Source: Macrostomum lignano (lineage: Eukaryota). From it: a stretch of 64,000 nt of DNA. This document shows, one piece after another, positions 1-64,000 of the stretch. The translations under genes and the position numbers were made by a program. The stretch's first letter is position 1. The number at the start of each line of letters is the position of its first letter. Under the pieces are notes generated by a model. The model saw only the letters and a program-made list of their open reading frames with translations. It was not told the origin of the DNA and made no database searches. The stretch is taken from assembly GCA_002269645.1 (NCBI GenBank), contig NIVC01002326.1, positions 28,563 through 92,562 of the forward strand. The letters run 5' to 3'.

Positions 1-420
1 TCAAGATACCCGATCCTATCAATCAAGATACCCGATCCCATCAATCAAGATACCCGATCCCATCAATCTAGATACCCGATCCCACCAACCAATCTAGATA
101 CCCGATCCCATCAATCAAGATACCCGATCCCTATCAATCTAGATACCCGATCCCATCAATCTAGATACCCGATCCCACCAACCAATCTAGATACCCGATT
201 CCATCAATCTGGACACCCGATCCACACCAATCTAGATACCCGATCCCCATCAATCTAGATACCCGATCCCATCAATCAAGATACCCGATCCCCACCAATC
301 TAGATACCCGATCAGCATCAATCCAGATACCCGATCAGCATCAATCCAGATACCCGATCAGCATCAATCCAGATACCCGATCCCCACCAATCTAGATACC
401 CCGATCAGCACCAGTCCCCC
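1..420. repeat. ~23-bp minisatellite (ATCAATCTAGATACCCGATCCC) in intron 2 of the DCAF8-like gene
   Basis: Direct tandem periodicity. Confidence 0.9.
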
Positions 421-459
421 ATCAACCTAGGATTCCTAGAAACGCGAGGCCGGACCCAC

Positions 460-2130
460 CTGTCTGGCCCACTGTCCCGGCCTGGCCAGGTGCCGGTCCC
501 GCATCAGGCCGAACAGTCCGGCGTGATGGGTCAGCGGTGCATCCCAGTTCAGGCAGGCGTCAACTTCCCGGTCGGTGATGCCAGCATCGGCGCCACCGAC
601 GCCGCCGCCAGCTGCCGGCCGACCGAAGCTGTTGTCCTCATCGTCGCTGTCGTCCTCCTCGTCGTCGTCGTCTTGCTCTTCCTCGAGGACCACTTCTTCG
701 ATGTCCTCGGCGCCGCCAGACCGCCTTGACGCGGAGGCGGCGGCGGCGGCAGCGGCCCCGTCGGCTGAGGCGTCGCCCTCCTCGCCGGCCGAGGTCTCCA
801 CGGACTCGATCCGGTAGAAGCCGCGCCTGGTGCGCCGGCCGGACTCAATGGAGCCGTCGGCCGACAGGGCAGCCGGACTGTCCACCCGGCTGCTGCCACA
901 CTCGGCCGCGGACGAGTCGCCAAGCAGCAGGCGTTCCCGGCGCAATCGGGAGCGCTGCAATTGAAGGCGGCTGCTGGCGCGACTGCCGCTGTTCACGTTG
1001 GAGTCGTCCGTCTCCTCCTGGGTTGAAGCAGAAAAACAGCTTTGATCACTGTGACCACTTTGAGCACTAGGGCAATCAGGGGATTCTGCTGAACGATTAA
1101 CTAGATAACTGGTGGTTGGCACCCGTGCCCTCAATTACCCCAGCTAATGCTGGCACCCATTTTACAGCTGGGTGAACTGAAGCAATGCAGAGTTAAGTGT
1201 CTTGCTCAAGGACACAAATTGCTCCGAATGGATCGAGAATTGAACCCCCGACCTTCCAGTCGTGAGTCCGATGCTCTAACCACTAGGCTACAACCCCTAA
1301 TAGGCTACAACCCCCTACTAGGCTAAAACCACATTGAAAACCAGTTGATTCCCTTGACAACCAGTTCATTCCCTTGACAACCAGGTAATCACGTCGACAA
1401 CCAGTTGATTCTCTTGACAACCAGGCAATCACGTTGACAACTAGTTCATTCTCTTGACAACCAGGTAATCACATTGACAACCAGTTGATTCTCTTGACAA
1501 CCAGGCAATCACGTTGACAACCATTTCATTCTCTTGACAACCAGGCAATCACGTTGACAACCAGTTCATTCTCTTGACAACAAGGCAATCACGTTGACAA
1601 CCAGTTGATTGCCTTGACAACCAGTTGATTCTCTTGACAACCAGGTAATCACATTGACAACTAGATGATTCCCTTGAAAACCAGGTGAGTACTTTGATAA
1701 CCAGGTAAATTCCTTCACAACGGGGTGATTTCATTGACAAGCAGATTAGCTTAGCAAGCTAAGCAGTTACAATACATGCCAGTAGGGTACTTGCTGGTCA
1801 GCTATGTTACTCCCTTGTAAAAAAGTGACCCAAAAATTCGGGTGATATCCTAGCAATCTTGATCCACCGGGAAGTTATGAGAACCCTACAAGAAGTGTAT
1901 ACTTGAGTACTTCAAGAGTCACACTTAAGGACAAGCCAGCTGTCAACAGAACACATCAAATAGGCTCAGCAGGCTCGGCTTACCCCGCCAGCAATTTGAA
2001 TGTCGATTTCATCCTCGGCCCCATCGACATCCTCGGCATCATAATCATCTTCGAGCTCCATAGCCGCTTCATCGGGCACAGGAGGCTGCTGACGGCAATC
2101 AACGCCAGCAACCTGCTCCAGCTGCTCCAT
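460..2130 (-). CDS. 5' part of a gene with a long acidic, low-complexity N-terminus; possibly DCAF8/WDR42A-like (continues past the window start)
   Basis: Exons 2130-1984 (ATG; donor GGG|GTAAGC) and 1017-460 (acceptor TGTTTTTCTGCTTCAACCCAG|, donor CAG|GTGGGT) join in phase 0. The E/D-rich tract followed by LMRDRHL..QWARQ recalls the pre-WD40 segment of DCAF8. No WD40 repeats are visible in the window, so the identity is tentative. Confidence 0.5.
1135..1292 (-). mobile_element. tRNA-derived CORE-type SINE (3' truncated) in intron 1 of the DCAF8-like gene
   Basis: Minus-strand A box TAGCCTAGTGG (1290-1280) and B box GGTTCAATTC (1246-1237). The plus strand reads CCCATTTTACAG...GTTAAGTGTCTTGCTCAAGGACACA, closely resembling the MIR/CORE domain. 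Confidence 0.7.
1345..1740. repeat. ~20-bp alternating minisatellite (TTGACAACCAG core)
   Basis: Direct tandem periodicity. Confidence 0.85.
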
Positions 2131-2619
2131 CAGGTTTTCACCGTCGGATGAAGCTGCCTGTGTTGGCAAGTCGTGCCGCGCCGGTTGCTGGGAATTTCCA
2201 GTCGAAGAGGATTCCTGCAAAAGTACATGTTGTTAGTACTTTTATAATGCGCGAAGTATAGCACTTCTCGGGCAAATATTAAATTCACTAATTCTCATTA
2301 GTAACAATATAGCCGACCAACTCTAACGGGATTCATTACATGGAACGGCAAAGCACAAGTTCAGAAAGACAAACATGAAATAATTTTTTTGTCCAAGAGC
2401 CTTAATCAGGGCTGTAGCCAATGTTTATTTCTGTTTGTCAGTAATTTACTACTACTACTACTAAGAATATTCCAGTAGCATATTAGACGCACTGCAACAA
2501 ATTTTTAGAAAATGCACGAATAATTTAAGAAGCAAATGATATGAACTGCAACTGTCAGTCGGGGAAATAATGCAGCGGAAGTCCTGGACGCTCTCTGATT
2601 TGGTTCCTGTAGCTGAATC

Positions 2620-3065
2620 TGGCACTTGGAACTTGAAAAATGGCGGCCCGGTTTTCAAATCTGGCACTTGGAACTTGAAAAATGGCGGCCCGGTTTTCAA
2701 ATCTGGCACTTGGAACTTGAAAAATGGCGGCCCGGGTTTTCAAATCTGGCACTTGGAACTTGAAAAATGGCGGCCCGGGTTTTCAAATCTGGCACTTGGA
2801 ACTTGAAAAATGGCGGCTCGGTTTTCAAATCTGGCACTTGGAACTTGAAAAATGGCGGCTCGGTTTTCAAATCTGGCACTTGGAACTTGAAAAATGGTGG
2901 CCCGGTTTTCAAATCTGGCACTTGGAACTTGAAAAATGGCCACCAGGTTTTCAAATCTGGCACTTGGAACTTGAAAAATGGTAGCCCGGTTTTCAAATCT
3001 GGCACTTGGAACTTGAAAAATGGCGGCTAGGTTTTCAAATCTGGCACCTTGAGTTTTGAAAAATG
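2620..3065. repeat. 42-bp minisatellite containing AAAATGGCGGC
   Basis: Unit AAATCTGGCACTTGGAACTTGAAAAATGGCGGCCCGGTTTTC, ~10-11 copies. Confidence 0.95.
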
Positions 3066-3175
3066 GCGACTAGGTTTCGAAATCATTTAATCACGATTTC
3101 CACATAATTGAAACAATTCACAACCTCAATTAATTAATATGCAAATCAGGAAGGACGCCAAAAACGCCAAAATCG

Positions 3176-6100
3176 TCACTGCTTGGACTTGACATCCATG
3201 ACAACTCGAATGCCCTGGCCGGCCAGTTCTGAGCACAGGTAGCGCCACACGTGACCGACTCGCACCGTGACGATGCCAGGACTTCCAGCGCCGTCTCGCT
3301 GCTGCTGCTCCCGGCTGCTGCTCTCGTCGCAGGCGCTGCACACCCAGCCTTCGTCGTCGGCGCCGGCCTCAGCGGTGGCAGCGGCGAACATCGGGGCCAA
3401 CAGGCTGCCGCAGGCGGAGCAGACGCGAACGAAAGCGCCGTCGGAACAGTCGACAAGCCTGTCCTGGATGACGTAGGCGGCGCCGTGCGAGATTAGCGAG
3501 TCGCGTTCCATCTCGCCTAGTCGAACGCCGCCGCCAATTTTGCGACCTTTGGCCGGCTGGCGGAATGTGTTGTCTATTGGGCCGGTTGATCGCACCTGGA
3601 GTTCCGGTTCGCTTGGATTCTTAGAATTCTTGGAAGCTACAGGTATAAAACGGACAGGTGAAAGGGAGAAGATAGGGCTTCTAATGACAAGTGGGAAAGA
3701 GGCTCTTGAGAGCAGAGAAAAAACGGGTCATTCAACGGCAAAGGGGTCATTTATAAAGGGCAAGCAAAGGGGTCATTTAAGGACACGAGAAGGGGGTCAT
3801 TTAAGGACAAACAAAGGGGGTCATTTAGGGACAAGAATAGGGCGTCATTAAAGGACACGAAAGGGGGGGTTTATTTAAGGACAAGCAAAGGGGTTCATTC
3901 AGGGACACGAAAAAGGGTCATTTAAGGATGAACAAAGGGGTTTATTCAGCGAAACGAAAAGGGGTCATTTAAGGACAAACAAAGTGGGTCGTTTAAGGAC
4001 ATGAAAAGGGGTTCATGAAAGAACAAGCAAAGGGGTCATTCAAGGACAAACAGGGGGATCATTTAAGGACACGAAGAAAGGGGGGCCGGGGTCATCTCGG
4101 TCATTTAAAGAATAGGGGGGTCATTCAAGGACACGAAAAGGGATTCATTTAAGGTCAAGCTTGAAAGGGGTCATTCAAGGACAAAATGAAACAAAGGGAT
4201 CATTTAAGGACACGTAAAGGGTCATTACCAAAAGTTAAATGTTTCTACAGACGGGTGAAAATGAGATCACTCAAGGACAGATGAAGGTCAGTACAGACTG
4301 GGCCATACGCGGCCATATACGCAACAAAAGCCCCAAAAAGCAGCAGGCACCGCAGTGAAAAAAGCAACTCGCCTGGAACTTGTCGGCAACCATGTGGCGC
4401 AGGCGCTGATAATAGACCATGCCGACAAAGATCTGCGCCTCCAGCAGGCGGCCAGTGAAGCCGCAGTACATCGGCTCCGTGCACCATCTGTCGAAGCCGT
4501 GCCGCTGAAGCACGTCGGCGTAGTCTTCAAATAGCGGCGCGTCGATTTCGCCGTCGCGTTGAAAAGCCGTAGCGTCGACGCAGTCGCCAGACAGTGCGGC
4601 GGATTTGCCGGCGAGGAATTCCAGCATCATGCCGACAGTCATGCGGGAGGGGAACCCGTGCGGATTGAAGATGATGTCTGGCACGATGCCAGTCGGAGTG
4701 AACGGCATGTCCTCGGCGGGCAGCAGCAGACTGTTGACACCTTTCTGGCCGTGCCGAGAGCTGAACTTGTCGCCGATGTCGGGCCTGCGAGGCAGACGGA
4801 CGGTGAGGGTGGCCCGGTGCGGCTGACCGGCGGTGCTCACGCACTCCAGGTAGCCCGGGTCGCCTTTGTACCGGACTACCGTGTGGTGCCGGGTCTCGTC
4901 GCTGGGGGGGGGGGGTTGAGATGGCGGCATGGAGATTAAACACAGCAGCGAGATGGCGCTTGAGAGTGACATTTCCCTGCATACATGAGCCGATAGGGAG
5001 TGACATTTCCCTGCATACATGAGCCGATAGGGAGTGACATTTCCCTGCATACATGAGCCGATAGGGAGTGACATTTCCCTGCATACATGAGCCGATAGGG
5101 AGTGACATTTTCCTGCATACATGAGCCGATAGGGAGTGACATTTCCCTGCATACATGAGCCGATAGGGAGTGACATTTCCCTGCATACATGAGCCGATAG
5201 GGAGTGACATTTTCCTGCATACATGAGCCGATAGGGAGTGACATTTCCCTGCATACATGAGCCGATAGGGAGTGACATTTCCCTGCATACATGAGCCGAT
5301 AGGGAGTGACATTTCCCTGCATACATGAGCCGATAGGGAGTGACATTTCCCTGCATACATGAGCCGATAGGGAGTGACATTTCCCTGCATACATGAGCCG
5401 ATAGGGAGTGACATTTTCCTGCATACATGAGCCGATAGGGAGTGACATTTCCCTGCATACATGAGCCGATAGGGAGTGACACTTCCCTGCATACATGAGC
5501 CGATAGGGAGTGACACTTCCCTGCATACATGAGCCGATAGGGAGTGACATTTCCCTGCATACATGAGCCGATAGGGAGTGACACTTCCCTGCATACATGA
5601 GCCGATAGGGAGTGACACTTCCCTGCATACATGAGCCGATAGGGAGTGACATTTCCCTGCATACATGAGCCGATAGGGAGTGACATTTCCCTGCATACAT
5701 GAGCCGATAGGGAGTGACATTTCCCTGCATACATGAGCCGATAGGGAGTGACATTTCCCTGCATACATGAGCCGATAGGGAGTGACACTTCCCTGCATAC
5801 ATGAGCCGATAGGGAGTGACACTTCCCTGCATACATGAGCCGATAGGGAGTGACATTTCCCTGCATACATGAGCCGATAGGGAGTGACATTTCCTGCATA
5901 TATGAGCCAATAGGGAGTGACATTTCCTGCATATGAGCCGATAGGGAGTGACAGTTCACCTGTAGTAGCAGTAGACGGGATCGCCGGGCTGCAGCGGTGT
6001 CCCGATCGGCGGGAAGCCGTCCGCCTCGATGCCCGAGGCCGCCGGCTCCGGGCCGAACACGCCGAATCGCAGCGGACAGGCCGGTGCTGCCGCGCCGCTG

Positions 6101-9100
6101 CTCGACTGCTGCTGTCGACGACCACCGCCACCGCTGCCACCGCCGCCGCCTTCAAGCTTGGTGAGGTCGATGACCTGCGACTTGTAGATGCAGGCGTCAG
6201 CTAAGCCGCGGTCGTAAGCCGCTTTGTTGATCACCATGGCGTCCTCCATGTCGTAGCTGCGAGTGGAGCGTTTGATGCACCGTTTTGGATTAATGTCTAA
6301 TACAGTACAGCTGTGGTGCCACTAATACAGTACAGCTGTGGTGCTGGTGCCACTAATACAGTACAGCTGTGGTGCCACTAATACAGTACAGCTGTGGTGC
6401 CACTAATACAGTACAGCTGTGGTGCCACTAATACAGTACAGCTGTGGTGCCACTAATACAGTACAGCTGTGGTGCCACTAATACAGTACAGCTGTGGTGC
6501 CACTAATACAGTACAGCTGTGGTGCCACTAATACAGTACAGCTGTGGTGCCACTAATACAGTACAGCTGTGGTGCCACTAATACAGTACAGCTGTGGTGC
6601 CACTAATACAGTACAGCTGTGGTGCCACTAATACAGTACAGCTGTGGTGCCACTAATACAGTACAGCTGTGGTGCCACTAATACAGTACAGCTGTGGTGC
6701 CACTAATACAGTACAGCTGTGGTGCCACTAATACAGTACAGCTGTGGTGCCACTAATACAGTACAGCTGTGGTGCCACTAATACAGTACAGCTGTGGTGC
6801 CATTAATACAGTACAGCTGTGGTGCCACTAATACAGTACAGCTGTGGTGCCACTAATACAGTACAGCTGTAGTGCCACTAATACAGTCCAGCTGCGGTGC
6901 CACTAATACAGTCCAGCTGTGGTGCCACTAATACAGCAGCACGGTACAGCAACAACAAAGGTTAAAAACAAAGAAAAGAAGCGAGCCTCACCCAGTGTAA
7001 GAGACCACAGCCACAATGGCATTGAACCCGAGCGCATTGTCGCTCATGCCGTACTTATCAAAGGTATTAGTTTTAACCATAGGCTTCTGCGGACACAGTA
7101 ATCTGTACAGTTTATTGTCAGACCGATGCCTGTAGCTGTTATAGCTGTGACCCATGGACTGCTTGCCCATCTGGCACTGGTAGATATTTCTGGGACTCTG
7201 ATTGAAATCAGGGAACGGGGTTAGGCCGGCAACGAAGCTAAATATAGCATTCTTATCGCACTCGCAATGGGTCGAGTCTGGCTGCAACGATTTTTCATCA
7301 ATTGCGATGCCCAGAAAGCACTGCTCGTAGGGCCCGATGTACTCTAAGCAGTTGCTGACCAGATTGCGGACCGGCCGGAGCAGCCGAGCCGAGTCGCTGA
7401 ATAGGTAGAGGCCCGGATAGGGGCCAGCAGAGCCGGCGCCGCGCGGCGTTACCAAGGCAACCTCCAGGGTTCGGGGCACTAGGCGAGCTCGCCGCGAACC
7501 CGACGGTGGCGACGTCTGCAATGGTGAAGAAAGTCTTAGAGATGCCAGTGGGTTGGAAGCGTGGGAGTACGGAATGAAATAATCACGTGACTAAATTTAA
7601 TTTCAGTGAAGTACTGTCTACAATCACGCGACTGAACTTGGCCTCGATTATCACGTGACTGAACTTGGCCTTGATAACCACGTGACTGGACTTGGCCTTG
7701 ATAATCATGCGACTGAACTTGGCCTTAATAATCAGTAATCACGTGACTGAATTTGGCCTTGATAACTACGTGACTGAACTTGGCCTTGATAATCACGCGA
7801 CTGAACTTGGCCTGAAAAATCACGTGACTGAATTTGGCCTTGATAACCACGTGACTGAACTTGGCCTTGATAATCACGCGACTGAACTTGGCTTTGATAA
7901 TCACGTGACTGAACTTGGCTTTGATAATCACGTGACTGAACTTGGCTTTGATAATCACGCGACTGAACTTGGCCTTGATAACCACGTGACTGAACTTGGC
8001 CTTGATAATCACGTGACTGAACTTGGCCTTGATAATCTCGTGACTGAACTTGGCCTTGATAACCACGTGACTGAACTTGGCCTTGATAATCACGCGACTG
8101 AACTTGGCCTTGACAATCTCGTGACTGAACTGGATTATCCCGTGATTGAAGTTTGGCATAAAGGTAGTTGTGATTAACCATGCAAGGTAAAATTGATGTC
8201 GCAAGAAAATCGCTATCAACAGCCGGTTCACCTTTTGCAGCCGCAGCCAGTTGGCCAGCCCGACAGCCAGCCGGGGCGGCACCAGGCCGCACAGCACGCC
8301 GTCCAGTAGCACAGGCAAGCAGGTCTGCAGGTCCTGACTGAGCGCGGATGCTTCATTTAACGGCACCAGGCCGCGCAGGCACATCTCGGCGGTCAGGCTG
8401 GCCCGATCCGGTCGCTCCGGCGAGCTGACTACCAAGCAGGCGGCGGTGAGATGATTCAACAAGCCGCAAGGTGTACCGTCTGGCGTGTGCACCGGACAGA
8501 TGAAGCCCCAGGTCTCCGGTAGCAGGCGCCTAACCGCGGTAGTTCGCATCTCGGTGAAAAAAGCGCCCCGATGTACGGCGCGAAAATGGGCGGCAAATCT
8601 TAGCCGATTGATATTGTCGCCGGGCACCACCAGACCGGTGTTCTGCAGCAGCAGCAGGCTCTGGCTGTTCAAATTGCCTGTGGCCATGAAATTCTCCATC
8701 GCGGCCGTGATGTCGTGCGAACACAGGCCTACTGCCGTTTTTATTGCGTCGCTTATGGCTGCCTGGTTGCCGGCTTGGGCCTTGGCCAGCTTCTTCTCCA
8801 TCAGGCGCTGCAAGGTCAGCAGCCATCTGTAGAGAATGTCGCGGAGCACCTGCGACGGAGCGGAGGTAGGGAGGCAATGCAAGAGCTTAAGCTCTGACTC
8901 TGCGATGAGATATTATGCTCGTGAAGTGAATCTATATGAAATCTCATTCTCGGTTTGCAACTAGGAGCGTATATAAGATAAAATCTAACCGTGAGATTTC
9001 TATTCTAAAAATCTCACTATGAGATTTTGACCCTAGCATGCGATCTCACCAAAAGATAACGACCCTAGAATGAGATCTCACCATGAGATTACGACCCTAG

Positions 9101-9619
9101 AATGAGATCTCACCATGAGATTACGACCCTAAAATGAGATCTCACCATGAGATTACGACCCTAGAATGAGATCTAATCATGGAATTACGACCCTCGAATG
9201 AGATCTAACCATAATACTCCGATCCTAGTATGAGATTTGATCATGAGATTACGACTCTAGAATGAGATATAGATTGCATCACTAGGTGTAAGCATTGTCC
9301 CTCTCCAGCCGCACACCTGCAGATAGAGATGACCGGGCAGCAGCAGCTCCTGGAACATCAGGCTATCGTTGGATTCAACGGCGCACAGGCCACGTACGCT
9401 GGCGTGCAGTTTGCGCAGCATCAGGCAGAGCAGGTAGAACTTGTCAGCATCCGATTCGCAGTGGGTGAGCACGGAGCGCTGCATCAGATGGCGGCCAAGG
9501 TCCAAGTCGCTGGCGTCGGCCGGTACGCGCAGCTTTTGCCTGGCAACCGGGCGACGGGGAATAAATGTACAGAGAGCTACAGGTGCGGCGTCAGTTGCTG
9601 ATTGACTAACTAACTAGCC

Positions 9620-9668
<49 letters not shown>

Positions 9669-9743
9669 GCTAACTAACAAACTAACAAACTAACAAACTA
9701 ACAAACTAACGAACGAACGAACGAACTAACTAACTAACTAGCC

Positions 9744-9796
<53 letters not shown>

Positions 9797-9799
9797 GCC

Positions 9800-9842
<43 letters not shown>

Positions 9843-9991
9843 AAACTAACAAACTAACGAACGAACGAACGAACGAACGAACTAACTAACTAACTAACAA
9901 ACTAACGAACGAACGAACGAACTAACTAACTAACTAGCCAACTAACTAACTAACTAACTAACAAACTAACTAACTGACTAACTAACTAGCC

Positions 9992-10024
<33 letters not shown>

Positions 10025-10099
10025 GCTAACTAACAAACTAACAAACTAACGAACGAACGAACGAACGAACGAACTAACTAACTAACTAACTAACTAGCC

Positions 10100-10172
<73 letters not shown>

Positions 10173-10175
10173 GCC

Positions 10176-10240
<65 letters not shown>

Positions 10241-13200
10241 GCCAACTAACTAACTAACTAACTAACTAACGAACGAACGAGCTAACTAACTAACTACCGA
10301 ACTAACTAACGAACTAAGTCAAGACTGTTTCTCACCTGAAAGAGTGACCAATATACTTCAACACAGACTGGCGCGTCTTGAACTGGTCGGAAGACTGCAG
10401 ATACAGCAGTGCCTGCTTGGCCATGAATAATAGTGACGGGTCACCGCTGCCGCTGCCAATGCCCGTGTGGCTCAGCACAATGGCCTGGTACATCTCGGCT
10501 GGCGAGCCATCGAACAGGGCCCGCAGCAGAAGCCCAACTGGGGCGTAGAACTGCTCCTTCTCGTAGGTGAAAGCCATCACCGGGTCCGAGCCGTTGCGCC
10601 AGTGTAAAATGTTTACGCTGGCGGTCTGATGGCGTTTTTCAATCATAATAATTATTTTTACTGTTTTAATGGGATTTAGGATGACGGAGAGAGGGGTCAA
10701 GGAGGTGGGGTTGGAGGGACAAGAATGGAAACAACCGAGAGTGAATGAGCGATTGGGAAGCCAATTAAGCGATGGGATCAATGAGGACATTGGATCATTC
10801 AGGTGATGGGATCAATGAGGACATTGGATCATTCAGCTGATGGGATCAATGAGGACATTGGATCATTCAGGTGATGGGATCAATGAGGACATTGGATCAT
10901 TCAGGTGATGGGATCAATAAGGACAATGGATCATTCAGCTGATGGGATCAATGAGGAAATTGGATCATTCAGCTGATGGGATCAATGAGGACATTGGATC
11001 ATTCAGCTGATGGGATCAATGAGGACATTGGATCATTCAGCTGATGGGATCAATGAGGACATTGGATCATTCAGCTGATGGGATCAATGAGGACATTGGA
11101 TCATTCAGCTAATGGGATCAATGAGGAAAATGGATCATTCAGCTGATGGGATCAATGAGGACATTGGATCATTCAGGTGATGGGATCAATGAGGACATTG
11201 GATCATTCAGCTGATGGGATCAATGAGGACAATGGATCATTCAGCTGATGGGATCAATGAGGACAATGGATCATTCAGGTGATGGGATCAATGAGGACAA
11301 TGGATCATTCAGCTGATGGGATCAATGAGGACATTGGATCATTCAGCTGATGGGATCAATGAGGACATTGGATCATTCAGCTGATGGGATCAATGAGGAC
11401 AATGGATCATTCAGCTGATGGGATTAATGAGGACAATGGATCATTCAGCTGATGGGATTAATGAGGACAATGGATCATTCAGCTGATGGGATTAATGAGG
11501 ACATTGGATCATTCAGCTGATGGGATCAATGAGGACATTGGATCATTCAGGTGATGGGATCAATGAGGACATTGGATCATTCAGCTGATGGGATCAATGA
11601 GGACATTGGATCATTCAGGTGATGGGATCAATGAGGAAATGGGATCATTCAGGTGATGGGATCAATGAGGAAATGGGATCAATGAGGAAATGGGATCATT
11701 CAGCTGATGGGATCAATGAGGACATTGGATCATTCAGGTGATGGGATCAATGAGGACATTGGATCATTCAGCTGATGGGATCAATGAGGACATTGGATCA
11801 TTCAGCTGATGGGATCAATGAGGACATTGGATCATTCAGGTGATGGGATCAATGAGGACATTGGATTATTTAGGTGATGGGATCAATGAGGAAATGGGAT
11901 CAATGAGGAAATGGGATCATTCAGGTGATGGGATCAATGAGGAAATGGGATCATTCAGGTGATGGGATCAATGAGGACATTGGATCATTCAGCTGATGGG
12001 ATCAATGAGGACATTGGATCATTCAGGTGATGGGATCAATGAGGAAATGGGATCATTCAGGTGATGGGATCAATGAGGAAATGGGATCAATGAGGAAATG
12101 GGATCATTCAGGTGATGGGATCAATGAGGAAATTGGATCATTCAGGTGATGGGATCAATGAGGAAATGGGATCATTCAGCTGATGGGATCAATGAGGACA
12201 TTGGATCATTCAGGTGATGGGATCAATGAGGAAATTGGATCATTTAGGTGATGGGATCAATGAGGAAATGGGATCAATGAGGAAATGGGATCATTCAGGT
12301 GATGGGATCAATGAGGAAATGGGATCATTCAGGTGATGGGATCAATGAGGACATTGGATCATTCAGCTGATGGGATCAACGGACATTGGATCATTCAGCT
12401 GTTGGGATCAACGTGGACATTGGATCATTCAGCTGATGGGATCAACGTGGACATTGGATCGTTCAGTTGGATAAAAAATGAAGAGACATATCAAGATTCC
12501 AGATCAGGTCAGGATAATCCCCCAGCTTCACCTCGTCGTCGGTAACGCAGCGCACAATGACGGCCTTGTCGGAGAACCATTTTCCTTTCTTAACAAAGGA
12601 AGGCCGACACACGGATATGGGATAATTCCTCCTGGGCATAATTAGCATTCGGATAATCCGCTCGTTGCCATTGACAATAAAATAACCGCCTGCCTCGTTG
12701 TGCTCCTCGTGAGCCGCGACCAGCTCGGCCCCAGATTTGCCAAACAGGCTGCACACTCGGGACCGGACCATGATTGGCACGCTGCCAAGCCGGGTGTCCA
12801 GCGACTCCACCAGCTGGCCGTTGACCCGGAATTCTAGCCGGCCAACCAGGCCGCCAGTATAGGTGGCGCCCGAGCGGCGGCACTGGCTGGGCAGCAAGGG
12901 CCGCTGGCTCAGCTCGTCTGTTGGCGACTTCAGCTCCAGACTGGCGATTGACACCTTGGAGATTAGGGATTGGGAAGCATTTAATCTGGATCTTCAGTTG
13001 GTCTCTCTCCCCTGATGCTTCAGCGGGTCTCCCTGATCCCCTGATGCTTCATTGGGTCTCCCTGATCCCCTAATGCTTCATTGGGTCTCCCTGATCCCCT
13101 GATGCTTCATTGGGTCTCCCTGATCCCCTGATGCTTCATTGGGTCTCCCTGATCCCCTGATGCTTCATTGGGTCTCCCTGATCCCCTGATGCTTCATTGG

Positions 13201-14256
13201 GTCTCTCTGATCCCCTGATGCTTCATTGGGTCTCCCTGATCCCCTGATGCTTCATTGGGTCTCCCTGATCCCCTGATGCTTCATTGGGTCTCCCTGATCC
13301 CCTGATGCTTCATTGGGTCTCCCTGATCCCCTGATGCTTCATTGGGTCTCCCTGATCCCCTGATGCTTCATTGGGTCTCCCTGATCCCCTGATGCTTCAT
13401 TGGGTCTCCCTGATCCCCTGATGCTTCATTGGGTCTCCCTGATCCCCTGATGCTTCATTGGGTCTCCCTGATCCCCTGATGCTTCATTGGGTCTCCCTGA
13501 TCCCCTGATGCTTCATTGGGTCTCCCTGATCCCCTGATGCTTCATTGGCTGTCCCTGATCCCCTGATGCTTCATTAGGTCTCCCTGATCCCCTGATGCTT
13601 CATTGGGTCTCCCTGATCCCCTGATGCTTCATTGGGTCTCCCTGATCCCCTGATGCTTCATTGGGTCTCCCTGATCCCCTGATGCTTCATTGGGTCTCCC
13701 TGATTTCCTGATGCTTCATTGGGTGTCCCTGATCCCCTGATGCTTCAGCGGGTCTCCCTGATCCCCTGATGCTTCATTGGGTCTCCCTGATCCCCTGATG
13801 CTTCATTGGGTCTCCCTGATCCCCTGATGTTTCATTGGGTCTCCCTGATCCCCTGATGCTTCATTGGGTCTCCCTGATCCCCTGATGCTTCATTGGGTCT
13901 CCCTGATTCCCTGATGCTTCATTGGGTCTCCCTGATGCTTCATTGGGTCCCCTGATCCCCTGATGCTTCATTGGGTCTCCCTGATTTCCTGATGCTTCAT
14001 CGGGTCTCCCCTACATTTTTAGGGCCAGAACCCGACAGAAAGTGGGCTAAACGCTTATCCAGGTCTCTGCTATATCTTCAAGAATGCAGTAGTTCAACAA
14101 AGAAAAAACTCGGACACAGATCAAACTCACCTGAACCCGAGACCGGCCAGCGTGCGCATCGGCATAGACTGTCGGCAGGCTGCGGGCAGCCAAGCTGAGA
14201 CCTCGCTGTACAACAAAATTAAAGGAATCCAAGTGCGGCCTGGACAGATCCTGCAT
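3176..14256 (-). CDS. POLR1B: DNA-directed RNA polymerase I second-largest subunit (RPA2/RPA135), 9 exons, ~1149 aa
   Basis: complement(join 14256-14131, 12954-12532, 10625-10336, 9539-9317, 8849-8232, 7515-6992, 6256-5960, 4901-4373, 3595-3176) = 3450 nt, with all phases consistent. Motifs: [104 protein letters not shown] and a C-terminal Zn ribbon. These are Pol I-type variants. Confidence 0.97.
3735..4225. repeat. Degenerate minisatellite (AAAGGGGTCATTTAAGGACA core), POLR1B intron 8
   Basis: Recurrent core with variable linkers. Confidence 0.8.
4964..5952. repeat. 34-bp minisatellite, POLR1B intron 7
   Basis: Unit GAGTGACATTTCCCTGCATACATGAGCCGATAGG. Confidence 0.97.
6297..6940. repeat. 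25-bp minisatellite, POLR1B intron 6
   Basis: Unit CTAATACAGTACAGCTGTGGTGCCA, nearly invariant. Confidence 0.97.
7585..8135. repeat. 27-bp minisatellite, POLR1B intron 5
   Basis: Unit CACGTGACTGAACTTGGCCTTGATAAT. Confidence 0.95.
8990..9265. repeat. 32-bp minisatellite, POLR1B intron 4
   Basis: Unit GAGATTACGACCCTAGAATGAGATCTCACCAT with degenerate ends. Confidence 0.85.
9603..10316. repeat. Compound tetranucleotide microsatellite (ACTA)n with ACAA/ACGA blocks, POLR1B intron 3
   Basis: Direct observation. Confidence 0.97.
10770..12465. repeat. 34-bp minisatellite, POLR1B intron 2
   Basis: Unit GATGGGATCAATGAGGACATTGGATCATTCAGCT. Confidence 0.97.
13005..14010. repeat. 29-bp minisatellite, POLR1B intron 1
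   Basis: Unit CTCCCTGATCCCCTGATGCTTCATTGGGT. Confidence 0.97.
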
Positions 14257-15019
14257 TGTTTGCTTCTACTGCCGCCGGCGCTTTACGGTTGGAATGGAAT
14301 TGTTGTGATGCTTGGTATTGGAAACTAGGAATTAGTAGCAATTATAGACATCCTATAAAATATGAGCACTCATACACACGCTCACACAGGGTGTACAATG
14401 GCCCAGACACTCTAATGTGTTTGAATCGCACACACAAGCCTTCAAATTGGCCGCGCGAGGAATCGAACCAGGGGTCTTTGAAGCGAAACTTTGCTCTGCT
14501 TCTTAATAATATACAACCTATACTACTGGCCTACCTATTAAAATAAGTAGTATGCAACAACTATAGTACAAGCTGTCTAATTCACAAGAAAGAACAATGC
14601 AATAACAATAACAATAACAAATTTATCCAGCACAAAGTTTATACATGGTGAGCAAGCACCTTTGGCATACATGTTTGATTACTGTTTGAAAAAATATAGT
14701 TATACACATTTTGTTTTGACCGGAGGAAAAAGTAGTTGGAAAAATTTATTGGAAAATGTTAAGCTACACTTTTTTATATTTGCCATTGCAATTAGAAAAC
14801 TTTATAAAGACAGAAATGCCAATTGGGTAGGAAAAAGTTTAATAGCTAATTTATAAAAAATACTTCTCAGCAATGAATTAGAAGTATATTGGAGGAAAAA
14901 TATAACATTTATTTGGAAATACGGCACATGGTTTGTTACTAAATAACAACTGCATCAAGACAACGGGGAAAGCATTGGCACTTATTAACTAGAGCTTTAG
15001 AATTAGCGATCCATGCTGG

Positions 15020-15665
15020 CTAGCAATCCACTCTATACTAGCAATCCACTCTATGCTAGCAATCCACTCTATGCTAGCAATTTACTCTATGCTAGCAATC
15101 CACTCTATGCTAGCAATCCACTCTATGCTAGCAATTTACTCTATGCTAGCAATCCACTCTATGCTAGCAATCCACACTATGCTAGCAATCCACTCTATGC
15201 TAGCAATTCACTCTATGTTTGCAAATACAATACTATATACTAGCAATCCACTCTATGTTAGCAATCCACTCTATGTTAGCAATCCACTCTATACTAGCAA
15301 TCCACTCTATGTTAGCAATCCACACTATGTTAGCAATCCACTCTATGTTAGCAATCCACTCTATGTTAGCAATCCACTCTATGTTAGCAATCCACTCTAT
15401 GTTAGCAAATACTATATACTAGCAATCCACTCTATGTTAGCAATCCACTCTATACTAGCAATCCACTCTATACTAGCAATCCACTCTATGCTAGCAATCC
15501 ACTCTATACTAGCAATCCACTCTATGCTAGCAATTCACTCTATGCTAGCAATCCACTCTATGCTAGCAATCCACTCTATGCTAGCAATCCACTCTATGCT
15601 AGCAATCCACTCTATACTAGCAATCCACTCTATACTAGCAATCCACTCTATACTAGCAATCCATT
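15020..15665. repeat. 18-bp minisatellite in the MYND-POLR1B spacer
   Basis: Unit TAGCAATCCACTCTATGC. Confidence 0.96.
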
Positions 15666-15776
15666 CTATCTGAGTGCTATCCGAGGCTAGCCGCTTGTAA
15701 CTAATAAAACTGAACGGATAAGAAGCACATAGATTAAAAACGGAGCTGAAATGCAGTGCACGGCCAGGCCGCAGCG

Positions 15777-16998
15777 CTAAGCTACAAAGATGACGGGCGG
15801 ATCCGTCGGATCAACTGGCAGCGCCAAAAAGTCGTCAATTAGCATGTTGCGACGAATCGCCACGTCCACTACCCCGGCTAAGTCGGGCAGCGGCCGGCCG
15901 AGCAGCTTCTTATAGCCGGCCAGTAGCTCTTTAACATCTGTCAGCACCTCGTTGTTGCTGTCGATCAGGTACACTGGGATTGGAACCGTTTTATTTCGGC
16001 CGCCAGTTGGCCAGGTCTGCAGGAAGACGCTGCCCGGAAGGGCGCCCATGAAAAGTCTGGAGAGGGAGAGAGGGTTGGTCCAGCCAATCAGAATCTGGGG
16101 AATCCCAGGCCCGCCTGAAACCAGCCAATCAGAATCTGGGGAATCCTAGGCCCGCCTGAAATCAGCCAATCAGAATCTAGGGAATCCCATACCCGTCTGA
16201 AACCAGCCAATCAGAATCTAGGCAATCTCAGACCCGTCTGAAACAATCCAATCAGAATCTGGGAAATCTCATATCCGCCTGAAACCAGCCAATCAGAATC
16301 TGGGAAATCTCATATCCGCCTGAAACCAGCCAATCAGAATCTGGGGAATCCCAGACCTGTCTGAAACCAGCCAATCGGAATTTGGTGAATCCCAGGCCCG
16401 TCTGAAACCAGCCAATCAGAATCTGGTGAATTCCAGGGCCGTCTGAAGCCAGCCAATCAGAATCTGGGGAATCCCAGCCGCGCCTAAAATCAGTAAATAA
16501 GAATCCAATCCAAACCACATACCTGCCAACAAACATGTTCGGTAGCGCGAAGGCGCTGCTGCCGCAGCAATCCAGCAGCTCTTCCCCGTGATCGTCGGCC
16601 ACTACGTCGTCATCTTCGGAGCAATAGGCGGCGCCAATCCGCTCGGAGAACTGGCAACGGGCGCGCAGCCGGGCCAGGGTCTGGCATTCTTGCTTGTGCA
16701 TTGGCCAGTCTTTGCGCTGGCACTCTCTGCCGCAGTACCAGCGGTTGGTGCAGGCGCCGCACCGACGACACGAGCCGGCGCCTTTGCCGCACTGTGAGCA
16801 GGCGCCTATCCTCGGGTCAATTAGCCGATCAATGAAGTCTTTATTGTTGTCCGCAACTTTTTTCACTTGAATCTTGGTTTTACTACTTCGATTAGCAGTG
16901 GCAGTCGTGCTAAAAGTTTCTTTGCTTTTGCCGACCTGGCAAACTCTGCCAGTGCTGCTGCTGTTGTTGCTTCGGTCTTTGAGGCTGGCTTTCTGCAT
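15777..16998 (-). CDS. MYND zinc-finger protein, 2 exons, ~251 aa
   Basis: join(16998-16523, 16056-15777), phase 2 on both sides (AG|GTATGT ... CTCTCCAG|A). Motif CSQC..CRRCGACTNRWYCGRECQRKDWPMHKQEC is a canonical MYND finger. The C-terminal region is not recognised. Confidence 0.82.
16081..16485. repeat. 41-bp minisatellite in the MYND gene intron
   Basis: Unit CAGCCAATCAGAATCTGGGGAATCCCAGGCCCGCCTGAAAC. Confidence 0.92.
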
Positions 16999-17099
16999 GG
17001 CTGCTTGCCTGCTTGCTGGGCATGCAGTAATATTCGTAGCAGTAGTAAATAGCGAATGTGCCAGAAATTCAAATACCAACACTAAAAATAGACTAGCAG

Positions 17100-19038
17100 T
17101 TAGGACTCAGGACACCAGTTGGGATTCAGGACACCAGTTGGGGTTCAGGACACCAGCTGGGATTCAGGACACCAGTTGGGATTCAGGACACCAGTTGGGA
17201 TTCAGGACACCAGCTGGGATTCAGGACACCAGTTGGGATTCAGGACACCAGCTGGGATTCAGGACACCAGTTGGGATTCAGGACTCCAGTTGGGATTCAG
17301 GACACCAGTTGGGACTCAAGACACTAGTTGGGATTCAGGACACCAGCTGGGATTCAGGACACCAGCTGGGATTCAGAACACCAGTTAGGACTCAGGAATC
17401 CAGTTGGGATTCAGGACACCAGTTGGGATTCAGGACACCAGCTGGGATTCAGGACACCAGTTGGGATTCAGGACACCAGTTGGGATTCAGGACACCAGTT
17501 GGGATTCAGGACACCAGTTGGGATTCAGGACACCAGTTGGGATTCAGGACACCAGTTGGGATTCAGGACACCAGTTGGGACTCAAGACACTAGTTGGGAT
17601 TCAGGACACCAGCTGGGATTCAGGACACCAGCTGGGATTCAGAACACCAGTTAGGACTCAGGACACCAGTTGGGATTCAGGACACCAGTTGGGATTCAGG
17701 ACACCAGTTGGGATTTAGGACACCAGTTGGGATTCAGGAAACCAGTTGGGATTCAGGACACCAGTTGGGATTCAGGACTCCAGTTGGGATTCAGGACACC
17801 AGCTGGGATTCAGGACACCAGTTGGGATTCAGGACACCAGTTGGGATTTAGGACACCAGTTGGGATTCAGGACACTAGTTGGGATTCAGGACACCAGTTG
17901 GGATTCAGGACACCAGTTGGAATTCAGGACACCAGTTGGGATTCAGGACACCAGTTGGGATTCAGGACACTAGTTGGGATTCAGGACACCAGTTGGGATT
18001 CAGGACACCAGTTGGGATTCAGGAAACCAGTTGGGATTCAGGACACCAGTTGGGATTCAGGACTCCAGTTGGGATTTAGGACACCAGTTGGGATTCAGGA
18101 AACCAGTTGGGATTCAGGACACCAGTTGGGATTCAGGACACCAGTTGGGATTCAGGACACTAGTTGGGATTCAGGACACCAGCTGGGATTCAGGACACCA
18201 GTTGGGATTCAGGACACTAGTTGGGATTCAGGACACCAGTTGGGATTTAGGACACTAGTTGGGATTCAGGACACCAGTTGGGATTCAGGACACCAGTTGG
18301 GATTCAGGACACCAGTTGGGATTCAGGACACCAGTTGGGACTCAGGACACCAGCTGGGATTCAGGACACCAGTTGGGATTCAGGACACCAGTTGAGATTC
18401 AGGACACCAGTTGGGATTCAGGACACCAGTTGGGATTCAGGAAACCAGTTGGGATTCAGGACACCAGTTGGGATTCAGGACTCCAGTTGGGATTCAGGAC
18501 ACCAGCTGGGATTCAGGACACCAGTTGGGATTCAGGACACCAGTTGGGATTTAGGACACCAGTTGGGATTCAGGACACTAGTTGGGATTCAGGACACCAG
18601 TTGGGATTCAGGACACCAGTTGGGATTCAGGACACCAGTTGGGATTCAGGACACCAGTTGAGATTCAGGACACCAGTTGGGATTCAGGACACCAGTTGGG
18701 ATTTAGGATACCAGTTGGGATTCAGGACACCAGTTGGGATTCAGGACTCCAGTTGGGATTCAGGACACCAGCTGGGATTCAGGACACCAGTTGGGATTCA
18801 GGACACCAGTTGGGATTTAGGACACCAGTTGGGATTCAGGACACTAGTTGGGATTCAGGACACCAGTTGGGATTCAGGACACCAGTTGGAATTCAGGACA
18901 CCAGTTGGGATTCAGGACACCAGTTGGGATTCAGGACACTAGTTGGGATTCAGGACACCAGTTGGGATTCAGGACACCAGTTGAGATTCAGGACACCAGT
19001 TGGGATTCAGGACACCAGTTGGGATTCAGGACACCAGT
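17100..19038. repeat. 19-bp minisatellite (~1.9 kb)
   Basis: Unit GGGATTCAGGACACCAGTT. Confidence 0.97.
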
Positions 19039-19654
19039 CAGACAGGTATTTGAGATCCGTGTAATCCAACACTAACTGAGCATAAGCATAAAAGCAGCTG
19101 AGGTCACACTCAAACAGCCAAATGAATAAGTCACAACAAGAATTGAATAGGTAGGAAAGTGAGCACGGGAAGAGACGGAATTTATTGATTTATTTATTGG
19201 AGTTGAAGTTGTGAGGGTAGTGGCGTCTAAGCTTTGGAAATAAAGGCACAGTTACGAGTACTTCGCGACCTGGACACAAACAGACAAAATCAATGCATAA
19301 CTTACTCGTACGACAGTACAAAAGAGTTAAAAAAAGCTAGCACAATTTAAAACCACGTAAAACTAAGGAATGAGTCACAAAACTGTCCGACAAAATGCAG
19401 ACATAAAAGAGAATGATAGAGAATTTTAACTCAGAAGAAAAAATATTTCGGATAAAAAAACTACGGTAAAAAGTACAACAAAAAGTCTAAAAAACTTGAT
19501 TCAAAAAAGAAATAAGAAAAGGGTGGGCGTGTATCTGAATTCGCAGTTGTCAGTCAGCTGGTAAAAAACATCAAGATCAGAGCTTCATCAATCAGTGAGC
19601 AGAAGTCAAAGCGTTAAGTTATCAATTACTGAGTCAGAAGAAAAATTTGAGGCT

Positions 19655-20748
19655 AAATCCAATCTAATTCCAGACTAAATCCAATCGAATTCCAGACTAA
19701 AGCCAATCTAATTCCAGACTAAAGCCAATCTAATTCCAGACTAAAGCCAATCTAATTCCAGACTAAAGCCAATCTAATTCCAGACTAAAGCCAATCTAAT
19801 TCCAGACTAAAGCCAATCTAATTCCAGACTAAAGCCAATCTAATTCCAGACTAAAGCCAATCTAATTCCAGACTAAAGCCAATCTAATTCCAGACTAAAG
19901 CCAATCTAATTCCAGACTAAATCCAATCTAATTCCAGACTAAAGCCAATCTAATTCCAGACTAAAGCCAATCTAATTCCAGACTAAAGCCAATCTAATTC
20001 CAGACTAAAGCCAATCTAATTCCAGACTAAAGCCAATCTAATTCCAGACTAAAGCCAATCTAATTCCAGACTAAAGCCAATCTAATTCCAGACTAAAGCC
20101 AATCTAATTCCAGACTAAAGCCAATCTAATTCCAGACTAAAGCCAATCTAATTCCAGACTAAAGCCAATCTAATTCCAGACTAAAGCCAATCTAATTCCA
20201 GACTAAAGCCAATCTAATTCCAGACTAAAGCCAATCTAATTCCAGACTAAAGCCAATCTAATTCCAGACTAAAGCCAATCTAATTCCAGACTAAAGCCAA
20301 TCTAATTCCAGACTAAATCCAATCTAATTCCAGACTAAAGCCAATCTAATTCCAGACTAAAGCCAATCTAATTCCAGACTAAAGCCAATCTAATTCCAGA
20401 CTAAAGCCAATCTAATTCCAGACTAAAGCCAATCTAATTCCAGACTAAAGCCAATCTAATTCCAGACTAAAGCCAATCTAATTCCAGACTAAAGCCAATC
20501 TAATTCCAGACTAAAGCCAATCTAATTCCAGACTAAAGCCAATCTAATTCCAGACTAAAGCCAATCTAATTCCAGACTAAAGCCAATCTAATTCCAGACT
20601 AAAGCCAATCTAATTCCAGACTAAAGCCAATCTAATTCCAGACTAAAGCCAATCTAATTCCAGACTAAAGCCAATCTAATTCCAGACTAAAGCCAATCTA
20701 ATTCCAGACTAAATCCAATCTAATTCCAGACTATTCCAGACTAATTCC
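19655..20748. repeat. 22-bp minisatellite
   Basis: Unit CTAAAGCCAATCTAATTCCAGA, near-invariant. Confidence 0.97.
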
Positions 20749-20749
20749 A

Positions 20750-21365
20750 GCCTATCTATTTGCAAAAGCAAAGCCTATCTATTTGCAAAAGCAAAGCCTA
20801 TCTATTTGCAAAAGCAAAGCCTATCTATTTCCGAAAGCAAAGCCTATCTATTTCCAAAAGCAAAGCCTATCTATTTCCAAAAGCAAAGCCTATCTATTTC
20901 CAAAAGCAAAGCCTATCTATTTGCAAAAGCAAAGCCTATCTATTTGCAAAAGCAAAGCCTATCTATTTGCAAAAGCAAAGCCTATCTATTTCCGAAAGCA
21001 AAGCCTATCTATTTCCAAAAGCAAAGCCTATCTATTTCCAAAAGCAAAGCCTATCTATTTCCAAAAGCAAAGCCTATCTATTTGCAAAAGCAAAGCCTAT
21101 CTATTTGCAAAAGCAAAGCCTATCTATTTGCAAAAGCAAAGCCTATCTATTTCCAAAAGCAAAGCCTATCTATTTCCAAAAGCAAAGCCAATCTATTTGC
21201 AAAAGCAAAGCCTATCTATTTGCAAAAGCAAAGCCTATCTATTTGCAAAAGCAAAGCCTATCTATTTCCAAAAGCAAAGCCTATCTATTTCCAAAAGCAA
21301 AGCCTATCTATTTGCAAAAGCAAAGCCTATCTATTTCCAAAAGCAAAGCCTATCTATTTGCAAAC
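20750..21365. repeat. 23-bp minisatellite directly abutting the 22-bp array
   Basis: Unit GCCTATCTATTTGCAAAAGCAAA. Confidence 0.96.
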
Positions 21366-21419
21366 AAGATAGAGTATTTCGCATACAGTCACTGACAAAC
21401 TAACATCCTAGCCAAGCAT

Positions 21420-22547
21420 TCAACGATCCTTCTTTTCATTCTTGCCGGAATGATCGCCCTGAGCGCCGCAGGCCTCATCGGCGGACATCTCGGACTCGCT
21501 GCGAGTGTCCCGCTGCAGCTGGCCGTGAGTGACAGCCTGCCAGGCGATGCGCGAGATAAAATAGAACCAGACAACGTGCAGCACGAGCAGCACGCACAGG
21601 CACCCGTTGAAGGCCCAGTAGGCGCCGAACGGGCCCAGCTCGGCCCAGCTCTCCATCGAAGCGCTGCGAATCAGCCAGATAGGGAAGAGTAGCAGCCTAG
21701 TGACAAACCAGCCAATATAGAAGACAAAGAACACGCAGTCGCAGGCTGGTCTCTTATTAGCGTAGCCAAGGCACTTGGCCAGGTGAAGCGGCGGGTCAAC
21801 CATGTCGTGCAGCAGCAGCACCAGAGCGCCGATGCGGACGAAATTGACGCACCAGCTGAATGCCACCAGCCACACAGTAACCAGATGATGCACCAGCATC
21901 TCGGAGAAATCCTTGCGCTTAACGTCGTGAAATATGCTATAAAGCGAGGCTAAATAGAAGCCTAACTGGCCGATGTAATAGCAGCGAACTGGCCAGGTCA
22001 CGTGCAGATAGGGCCAGCCAAGCCAGCAGAGGCGGGTATTCCAAAAATATGGCTGCTGCAGCAGCACAGCAGCGCCACAGGTCAGCGCAACGCAATAATA
22101 GACAATAAACCAGGCGCTCTCAACGAATTTACGCAGCGTAGACGATTTCTCGGAGTTGCGACGCTGACGAAACCAGCGTTCGACGCGGCGAACCGGCCAG
22201 TCGAGCTGGCTGGCTGCGGCCAGCATGGCCGAACTGTCCGGACGCCGTTTGGCTGAGCGGTAAAGAGCCTCCAGAGTGGCGTTGGCCGGCGGCGCAGGCG
22301 TTGCGCTGGCCGACCTGCCGGCCACACCGAGCCGGCGGCCGAGCGGCTCCAGCGCCGAGTGTTCGATAAAACGACGCGCCAGATGAATAACAGCCCCAAA
22401 AGCGACGGCGGCGCATAGGTGACGCGGACGGGGCGCGAACCTAGGACCGTTGCTTGGAGATTCGAAATCGGTGTCGGCAAACAAATCGTTCCAAGTAACG
22501 TTGTCGGGGAACCAGAACCGCTCCGACCAGAGTAGATCAGCTAGCAT
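21420..22547 (-). CDS. CERS: Ceramide synthase (Lag1/TLC domain with Hox-like domain, CerS2-6 type), intronless CDS
   Basis: N-terminal LWSERFWFPDNVTW; homeobox-like QLDWPVRRVERWFRQRRN; Lag1p motif RKDFSEMLVHHLVT...LLLHDMVD; C-terminal DTRSESE. Start placed at the ATG at 22547, just after TTGCAG|. Confidence 0.95.
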   Translation of the reverse strand: MLADLLWSERFWFPDNVTWNDLFADTDFESPSNGPRFAPRPRHLCAAVAFGAVIHLARRFIEHSALEPLGRRLGVAGRSASATPAPPANATLEALYRSAKRRPDSSAMLAAASQLDWPVRRVERWFRQRRNSEKSSTLRKFVESAWFIVYYCVALTCGAAVLLQQPYFWNTRLCWLGWPYLHVTWPVRCYYIGQLGFYLASLYSIFHDVKRKDFSEMLVHHLVTVWLVAFSWCVNFVRIGALVLLLHDMVDPPLHLAKCLGYANKRPACDCVFFVFYIGWFVTRLLLFPIWLIRSASMESWAELGPFGAYWAFNGCLCVLLVLHVVWFYFISRIAWQAVTHGQLQRDTRSESEMSADEACGAQGDHSGKNEKKDR

Positions 22548-22569
22548 GGCTGTCTGCAACGGGTTTTTA

Positions 22570-22812
22570 ACATTTCGATACATATCGGCTGTATAGATGC
22601 GGCTATCCTTGAAAGACTATTTTCGATACATATCGGCTATCCTGAAAGACTACTTTCGATACATATCGGCTATACACATGCGGCTATCCTGAAAGACTAT
22701 TTTCGATAAATATCGGCTATACACGTGCGGCTATCCTGAAATATTATTTTCGATACATATCGGCTATACACGTGCGGCTATCCTGAAAGAGCATTTTCGA
22801 TACATATCGGCT
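22570..22812. repeat. ~50-bp degenerate repeat (TTCGATACATATCGGCTAT core)
   Basis: About 5 copies upstream of the CerS acceptor. Confidence 0.8.
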
Positions 22813-23442
22813 TCATTAACATCTACGCCTTTGAGGAAGAAACTGAAAAAAAGAACTAAAAACAAACCAGACTGTTCGAAAATGTTTAATTAACTATATT
22901 TCCTAACAAAAAAGATATCCTATCTATTTAACTTTAAATCAATCAAAAGAAAGTTAGGGGATGGTGTATTAGCACACAGTTATTCTGATACTACTTCGTA
23001 ATCGTATGACTGATTGATAAGATAAAAGTTAAGACAAATCGACGAGAACTGCAACGACAAACTAAAAAAATGGTTAAATAAAGCTTAAACAGTCTGATTG
23101 AGCAGTTACTTAATGAATATAATCGAAGAATTTAAAATTAAGAAAAAACTATTTAATATAACAACTTTTTTATTTAAAGATAAATAATTATGATAAAGCA
23201 TGTTCCGCAAACCGGGGAAGAGAGTATTAACAACTCATTTAATGGCTATTAATTTGATGGATAATATCCCTATTAATTTCGTCACAACTAGAGGCATAAT
23301 ATGGCTTTGTAATTAAAAATATATAAAAATCATTTACAAGATTACATGTAAGCTTCCAATTTCGACTTCTTTAATCAGAATAAGTTGCGTCTTAAAAATA
23401 CATGACATTACTTGGACAGACAAATCAGACGTCATGATTAAA

Positions 23443-23718
23443 CAAGACAGACAAAGACACAGGCTTGACAGTAGACAGACAAAGAAACAGGCTTGACAGT
23501 AGACAGACAATGAAGACACAGGCTTGACAGTAGACAGACAGTGAAGACACAGGCTTGACAGTAGACAGACAGTGAAGACACAGGCTTGACAGTAGACAGA
23601 CAAAGACACAGGCTTGACAGTAGACAGACAAAGACACAGGCTTGACAGTAGACAGACAAAGACACAGGCTTGACAGTAGACAGACAAGGAAGACACAGGC
23701 TTGACAGTAGACAGACAG
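23443..23718. repeat. ~28-32-bp minisatellite (AGGCTTGACAGTAGACAGACA core)
   Basis: Direct tandem periodicity. Confidence 0.9.
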
Positions 23719-23802
23719 CACAGTACAACAAAAGTCTAATCCAAAACTTAAGCCGCATATAAAAAATAGCTAAAAATCAGGATAAATTTATTAAACTCGA
23801 TG

Positions 23803-26057
23803 TTAATTATCCTTCTTTCGACTATCGCTAGTACGAAGAGTAGTAGCAGCCTCATCGGAGACTGACAGGTCTTTACTAAGCCGGCGCAATCGCAGCAGCA
23901 CCAGATGAGGCACCAGAGCTACGCACAGGTTAATAGCCAGAAATATGGCTCTGGGCCCGGCCTGCGACGGGACCCGCCTAGCAAACGGAGTGCGCAGGTG
24001 AAATGGCGCTAAAGTGTAGGAGAACTGGCCCTGAGCAACGGCGCCTGCGGCAACTAGCGACCAGTCTAACAGGGCTCGTATATTTAGCCCGGTTGCCGGG
24101 GCCAGCAGAGCCCTAGCAACGGCTAGCAGGAACGGTGCTAGAAAATAGGCGTAAGTGAGCAGCTGGAATAGTGGAAATCTTTCCGCGTCACCGCTGTAGG
24201 GATCAACATCAACGGCCAGGTAGCGGCACACCGGGTGATTGCAGCCGACGGCAACTACAGCTCGAAGCAGGCAGATACAAGCGGTTGCTATGCAGGCCAA
24301 GGCGAGACAGGCGTCGGCTAAACCGGGGAAGCGTCTGGCATGATTGGCATTGAATATTGAGACATTATGAACTTTTAAACTTTTGATTGTTTATAGGATG
24401 CACCTCCCCTGATTTAGCTCATCCCCTAGAGGGAGTGCAGTTCGAGTGAATATAGAATATTCTCGAGGCTAGGGTCTAAAATATGAGGCTTGATAAGAGG
24501 GGCGCCAGTCAGTCAGGTGATGTACATCTTTTGTGGTCCTGAATGTACGATGAATACCTACAACCACGAAGAGGGATTGTGTGTGGCATACGTCTGTTTA
24601 TCGTATAAGAGCCCGCTACTTTTATCAGATGTCACTCATCTGACTCATCTGAATATTTTGAGAATTGGAGCAACATACGAGGCTCGCGCCTTTATTGGTA
24701 TCAAGGATGGCAAGGACAGTGATTACAACGGAGTGCGTACAACCACGAACAGTGCAATACCATAGACATTTTTATGATACTGTTGCACTAGGCCATAGAT
24801 ATATAATCATATTGTACCATAGACATTCTTCAAAAGCTACACCAGAGTGAGCGATGGGGTTTGAAGGCGGAGTCCCCACCCATTATTACCATAGACTATT
24901 TTTTGTTTTCTTTAAAGAAATTTCCGGGAAGTTAATGGAGTTTGGGCCACAATGGTCTATGGCTATTAAGAGGCACAGATATTGGCCATCCATGGCAAGA
25001 AGGACATTTGTACAATAGTTTGTTATAACTTTTGCTTCAGTTCGTTTTTATTCTAGAATAGAATAGTCTATTGTTTCAAGTTGAGTCTTCGCCCTCAGCC
25101 ACGCCCCAGACCGGCACCCAGACTGAATAACGTCTATGGCACAATATCAATGGACATAGATGAAGGAATTCTATGGAAAGAATAATTAGAATAATGCCTA
25201 CAGTTGTCATGCCTGTGTTTAGTAGCGCTGGCTGATGTAGATTTCAACTGTTTTTAGCGTCTTCTTCATAAAATAGCTTATACATTCTTCTTTGCTACTT
25301 AAACTAAAAGTAGTAGAGAAACTGTTAAACCAATTATATGCGTGTGACCAATCTTAGTTATGATAAGAAAGCAGCTCATTTCATGTTCCGCCTCTGCTAT
25401 GATAGGAAGCAAAAAGGGTTAATTTGCTAATTTCACCTACCTGGCACGCAGGCCAGCCAGACAGGCGGGCCGCAGCCCAGTGTCCGACCAGTCGGCGGTT
25501 CGCAGAGCCCTGTGCAGCACGTACAGCGGGTAGAGTGCAAACGGTACATTAAGCAGCAAAGCCGGCCTAAGCTGATGAGGCCCGCAGGCTGCGCCGCATA
25601 GCAACACAATAATACTATTCATCATAGAGCCGAACCAGTACAGACTGGTGTGCCTGTACTCGCCATTCCAGTAGATAGCGGTAACCATGTACAGGTACTG
25701 GGCGTAGTGCACCACACCGTCCCAGTAGTTGATGTACAATCCGTGCGAAGTTTTCAAATACGACTCGCCCTTCTCCAGATAGAAATCGGCAAATCCGTCA
25801 ACAAAGCCGTCCATGTCCATGGAGATCACCATGTCGATGGCGCAGCCGAAGCAGCCAAGCGCGAACGGGAAATACAGAGGCTCAATAGGCTTGCCTTTGT
25901 CCATGCCCAGCCAGATTATGAAGCAGATGGCGGACAGCACGGCTACTCCGATCGCTAAGATGACGGGCTCGGTCAGCTCCGAGCGGAAGTGATTGCATAT
26001 GAAACTGATCGGCACCGCGCTCACTGAGCACATTAACACCAGGAGGGGCACGTGCAT
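23803..26057 (-). CDS. TM6SF1: TM6SF1/TM6SF2-family multipass membrane protein (two EXPERA domains), 2 exons, ~382 aa
   Basis: join(26057-25441, 24334-23803), phase 2. Motifs GESYLKTSHG..INYWDGVVHY, YRHTSLYWFGS, AGAVAQGQFS and HLRTPFARRVP parallel TM6SF1/2. AATAAA lies at 23787-23792, just after the stop. The paralogue (1 vs 2) cannot be resolved. Confidence 0.88.
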
Positions 26058-26136
26058 GCTGGCGGCTTGCTGGCTTCTTGCTGCAAATATTAGTATGGGA
26101 AAGCGGCTGTGAATGCATACTGCCTATCTTGTCTAT

Positions 26137-26137
<1 letters not shown>

Positions 26138-26234
<97 letters not shown>

Positions 26235-26309
26235 CTAAGACAGACAGACAGACAGACAGACAGACACTAAGACAGACAGACAGACACTAAGACAGACAGA
26301 CAGACACTA

Positions 26310-26342
<33 letters not shown>

Positions 26343-26467
26343 CTAAGACAGACAGACACTAAGACAGACAGACAGACAGACACTAAGACAGACACTAAGA
26401 CAGACACTAAGACAGACAGACAGACAGACACTAAGACAGACACTAAGACAGACACTAAGACAGACAT
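26138..26467. repeat. (AGAC)n microsatellite with ACACTA interruptions
   Basis: Direct observation. Confidence 0.95.
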
Positions 26468-27179
26468 CAGACATACAAAATCCCAGTAATAAGCACAAAA
26501 ATATTTTATTAAATGGAGTTAACGTACTCGCACTTAAAACATCTGTAAAATCTCATATTTGGCTAACTTTATTGCAACTGGCAAACAGTTACACTGTAGA
26601 AATCACAGAGAGGAATTACCTATTCATATAATCGCTTATTGAAAGATTCTGTAGTGCAGTGGAAATCAATACAATAATTAAAGCAGCGAAATCGATGAAA
26701 GTTTTTTACTACATTTAATGGAAGTCTTTCTGACATGATTTTATGAAATTTAGTCAAAAATAACAAGACACTAAAAATGCGAGAAATAATACACAAATAT
26801 ACTGCTTAGACACTAATCAATTTGTTCATTAAGTCGCCATGTACGAGCGTAACTAAAAACTTCATTCAGAATCCTTGAAGTGACGGCAAGAGTTGCTTTT
26901 AGTTCCTCGAGTGCTGAGTCATTTTGAGTCCTCTCGAGCACACAGTTATTTAGAGTCCCTCTAGTGCTCAGTCATTTTGAGTCCCTCGAGCGCTCAGTCA
27001 TTTTGAGTCCTCTCGAGCACACAGTTATTTAGAGTCCCTATAGTGCTCAGTCATTCTGAGTCCCCTTGAGTGTGCTCAGTCACTTCGAGTCTCCCTCAAG
27101 AGTGCGGGACTCAAGAGTGCTCCGTCATGCCTAGTGAACCCTTATTGTTCTACCCAACTAACGGTTCAGTTTTAAATCA

Positions 27180-30100
27180 CTACAGTTCGAGCCCAAGCCT
27201 AGTAACCAGCTGAGTAACTCGGGCCACAGACTGCGGATTCTCGTGCGCCCGAAGGCCTTCAAGCGCCGTTGACCAGTCGGGCTGCAGAACGTGCGGTCCA
27301 ACAGTTGGCTGACGCAGAAGAGCCAGCAGTTCTCCTAGTCGGGTGAGCAGGCATTGAATCTCTGCGTAGCCGCAGTCAGGCGACGGTGGGCAGGACTCGG
27401 CGTAGGTCCGAATCTTAGTCAGCACTAGCAGGCACCGGTGCATATTGTCCTAGCGGGAATAAAGCCATGGAAGCTTGATTAGCCCCGCACCTGAATGGCT
27501 CCTTGATTAGCCCGGAATCATGACCCACTGCTGAGCCCGGAATCATGACCCACTGCTGACGCCCGGAATCATGACCCACTGCTGACGCCCGGAATCATGA
27601 CCCACTGCTGACGCCCGGAATCATGACCCACTGCTGACGCCCGGAATCATGACCCACTGCTGACGCCCGGAATCATGACCCACTGCTGAGCCCGGAATCA
27701 TGACCCACTGCAGACGCCCGGAATCATGACCCACTGCTGAGCCCGGAATCATGACCCACTGCTGAGCCCGGAATCATGATCCACTGCTGAGCCCGGAATC
27801 ATGACCCTAGCTTTCGGTCTGCCTGCAGCTCTATATGCCCAACCTCAACAGCACCAGTAGCACCAGGGCTCACCTGTACAGAGCAGGCCACCTTGGCCAG
27901 GCTGGTGGCCAGACAGCACCAAAGTCGGGGCGGCAGAGCCGACCAGCCGAGTTTCGCAGCCAGAATCTCGTAGGCCAACAGTTCCAGGCACTCGTACAGT
28001 CGGGCGATGCGCTGAGCCTCGCTTTCGCCGGCCACCTCGCCAGAATCCGCGCCGTCCAACTCGTCATTGTCGGCGCGTCGTCTGCTGCAGGCTTCGCCGA
28101 AGCCCCACAATAAAGTGAGGTACATCGGCAGGGCCCGGCCAATTGCTCGCTTCCACTGGGCCGCGGCGAAGTCCAGGCACTCGTCCAGCTGGTCCAGCAG
28201 CGCCCTCGGCCGCCGATCAATCAGTCGGCGAGCCAGCAGGGCCAACCGTCTGGCCACGGCGTCGGCGTGTCGATGTCCGCCGAACACCAGCAGGCTGCGC
28301 TCGGCCAGAGCGGGCAGCATCCGGCTCAAACAGTCGCCGCAATCGCCGCCGCCGCCGACATCGTCATTGGCAGCGGAGCTGTAGACTTCGTCTGCTGTCA
28401 GTAGCAAAATCAAATTGGCGAATTCGTCCAATAGGCGGAGACTGGCAGAGCAGGCGGCGGCAACAAGCGGCCCACCTGTAGTTTGCTGCTGTTGCCGCTG
28501 CTGCTGCTGCCGCTGCTGGCCTGACAGATAGTCGAATAGCACTTCAAGCTTAGCGGCAGTGTCGCCTGCGCCGGAGGTGTCACGAGTCAGGAACAGAGCG
28601 TAAGGCTGAATCTGTTGTAAGGTTAGAGAGTAGTGTAGCGTGTTTCAGTTACAGAGGCGGGGGGGGGCTGTGTGCGAGTGAGAGGCATCTCGCGAGAGGC
28701 GAGAGACACAACCGGCGAGAGGCATTACTGCCCATTCTACCCTGAGCAGGCACACAAGCGCACAGATACAGGCCCGCGAACAGCGGCCCTAACCTTATTT
28801 TTTATCGTTAGGCATGTACGCTTCATTGTGTCTTGGGGTGGCCTACAAGGACTTTGATTGCACGAACAGATTCAAGCCGAGATTCCAATTTAGCCCCAAA
28901 TTAATTTGACTGCACTTGGAATCGAGCCCAGGCCGCTGCGCCAGACCACTGCATTAAATAAGGTTTTATCACAGACAATTTTATCACAGACTCGTAAAGT
29001 CGACAAACAGATGAAGCCACCTAAGACCCAACACATGCCAGCTTCATGTGATCGTCATATAAAAGCTGAATTCAAGGCACAGAGTGTACACGCCTGACGA
29101 TTAGAAAGTCAGGACTAGACCACTGTACACCCTGTGTGAGCGTGTGTTTGAGTGCGTGCCCTCACTCACATTAGGCAACACTCACATTAGGCAACACTCA
29201 CATTAGGCAACACTCACATTAGGCAACACTCACATTAGGCAACACTCACATTAGGCAACACTCACATTAGGCAACACTCACATTAGGCAACACTCACATT
29301 AGGCAGCAGCTCTCCGCTTGAGGTGTTTTTCAATTCAATTTTTGCTTTTGACTCAAAAAAATTTTTTTACTTGTCACTCGTTATAAAATACATAGCTTGG
29401 AGGTCGCTTTTTCGCTGTGCGCCTCCCGCGCGTTGCTCGCCTTTCACATTAGGCATCACTCACATTAGGCAACACTCACATTAGGCAACAATCACATTAG
29501 GCAACACTCACATTAGGCAACACTCATATTAGGCAACACTCACATTAGCAGGGAGTTGCGCAATAAAATCCGGACCCAGCGATTCCAACCGATTCAACTC
29601 GTACAGAGCAGACAGACAGGGCAAATCGATGAGGCAGTGCAGCATCTCCAGGCTGCAGGCGGGCGACAGGCAAGCTGGCAGGATCTTATCGGCAAACATG
29701 TCAGCAAAGGTAGACGGCCACCTGGCTAGCAGTTTGATGAAGCTGGGAAAATGGCGGACAGTGATTCCATGCTCCCAGCATAATGGTTCGGCATTATCGG
29801 CAGTAAACCGTAGCAATTCTAAGCAGAACTCTTGCGAATTAATCAGCCGATCGATGCAGACTGTGTACAGCGGCGCGAGGAATTGCGGAGCGTCTTTGCC
29901 AACGCTGGCGTGGTGAGTTAATAAAAATCTTGCCAGTGTCACGTGCAGCGTTGCCGACTGTGGAATGGGTAAATTCACATTAGCAAATTACCACTGTTAT
30001 TTTTTACATAAAATACTAACACTGAATTTTAAGTCGGCCTGGTCTGCTTGTGCCATAATCGCAGAGAAGATAGATTTGGCCGCTGAAAATTTTGCTGCTC

Positions 30101-32572
30101 CCTACTGGCCAGTCACTTTAGCCGCTCCCTACTGTCCGGTCACTTTAGCCGCTCCCTACTGGCCGGTCACTTTAGCCGCTCCCTACTGTCCGGTCACTTT
30201 AGCCGCTCCCTACTGTCCGGTCACTTTAGCCGCTCCCTACTGTCCGGTCACTTTAGCCGCTCCCTACTGTCCGGTCACTTTAGCCGCTCCCTACTGGCCG
30301 TTCCCTACTGGCCGCTCCCTACTATTCGGTCACTTTAGCCGCTTCCTAACTGTCCGACAACTTTGGCTTATTATTCAATGCAACAAACCTGCGCAGGCGG
30401 AGGTGCCGGTCCAAGCAGCTGGGCGTAGAGACCCTCCATCCGGGTGAAATACCTGGCCAGCAGGCCGGAGTCCAGGCGGCACAACAGGCAGGCCAATTCG
30501 GCAGTCTCATTGAGCAGGGCGGGCATAACGGAATCGGCGTCGGCTTGAGCAGCCGGTTTTCTCTCGCACTGATCCAGCAGCTGCCAGCACAGGCTGTGCA
30601 AGTCCGATTTCACGGCCAGCCCGGTGCGGGCGACGCTGGCCGGGCTGCCGCATTCCAGCAGGCAGAGCAGCCAGCGTCGGAGAACGGAGAAAGCGGCGTG
30701 GCTCAACTCCAAGTCGGGGCTCCAGTGCGGGAACTGTGGGGAAAAAGGCCACGTCAGAGCGCCAAGACTACTGTTAGTAACATTTCTTGCGTGTCCGATA
30801 GAAAGCACCAACAATTGGAATTTGTTGAATAAGGCAAACCAAATAAATTGATAATATCCCTTCCCCACACTCCCCAATTACCTGATGTGCGCAGGTGAGA
30901 AACTGCTGACCAACCTGCTGACCAACTGGCTGCCCGTCAATCTCCGTCACTGCAGCCGCTGAGGCAGCGCTGACGCCGCCGACAGCCGATGCAGGCGAGC
31001 CGCCGCCGCCGCCGCCGAACTCGCCGGAGAGCCAGGCGCGGCCAGGCCAGCGAAGGATGTCAACCAAGGCGCACAGGCAGGCGTGCAGGCGATCGTCAGA
31101 TAGCAACAACGATGACGCTTGCTGCTGCTGCTTTTGCTGGCGACAAGCGTCGGCTAGGCGAGTGAGAAAGGCCAAGCACTGTAGCCGCCTCGCCGGGCTG
31201 GCCCGCTCGCCGCCACCCTGCGGACTTGACAGCTCACGAGTCGCCTGCCCAATTAGCGATTCGGCTGAGGCTGCGAAATTGAATAGGCGTTTCATTGTGT
31301 AGGTGCAGTTAGGCGCAAATAGATTCCCTAAAACGTACACGAGGCAAAGCTAGGGGGCGCGAGCTAGAGCCCAGCAGCAGAGTGGGCACAGCTACAGAAG
31401 GGGCGCCAGCTACAGTACAGATGGGGGCACGGCTACAGTACAGAGGGGGCGCCAGCTACAGTACAGAGGGGGCGCCAGCTACAGTACAGAGGGGGCGCAA
31501 GCTATAGAGGGCGCCAGCTACAGTACAGAGAGGGCACAGCTACAGTACACAGGGGCACAGCTACAGGGGGAGCGCCGCGCGGCGGCTACGGAGGGGGCGC
31601 CAGCTACAGTACAGAGGGGGCGCCAGCTATAGAGAGGGCGCCAGCTACAGTACAGAGAGGGCACAGCTACAGTACACAGGGGGCACAGCTACAGGGGGAG
31701 CGTCGCGCGGCGGCTACGGAGGGGGCGCCAGCTACAGAGGGGGCGCCAGCTACAGAGGGGGCGCCAGCTATAGAGGGGGCACTAGCTACAGAGGGGGCGC
31801 CAGCTATAGAGGGGGCGCCAGCTACAGAGGGGGCGCCAGCTACAGAGGGGGCGCCAGCTACAGAGGGGCGCCAGCTACAGAGGGGGCACTAGCTACAGAG
31901 GGGGCGCCAGCTATAGAGGGGGCGCCAGCTACAGAGGGGGCGCCAGCTACAGAGGGGCGCCAGCTACAGAGGGGGCACTAGCTACAGAGGGGGCGCCAGC
32001 TATAGAGGGGGCGCCAGCTACAGAGGGGGCGCCAGCTACAGAGGGGGCGCCAGCTACAGAGGCCCCTGCGACTGTTGCTGGAGGATGGCTGCCGTGACTA
32101 AATTAATGAAAATCTCACCAGCGGTCAGGCAGTCGGAGGAGCGCAGCAGGCCCAGGAGTTCGCCAGCCGCGGCGTCCAAAGCGGCTGACATCGCCTGCCG
32201 ATGAGCCTCAAAAAAAGCTGACCGCCGGCCATCGAAATAATAATCAATTAAAGTGTCAAGCAAAGCTCCAGCGGCCTCTTTGGCAAAGATGAAGCGTTGC
32301 TGCTGCTGTTTCGGCTGCCCAGCAACAGTTGCTACCCGGGCAATGAGACGCACAGTCATGCGGAGCTGGTTAGGCGCCAGGTCGCACAGGCCGGCCACGG
32401 CGTACCGAGCGCGCAGCCGGTGCAGCAGGCTGTTCAAATCTGGCAGATCAACGCCAGTGCCGTCGGCAGCGAATTCGAATGCCTCATCGTGCCGGCTGAG
32501 CAGCAATTCGAGTTCGCGAAGGCTGACCGATTCGGCCTGACGAATCTGGGCCTCGTAGGCTGTGCGGTTCAT
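27180..32572 (-). CDS. AP5Z1: AP-5 adaptor complex subunit zeta-1 (SPG48), 6 exons, ~869 aa
   Basis: join(32572-32119, 31270-30882, 30733-30389, 29957-29544, 28611-27874, 27449-27180), phases consistent. Colinear motifs: VTEIDG, AAFSVLRRWLL, LEMLHCLIDLPCLSAL, LWGFGE, LYECLELLAYE, TSLAKVA, TRLGELLALLRQPTVGPHVLQP. Confidence 0.88.
27510..27806. repeat. 25-26-bp minisatellite, AP5Z1 intron 5
   Basis: Unit GCCCGGAATCATGACCCACTGCTGA(C). Confidence 0.93.
29163..29548. repeat. 16-bp minisatellite in two blocks, AP5Z1 intron 4
   Basis: Unit CACTCACATTAGGCAA at ~29163-29305 and ~29445-29548. Confidence 0.92.
30095..30350. repeat. 27-bp minisatellite, AP5Z1 intron 3
   Basis: Unit GGTCACTTTAGCCGCTCCCTACTGTCC. 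Confidence 0.92.
31390..32062. repeat. ~18-bp GC-rich minisatellite, AP5Z1 intron 1
   Basis: Unit GGGGGCGCCAGCTACAGA. Confidence 0.92.
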
Positions 32573-32669
32573 GCTGCTGGCTTAGCCTATGTTGGCTCAG
32601 TGGCGCTGCTGGAATATTAGAAACAGCGGGCTGGTGCGATTGAGCCTGCATGTTTGTAATCCAGTCAGT

Positions 32670-33435
32670 ACTCTGTCCATCCTGTCCTGTTTACTGCCCA
32701 TCCTGTCCTGTTTACTGCCTATCCTGCCCTATTTACAGTCTATCCTGTCCTGTTTACAGTCTATCCTGCCCTGTTTACTGCCTATCCTGCCCTATTTACA
32801 GTCTATCCTGCCCTGTTTACAGTCTATCCTGCCCTGTTTACTGCCTATCCTGCCCTATTTACAGTCTATCCTGCCCTGTTTACAGTCTATCCTGCCCTGT
32901 TTACAGTCTATCCTGCCCTATTTACAGTCTATCCTGCCCTGTTTACAGTCTATCCTGCCCTGTTTACTGCCTATCCTGCCCTATTTACAGTCTATCCTGC
33001 CCTGTTTACAGTCTATCCTGCCCTGTTTACTGCCTATCCTGCCCTATTTACAGTCCATCCTGTCCTGTTTACAGTCTATCCTGTCCTGTTTACAGTCTAT
33101 CCTGGCCTGTTTACAGTCCATCCTGTCCTGTTTACAGTCTATCCTGTCCTGTTTACAGTCTATCCTGCCCTGTTTACAGTCCATCCTGTCCTGTTTACAG
33201 TCTATCCTGTCCTGTTTACAGTCTATCCTGTCCTGTTTACAGTCTATCCTGCCCTGTTTACTGCCTATCCTGTCCTGTTTACAGTCTATCCTGCCCTGTT
33301 TACAGTCCATCCTGTCCTGTTTACAGTCTATCCTGTCCTGTTTACAGTCTATCCTGTCCTGTTTACAGTCTATCCTGTCCTGTTTACAGTCTATCCTGTC
33401 CTGTTTACAGTCCATCCTGTCCTGTTTACTGTCTA
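32670..33435. repeat. 21-bp minisatellite in the hnRNP-AP5Z1 spacer
   Basis: Unit CTATCCTGCCCTGTTTACAGT. Confidence 0.95.
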
Positions 33436-34194
33436 CTCAGAGTCTGTCCTGAACAAATGGCAAAACAACTACAATGAGACATCAGTGGAGCAGAACGCTG
33501 AGGTGCAATTTGCGGAACGCAGTCGTTTTTGTATTTCTGCTTTTTGTCAGACGAGTGTTTCAACAACAAAAAGCTGAACAATAGAAAAAAAAGCGCAAGA
33601 AACGGTTGCGAAGCGAGCTGAAGGAGTGAAATTTAGACAGCTAGCTACTAGAGTGAGAACAAAGGTGCCGGCGTACCTTAATGAAATTACTAAATTTCCT
33701 GTATAGCAGAAATGATGCAGAGTTCGCTAATTTAGGTATTAATTTAACTTACCCACAAGATTAATTTAGACAAAGGACTGAAGCTGATATAAAAACACTG
33801 AATAATACATGAACAAAAAATAAGCAGGCTAAATATGGATAAGCTGGAAAATTGCCAGAACAGACAGACAAGACCTGTACACACAACGGTAGTGGGGATA
33901 AATTGTGCAACATTAGAATAGATAAATAAATATTGGTTATTAATAGCTTACCCTTAGCTTGTCTACCCTGAACACACAACTGTAATTACCGGGCAAAGTC
34001 GGCTACTATAATTTGGGACAATTGAATTATGAATATTGTTAAACTAAAAGCATTACAAACAGTTACAACAACAATTAGGGAATTGTATGATTATGTAACA
34101 AAAGAAAAGTTATATTAGAATTGCAAGTTTTACAAAAAGAAATTGTTTTGCTTTTTTAAGTCTACGTCACCGTGGCTGCGTGAGCACGAGTCAC

Positions 34195-37100
34195 TCAGTA
34201 GCGGAGGAAAATCTCAATGTAGCGGGTGCCTGGAATGTTTTTTTGTTTAAAGTGCACAATGTACGCGAGTAGATCTGAGCCTATTAAATCCATGTATTAA
34301 TCTGTACAGAAAGTCTGAAGTCAACACTGCTGAACCAGACGTAAAAATTCAACACAAAACTGTCACGTGTCACGTGACTGCTCAAAATTTATCTCATCAC
34401 TGCTCAAACCCTAATACCCGTCACTGCTCAAACCCTAACACCCACCAATGCTCAAACCCTAAAACCCGTCACTGCTCAAACCCTAACACCCATGTCAGTG
34501 CTCAAACCCTAACACCCGCCAATGCTCAAACCCTAATACCCGTCACTGCTCAAACCCTAACACCCGCCAATGCTCAAACCCTAATACCCGTCACTGCTCA
34601 AACCCTAACACCCACCAATGCTCAAACCCTAATACCCGTCACTGCTCAAACCCTAACACCCATGTCACTGCTCAAACCCTAACACCCATGTCACTGCTCA
34701 AACCCTAACACCCGCCAATGCTCAAACCCTAATACCCGTCACTGCTCAAACCCTAACACCCACCAATGCTCAAACCCTAATACCCGTCACTGCTCAAACC
34801 CTAGCACCCGCCAATGCTCAAATCCTAATGCCCGTCACTGCTCAAACCCTAACACCCACCAATGCTCAAACCCTAACACCCACCAATGCTCAAACCCTAA
34901 TACCCGTCACTGCTCAAATCTTAGCCCATCACTGCTCAAACCCTAACGCAATCCCAGCTAGCTCACCAAGGCAATCGCCGTTGCGAGCCAGAGCTTTCTG
35001 CTGCTCGTCGGCAGTATTAAAGAACACATCCGCTTCGCCGGAGCTCCGGCCGCTTGCGTCTGGCAGCACATTGACTCTGGCCGGCTGCAGCGGATAGAAA
35101 AAGTTGACAATCTCCCGCTCGCCGGCTGACCAGGGCAGGCCGCGCAGGTGCAGCTGAAATTTCAGTGGGATTCCAGCTACTTTAATAAGCATCACTAGCT
35201 ACTCCAATGAGCATCACTAGCTACTCCAATGAGCATCACTAGCTACTCCAATGAGCATCACTAGCTACTCCAATGAGCATCACTAGCTACTCCAATGAGC
35301 ATCACTAGCTACTCCAATGAGCATCACTAGCTACTCCAATGAGCATCACTAGCTACTCCAATGAGCATCACTAGCTACTCCAATGAGCATCACTAGCTAC
35401 TCCAATGAGCATCACTAGCTACTCCAATGAGCATCACTAGCTACTCCAATGAGCATCACTAGCTACTCCAATGAGCATCACTAGCTACTCCAATGAGCAT
35501 CACTAGCTACTCCAATGAGCATCACTAGCTACTCCAATGAGCATCACTAGCTACTCCAATGAGCTTCATTAGCTACTCCAATGAGTACTATGTAAGATGC
35601 AATAAGCATCCAAAGAATGCCACTATCTGCAGGAGAGAGCGCCACTTGCAGTAGCCGCCAAAGCAGTTATTATTGGCACAAAAATGCTCAAATTATAATC
35701 GATTGCTCACCTTAAAAGCCCCGCCACCTCGTCCCATGCCGCCGCCGCCACCCATGCCGCCGCGGAAGGCGCCACGCGGAGCTACGCCCATGGGGCCGCC
35801 GAAGCCAGCGCCAGCTGCGGCGCCACCAAATCCGCCGCCGCCGCCAGGCATGAGGCCGGGCACGCCGCCGCCGCCGTTGCCAAATCCGACTGGGCCGGCG
35901 CCGCTATCCGGAGCCTGGTGCAGAAACAAATCAATATAACGCGGGCCCATGTGCTGCTTATCCTTAGCCATGGCCGAGGCGGCGTCCTCGCCGTTGTAAA
36001 AGTCCACGTCAGCTTCGCCGCTGGGCAAACCGGCCGCGTTATAGTGCAATTCCACGTGAGCAATGCTCAGAGGGGCGAAAAATTCGGCAATCTCCTGCTC
36101 AGTAGCGGAATAGGGCAGGCCGCGCATATGCACCCAGTAGCCAGTGCGCGATGCCCAATCACTACCCGGCTTGCCCGATGACCCGAACCGCCTGCCCGCT
36201 GGCGGCCCAGCCTGATACGGACTGGGCCTGCCCAGACCCGGCCGCATTGGCATGGGCCCACCGGCCCGAGGCCCGCCCCGCATTGGGCCGCCCGCCACCC
36301 GGCCACCCATTGCCATTGGTCCGCCAGGATAACCAGGGGGGCCCGCATAACCAACACCTGGCTGTTGATAATCTCCGTAGGCACCGATGCCCGCATAGTC
36401 TGCAAGTAGTTATTATATTGTTTACAATAACAGTTCGAGTGGGGATGGGACGGGCGAGTGAGCTGCTTTATTAATTATATTATACTGCCATATAAAACTG
36501 CTGCAGAGTGCCCAGTCGAGGAGCATTGTGCATTCAACCAGGAGGGCAATCCAATCCAACCAACAACCACCGTGGCCAATCCAATCCAATCCAACAAACC
36601 ATGTGGCCAATCCAATCCAACCACCAACCACCGTGGCCAATCCAATCCAACCAAGTGTCTAATCCAATCCATTTATTCAATCCAATCCAACCAACCATGT
36701 GGCCAATCCAACCATGTGGCCAATCCAACCAACCATGTGGCCAATCCAACCAACCATGTGGCCAATCCAACCAACCATGTGGCCAATCCAACCAACCATG
36801 TGGCCAATCCAACCAACCATGTGGCCAATCCAACCAACCATGTGGCCAATCCAACCAACCATGTGGCCAATCCAACCAACCATGTGGCCAATCCAACCAA
36901 CCATGTGGCCAATCCAACCAACCATGTGGCCAATCCAACCAACCATGTGGCCAATCCAACCAACCATGTGGCATATCCAATTCAACCATGTGGCCAATCC
37001 AACCAACCATGTGGCATATCCAATCCAACCAAGTGTCCAAACCAATCAATTTTTCCAATCCAATTAAACCAACTAACCAATAAACAAGTCAACCAGCACA

Positions 37101-37987
37101 ACCAGGCTCCAACCCAACCTCTCCGCATGACCATGAAAATCCAGCCAGATTATCAATTGAAACGAACGCGCGGAACCACTTACCTGACGGACCATATCCA
37201 ACCAACCAATCGATTAGCCATTTCCAGCAATACTTTGATCGCATCTCAAACTATGCGAGTAGATGCCGTGTATAATTTAATTGATAGATACACAACGTGA
37301 TTCACTCACCATAACAACAGCGATATGCAAAAAAACATGATAAGAAACAAAAAAACGATAAAGAAATAACTCACCGCCCGAGTACATCTGCTGCAAACTC
37401 TGCTGCCTATTAGCCTCAGCATAGGCCTCGCCCATAGAGCTGGGGAACAGCTCAATATAACGGTGGCCCATATTCTCCTTGTTTTTAGACATTGCTCGCA
37501 TAGCAACGTCAGGAGCGGTGAACTGCACGTAGGCCTCGCCAGACGGCTTGCCGCTATCGTTATAGACCATCAGGATGCCGTCCTTCACAATAGTGTAGCC
37601 GTGGAAGAACTCTCTAATAGAGGCGAAATCGGCCGAGAATGGCAGGCCGCGCATGCGCAGCACGGGCTCGCGCAGCGAGGAATCCGAGCCGGACCTGGGC
37701 AGCACAAATTTCATCTCGTTCTCATTAGACGGGAACAGTTCAACGTAGCGCTTGCCAATGTGCTTCCGGTCGAATTGCATAGCCGATTTAGCGTCGTCAA
37801 CTGTGTCAAATTCCACGTACGCCTCGCCGGACGGCCGGCCGAGTCCGTCGCGGGTCAGATGGACGCCTTTTTGGCCATCTTTCACAGCGCAGCCTTCGAA
37901 GAATTCAACAATAGTCTCCGGGGTTACATCGAAGGGTAGGCCGCGCATACGAATCACGCTGCTCTGGACGTCACCGTTGGATGGCAT
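34195..37987 (-). CDS. HNRNPF/H: hnRNP F/H-family RNA-binding protein with four quasi-RRMs and Gly/Tyr/Pro-rich linkers, 4 exons, ~507 aa
   Basis: join(37987-37375, 36399-35711, 35153-34967, 34229-34195), phases 1,0,1. There are four (M/L)RGLP[FYW]...GEA[YD]V.F...RY[IV][ED][LI]F units. The last one is completed by a 35-nt exon not in the ORF track (GTRYIEIFLRY*). Confidence 0.9.
34400..34947. repeat. 24-bp minisatellite containing AAACCCTAA, hnRNP intron 3
   Basis: Units CTCAAACCCTAATACCCGTCACTG / CTCAAACCCTAACACCCACCAATG. Confidence 0.93.
35189..35585. repeat. 22-bp minisatellite, hnRNP intron 2
   Basis: Unit GCATCACTAGCTACTCCAATGA. Confidence 0.96.
36545..37045. repeat. 21-bp minisatellite, hnRNP intron 1
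   Basis: Unit CCAATCCAACCAACCATGTGG. Confidence 0.95.
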
Positions 37988-38288
37988 TTTGTGTTTGCTA
38001 TATGGGTTATACTTGATCCTTAATCAATAATGATGATTGATTTATTATTGCTTGAGCTGGTGAACTAATTCAGCTGAAAACATGATTATTATTGTTGGTA
38101 TATTAGATTTCAGATTATGCATTGATAAAATAATAATAAGACAAACTTCTATCTACCTCATAAAATTAAATATAAATATATAAGCAATTTGGAAATCAAA
38201 TAATATATAATGGACAGTGACAACAATAAATGGCATTGTGAACAAGCATAATGAAGATTGATATTTAAAAATAAGCCATTTGATATAA

Positions 38289-38709
38289 TGCTAATTAGAT
38301 CTAGTGGTGCTACTGTACATGTAGCACTTGCTTATTCCATACCAAGTGCTTGCTTTTAGCTAAAGACCTAAAGATGAGTTCCCTCTATAGCCTTGAGAGT
38401 CGGCAGAGTCAAGTTTTTGCTCTGTGGTCTGCAGTATAGAGTGGAGCCAAAATTGCTGATCATCTTTTCTAATTCCATAATGAGAACAGCATTAGGAAAA
38501 CAGCTATTTGAGGATGAATCCAATAGTTCAAATATGGCCAGTCCAATTTGAATGACCAGGTAGCCACACTCCAGCCATCCCCACAGGGTGAAAACTTGAC
38601 TCCGTTGACTCTCAAGGCTCTGGTGAGAACTACATCATTAAAGCTTTAGCCAAAAGCAAGCACTTGGTATAGAATAAGCAAGTGCTAGCACCACTAGATC
38701 TGATTAGCA
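38289..38709. mobile_element. MITE-like element with ~120-bp imperfect inverted arms
   Basis: TGCTAATTAGATCTAGTGGTGCTA...GCACTTGCTTATTCCATACCAAGTGCTTGCTTTT is mirrored at ~38590-38709. No TSD was identified. Confidence 0.65.
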
Positions 38710-39006
38710 ATTTAATTGGTTTCATCCATAGACATTTCCACATATTTTTGACAAATTTAAAGTTAACTTTTGCAAAAAATGATAATGTAAAAAGGACACT
38801 GTAGACATTTGAGGTTGTGTAGCATTAATATTAACCTTCCTTCACATTTCCTAGTGTAACTCTTAACTGAAACTAGATAAAAAGGAAATTCAAATGACAA
38901 GTTTTTTGTTAAAAAATTATCATTAGTTTGATAGGTAAAATATTAAAAAAATAGTCAAGGTACTAAGGAGCTAGAACAAACATTCTGGGAACTTTTGGGA
39001 CACCTC

Positions 39007-39740
39007 TCATATATGCACCCATATGGCAAAGTCTAGGGGGGTTAGGTCTGGCAACTGTGGTGGCCAGAATGATATGCTTTTTGTCAACCAATTCTGTACA
39101 TTGGTTATATCAGCAAAGGGAGTACAATGTGCTTGCGGGAAGTTTGCTTGCCAAATTTTGCTTGCCAAACTTTGCTTGCCAAACTTTGCATGCTGAACTT
39201 TGCTTGCCAAACTTTGCTTGCAGGAACTTTGCTTGCCAAACTTTGCTTGCCAAATTTTGATGTCTGCTTCCTAGAAGTTTGTAATCACTATTGCAAGATT
39301 TTAATTTGCTGAATTCTTTTCTTGTTTGCTTGCTTGTGAAGTTGGTCAGTCAATTACTACTTACTGCAGATGCTTTGCAAGTGGATTCTTATCAGCATCA
39401 ATGTAAACTGACTTGACACTAAGCTTTCTAACTAGGCTTATATAGTTTCATTCTAAGAATTTAGTATATAGAATGATTAGAGATCAAATCTTGATCAAAT
39501 CTTGGCAAATTTCTGCAAGCAAATTTTGGCAAGCAAAGTTCCTGCAAGCAAAGTTTGGCAAGCAAAGTTCCTGCAAGAAAACTTTGGCAAGCTTATATGC
39601 AGCAAGCAAATTTCCTGCAAGCAAAGTTTGGTAAGCAAATTTCATACACCCATCAGCAAAGGCACCATCCTACTAAAAAACATATAGCTTACCCACTATG
39701 ATTTTAGTTACCCACAGCAATACATTCATCCAAAGTGGCA
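39007..39740 (-). pseudogene. Decayed Tc1/mariner (DD37D/maT-like) transposase fragment split by a nested insertion
   Basis: After removing 39118-39651 plus one TSD copy, the frame reads GKLYVF**DGAFADITNVQNWL...FWPPQLPDLTPLDFAIW. This is the YVFQQDGA..H and WPP.SPDL.PLD motif pair, with CAG>TAG stops. Confidence 0.75.
39118..39651. mobile_element. Non-autonomous Foldback/Mutator-like element
   Basis: 9-bp TSD ATCAGCAAA (39109-39117 and 39652-39660); termini GGGAGTA...TACACCC; inverted arms built from ~14-bp AAACTTTGCTTGCC repeats. Confidence 0.75.
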
Positions 39741-40480
39741 TTGTAATTGACTATATATAAAGGGTGATAACCCTTGGTAAATGATATAGATAGCATAACC
39801 ATACCATTAGAAATGACAACTTTAAGAATTGTGACTAAGATAAAGTGCCTAGTGGTAAACACCAATTGACCTTCTCTGTCATCACTATTGAAGCTGACAA
39901 ATCAATAATTCTGTTTATTAAAAACTGGATCTATTGTAAATGTCTTTTTTGTTAAAGAAGATCAAGTTTTACTTCAATAAACTTTCCAAAGTATTTAGAA
40001 TTTTTTTAACATTCTAGACAAACTTTTCTATTTATCCATCAGTACTAGCTATTCAATATGTGAAAGATAAGTGCTGCCAACCTTGTGCATAGCTTTATAG
40101 CACCTAACATAAGAGCACCTAGATATAAATGCATCAATTATATATTTTTAAACTTATTTGATTAAGGATATATATAGGTTTTTATATTAACTATGTTAAA
40201 GATAAGAATAATATTTATATAATTTGTATATAATAAATACAAATTTAGTAGATAATATTAGGATTTTTATATATTAACCTCTTGAAATTTAGCTAGCTCA
40301 GCCTAAGTGCAATTAACAGGTTATTTTATAAAAATATAACTTTTATACATTTTAAATGTTTAAAAATTGCAATGTCTTATTTAAGCCATACTTTCTTTTT
40401 TATATTTTACTCATCTTTTTCTTATAATTATTCATAAAAAAGCATTGCTATACATTAAAAATGGCACAAAAAATACTAAT

Positions 40481-41267
40481 GGCTCATTCCATATAAGCAC
40501 GGTCGTAACATGACAGGTTATTTTTACTTATAAAATGAAATCTAATAATAGAATATGCTAAACCAATATTTTAAATGAAAGATTATTTTGTCTAGAATAT
40601 ATTTATAGAGTTTCATATAGATATCATCATTAGTATAGATGCTATTAAACCTTAAATGACACTTATGGTCGTAACGACAGGATTTTTGACATATAGAAAC
40701 TAAAAGGTAAAAGTCTTATAACATTTTTCATTTTTGATATTTTGCGATACATTTTTAAAATTTGACTAAGAACATCTTAAGAAATCATACTCTTTTATTA
40801 GAATATATAAACTCAAAAGGCAACAAAGATACAAAAGAAAAGGCAGCCTTATGGTCGTAACATTATGGTCGTAACATATTTTTTTCTGTCAATTCAGTAA
40901 CTTTGAGGTACTAATACATTAAAAATATAATAGATTATTTGGTCACCAATGCTTTTATCTAATGATGCAAGTACTATACTTTTATCTATAGTTTGTTTCA
41001 ACCTTCAAAAGCTTTCTATTTGTTTTTAAAAGGTACAAAATCTTAATGATGTCTTTTGCTTCGAAAAATGTCCAAATTTTTATAAAAATGACTTTTTGCC
41101 ACTTGATAACATACTAATCCAACATTTTACCATTCCTTTATTCTTAGATTGTATATATTGCACATAAAAAAACATTTGGTAAAAAAATAGGCTAATTAGG
41201 CAATGGCAAGCAAAAATATTGACTTTTTTCTATTTTCCAAATATGTCCATCTTATATGGAATGAGCC
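40481..41267. mobile_element. Non-autonomous DNA transposon, 17-bp TIR, 4-bp TSD
   Basis: Perfect TIR GGCTCATTCCATATAAG (40481-40497 and 41251-41267) flanked by TAAT on both sides; internal repeated GGTCGTAAC motif. Superfamily not assigned. Confidence 0.75.
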
Positions 41268-41704
41268 TAATACATTATGCTTCTTATAAATAATATAGAT
41301 TGTTAGTGTCATCAATTTTAATTTATCTTCTATGGTTAGACTAAAGTATACAGTATACAAAGTATACAAAAAAATAAATTTTGTATTGGTAGCTATGGAT
41401 AATTAGTCTCTTCAATTTTAATTTGTCTTTTATGGTTAGAGTCTATTTGTATACTGAGAAATGCAACATTATTTCATTTGAAAATGCTGCATATTACACA
41501 TACATGCGCAACTGCTGGCCGACCTGGCCGATCCGGCCACCGTAAATCGTGGCTGACCAGGGGTAAGTCGCAAAATTGAGTCAACCAAAAACAGAAAAAC
41601 ACAAGAACCAAGAAAGGCAAGAGGAAAGCGAAAGAAAGAGCAGTTCAAGGAAAATGGTGAAGCAAAAGAAAAACTATTCGCAAAAGAAGCAAACTAAGTT
41701 GTAA

Positions 41705-42570
41705 AAATAATCAGGTAAGTCGCAAAAAGGATCAGGTAAGTCGCAAAAGAAGCAAACTAAGTCGCAAAAAGGATCAGGTAAGTCGCAACAGGAATCAGGT
41801 AAGTCGCAAAAGAAGCAAACTAAGTCGCAAAAAGGATCAGGTAAGTCGCAAAAGGGTTAGGTAAGTCGCAAAAGGGTTAGGTAAGTCGCAAAAGGGTTAG
41901 GTAAGTCGCAAAAAGAATCAGGTAAGTCGCAAAAGGATCAGGTAAGTCGCAAAAAGAATCAGGTAAGTCGCAAAAGAAGCAAACTAAGTCGCAAAAGGAT
42001 CAGCTAAGTCGCAAAAGGATTAGGTAAGTCGCAAAAAGGATTAGGTAAGTCGCAAAAGGGTTAGGTAAGTCGCAAAAAGGATCAGGTAAGTTGTAAAAAT
42101 AATCAGGTAAGTCGCAAAAAGGATCAGGTAAGTCGCAAAAGAAGCAAACTAAGTCGCAAAAGGATCAGCTAAGTCGCAAAAGGATTAGGTAAGTCGCAAA
42201 AAGGATTAGGTAAGTCGCAAAAAGGATTAGGTAAGTCGCAAAAGGGTTAGGTAAGTCGCGAAAAGGATTAGGTAAGTCGCAAAAAGAATCAGGTAAGTCG
42301 CAAAAGGATTAGGTAAGTCGCAAAAGGGTTAGGTAAGTCGCAAAAGGATTAGGTAAGTCGCAAAAGGGTTAGGTAAGTCGCAAAAGGATTAGGTAAGTCG
42401 CAAAAAGGATTAGGTAAGTCGCAAAAAGAATCAGGTAAGTCGCAAAAGGATCAGCTAAGTCGCAAAAGGATTAGGTAAGTCGCAAAAGGATTAGGTAAGT
42501 CGCAAAAGGGTTAGGTAAGTCGCAAAAAGGATTAGGTAAGTCGCAAAAAGAAGCAACTAAGTCGCAATAA
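41705..42570. repeat. ~20-bp satellite (AGGTAAGTCGCAAAAGGAT[C/T]) inside the hAT/P-like element
   Basis: Direct tandem periodicity. Confidence 0.95.
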
Positions 42571-42725
42571 GAGGGAAGTAAGTCACAATCAGAGGCAATC
42601 AGGGGGTAGTAGGTGCAAGTGTGGCAAGAGAGCAAAAACAGAATAGAAGCCTTCAACCACAGACAAGATCTTTGAAATCAGAAGCCCGCGTCAACAGTTT
42701 CCCATTGATTTCTTAAACTCTGGAG

Positions 42726-43480
42726 CAGGGGTTGGCAAACTCCGGCTCGCGAAGCCCCTCTATCTGGCCCTCGCCCCTCGGGTTCTTTGAAACTTCCTAA
42801 CCAGCAAGGTTGGTGTCTCTTCAACTCTCATCTCTCTCTTCTTCTCTACCTTGCCTCCCCTCTTCTCTCTCTCCCCCTTTTCCCTCTTCTCTCTCGTCTC
42901 ATTTTTACTCTCCTCTCTTCTCCCCTTTCTCTCTACCCTTTCTCCTCAATGCCCTCTTCTCTCCTCTTATCTTCAGCAAAAATATGTGCATATTTTCTTA
43001 CTTCAAAGTAGAGGGAATAGAAGATTAGAGATAAGCAAACAGAGGAGAGGCGAGCGATGCGATGGGAGAAAAGATAGAAGAGGAGAGAAAAGCTGAGGGA
43101 GGAAAAAGAGATGAGAGAGAAGAGGAGATGAGAGGAAAGAGGAAAGAAAAGATGATGGATGAGATCAGAAGAGAGGAAAGAGGAAAGAGGAGAGAGTAGA
43201 TGAGAGAAGAGAGGATAAAGAGGAGATGAGAGGAGAGTGAAGAGAGGAGAGATGAGAGAGTAGAAAAGAGAGGAGAGATAAGATGAGAGAGTAGAGTGGA
43301 GAGAGACGAGAGGGAAGATAAGATGAGAGAGTAGAGTGGAATGGAGAGAGACGAGAGGAGAGATAAGAATGTAGAGAGGAGACAGAAGAGATAGGAGAGG
43401 AGAGGAAAGAGAGAAGGGATAAGGGATGAGAGAGAAAAGAAAAAGAGGATGAGAAGATTGAGGAATGGAGAGAATTTGCA
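42726..43480. mobile_element. Nested Charlie-like hAT MITE left end followed by CT-rich then GA-rich low-complexity tracts
   Basis: CAGGGGTTGGCAAACTCCGGCTCGCG at 42726 and the following sequence match the element at 53148; the right TIR is not clear. Confidence 0.55.
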
Positions 43481-46166
43481 AAGGCCTCAAATCTTAGTTT
43501 AACATGCATTACTCCCATCTTTGCCTTTTTCCTAACTGTTAACAAGTTTTTGTTTGAGCATGACTTCAAATTTAGAATCTATGCAAAAATAGTTCCGGGA
43601 ATTAGAATTCAGTGGTTTAAAAATCTGTGGGTTTTCACAGCTTGTATCTCTACTGGATTCGTATTCTGCATCTGATGAGCCATCTGAATCAGGGCTCTCA
43701 TCTTCCATGCCAAATCGTCTAGCAAATCGTTCTTGAGCTATAGGTCACACTGTATTCTCTTCACTTACTTCTGGACATTCATGAATCATGACTTTTGTAG
43801 TATGCTCACTACACTGTACTGACAATTTACTAATTGCTTCATGCCGCCACTAGATGACATACTGATTAGCTGTTATAAAAACGCGAAATCTGCACGCAGC
43901 ACTAATTAGCTGGCGAGGCAATTAGCTTTAAATTATGGTCATAGTTACTCCTGCCGTTTACCTAAAGTTTTTGCTTTGCTCTTTCATAGGTAAGTCGCAT
44001 TTTTTATCGAAAACTAAGTCGCACGGCCAGCGTAATTTCAGAAGTTGCGCATGTATGATATTACATTAGCTATACATAAAACAAGTTAATATACTTGAGA
44101 ACAAAGCTTTAGATTATTATATTAGGAGTAATAGAATTGAAAAATTGCTTCTAGGTTTCTAGAACAACTAAATGTAAAAAATCCTACAAAAAGTTGTTCA
44201 TAAATTTAAGTATTATAAAACTTGCACATTTAAGGTAAAAATAAAACCTGCACAAAAAAATTGCACAACTTTTTTTTCTAGAATTGCCATGCAAAGATTC
44301 TATCCTTTAGTATAGGCCTAACTGAATTTTTATAAAATAAGCTTTTTTAAAACTAAATTAAAACTGAAATGAAAATGAATAGCATTTTAATTATATTTTA
44401 AAATGATTTGAATATTCATTACAAATAGAGAAGTTCTTAGGTTATTATAAGTTATAAATATTCTATTAATACAAAATGCTAACAATATACAATGATGTGC
44501 ATGTATCTGCATGGCTAACTGAATTTTAGGTTGCACATATATGCCTTACATATAGTTTTTAATTTTATATGTAGAATTTACTTTAGAATAATATTTTTTA
44601 ATAAAATTTGTATGTTATAGCTGTACTTCTAACATTATTTATAATGTCACATCCAGACATACCCAATACCTGTCCGAACTGGATTGGTGAAATAGCCACT
44701 GGCTAAGGTAAGTCACAAAATTGAAAATGCAAAAACCAAAAAATTGGGGGAAGAAAGAAGGGAAAGGAAGAAAAAGGAAAAGAAAGGAAGAGAGAGGGGG
44801 AAAGAAGAGAAATAGAAGAAAAGATAAAATAGCAAGAAAAGTCTTATACAAAATGAAAATAATGAAAGGAACTGAGTCACAATTGGGAGAAACTAAGTCG
44901 CAAATCTAGACAAAACTAAGTCACACTGGATAGGTAAAATTTTGAGGTTGGGCAAAATTGGGTAAAATTTGTGATGGATCCAAATTTTGGATTTGGAATC
45001 TGAATCCAAAGTCTTACTTTTTTTAATTTGAATGGTTTGGATTTGGAAGTTTTATTTTCCAAATGCACTTCTAGAATCATCTCGTAGAAACATTTAATCA
45101 CAGTAATCATTGTTTAAGTGTAATAATCATTTTTTTTCAAAATGCAAATGCAATAGACTATATGCACTGCACAGTAAAGTTATCAAATTGCACAAACTTG
45201 ATACTAAATTACTAGACAGCCAGACTCTAGATAGTATACATGTACGCCAGAATTTTCCAGCATACAGAGACCTAGATTACACATTGGCATACAACTTGGC
45301 GTACAAAGGCGCCTGGCGTGCCCTCTTGGCGTACAGCTTGGCGTATAGAGATTGCCGAGACCAGCAGGTGGGACCAAAAGTTCCAAGTCCCAACAATCAA
45401 TCTACATAATTAGCATACAAAAATGATTAAGTTTGCATTTGGCATAGTTTCTATGTACATAGTTATAATAGCAAAATTTTGATCAGAAAGAATGGCCAGC
45501 CTTTACGAAAAAAATGGAAAACTAAATTTTAAAAACCATGTTTAACCTTTCCAAGAAAGTAAAAGCAAAACAAAAAGTTAAAATGAACTAATTCTCTACA
45601 GTTTAGTAAAAAGATTTTCAGTTTTAATACATAGGTTGTTTGAATATTAAATTTTGCAAGCTTTTAATATTAGTTGTAATTTGTAATTTTTATTTTGGCA
45701 TATTTTTATATGCAATAAAAAGTTCATTGGTGTACATTGGCATGCATGAGCTACAGAAGCAATTTTCATTCCGGCATACAGCAGTACACAATCCTGACCC
45801 TGGCTAGACAATTACTACATTGTCAGTTAGTATTAGTAATTGGAATTAGTTAAATTAGATATATAAGAATTAGTTAAATTAGATATATCATAAAAATTGA
45901 GTTCAATTCTAAGTTCAATTCAATTCAGATACTATATAGATATAGATATAGTATAAGCCCAAGATTAGATTGAATCTTGTCAGTGAATTAATGTACAGTA
46001 CTAATATGATAACTAATTAGATAACAAAGCATTTTTGTCATTGAAAGGTGTATTAGTTACTCCCACCATTTACCTTTTACTTTTGTCTATATTCGGAAAC
46101 ACATTCGGATATTTCTATTTGGATTTGGATTCAAAATTTTATTATACATTTGGATTTAGTTTTGGA

Positions 46167-46637
46167 CCATAGTTGGGAAGGTGGCACAGTGTGCACCAGA
46201 ACTATTTTGATGGCTTTTGAGCATTGTGCGCCATGTGCCGTGAAGAAAATATTTTGTGCGCCGCAGTGCGCTATGATAAGGTAAGTCTAAGGTAAAGTAA
46301 GGTAAGGTAAGGTAATTAATAATTCACTAGTAAACAAATTTGAATTTATGGTAGACAAATTTGAATTTCATTTACATATTTTATATTGTGATTTACATAA
46401 TTTTAGTACTCTTTGATAGTATAAAATTTTATTTTACGAATTATGGAATTAGGCCTGACACTATATATTTTGCAAAGTATAATGAAGTGTAACTATATAT
46501 TTTTTCAGCGCCATGCGCCATGTGCGCTGCCAGAGCATTTCCAATTTTTCCTTGTACCCCGTGTATGCTGTGTGTGCCAAAAAAGGGCCAATTTGCACCG
46601 GAAAATTCACCAAAAACTGCCACCTTCCTAGCTATGG
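46167..46637. mobile_element. MITE with 8-bp TSD (hAT/P-like)
   Basis: TIR CCATAG(T/C)T(G/A)GGAAGGTGGCA; TSD GTTTTGGA at 46159-46166 and 46638-46645. Confidence 0.75.
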
Positions 46638-47739
46638 GTTTTGGAAACTTGCAAAAATCTACATTTGGTCTATCACTAATGTATATAAAGTTCAACTTTT
46701 AGGAAAAATAGACCTAATGTAAATATTAATATTATTATATACTTAGGCCTAGTATTATTGGATAAATAATAATGTAATGACTTTATTTACCCAGTACCAG
46801 AGATGAATAAAAGTAACATTATTTATCTAATACTAGATAAATAAATAGTCACTGCTTTTGCTAATTGTTAGTTGTTAGTAAAAAAAGCCTTTGCAACTTA
46901 CCTTTGTAGGCATCTAAGCATATTTTGGGGCCTAAGCACCTTTCTACTTTGTACTAGGCCTAAGGCATAAGGCCTAGACCTTCTTGCTGCTTAGGAAAAA
47001 TTAGGCCTAGTTCTACACACTCAGTTAGTGTATAATTAGGCCTCACCTATAAACTTAAAGCAAACCTTGTACTTGGTAACTTGGGCTGTGCCTAGACTCC
47101 TAAATTAAATCTTTAGGCTTAGGTCTTAGGTCTAGCCACTTAGGTAGCAAATAGAAAAAATAGGCCTATGTTTGTGATTACAGTTGTTGGAATATAGCCA
47201 AGATAGCAGGCTCATAAACAGATAATAATTCAGTAGCCTAAATCACAAAAGTGATGATAAGGTCTACTACTTTAATGGTTAACATCATGCCATGCTATGC
47301 CATTCATGGGTAGGCCCTATGGGTTGACCACTGTCCACTACCACTGACTGGATCGCTTAAGTTCTAAATTCAAAACCGAAAAAACAAAACGCGAAAAAAC
47401 TAAGAAGGGCATTCTTAAAAATTCTTTAAAAAAAGGTAGGTCCTTTCTAACATTACCATTTGCCTTTTTTATAAATTATTTCTTGCTGAGACTCATCCCG
47501 TCCGGCTGCTGAGAGTGCTGCTGCATGCGTGGATGGATGGATGGATGGATGGATTGTGACGCCGCGGTCCACTCGGTTTATTTTTAATTTTTTAAACCGA
47601 AACAAATTTGAAATTTCTTTAATTCCTTAAAGTTAGAAATATTGTTTAAAAACAATAATTTTGGTTTTAAAATAGTTATTAGAGAATTCATTTTATTTAA
47701 ACTAGTTTTATTTTGTTATAGTTACTTTGTCTTTGGGAA

Positions 47740-50512
47740 ATGGGGGTGTGTATAAAAGCTGGCACTGGCACATTGGACACATTGGACACCCCTTTTTATA
47801 ACAAAATTAGATATGAAAATACAGAATAAACTTGCGGAGATACTTTTAAATAATTTAAAAAATTGATAATAATAGAAATGACATCCTTGCTTTCGTGATA
47901 GATGATTTGTTAAATATTCTTTGTATTATCGTTTTTTGTACATGTTTAATTTGGCATTCGATTTTTTAAAATAATCGCACATGCAAAAACTGCAGCTTGC
48001 AATGCTATTACACTGTGATTTTACTACCCCGAAGGTTCTGTACTACAGGCGTACCGATTTAATGCTAAATATGTCTGATATATGAAATGATCAAACTAAT
48101 AGTCAGAACTCAATTTTCCATAAAATGATGAAGCATTCTGCTCTTATAAAAAAACCACAACTTATTTTGTTAGGATTACTTCATGAAGAACGAACTTTGG
48201 ATATTCCAAATTGCAAGTATTTCTATATTAAAAAAGTTAATACATTGGCAGATTATTTGATGAAAAAATTGCACCCAAAAAGTTTTTTTTACTTTGTAAG
48301 ATGATGATTAAATTAATAATTTCCAAGCTTCTTCTTTTATTAGTTCAATTACTTTTTGTATGATTTCAACCAACAAAAAAAGGAATAGCTACTCAGTGAA
48401 AGTTCAAATTACAGTCTCTTCTTTATATACAATCCTTTTAAGAAAACATTATTATGAATAATTTGCCAAGTCATGATATTTAAGAAATTGTGCTAATCAT
48501 TTAAATTATGAGTTAAAAAATGCAAGCATATAAGTAAAAAATCTACCTCACAGACCAAGAAGTCTTTTTACTGAAAGTTTATATGTGACGCTTTGAAAAA
48601 ACAACATATAAACCATCTTCACATAACATTTATTGTCATTTATTTCAGACCTAAATCCTTTAGCACATAAATATTCTGCACATATGTTGCAGGGTATACT
48701 TCCTTCTTCTAAAATCCTACAAATGCCACAAAGTTTTAATAGGCAAATTTATTCGTATTGTTTATATTAATATTTCTATATTTATGAGAAGTTTTCCAAT
48801 AAGAACAAGTTCCCAATCAGTAAAACACTATATTTTAATTCTAATGTCCAAAATTATGGCATTCTAAGGGACCAAGTGATAGGTTTTAAGCTACTATTAG
48901 CACCTGCATGATTTATTTATTTAATACCTACACATTCCTTAATGTCTATAGTTCGCCTAATTGCCTAATTGCTAACCCTAATTCTAGCCTTCTTGGCTTA
49001 CAAGTTTGAGTCTTCACAGCATATTATTCAATTCAAGCCCTACTAATTTTATTAGCCTCTCTTAATTTTATAAAATAATAATTTTCTTTAGTGTAACTGC
49101 TCCAAAAATTTCAACTTTAATTTAAGTGGTGTGCCGAAACACCACTTGCACCATTACAGCCGTCTATAATTTTTTGTGCTAATTGGTTGACCACTTTCAA
49201 TAATTTTCTTGGGTCAAGAGTGTGATATATGCATATTGCAGCATGAATTTTTTAAAGAATCCCTAATTTTATACAAGGAATCATATATATTTATAGAAAG
49301 TTAGCTCTTAGAGTAGAGATAAAGTACATAAGACTATTAATAGCAACTTTTCATACAATTGCTTATGGTAATGATTTCTATTGTTATAAAGTTACAAATA
49401 AATAAAAAGTTACATTGCATTTAAACTGTACTTTATGAGTTGTAAGCCTTTCAACTCAGAGTTCACTTCAATTGCTTTAATATACATTGCTAGATGTTAT
49501 TTAGCATTTCTTTGTTATTTATCATTTAACTCATTGCATTGTTTAATTGCTAATTTCATTTGCTCAGCTGCAATATTTATTACTTTTTTATTAATGCCAA
49601 TGTTTGTAATACTTTTTCTCCCCATTTTTAGTGTTTGTGGTATTCTTTTGTCAAATTTTAATTTTCCGCTGTATCTATCTTTACAAAAAATTGTACCTGT
49701 AAACTTATGGTTTTTTTGCTTACAATGGTGCTGTACTAAATTATATTTATTTCCTTGTTAGATTCTCTAAATTGAAAAAGTAATGCACTGCTTTATTATC
49801 ATGCATATTGAATATTAAGGATAGTTAGTATTCCTTCCTTGAAAAAGATTCTAGAGTTGGATTCTATTTGATAAGAGAATAAATAATTTATTGAGTTTAA
49901 ATGTTTTTAAAACATTAATTAATTGCATTTTGATGGAAATCACAACTTAAAAAAATTATTCGTTTTTTTTATTTAAGACACGGGGGATTTTAAAAATCCA
50001 TATTAACAGCAAATCAAACATTATGGGAGAGAGAGAGAGAGAAGTATTAGATTCACTTTCACCATTGCTGTTGATTTATGGAAAGGCAGTAAACAAGCCA
50101 GAGCAGCTGCAAATAGTCAAATATGCCATGTCCGGCAATAAAATTCTGCAACTAGTCTGCTGCTCACTTTTTCCAACGTTTATTGAGGACAAGAAACGGC
50201 ATTTAATGTTTCTATGTTTTCTGTAAGTGCACCAACTAGGTAAATGAAAATGACGTACCGAAAGTAGTTCGACAATAAAGCAAGATAAGAAATGAATTTA
50301 AATGTAGAATAAAACTTGTTGATACTACCAATCTCATGGTTGTTAGAAGTATATGAAAAAGTGCAATTATAAATAAATATTTACATTTTTATTCGAAAGC
50401 CAAAGTATATTTATTCAAGCAAAACAACGATCAAAACTCGATTTTTGTTAACATAAGGGGTGTCCAATGTGCCAATGGTGCCCTGCTTTTATACAGACCC
50501 TACCATTTCCAT
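47740..50512. mobile_element. Possible decayed DNA transposon bounded by ~55-bp imperfect inverted repeats
   Basis: GTATAAAAGC..GGCAC..TGGCACATTGGACACCCCTT at ~47750-47795 is inverted at ~50455-50495. No TSD or intact ORF found. Confidence 0.45.
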
Positions 50513-53147
50513 CTAAAATGATTCCAATCGAGTTCACATATAGCTAACATATAGCTGTTTATCAGTACATGTTTGCTCTCCTATTTTTTGTGGCTGAATG
50601 TTCTTGCTGCATTGACTATATGATGTGTACATGTACGTGCATGTACGAGTACTACAGCAATTAGCATGTAAAGCAGCAAATGCATCATCTGTTACTGACG
50701 CTTTATCGTCGCAGATTTCATTGCAATACAGAATTACAGAGCATTGGTGATAAATCACCACTAAATTATGATAAAATGCTAATAAGTTATTCTCTGCGCT
50801 GAACTCGTGTCGTCGAGTCAGCGAATTAATTTGAAAGCCCATGCACCCATATATGTCGCCATAGCATGTAGTTGCAATTACGTTTTTAAGCCAGTTGCTT
50901 TATAAATTACAAGCTTACATTATGCATGCCTTAGTTAGTATGCAACTTAAGTTAGTATGCAACTTAATGCTAAATGTTAGTTGTAGTAGCGTTTCGATTT
51001 CGACCGGCAATGCAATAATTGACTCTACTCGAATATTATGGTGCACTTCATGTTTCATACGTGTACACCATCAACTCCATCTCTAGGCCGTTCTGGAGAC
51101 CATGTCTCCATTTGCCTATCGCAAAGTAAAGGCCTTTGCGCGACTTCTCGTTACTATGCACTCTACTCGATCACGGACTACTCAAGTAGCCATGTTGCGT
51201 GCACGTAGCGGCGTTGCCAATCTGTTTGCCCAAGCTTGTACAATATACTCAGCCTGCTGGATCTAACAGAATAAAAATTTAAGCTTTTATGTAATGCAAT
51301 TACTAGCTGGGTCGAGTACGTGGTCACGCATGAGTCAGATCCACTCTACGAAGGCTTTGTCAAACTTCTATGCTATCTCAACTGCTTCATCGGGTTTTAC
51401 GTACATCGTGCATTGTGATTTTTGGTCAATTAGGCAGCCTTAGCATGTTAATTCTAATGTGAGGCTTCTACCAAAACTTGCTGTCTTTAGTTGAATTATT
51501 AGTTACGCTCGCTACTTACATTAGCGAGTATTTTTACATGTACACAAAGTAAACCCTGATAACTTGACATTCCATATAAGGATATAGCGTTTCATTCCCG
51601 TAAAAAACAAATTTCATGCACTTTATACTTTTGCACTCTGCTCACTCCAGGCTCAATTCAATGCACAGTGCCAAAATCCATAGTCGGTGTCCTTCACGCT
51701 ACAGAAGTTGGCTTTCACAGGAAGCTTCATCTCTGCAATGGCCATCGTTACTGCATAATTGCTATTACCAACAACAGGAACTTGGATCGAGTGCTCAAGG
51801 CGGAAAAACTTTACCATTAGTCTTCGAGACAAGCTGCCCCAATCAATGCGCGCCAATATTGATTTTTTGTTGCAAAAATAGGTTGCAGTTTTAATCCCGA
51901 TTATTGTCCTTTGTCCTTGGGAGAATTTTTACCCCTAATGCGAAGTGTAGCTATGCAGAATTAAATACACGTAGTCACCAACGGGAACGCTAGATAATCA
52001 ATATTATGAAGTTAAAGCGTATCAATCGCAGAAGCACTCCAGGGATGGACTATATGGCAGATTGCTCTCATGGATTCCGGATAGGTCAAAGCCCACGCAG
52101 CCAACCGGCCAGACAAACAGACATGAGGCAGTGGCTATAGGAAGAAGAGCCTCACCGGATCCGACTGGTCCCGCTTATTTCTCCCAGGGGACGCATTCGG
52201 GGGAGATACCAAACAGAATCCAGACAGAATGTGCTAAGGAGTTCGGAGAGAAGAGATCAAGAAAAGAGAGAGATGGGGGAGATGTGAGTGCAATGGGAAG
52301 ACCAGTGAAGCTGAACAGTGCTCGGCATCTCATCAGATCTTGTCTCAGAACAGGAACTTCTTCACTTCTTCCCTGCTTGTTCGAGTCTGCTCAGATCTTC
52401 AGAGCCCAAATCTGATTTAGTCTGGGGAGAAAGCATTCACTCTCACATTGCGGCGGCCCTGGCAAAGAAACTGCAATCGTCTCAATCTATCAATGAAGCT
52501 AGCTCCTTTCTTTTTTATTTTTTTGTTTGCACCTGTTTGAAAACTACCAGGTAATCCATGGTTGTTCAATTCAGAATTTTCCACTCCCCTACCAAATACG
52601 GGTTGTTCATCCGCCAGATTTAATTATTCCACAGGCGAGGAAAAGTGCATTTGCTACTAGCAGGCAGAGAGTAACTCACTGTCCTGCCCTCCTTGCCGCA
52701 CAACTGAGCACGATGGGCCTTAGAGAGGTGAACTTTGATGCTAACAGAATTTCCTTTTGCAGCAAAGCTACATGTTTGCTAAGGGATAAAAGTAACAGTC
52801 TCTTGGTTTTGGGATCTGTTGTGCAGCGGTAACGACACTGGCTATAGGTCTTATAGTACGGTGTACTCTTTCAAATCTATTAGCAAAATGCAGACCACTG
52901 CCAATCCTAATTACAATTTGAATCCTCCGTAGTAAGAGTGACTTTCCAATAGTATAAATAACTACTGGGTAAGGGGCAGAGCAGCTCAGCGGTCAAAGTG
53001 TCTGACTCCCGCGCCACGACCCCTTGGTTTGATTCCGTGCGCGCGGCCACATTCATCTGGGGCTTGTGTGCCCGAAAAACTGACTGGGGAGTTGTCGTGT
53101 GGTTTGCACCCATGAGGCCCGACCCCCAAGGCACAGAGACTGCACAT

Positions 53148-53630
53148 CGGGGGTCGGCAAACTCCGGCCCGCGGGCCACCTACGGCACGCCAAGCCTTTC
53201 TATCCGGCCCTCAGATCCTTTGAAAAGTCACAGTAGCAATCCGGTCCGCTCAAGGTTTGTGTCGCTTCTCAACTCTCTTCTCTAATCTCCTCTCCTCTCT
53301 CCTCTCTCTTCTCCTCTTTCCTATCCTCTCTCCTATCTCCTCTCCTCTCTCCTCTCTCTTCTCCTCTTTCCTATCCTCTCTCCTCTCTCCTCTCCTCTCT
53401 CCTCGCTTCTCTCTGCTCCTCTCCTCTCTCCTCTCTCTTCTCCTCTTTCCTATCCTCTCTCCTATCTCCTCTCCTCTTCTCTCTCTTCTCTCCTCTCCTC
53501 TCTCAGCTTTCCTCTCCTCTCTTCTCTCCTCTCTCCTCTCTTCTCTCCTCTCCTCCCCTCTCTTTTCTATTCCATCTCCTCTCTTCCCTCCTCTGGCCCG
53601 CTCTGGAGATGAAGGGTTCGCAAACCCCTG
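53148..53630. mobile_element. Charlie-like hAT MITE with CT-rich interior
   Basis: Left end CGGGGGTCGGCAAACTCCGGCCCGCGGGCC, right end GGTTCGCAAACCCCTG; flanks CTGCACAT / GTGTACAT (6/8 match, degenerate 8-bp TSD). Confidence 0.7.
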
Positions 53631-53789
53631 GTGTACATTATGGTATTTTAAATTTTACCATAATATTATTTGAGAGCGAACTAATAACTAGTAAGTACAA
53701 CGAAAGAAAGAAATATATTCTCGTACAAAAGGCAACTTTGCTTTCTGGATGTTTTTCAGCAGCTTGCGATTCTGACAGAAATCAGAACA

Positions 53790-54300
53790 TTGTGAAGGCC
53801 TCGCTAGCTTCGCTAGGTCCTCACTGAACATGGTTAGGTCATCGCAGTATAGTAGATTATTTATCTCAACATTCACGATAAAAGTTTTGCTGTGGAATGA
53901 TTCTTCAACGTTTTGCTGAGGGGATCAATGCACAGGGTTGTCTTGACGCCACTTTTCGGTTGGTGTCATGGAAGCTGTTTCATCGGATATTTTGACTTTC
54001 GCCTCTGAATGCAACATTGAGTGAGGTCTATAAGTCTGTTGAATGAAATATGAGCCAGAATTATTCACCATGTCAAATGCACTTTTCAAGTCAAAGAAGA
54101 CAAGATGGAAAGGTCTTTCATTGCTCGTTTTGTGTTTGACAAGAGACAATAGAGTATCAATGTGATCCGAACTTCGGGGCATAAATGATTGAAGCGAAGA
54201 GATGAGCCATGATGGGGAAAACGCTAATTGGTCTGTAGTTTTTTGGGTCGTTGCTGGATCCTGTCTTGTAGATCGGAGTTACCAAAGCGACTGAACGGCC
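53790..54300 (-). pseudogene. Decayed non-LTR retrotransposon reverse transcriptase fragment
   Basis: Broken frames reading VTPIYKTGSSNDPKNYRPISVF, DHIDTL...LVFFDLKSAFDMV, and LLYCDD (YADD equivalent). Confidence 0.8.
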
Positions 54301-54939
54301 ACTGTCTGGGTGTGTATCCAAGCCTCAGGATTGTGTTGAGCAAGCTTCAGTAGCACTGGTTTTACGAGTATAACGACCAGGCCGTAAATAATGTCGGCTC
54401 CCTTCAGCTTTTTCAACTGATCTTGGTATCTCTTGGCAAGACTATATCGTATTCTGTTGCTAGCAACCTGCCTACTGGCATGCGTCTCAGTGTTTCATCG
54501 CTATAGATCCAGAATTTACAGATTCAGAAATTCAGAAGCTTCGGTCGGCCTCGATTAGCAACACTCCAAGTAGGTGCCTTTTGGTAGACTTCTTCTTTTA
54601 CGGGGTGATTGTTGCGATAAAAACTGGATGTTTCAAGCATACTTTACATTTAGAAACGCTTAGAAAATTACGGCCACTGTACACTCTGTGTGAGCGTGTG
54701 TATGAGGAGTACATGCCTGCATGCAGTAGTCGCTTGCTTGCATGCGCTCAGGAGTCAGTGGAATGGGCAGAATTGCCGTCAGCACTGGTTATTGGACGAT
54801 ATCGCCCAAGTTGCTGCGAAGGATGCCCGCAGCCCTTCTGCAGTTATTATTATTAATATTATTTACCATTATGAAACGTCTGGGTCTGGGCACTGTGTCC
54901 AGCTTGTTAAACCGTCACTGCTGTCTTGGTGGGGACGAA

Positions 54940-56360
54940 TCCATGAAGTGGAAGGCTTCGAAGATCATCTCCATCCCCAAGCAAGGTGCCAACTCCACTA
55001 GCCAATACGCTCGTGGACAACCAGCGCGCCTTCGAGTGCACTCTTCCAAAGGTTCTGAATGCTGCGCTGCGAAACCACCTGCTCCCAGTGCTCAACTCGC
55101 GCATGCTGCGAAACCACCTGCTCCCAGTGCTCAACTCGCGCATGCTGCGAAACCACCTGCTCCCAGTGCTCAACTCGCGCATGCTGCGAAACCACCTGCT
55201 CCCAGTGCTCAACTCGCGCATGCTGCGAAACCACCTGCTACCAGTGCTCAACTCGCGCATGCTGCGAAACCACCTGCTCCCAGTGCTCAACTCGCGCATG
55301 CTGCGAAACCACCTGCTACCAGTGCTCAACTCGCGCATGCTGCGAAACCACCTGCTACCAGTGCTCAACTCGCGCATGCTGCGAAACCACCTGCTACCAG
55401 TGCTCAACTCGCGCATGCTGCGAAACCACCTGCTCCCAGTGCTCAACTCGCGCATGCTGCGAAACCACCTGCTCCCAGTGCTCAACTCGCGCATGCTGCG
55501 AAACCACCTGCTCCCAGTGCTCAACTCGCGCATGCTGCGAAACCACCTGCTCCCAGTGCTCAACTCGCGCATGCTGCGAAACCACCTGCTCCCAGTGCTC
55601 AACTCGCGCATGCTGCGAAACCACCTGCTCCCAGTGCTCAACTCGCGCATGCTGCGAAACCACCTGCTCCCAGTGCTCAACTCGCGCATGCTGCGAAACC
55701 ACCTGCTCCCAGTGCTCAACTCGCGCATGCCAGCCTCTCAGAGTGCTTTTCGCCCCGGCAGGTCAACTACTGAGCAGGTGGCATCATCCTTGAGACCTGC
55801 AGAGCACGCCAAAAAGCTCGCCTCAATTGTTTTCATCGACTTCCGCAAAGCCTTTGATTCTGTTAGCTGGCTGACCATAGCCTGGCTGCTCGCTCAGCGT
55901 GGAGTGCCGTCTCTGCTTGTGCGGGCAGTCATGGACTTGTACACCAGTTCTATGGCATTTGTCCAAACATCCGATGGACCCACTGAAGAGTGTCAAACCA
56001 GCTCTGGCGTGCTGCAGGGTGACACCCTCTCCCCCTGCTGTTCGTCCTGCTGATGGACTACGTGCTCCGCAGGAAGAGGATGGCTTTGTGGTCACCCAAC
56101 GCCGCAGCTCACGGCATCCTGAGGTCCGACTCCCTGACGACAAAGCCCTTGTCTGCCGCGGCCTGGAGTCGGCACAGAGAGCAATAAAATGGGCTCTTCG
56201 AGGAGGTTGCCCGCGTGGATCTGCAGATCAGCGCCAAGAAGACCGAGTTGCTTCACGTGGGCACTGAGACTGCCCCGCCTCTGACGCTGCCCAATGGGGA
56301 GACAATAGCCGTCTGCCAAGACTTTAAGTGCCTCGGCGTTCCGGTCATGCGACCCAGAGC
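54940..56360 (+). pseudogene. Decayed RTE-like LINE reverse transcriptase with an in-frame 39-bp expansion
   Basis: WKASKIISIPKQG, QSAFRPGRSTTEQV, VFIDFRKAFDSV, GVLQGDTLSP, then frameshifts (LQISAKKTE, QDFKCLG). Confidence 0.85.
55067..55729. repeat. 39-bp minisatellite x17 inside the LINE RT coding sequence
   Basis: 663 bp = 17 x 39; encodes LRNHLLPVLNSRM. Confidence 0.96.
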
Positions 56361-57898
56361 TGCTAAGCATCGGCCTGACCCCCTTGACTGCCACTGACTG
56401 CTCCCCCAGCCTGTTCAAACAGCGCGTGCTCGCTAGCACTGGGTAGCGTCACTAATAATAACAACTGGGACTGGGTGAGTTGATGCTCGATTGACTATAC
56501 TGTAGTCTGTATAGCCTGCTGCCCTTGTCGGCTGTGTCCTGATTGCATAATTTTTCTCATGCGCTAGTCTCTCGAGTTGAAAAAAATATGTAGAATATGT
56601 TGTTTTGTGTTGTATAGCCATTCTATTAATTATTACACCAATCTGCGAGACCGAAAGTTAAACAAGCCAGCTGTCAATAGTCTCAAGGGGTCAGTCTGTC
56701 TGACCATCGGACTGTCAGTCTGCTGAGTTGCTGTTAAACAGCAAAACCCTTGATTTTAAAGCATCGAACGCCGGTTTTGTTCTCTGGTGGAATAGTAGCC
56801 ATTTGCAGCAGCAGGCTATAGCAATATCAGGCAATGAACTTGACTTGACTGTATGAGACTTACGCATGCCAGTACAGTCTATGCATGGGCTGAGCTAAGC
56901 TGAGCAGGATAGGAAGACTGCGACCTTAAATGAATACTCTCATTGAATAGTCGGGGAGACCTCTTCCAATTCACCTTAGTGCCTCTGCTCTCACTTCATA
57001 CTGCATGGCATACTGGTATGGCTAAACACTAGGAAGCAGAAATGCCATTCACTCATTCAGTTAACATAAACAACAATTTTGAAAATGAAAAACTTTCTCC
57101 TATGCTTCTACGAGCTTGTAGAGTTGGAAGTCGACAGGGCCACTGGCAGAGATACGCAGCAGGGTCTGCAACACACCCCCAATGTCCGTATGCGGCCAGT
57201 ATATGACTTGGAGAATAACCAACAGCACCACACAGTTTTAGCATAGGGCTCGAATTGAGACTTTGAACAATTGGCTTCTTGCATTGCGATACGATCCGGT
57301 CAATACGCGACTCTCCCGCTACTGATTCGCAACCTCACCGCTCCGCAACAGTCCGTGCAGTGCTGAACAATGCCAGCACTACTCGCAGGAGTTGCCCATT
57401 GCGGTGAATAATGTTGCCAGTCTGAGTGGCAGTTGTTTCAGTGCCTGCTCACTCTGCAGCTCGATCGAGTCACGCCCGCTCCCCATTGGCCAGTGAGAAT
57501 CCCGGCCCGTCCTCCCCTGCTTGGATCGATGTCCGCTTTGGTCGCCAGCATTTAGAAGAGTTGGTTTCAGAAATGAATAGAAAAAGACTGCATTGAGAAC
57601 TGGCTGGAGAAGAAGACCTGAAGCAGATTTGAAGAGTGCGAACGTGCTTGGCTTTTAGCGGTAGCGCACCCGCCCAGTTAAAAGTCCCACAAAAGGTTCG
57701 TTACTTAGCAAAGTTTGCCACACGAGGCAGAGCCAACCTGAAGCCAGTAGCTGACCCTCCTGCTGTGAGCAGAGCAAACCCAGCCAGCAGCTGGCCCAGG
57801 GGCCAGGGTCGCCGCGTACAACCCAGTCGAAGCCGAAAGACGTCTTCATTTATACAGTTCATTTATACTGAATCGGACAGTCCAAAGGTCGGAGTGCA

Positions 57899-60800
57899 AT
57901 GAAAGTCATGGAGACCGAGGCTCAACTCGAACTTGAGCTGCTAGACCAGCAGCAGCAGCAGCAGCAACGGCCGAGGCCAAGACGAAGGCTGCTCCGCCAG
58001 CTGGAGATCGAGGCCAGACAGCGCCGGCTGAACGTGCAGCTGGCAGCGCTAGTGAGCAAGATCACAGTTCACGGCCCTAGCAACATGCTGGATGCCTATC
58101 ACTGGAACGACAAGCTGCTCTGGTGCATGGTCCTGTTTTGCACCCTCGGCGGCCTGGTGGTGCACACGGCGAACCAAGTGCAAATGTTCTTAGCGAATCC
58201 AGTCAGCTCGACGGTCTCTCAGCAGGCAAACTCCTTCACAATGCCAGATGTGACCGTGTGCGACCCGCTGGTGAACAAGTTCTTCAAGTACAGCCTACTC
58301 GAATATGATAGAGAGCTTCAAGCTAAGAGGTCTCTGGTGAGTCACACCCAGCAGCTGCAGATTGTCTACGGCCACCTGTTCGGCTGGGAGTCTCTCAAAT
58401 TCCTGGAGGCCGTGTACACCTCTCTGGAACACCGGATCAACATGTCGGCGGTGGGCGCTCGTATCAACGACTTCGTGGTCGCCTGCTGGTACCGGGGCGA
58501 GCGCTGCTCCAACAGCAACTTTGTCACGTTTTTCCACCGCCGTTTTGGCAACTGCTTCACCTTCCGGCCGAAAGAGCGACGCCTGAGCAGCGAGAGCTCA
58601 GACGATGGCCTCATCATGGTGCTGTACAGCCCGAGCACGGACGCCAGCTTCCCCATCGACCGCATCATGAAGACTATCACCGGCCTGGAATCCGGCGGCT
58701 TCAGAGTCGCCATCCACCAGCAGGACACACCGCCGCACCCGGACGCGTCCGGGCTGTTCGTCCCGACTGGCACTCGGCTGGACCTGCCGCTAACGAAGTA
58801 CAAGACGACTCTGGTGAGCACGCCGACAAAGACCTGCGCCCAGCCTGCCAAGCAGACCTACTACGACTCAATGCTGCGGCGAAACTTCACCTACCTCACC
58901 GACCTCAACGACTGCGTCGCAGCGGAGAGAGAGCTGGCCGTGTTCCAGCGCTGCGGTTGCAAGCTCGAGGGCCCCGTGCCGCTGGCAGTGCCCGGCTCGC
59001 CTCTGGCTGATGTGGCCTTTGCCGACAGTCGGGCGCTGCACTTTTGTCACGATCTCTTCGGCCTGGCGGAGAGTTCCCCAGCTTTTCAGGTAAGTTTGGC
59101 TGCAATTCAAGCCCCTCCCCTCAATGGATGCCTGTTTTGCTGTAAAAACCCCTGGCAAAATGGAAGTTCTCAGCGTTTTTAGCACTGTCTAGCAGTCTAG
59201 AGCCCCCCGTTGCGGAGCCAACAATGAATGGAATACAAATGAATGAAACTACATGTAGCTTCTCCTTGCTATAACCTCAGCAATTCCCCTTGTAAGCCTT
59301 GACATCTCAGCTATTCTCCCTGTGAGTCTTGACATCTCAGCAATGCCCCCATAAAGCCTTGAAATCTCAACAATACCCCCTAACCCTAGCACTAACATAA
59401 CCCTAACCCGACCCCAAAAGCCTTGACCTCTCAGCAATTCCCAAATGAATCTTTAATGTTCGACATGACGCTTCTTTTATTTTTAAAAGACGCTTTTTCA
59501 ATCAGCACCCCCCCCAAACAAGGGAAATTGTAATACCAATTTTTTAATAAACTAGACGTAGCTTCTGACCACAGCCTTTTTACCCTTAGCAATTGCCCCC
59601 AAGCCTTGCCATCTCAGTTGGACTCCCCCCTCGTGTAATCACATGAATCAAAGATCGAAGAATCAAAGATCAAAGAAAGATTTTGGAGGCCGATTGGGCT
59701 TATGAAATAAAAAGAGAAAATATGAAAATGAAACTTTCATAGTTTTATAGGTCCTGTTATACTACAGTGTTCCTTGTTGCAAGCTGTGTTTTGAGTCTCT
59801 GCTCATGGGCTACTAAAGTACTGCAGAATGATGTAGAGCTACCCAGGCTCTTCTACTATTATTGGCAGAACTCCTGCCCAAGATTGCACCGCATTCACTC
59901 CTCTTAAAGGCTCAAGCAACAGCTCAGATGGTGCCAGTCATGACTCGGTTCCTCAGACACCTGGCCAGTGTGCACCAACGCTACGGCAGTCTTCCGACGG
60001 AGGTGCTTCAGCAGGTGCTCAAGCAGTACTGGGGCGAGATGACCAAGGAGCAGCCGCGGCTAATTGACTACTCAAACAAGTTGTTATGCGCATTGAACCA
60101 AAGGCACAAAATGTCGCAAGAGGTGCCCACGAAATGCTCAAACATTTGCCTGGACGAGCAGTACCAGTACAGCGTTGGGCAGACCCCCTGGCCCGTGCAG
60201 GATCCCAAAGTGAGTTTTGCCCGCTTCGGTCTCATGACTGTTGAGCACCAATGATATGCCCGCAAGACCTAAAACTGACTTCACACAGAATCTCTATTGT
60301 TCTCAAAACTGTACAGAAGCTCAAACTCCCCATACCGAATCTTCCCATACCGAATCTTCCGATACCGAATCTTCCCATACCGAATCTTCCAATACCGAAT
60401 CTTCCCATACCGAATCTTCCAATACCGAATCTTCCCATACCGAATCTTCCCATTACCAAAATCTTCCCATGCAGCAACTTCATCAAAGAGATGTACTCTT
60501 GCTATTAACTGTGAGCTTTGAATCAAATGAGCCTCATTACCTCGATAAACAGGTCCGCGGCTCCACCATCCAGCTTGGCAAGCTCTCTCAGCTACTGCTC
60601 GAGTACTCAGAATCCGTGGCCGCGGTGGAGCCGCGCACCGCCCTGCTGCGCTCCCTACGGCCGGAGAACTTCAGCCAGTGCGCGCAGCTTCGCTTCGACT
60701 CGGCGGCCAGCATCGGCTCGGAGCGGCAGCGCCTCGAGCAGCTGCGGGTGGAGTGCCGGCCGCTGCAGAGCTTCTTACACCGGCACCTGTCCCAGCTGAG

Positions 60801-61197
60801 AATCTTCGCCAGGTCGCTCAACGTCCAGGTGCTGCAGGAGGAGCGCAGCTACACTGCAATCTCGCTCATGTCGGACCTCGGAGGCATCAGCGGCCTGTGG
60901 ATCGGCGCCAGTTTCGTCAGTATATTCGAGATTGGCGAAATTCTCTGGCTGATGCTCAGCCTGACGGCACTGCAGATTCGCATGGCTATCGCCAGGGTCA
61001 GCACGCGGGACGACGAGACGCCGGACTGCGCGCCGAATCACGTGACCCCGCCGTGGCAGCCCCAGGGTCAGGCAAAGCTGCTCGGCCGGGAGACCGACCC
61101 GCAGGGCCTGTTGAGAGCCGCCAATTGTCAGTTGGGGTCGAACCAACGACTGCACAACGGGCCGGAGCACACGGACTTTCTGGTTTCAACTGTGTAG
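57899..61197 (+). CDS. DEG/ENaC (ASIC/FaNaC-like) amiloride-sensitive sodium channel subunit, 3 exons, ~711 aa
   Basis: join(57899-59089, 59910-60209, 60553-61197), all phase 0. Pre-TM1 HG motif (TVHGP), TM1, MPDVTVC, CWYRGERC..FGNCFTF, GFRVAIH, Cys-rich thumb, and TM2 SDLGGISGLWIGASFVSIFE with the GAS filter. Confidence 0.92.
60320..60455. repeat. 15-bp minisatellite, DEG/ENaC intron 2
   Basis: Unit ATACCGAATCTTCCC. Confidence 0.9.
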
Positions 61198-61283
61198 TGA
61201 AAGGTAGCTGGGCAGGCATTGGAGCTTTGCTGTCAGAATTTTCTCCTTATAATTAGAAAAGGGAATAAATTATGTTTTTAATC

Positions 61284-61988
61284 CTTAGATTAGCAATCCA
61301 CTGAGATTAGCAATCCACTGAGATTAGCAATCCTCTGAGATTAGCAATCCACTGAGATTAGCAATCCACTGAGATTAGCAATCCACTGAGATTAGCAATC
61401 CACTGAGATTAGCAATCCACTGAGATTAGCAATCTACGAAGATTAGCAATCCACTGAGATTAGCAATCCTCTGAGATTAGCAATCCACTGAGATTAGCAA
61501 TCCACTGAGATTAGCAATCCACTGAGATTAGCAATCCACTGAGATTAGCAATCCACTGAGATTAGCAATCTACGAAGATTAGCAATCCACTGAGATTAGC
61601 AATCCACTGAGATTAGCAATCCACTGAGATTAGCAATCCACTGAGATTAGCAATCCACTGAGATTAGCAATCCACTGAGATTAGCAATCCACTGAGATTA
61701 GCAATCCACTGAGATTAGCAATCCACTGAGATTAGCAATCCACTGAGATTAGCAATCCACTGAGATTAGAAATCCACTGAGATTAGCAATCCACTGAGAT
61801 TAGCAATCTACGAAGATTAGCAATCCACTGAGATTAGCAATCCACTGAGATTAGCAATCCACTGAGATTAGCAATCCACTGAGATTAGCAATCTACGAAG
61901 ATTAGCAATCCACTGAGATTAGCAATCCACTGAGATTAGCAATCCACTGAGATTAGCAATCCACTGAGATTAGCAATCCTCTGAGATT
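61284..61988. repeat. 17-bp minisatellite downstream of the DEG/ENaC gene
   Basis: Unit GATTAGCAATCCACTGA. Confidence 0.96.
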
Positions 61989-64000
61989 AGAAACCCTTAG
62001 CAAAAGGTAAGCCATGCACATTTTCCCCCTGACTTTCAGAAGCAGTCCCACCGAGTCCCAGGTTAAACAACAAGCAAAGTGGTCAAGCGAACAGGCCATT
62101 TTGGATGCAAAAATAACACTGACTGATTCGATTCAATGGCTGGACCACTGAAGCCCTAGCCGTTCCCTCAAGGTATTATTTTCAATGCGCATTACCTGTA
62201 GCTTGCTTCCCCCAGGTGCTAATAATTCTCCTCCGCCGAATTATTTTTTGTTTAAATTCGTGCAATTATTTCTCGTCAGAATAATATCATCGTGCCTTGA
62301 CCAATGATAGATAGCTAGTTTGTGTCATGCTAAATTTTTTATTCTAGAATTTTATTCTACGTACAATTGCATATGTCCCGAGCCTAAAAAACATTAAAAT
62401 GGCACGGCTCAGCTCATTGGTTTTATGAATCTATTTTTATCGTTTTTAGCTAACTGTGTAACAATATGTGTAACAGATATGATAAAATAAATTTATAAAA
62501 CCAAAAAGTCGAGCTGCGCCGTGAGTTTTTATGATTTTTAGGTATATGGAATGTACGTAGAATACATAGAATCCTAATTTTCTATAAGAGCTATAAGAAA
62601 GGCACAACATATCAAAAGATGAACATTGGGTTTGCCTCCTATCGAAAGCAATAACAATTTTTGTGCTGAAAAAAATGAAAACTTCCTATCTCCGTAAGTG
62701 TATTTTTCGGCGAAAAACAGCCTTATAAACATTTTCTAAGAAACGAGGTTTCCCGTCCTCCTGCTTGAGTAGGCCTTGGCTACAAATTGTGACGCTGTTT
62801 GGCATTTGGGCTGCTTATGTAAAACACACGCTGGCACATTATTGTTTTTAAAATTCCATAAAATGAGGCAATTTCTTTTCGGGTACACATTTTAGCCTTT
62901 CTTTTTCTAAGAAACGAATCTACCCGTCCATCTACTTCTAAGTGGTCCATAACCCAATGAAGCTGGAAAAGTTGAATTCTTCCTGAATCAAAGTTTCCTA
63001 AAACCAATTATACTGTTAGTAATTATTGCGTAATCATGGAAAGCACCGCTTGCCTTTTAGCTGTTGCATTTTATAATTTGTGTACACTGAGTAAGAACTG
63101 GCTTGAGTGATAAAAATTATAATAAAGAAATTTAAAGAAGAAATTTAAAGAACACTCGACATCAGCGCCGTGCTACTATAAGTAGTTTTATTAACGATTT
63201 CTCAATTATGTTTAAAGGACTTAAGTCTGGTTATCAGTGGTAGCTACGGCTCTATATAGGATTAAGGCCCCAACTGTGAAAATGGCTTCTAGTGTCCTGA
63301 AATGGGCCAAAAAACCTTTGATATCTTTGATACTGTGGATCCCCTACGAGCATAAAGACTATCTCTTCCTGAAAATTCCCCTCTATGGGGAGCTCCCCTC
63401 CCTGAAAATTGGAAAATTGGAAAATTGAATCAACCACTCAATGAGGATCCTCCCCTACCTGAAGACTTCCCCTCCAGAGAACTCCCTATCACTGAACATT
63501 CCCGAGATCCTCCTCTTGCGTACAAACCAGGCGGAATGACTGGGTTTACTCCCAGCATAAAACGAATCAAATAATTTTGCTAGCTAAAATGTTGATCCCC
63601 GCAGTTCGTAGTGCCCGCCCGAACAGGTGCGAGCCGCATCTCAATAAAACTGCCATGAGCAACAGCTGGCTGGAGTAAAATTGCCAAGTATAAATGATAG
63701 CGAACAATGACTTGGTGAGGTCAGTCAGTGCGGATTAGCATAGGCTTAGGATTTGTAGCGGAATAGTAATCGCTGCATAGGATTAGGCAAAATGACATAA
63801 GCCTGGTTTTGCTGCGACATAATTCTGGAATTTTCTGAGTTAAAAAAGTGTCAATCTATATATTACTACGAGTACGAGAATGAGGGGCTATACCGAAATT
63901 TAGTAAGCTTACTGGGCTTCTGCCATATTAGAATATTAAGAAGACAATAAGTGATTCGCAGGCCCAAAGCGATCATTACTTATGTTATTAGACATTAAAT

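What the first reader, a model, noticed from the sequence alone, without database searches (positions are those of the whole stretch)
460..37987. Candidate seven-gene eukaryotic operon (hnRNP F/H - AP5Z1 - TM6SF - CerS - MYND - POLR1B - DCAF8-like) resolved by SL trans-splicing
Seen: seven consecutive genes on the minus strand (1/64 if orientations were independent). Stop-to-next-acceptor gaps are about 1.6, 1.1, 1.25, 4.3, 1.45 and 1.0 kb, and each gap contains at least one minisatellite array. Each of the six downstream genes has a 3' splice acceptor 6-85 nt before its ATG with no identifiable upstream donor exon, five of them with a branch point: CTAATATTCCAG| (32609), TACTAATATTTGCAG| (26081), TTGCAG| (22554), CTAACTGCTAGTCTATTTTTAG| (17082), TACTAATTCCTAG| (14325), TACTAAC..TTTGCAG| (2215). 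The first gene abuts a ~20-kb gene-free region that could hold the single promoter. Known: flatworms use SL trans-splicing and have operons. Inference: one ~38-kb polycistron whose spacers were inflated by tandem repeats.
Basis: partly seen in the sequence, partly recalled or inferred. Interest (0 to 1): 0.82.

Follow-up and report, generated by a model that had tools for sequence, protein, structure and literature searches.

The report
Flatworm trans-spliced operon-type gene cluster
Seven unrelated housekeeping genes lie head to tail in the flatworm Macrostomum lignano and look like one or a few operons whose messages are separated by spliced-leader trans-splicing, a layout with repeat-swollen spacers that is already published for this species.

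Summary
The window is the last 64 kb of Macrostomum lignano contig NIVC01002326.1 (assembly Mlig_3_7). Seven minus-strand genes are present: hnRNP F/H-like, AP5Z1, TM6SF, ceramide synthase, MYND, POLR1B and DCAF8-like.

Two corrections apply. The MYND trans-splice site is most likely at 17021/17020, not 17082. The DCAF8-like gene runs about 3.4 kb past the window's left edge.

Indirect RNA evidence supports spliced-leader (SL) trans-splicing for four downstream genes. Deposited 5'-partial CDSs start 0-3 nt after the predicted acceptors of TM6SF, CerS and DCAF8-like. RNA-seq polishing also left SL 3'-end "footprints" at the TM6SF site (sister contigs) and the MYND site.

The deposited locus tags (Mlig033648 g2, g3; Mlig032808 g1-g3 on a sister contig) place MYND, POLR1B and DCAF8-like in one published transcriptional unit. 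TM6SF and CerS carry other prefixes.

All six spacers shrink to 0.5-0.8 kb once tandem repeats are removed. That meets the published M. lignano operon criterion.

A single 38-kb transcript from one promoter remains unproven. The kind, including repeat-inflated spacers, was described in 2021, so novelty is low.

The parts
34195..37987 (-). Gene 1, hnRNP F/H-like, four RRMs. My model: exons 37987-37375, 36399-35711, 35153-34967, 34229-34195 (507 aa). It is absent from the deposited gene calls seen here.
   Evidence: Pfam RRM_1; homologues hnRNP F/H/GRSF1; junctions read. The model was not checked against a deposited protein.
38074..38080 (-). Candidate SL acceptor TTTTCAG upstream of the hnRNP ATG (first exon base 38073), with CTAAT 30 nt upstream.
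   Evidence: sequence motif only
32609..34194 (-). Spacer 1 (1586 nt) with a 21-mer array at 32675-33435. The non-repeat remainder is 825 nt. There is no canonical AATAAA/ATTAAA.
27180..32572 (-). Gene 2, AP5Z1. ATG 32572, stop 27182-27180. Predicted acceptor TTCCAG| with first exon base 32608. Not in the deposit for this contig; an 868-aa protein is deposited for the 669-kb sister contig.
   Evidence: Pfam SPG48/TPR_AP5Z1_C. SL use is untested because an in-frame stop lies upstream of the ATG.
26081..27179 (-). Spacer 2 (1099 nt) with arrays at 26897-27091 and 26138-26477. Non-repeat remainder 564 nt. The last AATAAA is at 26510.
23803..26080 (-). Gene 3, TM6SF (PAA58831.1, Mlig005957g4). SL acceptor TTTGCAG| with first exon base 26080. 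The deposited 5'-partial CDS starts at 26078; ATG at 26057; one intron at 25440-24335.
   Evidence: In the sister contigs the acceptor is overwritten by the SL 3' end.
22554..23802 (-). Spacer 3 (1249 nt) with arrays at 23445-23717 and 22600-22812. Non-repeat remainder 763 nt. ATTAAA at 22890.
21420..22553 (-). Gene 4, ceramide synthase, single exon. Acceptor GTTGCAG| with first exon base 22553. The deposited 5'-partial CDS ('AM...') starts at 22550; ATG at 22547.
17021..21419 (-). Spacer 4 (4399 nt to the SL-footprint site) with arrays at 19653-21364 and 17097-19038. Non-repeat remainder 745 nt. AATAAA at 19198 and 19186.
15777..17020 (-). Gene 5, MYND zinc-finger protein (PAA58829.1). The deposited 5'-partial CDS starts at 17019, directly after ...ACTGCATG (final G at 17021), which reads as an SL 3'-end footprint. 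ATG at 16998; intron at 16522-16057.
14325..15776 (-). Spacer 5 (1452 nt) with an 18-mer array at 15019-15669. Non-repeat remainder 801 nt. AATAAA at 14913 and 14750.
3176..14324 (-). Gene 6, POLR1B/RPA2 (PAA58828.1, Mlig033648g2 by pairing with g3). Predicted acceptor TACTAATTCCTAG| with first exon base 14324. CDS exons: 14256-14131, 12954-12532, 10625-10336, 9539-9317, 8849-8232, 7515-6992, 6256-5960, 4901-4373 (GC donor), 3595-3176.
   Evidence: The exact 1149-aa protein was recovered. The acceptor itself is untested because an in-frame stop lies upstream of the ATG.
2215..3175 (-). Spacer 6 (961 nt) with a 42-mer array at 2616-3082. Non-repeat remainder 494 nt. AATAAA at 2429.
1..2214 (-). 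Gene 7, DCAF8-like WD40 protein (PAA58827.1, Mlig033648g3, 705 aa). The deposited 5'-partial CDS starts at 2214, the first base after TACTAAC...TTTGCAG|. Exons in the window: 2214-1984 and 1017-460. The gene continues about 3.4 kb beyond the window's left end.
37988..57898 (.). Region of about 19.9 kb with no recognisable gene: AT-rich (GC about 0.32), only 14% tandem repeats, a reverse-transcriptase remnant at about 55.8-56.05 kb. It is bounded on the right by a plus-strand DEG/ENaC channel gene (57899-about 61200).

Best explanation
This is an operon-type cluster of SL-trans-spliced housekeeping genes in Macrostomum lignano.

MECHANISM. RNA polymerase II reads through several genes. Each upstream message is cleaved and polyadenylated within the AT-rich unique part of the spacer. 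The next message is capped by trans-splicing of the single 35-nt SL (ending ...TTGCATG) onto an acceptor 6-85 nt before its ORF.

SHOWN (indirectly, from deposited annotation and polishing footprints). TM6SF, CerS, MYND and DCAF8-like have 5' ends at such acceptors. MYND, POLR1B and DCAF8-like belong to one published transcriptional unit.

INFERRED. The other junctions work the same way, so the seven genes form one operon or two to three adjacent ones. The minisatellite arrays are neutral filler, as in the introns, and have stretched spacers whose repeat-free length is about 0.5-0.8 kb from stop to acceptor. That corresponds to roughly 90-425 nt from the last poly(A) hexamer to the acceptor.
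For: ORGANISM AND CONTIG. Identified.

PUBLISHED FRAMEWORK. 30% of genes are SL-spliced and 15% are in operons. Repeats inflate operon spacers. The operon rule is same strand, downstream gene SL-spliced, and repeat-adjusted distance under 1 kb. Operons reach nine genes. TBONE cuts transcriptional units at SL-read peaks.

5' ENDS. Deposited 5'-partial CDSs begin 2, 3 and 0 nt after the predicted first exon base of TM6SF, CerS and DCAF8-like. For DCAF8-like this holds in two contigs.

SL FOOTPRINTS. The assembly was Pilon-polished with RNA-seq.
- At the TM6SF site the window reads TTTGCAG|. Sister contigs read TTGCATG| and TTTCATG|, which are substitutions to the SL's last 5 and 4 nt.
- At MYND all copies read ...CTGCATG| exactly where the deposited transcript begins. 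This is one of only two TGCATG occurrences on this strand in 37.5 kb.

LOCUS TAGS. Mlig032808 g1/g2/g3 are MYND/POLR1B/WD40 on the 669-kb contig. Mlig033648 g2/g3 are POLR1B/WD40 on the window contig.

SPACERS. Repeat-adjusted lengths are 825, 564, 763, 684-745, 801 and 494 nt. In three paralogous copies the totals vary up to two-fold, but the non-repeat parts agree within 8 nt.

MOTIFS. Acceptor-motif and branch-motif enrichment over background.

No opposite-strand gene interrupts the run.
Against: - No RNA reads were examined directly; every RNA inference is second-hand.
- TM6SF and CerS carry TU prefixes different from the last three genes, so no published seven-gene TU exists. The authors do say that TUs break in repeat-rich spacers.
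- AP5Z1 and POLR1B acceptors are untested.
- The CerS deposited start is 3 nt, not 0, from the acceptor. This is unexplained.
- SL splicing alone does not prove an operon, because about 60% of SL-spliced genes in this species are monocistronic.
- Raw spacers of 1-4.4 kb are far longer than classical intercistronic regions.
- Non-repeat spacer DNA is no more conserved than intron DNA among the copies (97.7-98.6% against 97.3-98.8%). That neither reveals nor excludes promoters.
- Poly(A) sites are predicted from hexamers only.
Confidence: 0.7

Rival explanations
1. One reading: one heptacistronic pre-mRNA of about 38 kb, made from a single promoter in the AT-rich region upstream of hnRNP. All six downstream genes depend on that promoter.
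For: All six repeat-adjusted spacers are similar (0.5-0.8 kb) and below the published threshold. Spacers resemble introns in repeat load (61% against 66%), unlike the upstream region (14%). Published TUs reach 51.6 kb and are said to fragment in repeat-rich spacers. The next gene upstream is divergent, about 20 kb away.
Against: The published annotation splits the cluster into at least three TU prefixes. hnRNP has its own candidate SL acceptor, so the first gene need not mark the transcript start. No read-through evidence exists for junctions 1-4.
Confidence: 0.33
2. Two or three adjacent transcription units, for example hnRNP-AP5Z1-TM6SF, CerS, and MYND-POLR1B-DCAF8L. Internal promoters sit in some spacers, and first genes are SL-spliced from their own outrons.
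For: Three TU prefixes appear in the deposit. The longest raw gap, 4.3 kb, lies just before the MYND-POLR1B-DCAF8L unit. In the published analysis 82% of operons start with an SL-spliced gene, since 18% start with a non-spliced one.
Against: The repeat-adjusted gap before MYND (about 0.7 kb) is no larger than the others. TU fragmentation at repeats is an acknowledged artefact.
Confidence: 0.37
3. Seven independently promoted genes share an orientation by chance. Each is SL-spliced as a monocistronic transcript, and the shared TU prefix reflects read-through noise or assembly merging.
For: About 60% of SL-spliced genes are not in operons. A 1/64 orientation coincidence is unremarkable in a genome-wide scan. 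The functions are unrelated.
Against: The g1-g2-g3 numbering of three unrelated genes under one prefix is seen on two contigs. Repeat-free spacers are uniformly short and include the 3' UTRs. The next same-strand gene, a K2P channel in the 669-kb copy, has a repeat-adjusted gap of 2.8 kb, showing what a non-operon gap looks like here.
Confidence: 0.1

Closest known systems
Macrostomum lignano operons as defined by Ustyantsev & Berezikov 2021 (PMC8629364), using the Mlig_3_7 annotation of Wudarski et al. 2017 (PMC5730564)
   Same: Same organism and assembly. Same-strand neighbours with a single 35-nt SL. The [T/C]TNCAG acceptor is present at 4 of 6 downstream genes. Spacers are inflated by tandem repeats, and repeat-adjusted distances are under 1 kb. 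The members are conserved housekeeping genes. The size is within the reported range of 2-9 genes.
   Different: This locus is not individually described; a search for its locus tags found no paper. At seven genes it sits in the extreme tail, since 93% of reported operons have two or three genes. Only three of its genes share a published TU prefix.
Caenorhabditis elegans SL2-type operons (Blumenthal & Gleason 2003; Allen et al. 2011, as cited in PMC8629364)
   Same: A polycistronic pre-mRNA is resolved by 3'-end formation plus SL trans-splicing. The genes are functionally unrelated housekeeping genes. Operons hold 2-8 genes.
   Different: Intercistronic regions are about 100 nt in C. elegans, against 1-4.4 kb raw here. 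C. elegans has a dedicated SL2 for downstream genes, whereas M. lignano has one SL. The genes here also have large, repeat-filled introns.
Parasitic-flatworm operons (Schistosoma, Echinococcus; PMC12582326)
   Same: Same phylum, SL-resolved. That paper notes that chimeric gene models reveal polycistrons with intergenic distances of up to several kb.
   Different: Operons there are usually two genes called with a threshold of 300 nt or less. No orthologous gene pair from this cluster was checked against their conserved-operon lists.

Membership tests
M. lignano operon (operational definition of PMC8629364) | Immediately adjacent genes on the same strand, not interrupted by an opposite-strand gene | tested here: met
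   Seven minus-strand genes. Plus-strand ORFs in the region are translations of arrays. The deposited calls show no opposite-strand gene.
M. lignano operon (operational definition of PMC8629364) | Downstream gene of each pair is SL trans-spliced (SL-containing reads at its 5' end) | tested here: inconclusive
   Indirect support exists for TM6SF, CerS and DCAF8-like: deposited 5'-partial CDSs start 0-3 nt after the acceptor. TM6SF and MYND also show SL 3'-end polishing footprints. AP5Z1 and POLR1B have motif evidence only. Reads themselves were not available.
M. lignano operon (operational definition of PMC8629364) | Repeat-adjusted intergenic distance below 1 kb | tested here: met
   Stop-to-acceptor distance minus TRF arrays is 825, 564, 763, 684-745, 801 and 494 nt. 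These figures still include the 3' UTRs, so the true intergenic values are smaller. Only tandem repeats were subtracted; no RepeatMasker library was available.
SL-resolved operon in the strict sense (one promoter, one polycistronic pre-mRNA) | A single primary transcript spans the genes | tested here: inconclusive
   MYND, POLR1B and DCAF8-like share a TU prefix with consecutive gene numbers on two contigs, given the naming scheme. TM6SF and CerS have other prefixes. The hnRNP and AP5Z1 tags were not obtainable.
SL-resolved operon in the strict sense (one promoter, one polycistronic pre-mRNA) | No internal promoters or capped TSSs in the spacers | not testable with these tools
   This needs CAGE/TSS-seq, chromatin marks or promoter deletions.
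C. elegans-type SL2 operon | Intercistronic distance of about 100 nt between poly(A) site and trans-splice site | tested here: not met
   Raw gaps are 0.96-4.4 kb. From the last AATAAA/ATTAAA to the acceptor, excluding arrays, the distance is about 90, 125, 225, 425 and 215 nt for five spacers, and the sixth has no hexamer. My arithmetic is; use of these hexamers is unverified.
C. elegans-type SL2 operon | Specialised SL for downstream genes | not tested
   The literature reports a single SL in M. lignano. No SL RNA gene or SL-like sequence is in the window.

The most novel reading that the evidence does not exclude
All seven genes are made as one pre-mRNA of about 38 kb or more, in which kilobase-scale minisatellite arrays sit between cistrons as freely as within introns. 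That would make it one of the longest metazoan operons. It would also show that coupling of polyadenylation to SL trans-splicing tolerates multi-kb intercistronic spacers that vary in length. A strong (TA)CTAAY branch site would mark trans-acceptors specifically: it is seen at 5 of 7 candidate trans sites against 1 of 11 cis sites.
Probability: 0.3. Interest if true: 0.45.

Novelty: new member of a known kind. Interest (0 to 1): 0.25.

Why it matters
If all seven genes are co-transcribed, this locus would be a convenient test case in a transgenic flatworm model. It could show how far a polyadenylation site and the next trans-splice acceptor can be separated, since the three paralogous copies offer natural spacer-length variants of up to two-fold. 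It could also show whether neoblast-type housekeeping genes are co-regulated through operons.

In practice, the more useful by-product is a warning about the reference. Polishing Mlig_3_7 with RNA-seq appears to have overwritten genuine AG acceptors with the last 4-6 nt of the spliced leader. This corrupts splice-site motifs in the reference. It also accidentally marks real trans-splice sites.

Tried and rejected
- Looked for RNA-derived contigs (Logan) encoding the window's CerS. Only NCBI genome copies exist in the collection, so no transcript with an SL could be read.
- The search for homologous proteins with hnRNP and POLR1B exons did not return the contig's own proteins. The deposited proteins were recovered instead by solving exact spliced models and looking them up by identity.
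- The look-up of encoding contigs refuses spliced window proteins. Ids from the listing of cluster members worked.
- AP5Z1 could not be recovered. It is not deposited for this contig. The 669-kb copy differs by substitutions and a 3-nt indel, and its 5' half lies outside the fetched loci. The TU prefixes of AP5Z1 and hnRNP therefore remain unknown.
- At first I read the 'gN' suffix as a copy number within a 95% cluster. I rejected this once MYND, POLR1B and WD40 turned out to share one prefix as g1, g2, g3.
- A full-text search for the four locus-tag prefixes found nothing.
- Rfam found no RNA family in the window. No SL-like sequence with up to 6 mismatches is present.
- 'An array in each gap' was rejected as evidence, because arrays are equally dense in introns.
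- Conservation of non-repeat spacer DNA among the copies was uninformative.
- Bacterial-type promoter and terminator scans were not run, as they do not apply to a metazoan.
Full report
WHAT THE WINDOW IS

The single-exon ORF at 21420-22583 is a ceramide synthase, 99% identical to a Macrostomum lignano protein. Its 376-aa form, starting just after the predicted acceptor, is an exact deposited protein of contig NIVC01002326.1 in assembly GCA_002269645.1 (Mlig_3_7). From the locus coordinates, the window is the last 64 kb of that 92.6-kb contig; window x equals record 28562+x.

Two paralogous or allelic copies of the cluster exist in the same assembly: NIVC01002327.1 (L001) and the 669-kb contig NIVC01000127.1 (L003, L005, L007). 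Both keep the same gene order. They are about 97-99% identical outside the arrays.

CHECKING THE OBSERVATION

All seven genes are real and on the minus strand.
- hnRNP F/H-like: RRM_1 hits and hnRNP F/H/GRSF1 homologues. My four-exon model gives 507 aa with four RRMs and a stop at 34195.
- AP5Z1: SPG48 and TPR_AP5Z1_C.
- TM6SF: PF26083.
- CerS.
- MYND: zf-MYND.
- POLR1B: I solved a nine-exon model that is letter-for-letter the deposited 1149-aa protein.
- DCAF8-like WD40 protein: the best solved-structure match is DCAF8 at E=1.9e-73, against about 1e-20 for WDR5. This gene is cut by the window; its deposited CDS runs from window 2214 to about -3449.

The gaps measure 1586, 1099, 1249, 4338, 1452 and 961 nt, and each holds at least one array. 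The quoted acceptor and branch strings are all present.

The 37988-57898 stretch has no recognisable gene apart from a reverse-transcriptase remnant. It ends at a plus-strand DEG/ENaC channel gene.

IS IT MORE THAN CHANCE?

- The published SL-acceptor motif of this species, [T/C]TNCAG, lies 6-90 nt upstream of 15% of random positions on this strand. It is present at 4 of 6 downstream genes (AP5Z1, TM6SF, CerS, DCAF8-like) and also before hnRNP. My binomial P is about 0.006 for the six.
- A CTAAY branch-like motif lies 8-45 nt upstream of 6.5-9% of AG sites. It occurs at 5 of the 6 quoted acceptors but at only 1 of 11 cis acceptors in the models I verified.
- 'An array in every gap' carries no weight. 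Tandem repeats cover 61% of spacer DNA and 66% of intron DNA in the cluster, against 14% of the upstream 20 kb.

INDIRECT RNA EVIDENCE FOR SL TRANS-SPLICING

The Mlig_3_7 gene models were cut at peaks of SL-containing reads by the TBONE pipeline. Four deposited CDSs in the cluster are 5'-partial, meaning the ORF is open to the 5' end of the transcript model.
- TM6SF starts at 26078, with first exon base 26080.
- CerS starts at 22550, with first exon base 22553.
- DCAF8-like starts at 2214, exactly the first exon base, and does so in both contigs that carry it.
- MYND starts at 17019. No AG precedes it; the sequence reads ...ATTACTGCATG|CCCAGC.

The explanation came from comparing copies at the TM6SF acceptor. 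The window has TTTGCAG|CAAG. L001 has TTGCATG|CAAG and L003 has TTTCATG|CAAG. These are runs of substitutions that turn the last 5 or 4 nt into the 3' end of the SL (...TTATTGCATG).

The assembly was polished with Pilon using RNA-seq mapped by STAR. Reads that start a few bases inside the SL would map with mismatches and overwrite the genome. I therefore read ...TGCATG| before MYND as the same footprint. It is one of only two TGCATG occurrences on this strand in the 37.5-kb region, and it ends exactly where the deposited transcript starts.

AP5Z1 and POLR1B have in-frame stops upstream of their ATGs, so their deposited CDSs say nothing about the 5' end.

One detail is unexplained: the CerS start is 3 nt, not 0-2 nt, from the acceptor.

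EVIDENCE FOR CO-TRANSCRIPTION

Exact look-ups gave the depositors' locus tags.
- 669-kb contig: MYND is Mlig032808g1, POLR1B is g2, DCAF8-like is g3, with consecutive accessions PAA90083, PAA90082 and PAA90081.
- Window contig: DCAF8-like is Mlig033648g3. POLR1B is Mlig033648g2, by pairing of the two names given for the shared sequence.

In that annotation the prefix names a cluster of transcriptional units, and genes are cut out of the units. Three unrelated genes numbered in transcription order under one prefix therefore mean that an RNA-seq-assembled unit spans them.

TM6SF is Mlig005957g4. CerS on the sister contigs is Mlig023378g3 or Mlig025192g1. So the published annotation does not contain one seven-gene unit. 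The same group states that units tend to break in repeat-rich operon spacers.

SPACERS

Across the three copies, total spacer lengths differ up to two-fold:
- AP5Z1-TM6SF: 1099, 2014 and 1087 nt.
- TM6SF-CerS: 1249, 1113 and 2181 nt.
- CerS-MYND: 4338, 4714 and 3083 nt.

The non-repeat remainder is constant across the same copies: 564/565/557, 763/767/765, 684/680/685 and 801/798/798 nt. All length change is therefore array expansion or contraction.

All six repeat-adjusted stop-to-acceptor distances are 494-825 nt. These still include the 3' UTRs, and they are below the published 1-kb operon threshold. From the last AATAAA/ATTAAA to the acceptor, the non-repeat distance is roughly 90, 125, 225, 425 and 215 nt for five spacers; the first spacer has no hexamer. 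My arithmetic is, and use of these hexamers is inferred.

As a local contrast, consider the next same-strand gene after DCAF8-like in the 669-kb copy, a K2P channel. It lies 4.36 kb downstream and keeps 2.8 kb after repeat removal.

INTERPRETATION

The best reading is an operon-type, SL-resolved cluster. At least the last three genes are one unit, four downstream genes are SL-spliced, and the whole cluster fits the species' published operon definition. Whether it is one 38-kb heptacistron (about one chance in three) or two to three adjacent units cannot be decided without reads.

hnRNP has its own good candidate acceptor (TTTTCAG with CTAAT upstream). The transcript start is therefore somewhere upstream of 38073 and is not defined here.

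COMPARISON WITH WHAT IS KNOWN, AND NOVELTY

Ustyantsev & Berezikov 2021 (PMC8629364) already reported the following for this genome: 15% of genes are in operons, repeats inflate operon spacers, the repeat-adjusted mode is about 100 bp, and operons reach nine genes. Wudarski et al. 2017 reported polycistronic units of up to 51.6 kb.

The finding is thus a large new instance of a known kind, and part of it is already encoded in the deposited locus tags. It differs from C. elegans operons in raw spacer length and in using a single SL. Interest is low to moderate.

Noticed in passing
window 26081-26087 versus L001 about 6597-6603 and L003 about 4160-4166; window 17021-17026 (also L005 and L006, upstream of MYND): Assembly artefact. 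The last 4-6 nt before real trans-splice sites are replaced by the 3' end of the spliced leader (GCATG, CATG, TGCATG). This destroys the AG acceptor in the reference. The assembly was Pilon-polished with RNA-seq. The footprints corrupt splice motifs but also mark true SL sites.
   Followed up: partly
window 2214 (DCAF8-like) and 22553 (CerS): The SL ends in ATG. At DCAF8-like that ATG would be in frame with an ORF that is open from the first exon base, whereas the first genomic in-frame ATG is 28 codons downstream. The SL may therefore donate the start codon. At CerS the SL ATG is also in frame, 3 codons upstream. At TM6SF and MYND it is out of frame.
   Followed up: no
window 32608, 26080, 14324, 2214, 38073 versus cis acceptors 12954, 10625, 9539, 8849, 7515, 6256, 4901, 3595, 24334, 16056, 1017: A yeast-like (TA)CTAAY branch motif lies 8-45 nt upstream of 5 of 7 candidate trans-splice acceptors but of only 1 of 11 verified cis acceptors. 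Background is 6.5-9% of AG sites.
   Followed up: partly
window 460-37987 versus 38000-57800: Tandem arrays fill 61% of spacers and 66% of introns inside the cluster but only 14% of the adjacent 20-kb untranscribed-looking region. In four spacers an array ends 46-76 nt upstream of the acceptor or SL site. In five spacers an array starts 55-107 nt after the stop codon.
   Followed up: partly
window 4372-4367: POLR1B intron 8 has a GC donor (CAG|GCGAGT). It is confirmed because only this junction reproduces the deposited 1149-aa protein.
   Followed up: yes
window 34195-35153: The hnRNP F/H-like gene appears to carry a fourth RRM. It is encoded by two small extra exons that sit between two minisatellite arrays (34397-34947 and 35175-35585). 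hnRNP F/H proteins usually have three qRRMs. The model is not validated by a deposited protein.
   Followed up: partly
window 53900-56300: Reverse-transcriptase (RVT_1) remnant of a retroelement on the plus strand, adjacent to or interrupted by a 39-mer array (55066-55730, 17 copies, 99% identical).
   Followed up: partly
window 57899-61200 (+): DEG/ENaC (amiloride-sensitive sodium channel, Pfam ASC) gene, divergent from the cluster. It is the first gene upstream of hnRNP.
   Followed up: partly
L007 19215-22429: In the 669-kb copy a two-pore K+ channel gene (Ion_trans_2) follows DCAF8-like on the same strand after 4.36 kb (2.8 kb without arrays). Its deposited CDS starts mid-exon, so the model is truncated. 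The same-strand run is therefore at least eight genes long.
   Followed up: partly
window 22550-22553: The deposited 5'-partial CerS CDS begins 3 nt after the acceptor instead of 0-2 nt. Neither the CAG| nor the downstream ACAG| acceptor accounts for this.
   Followed up: no
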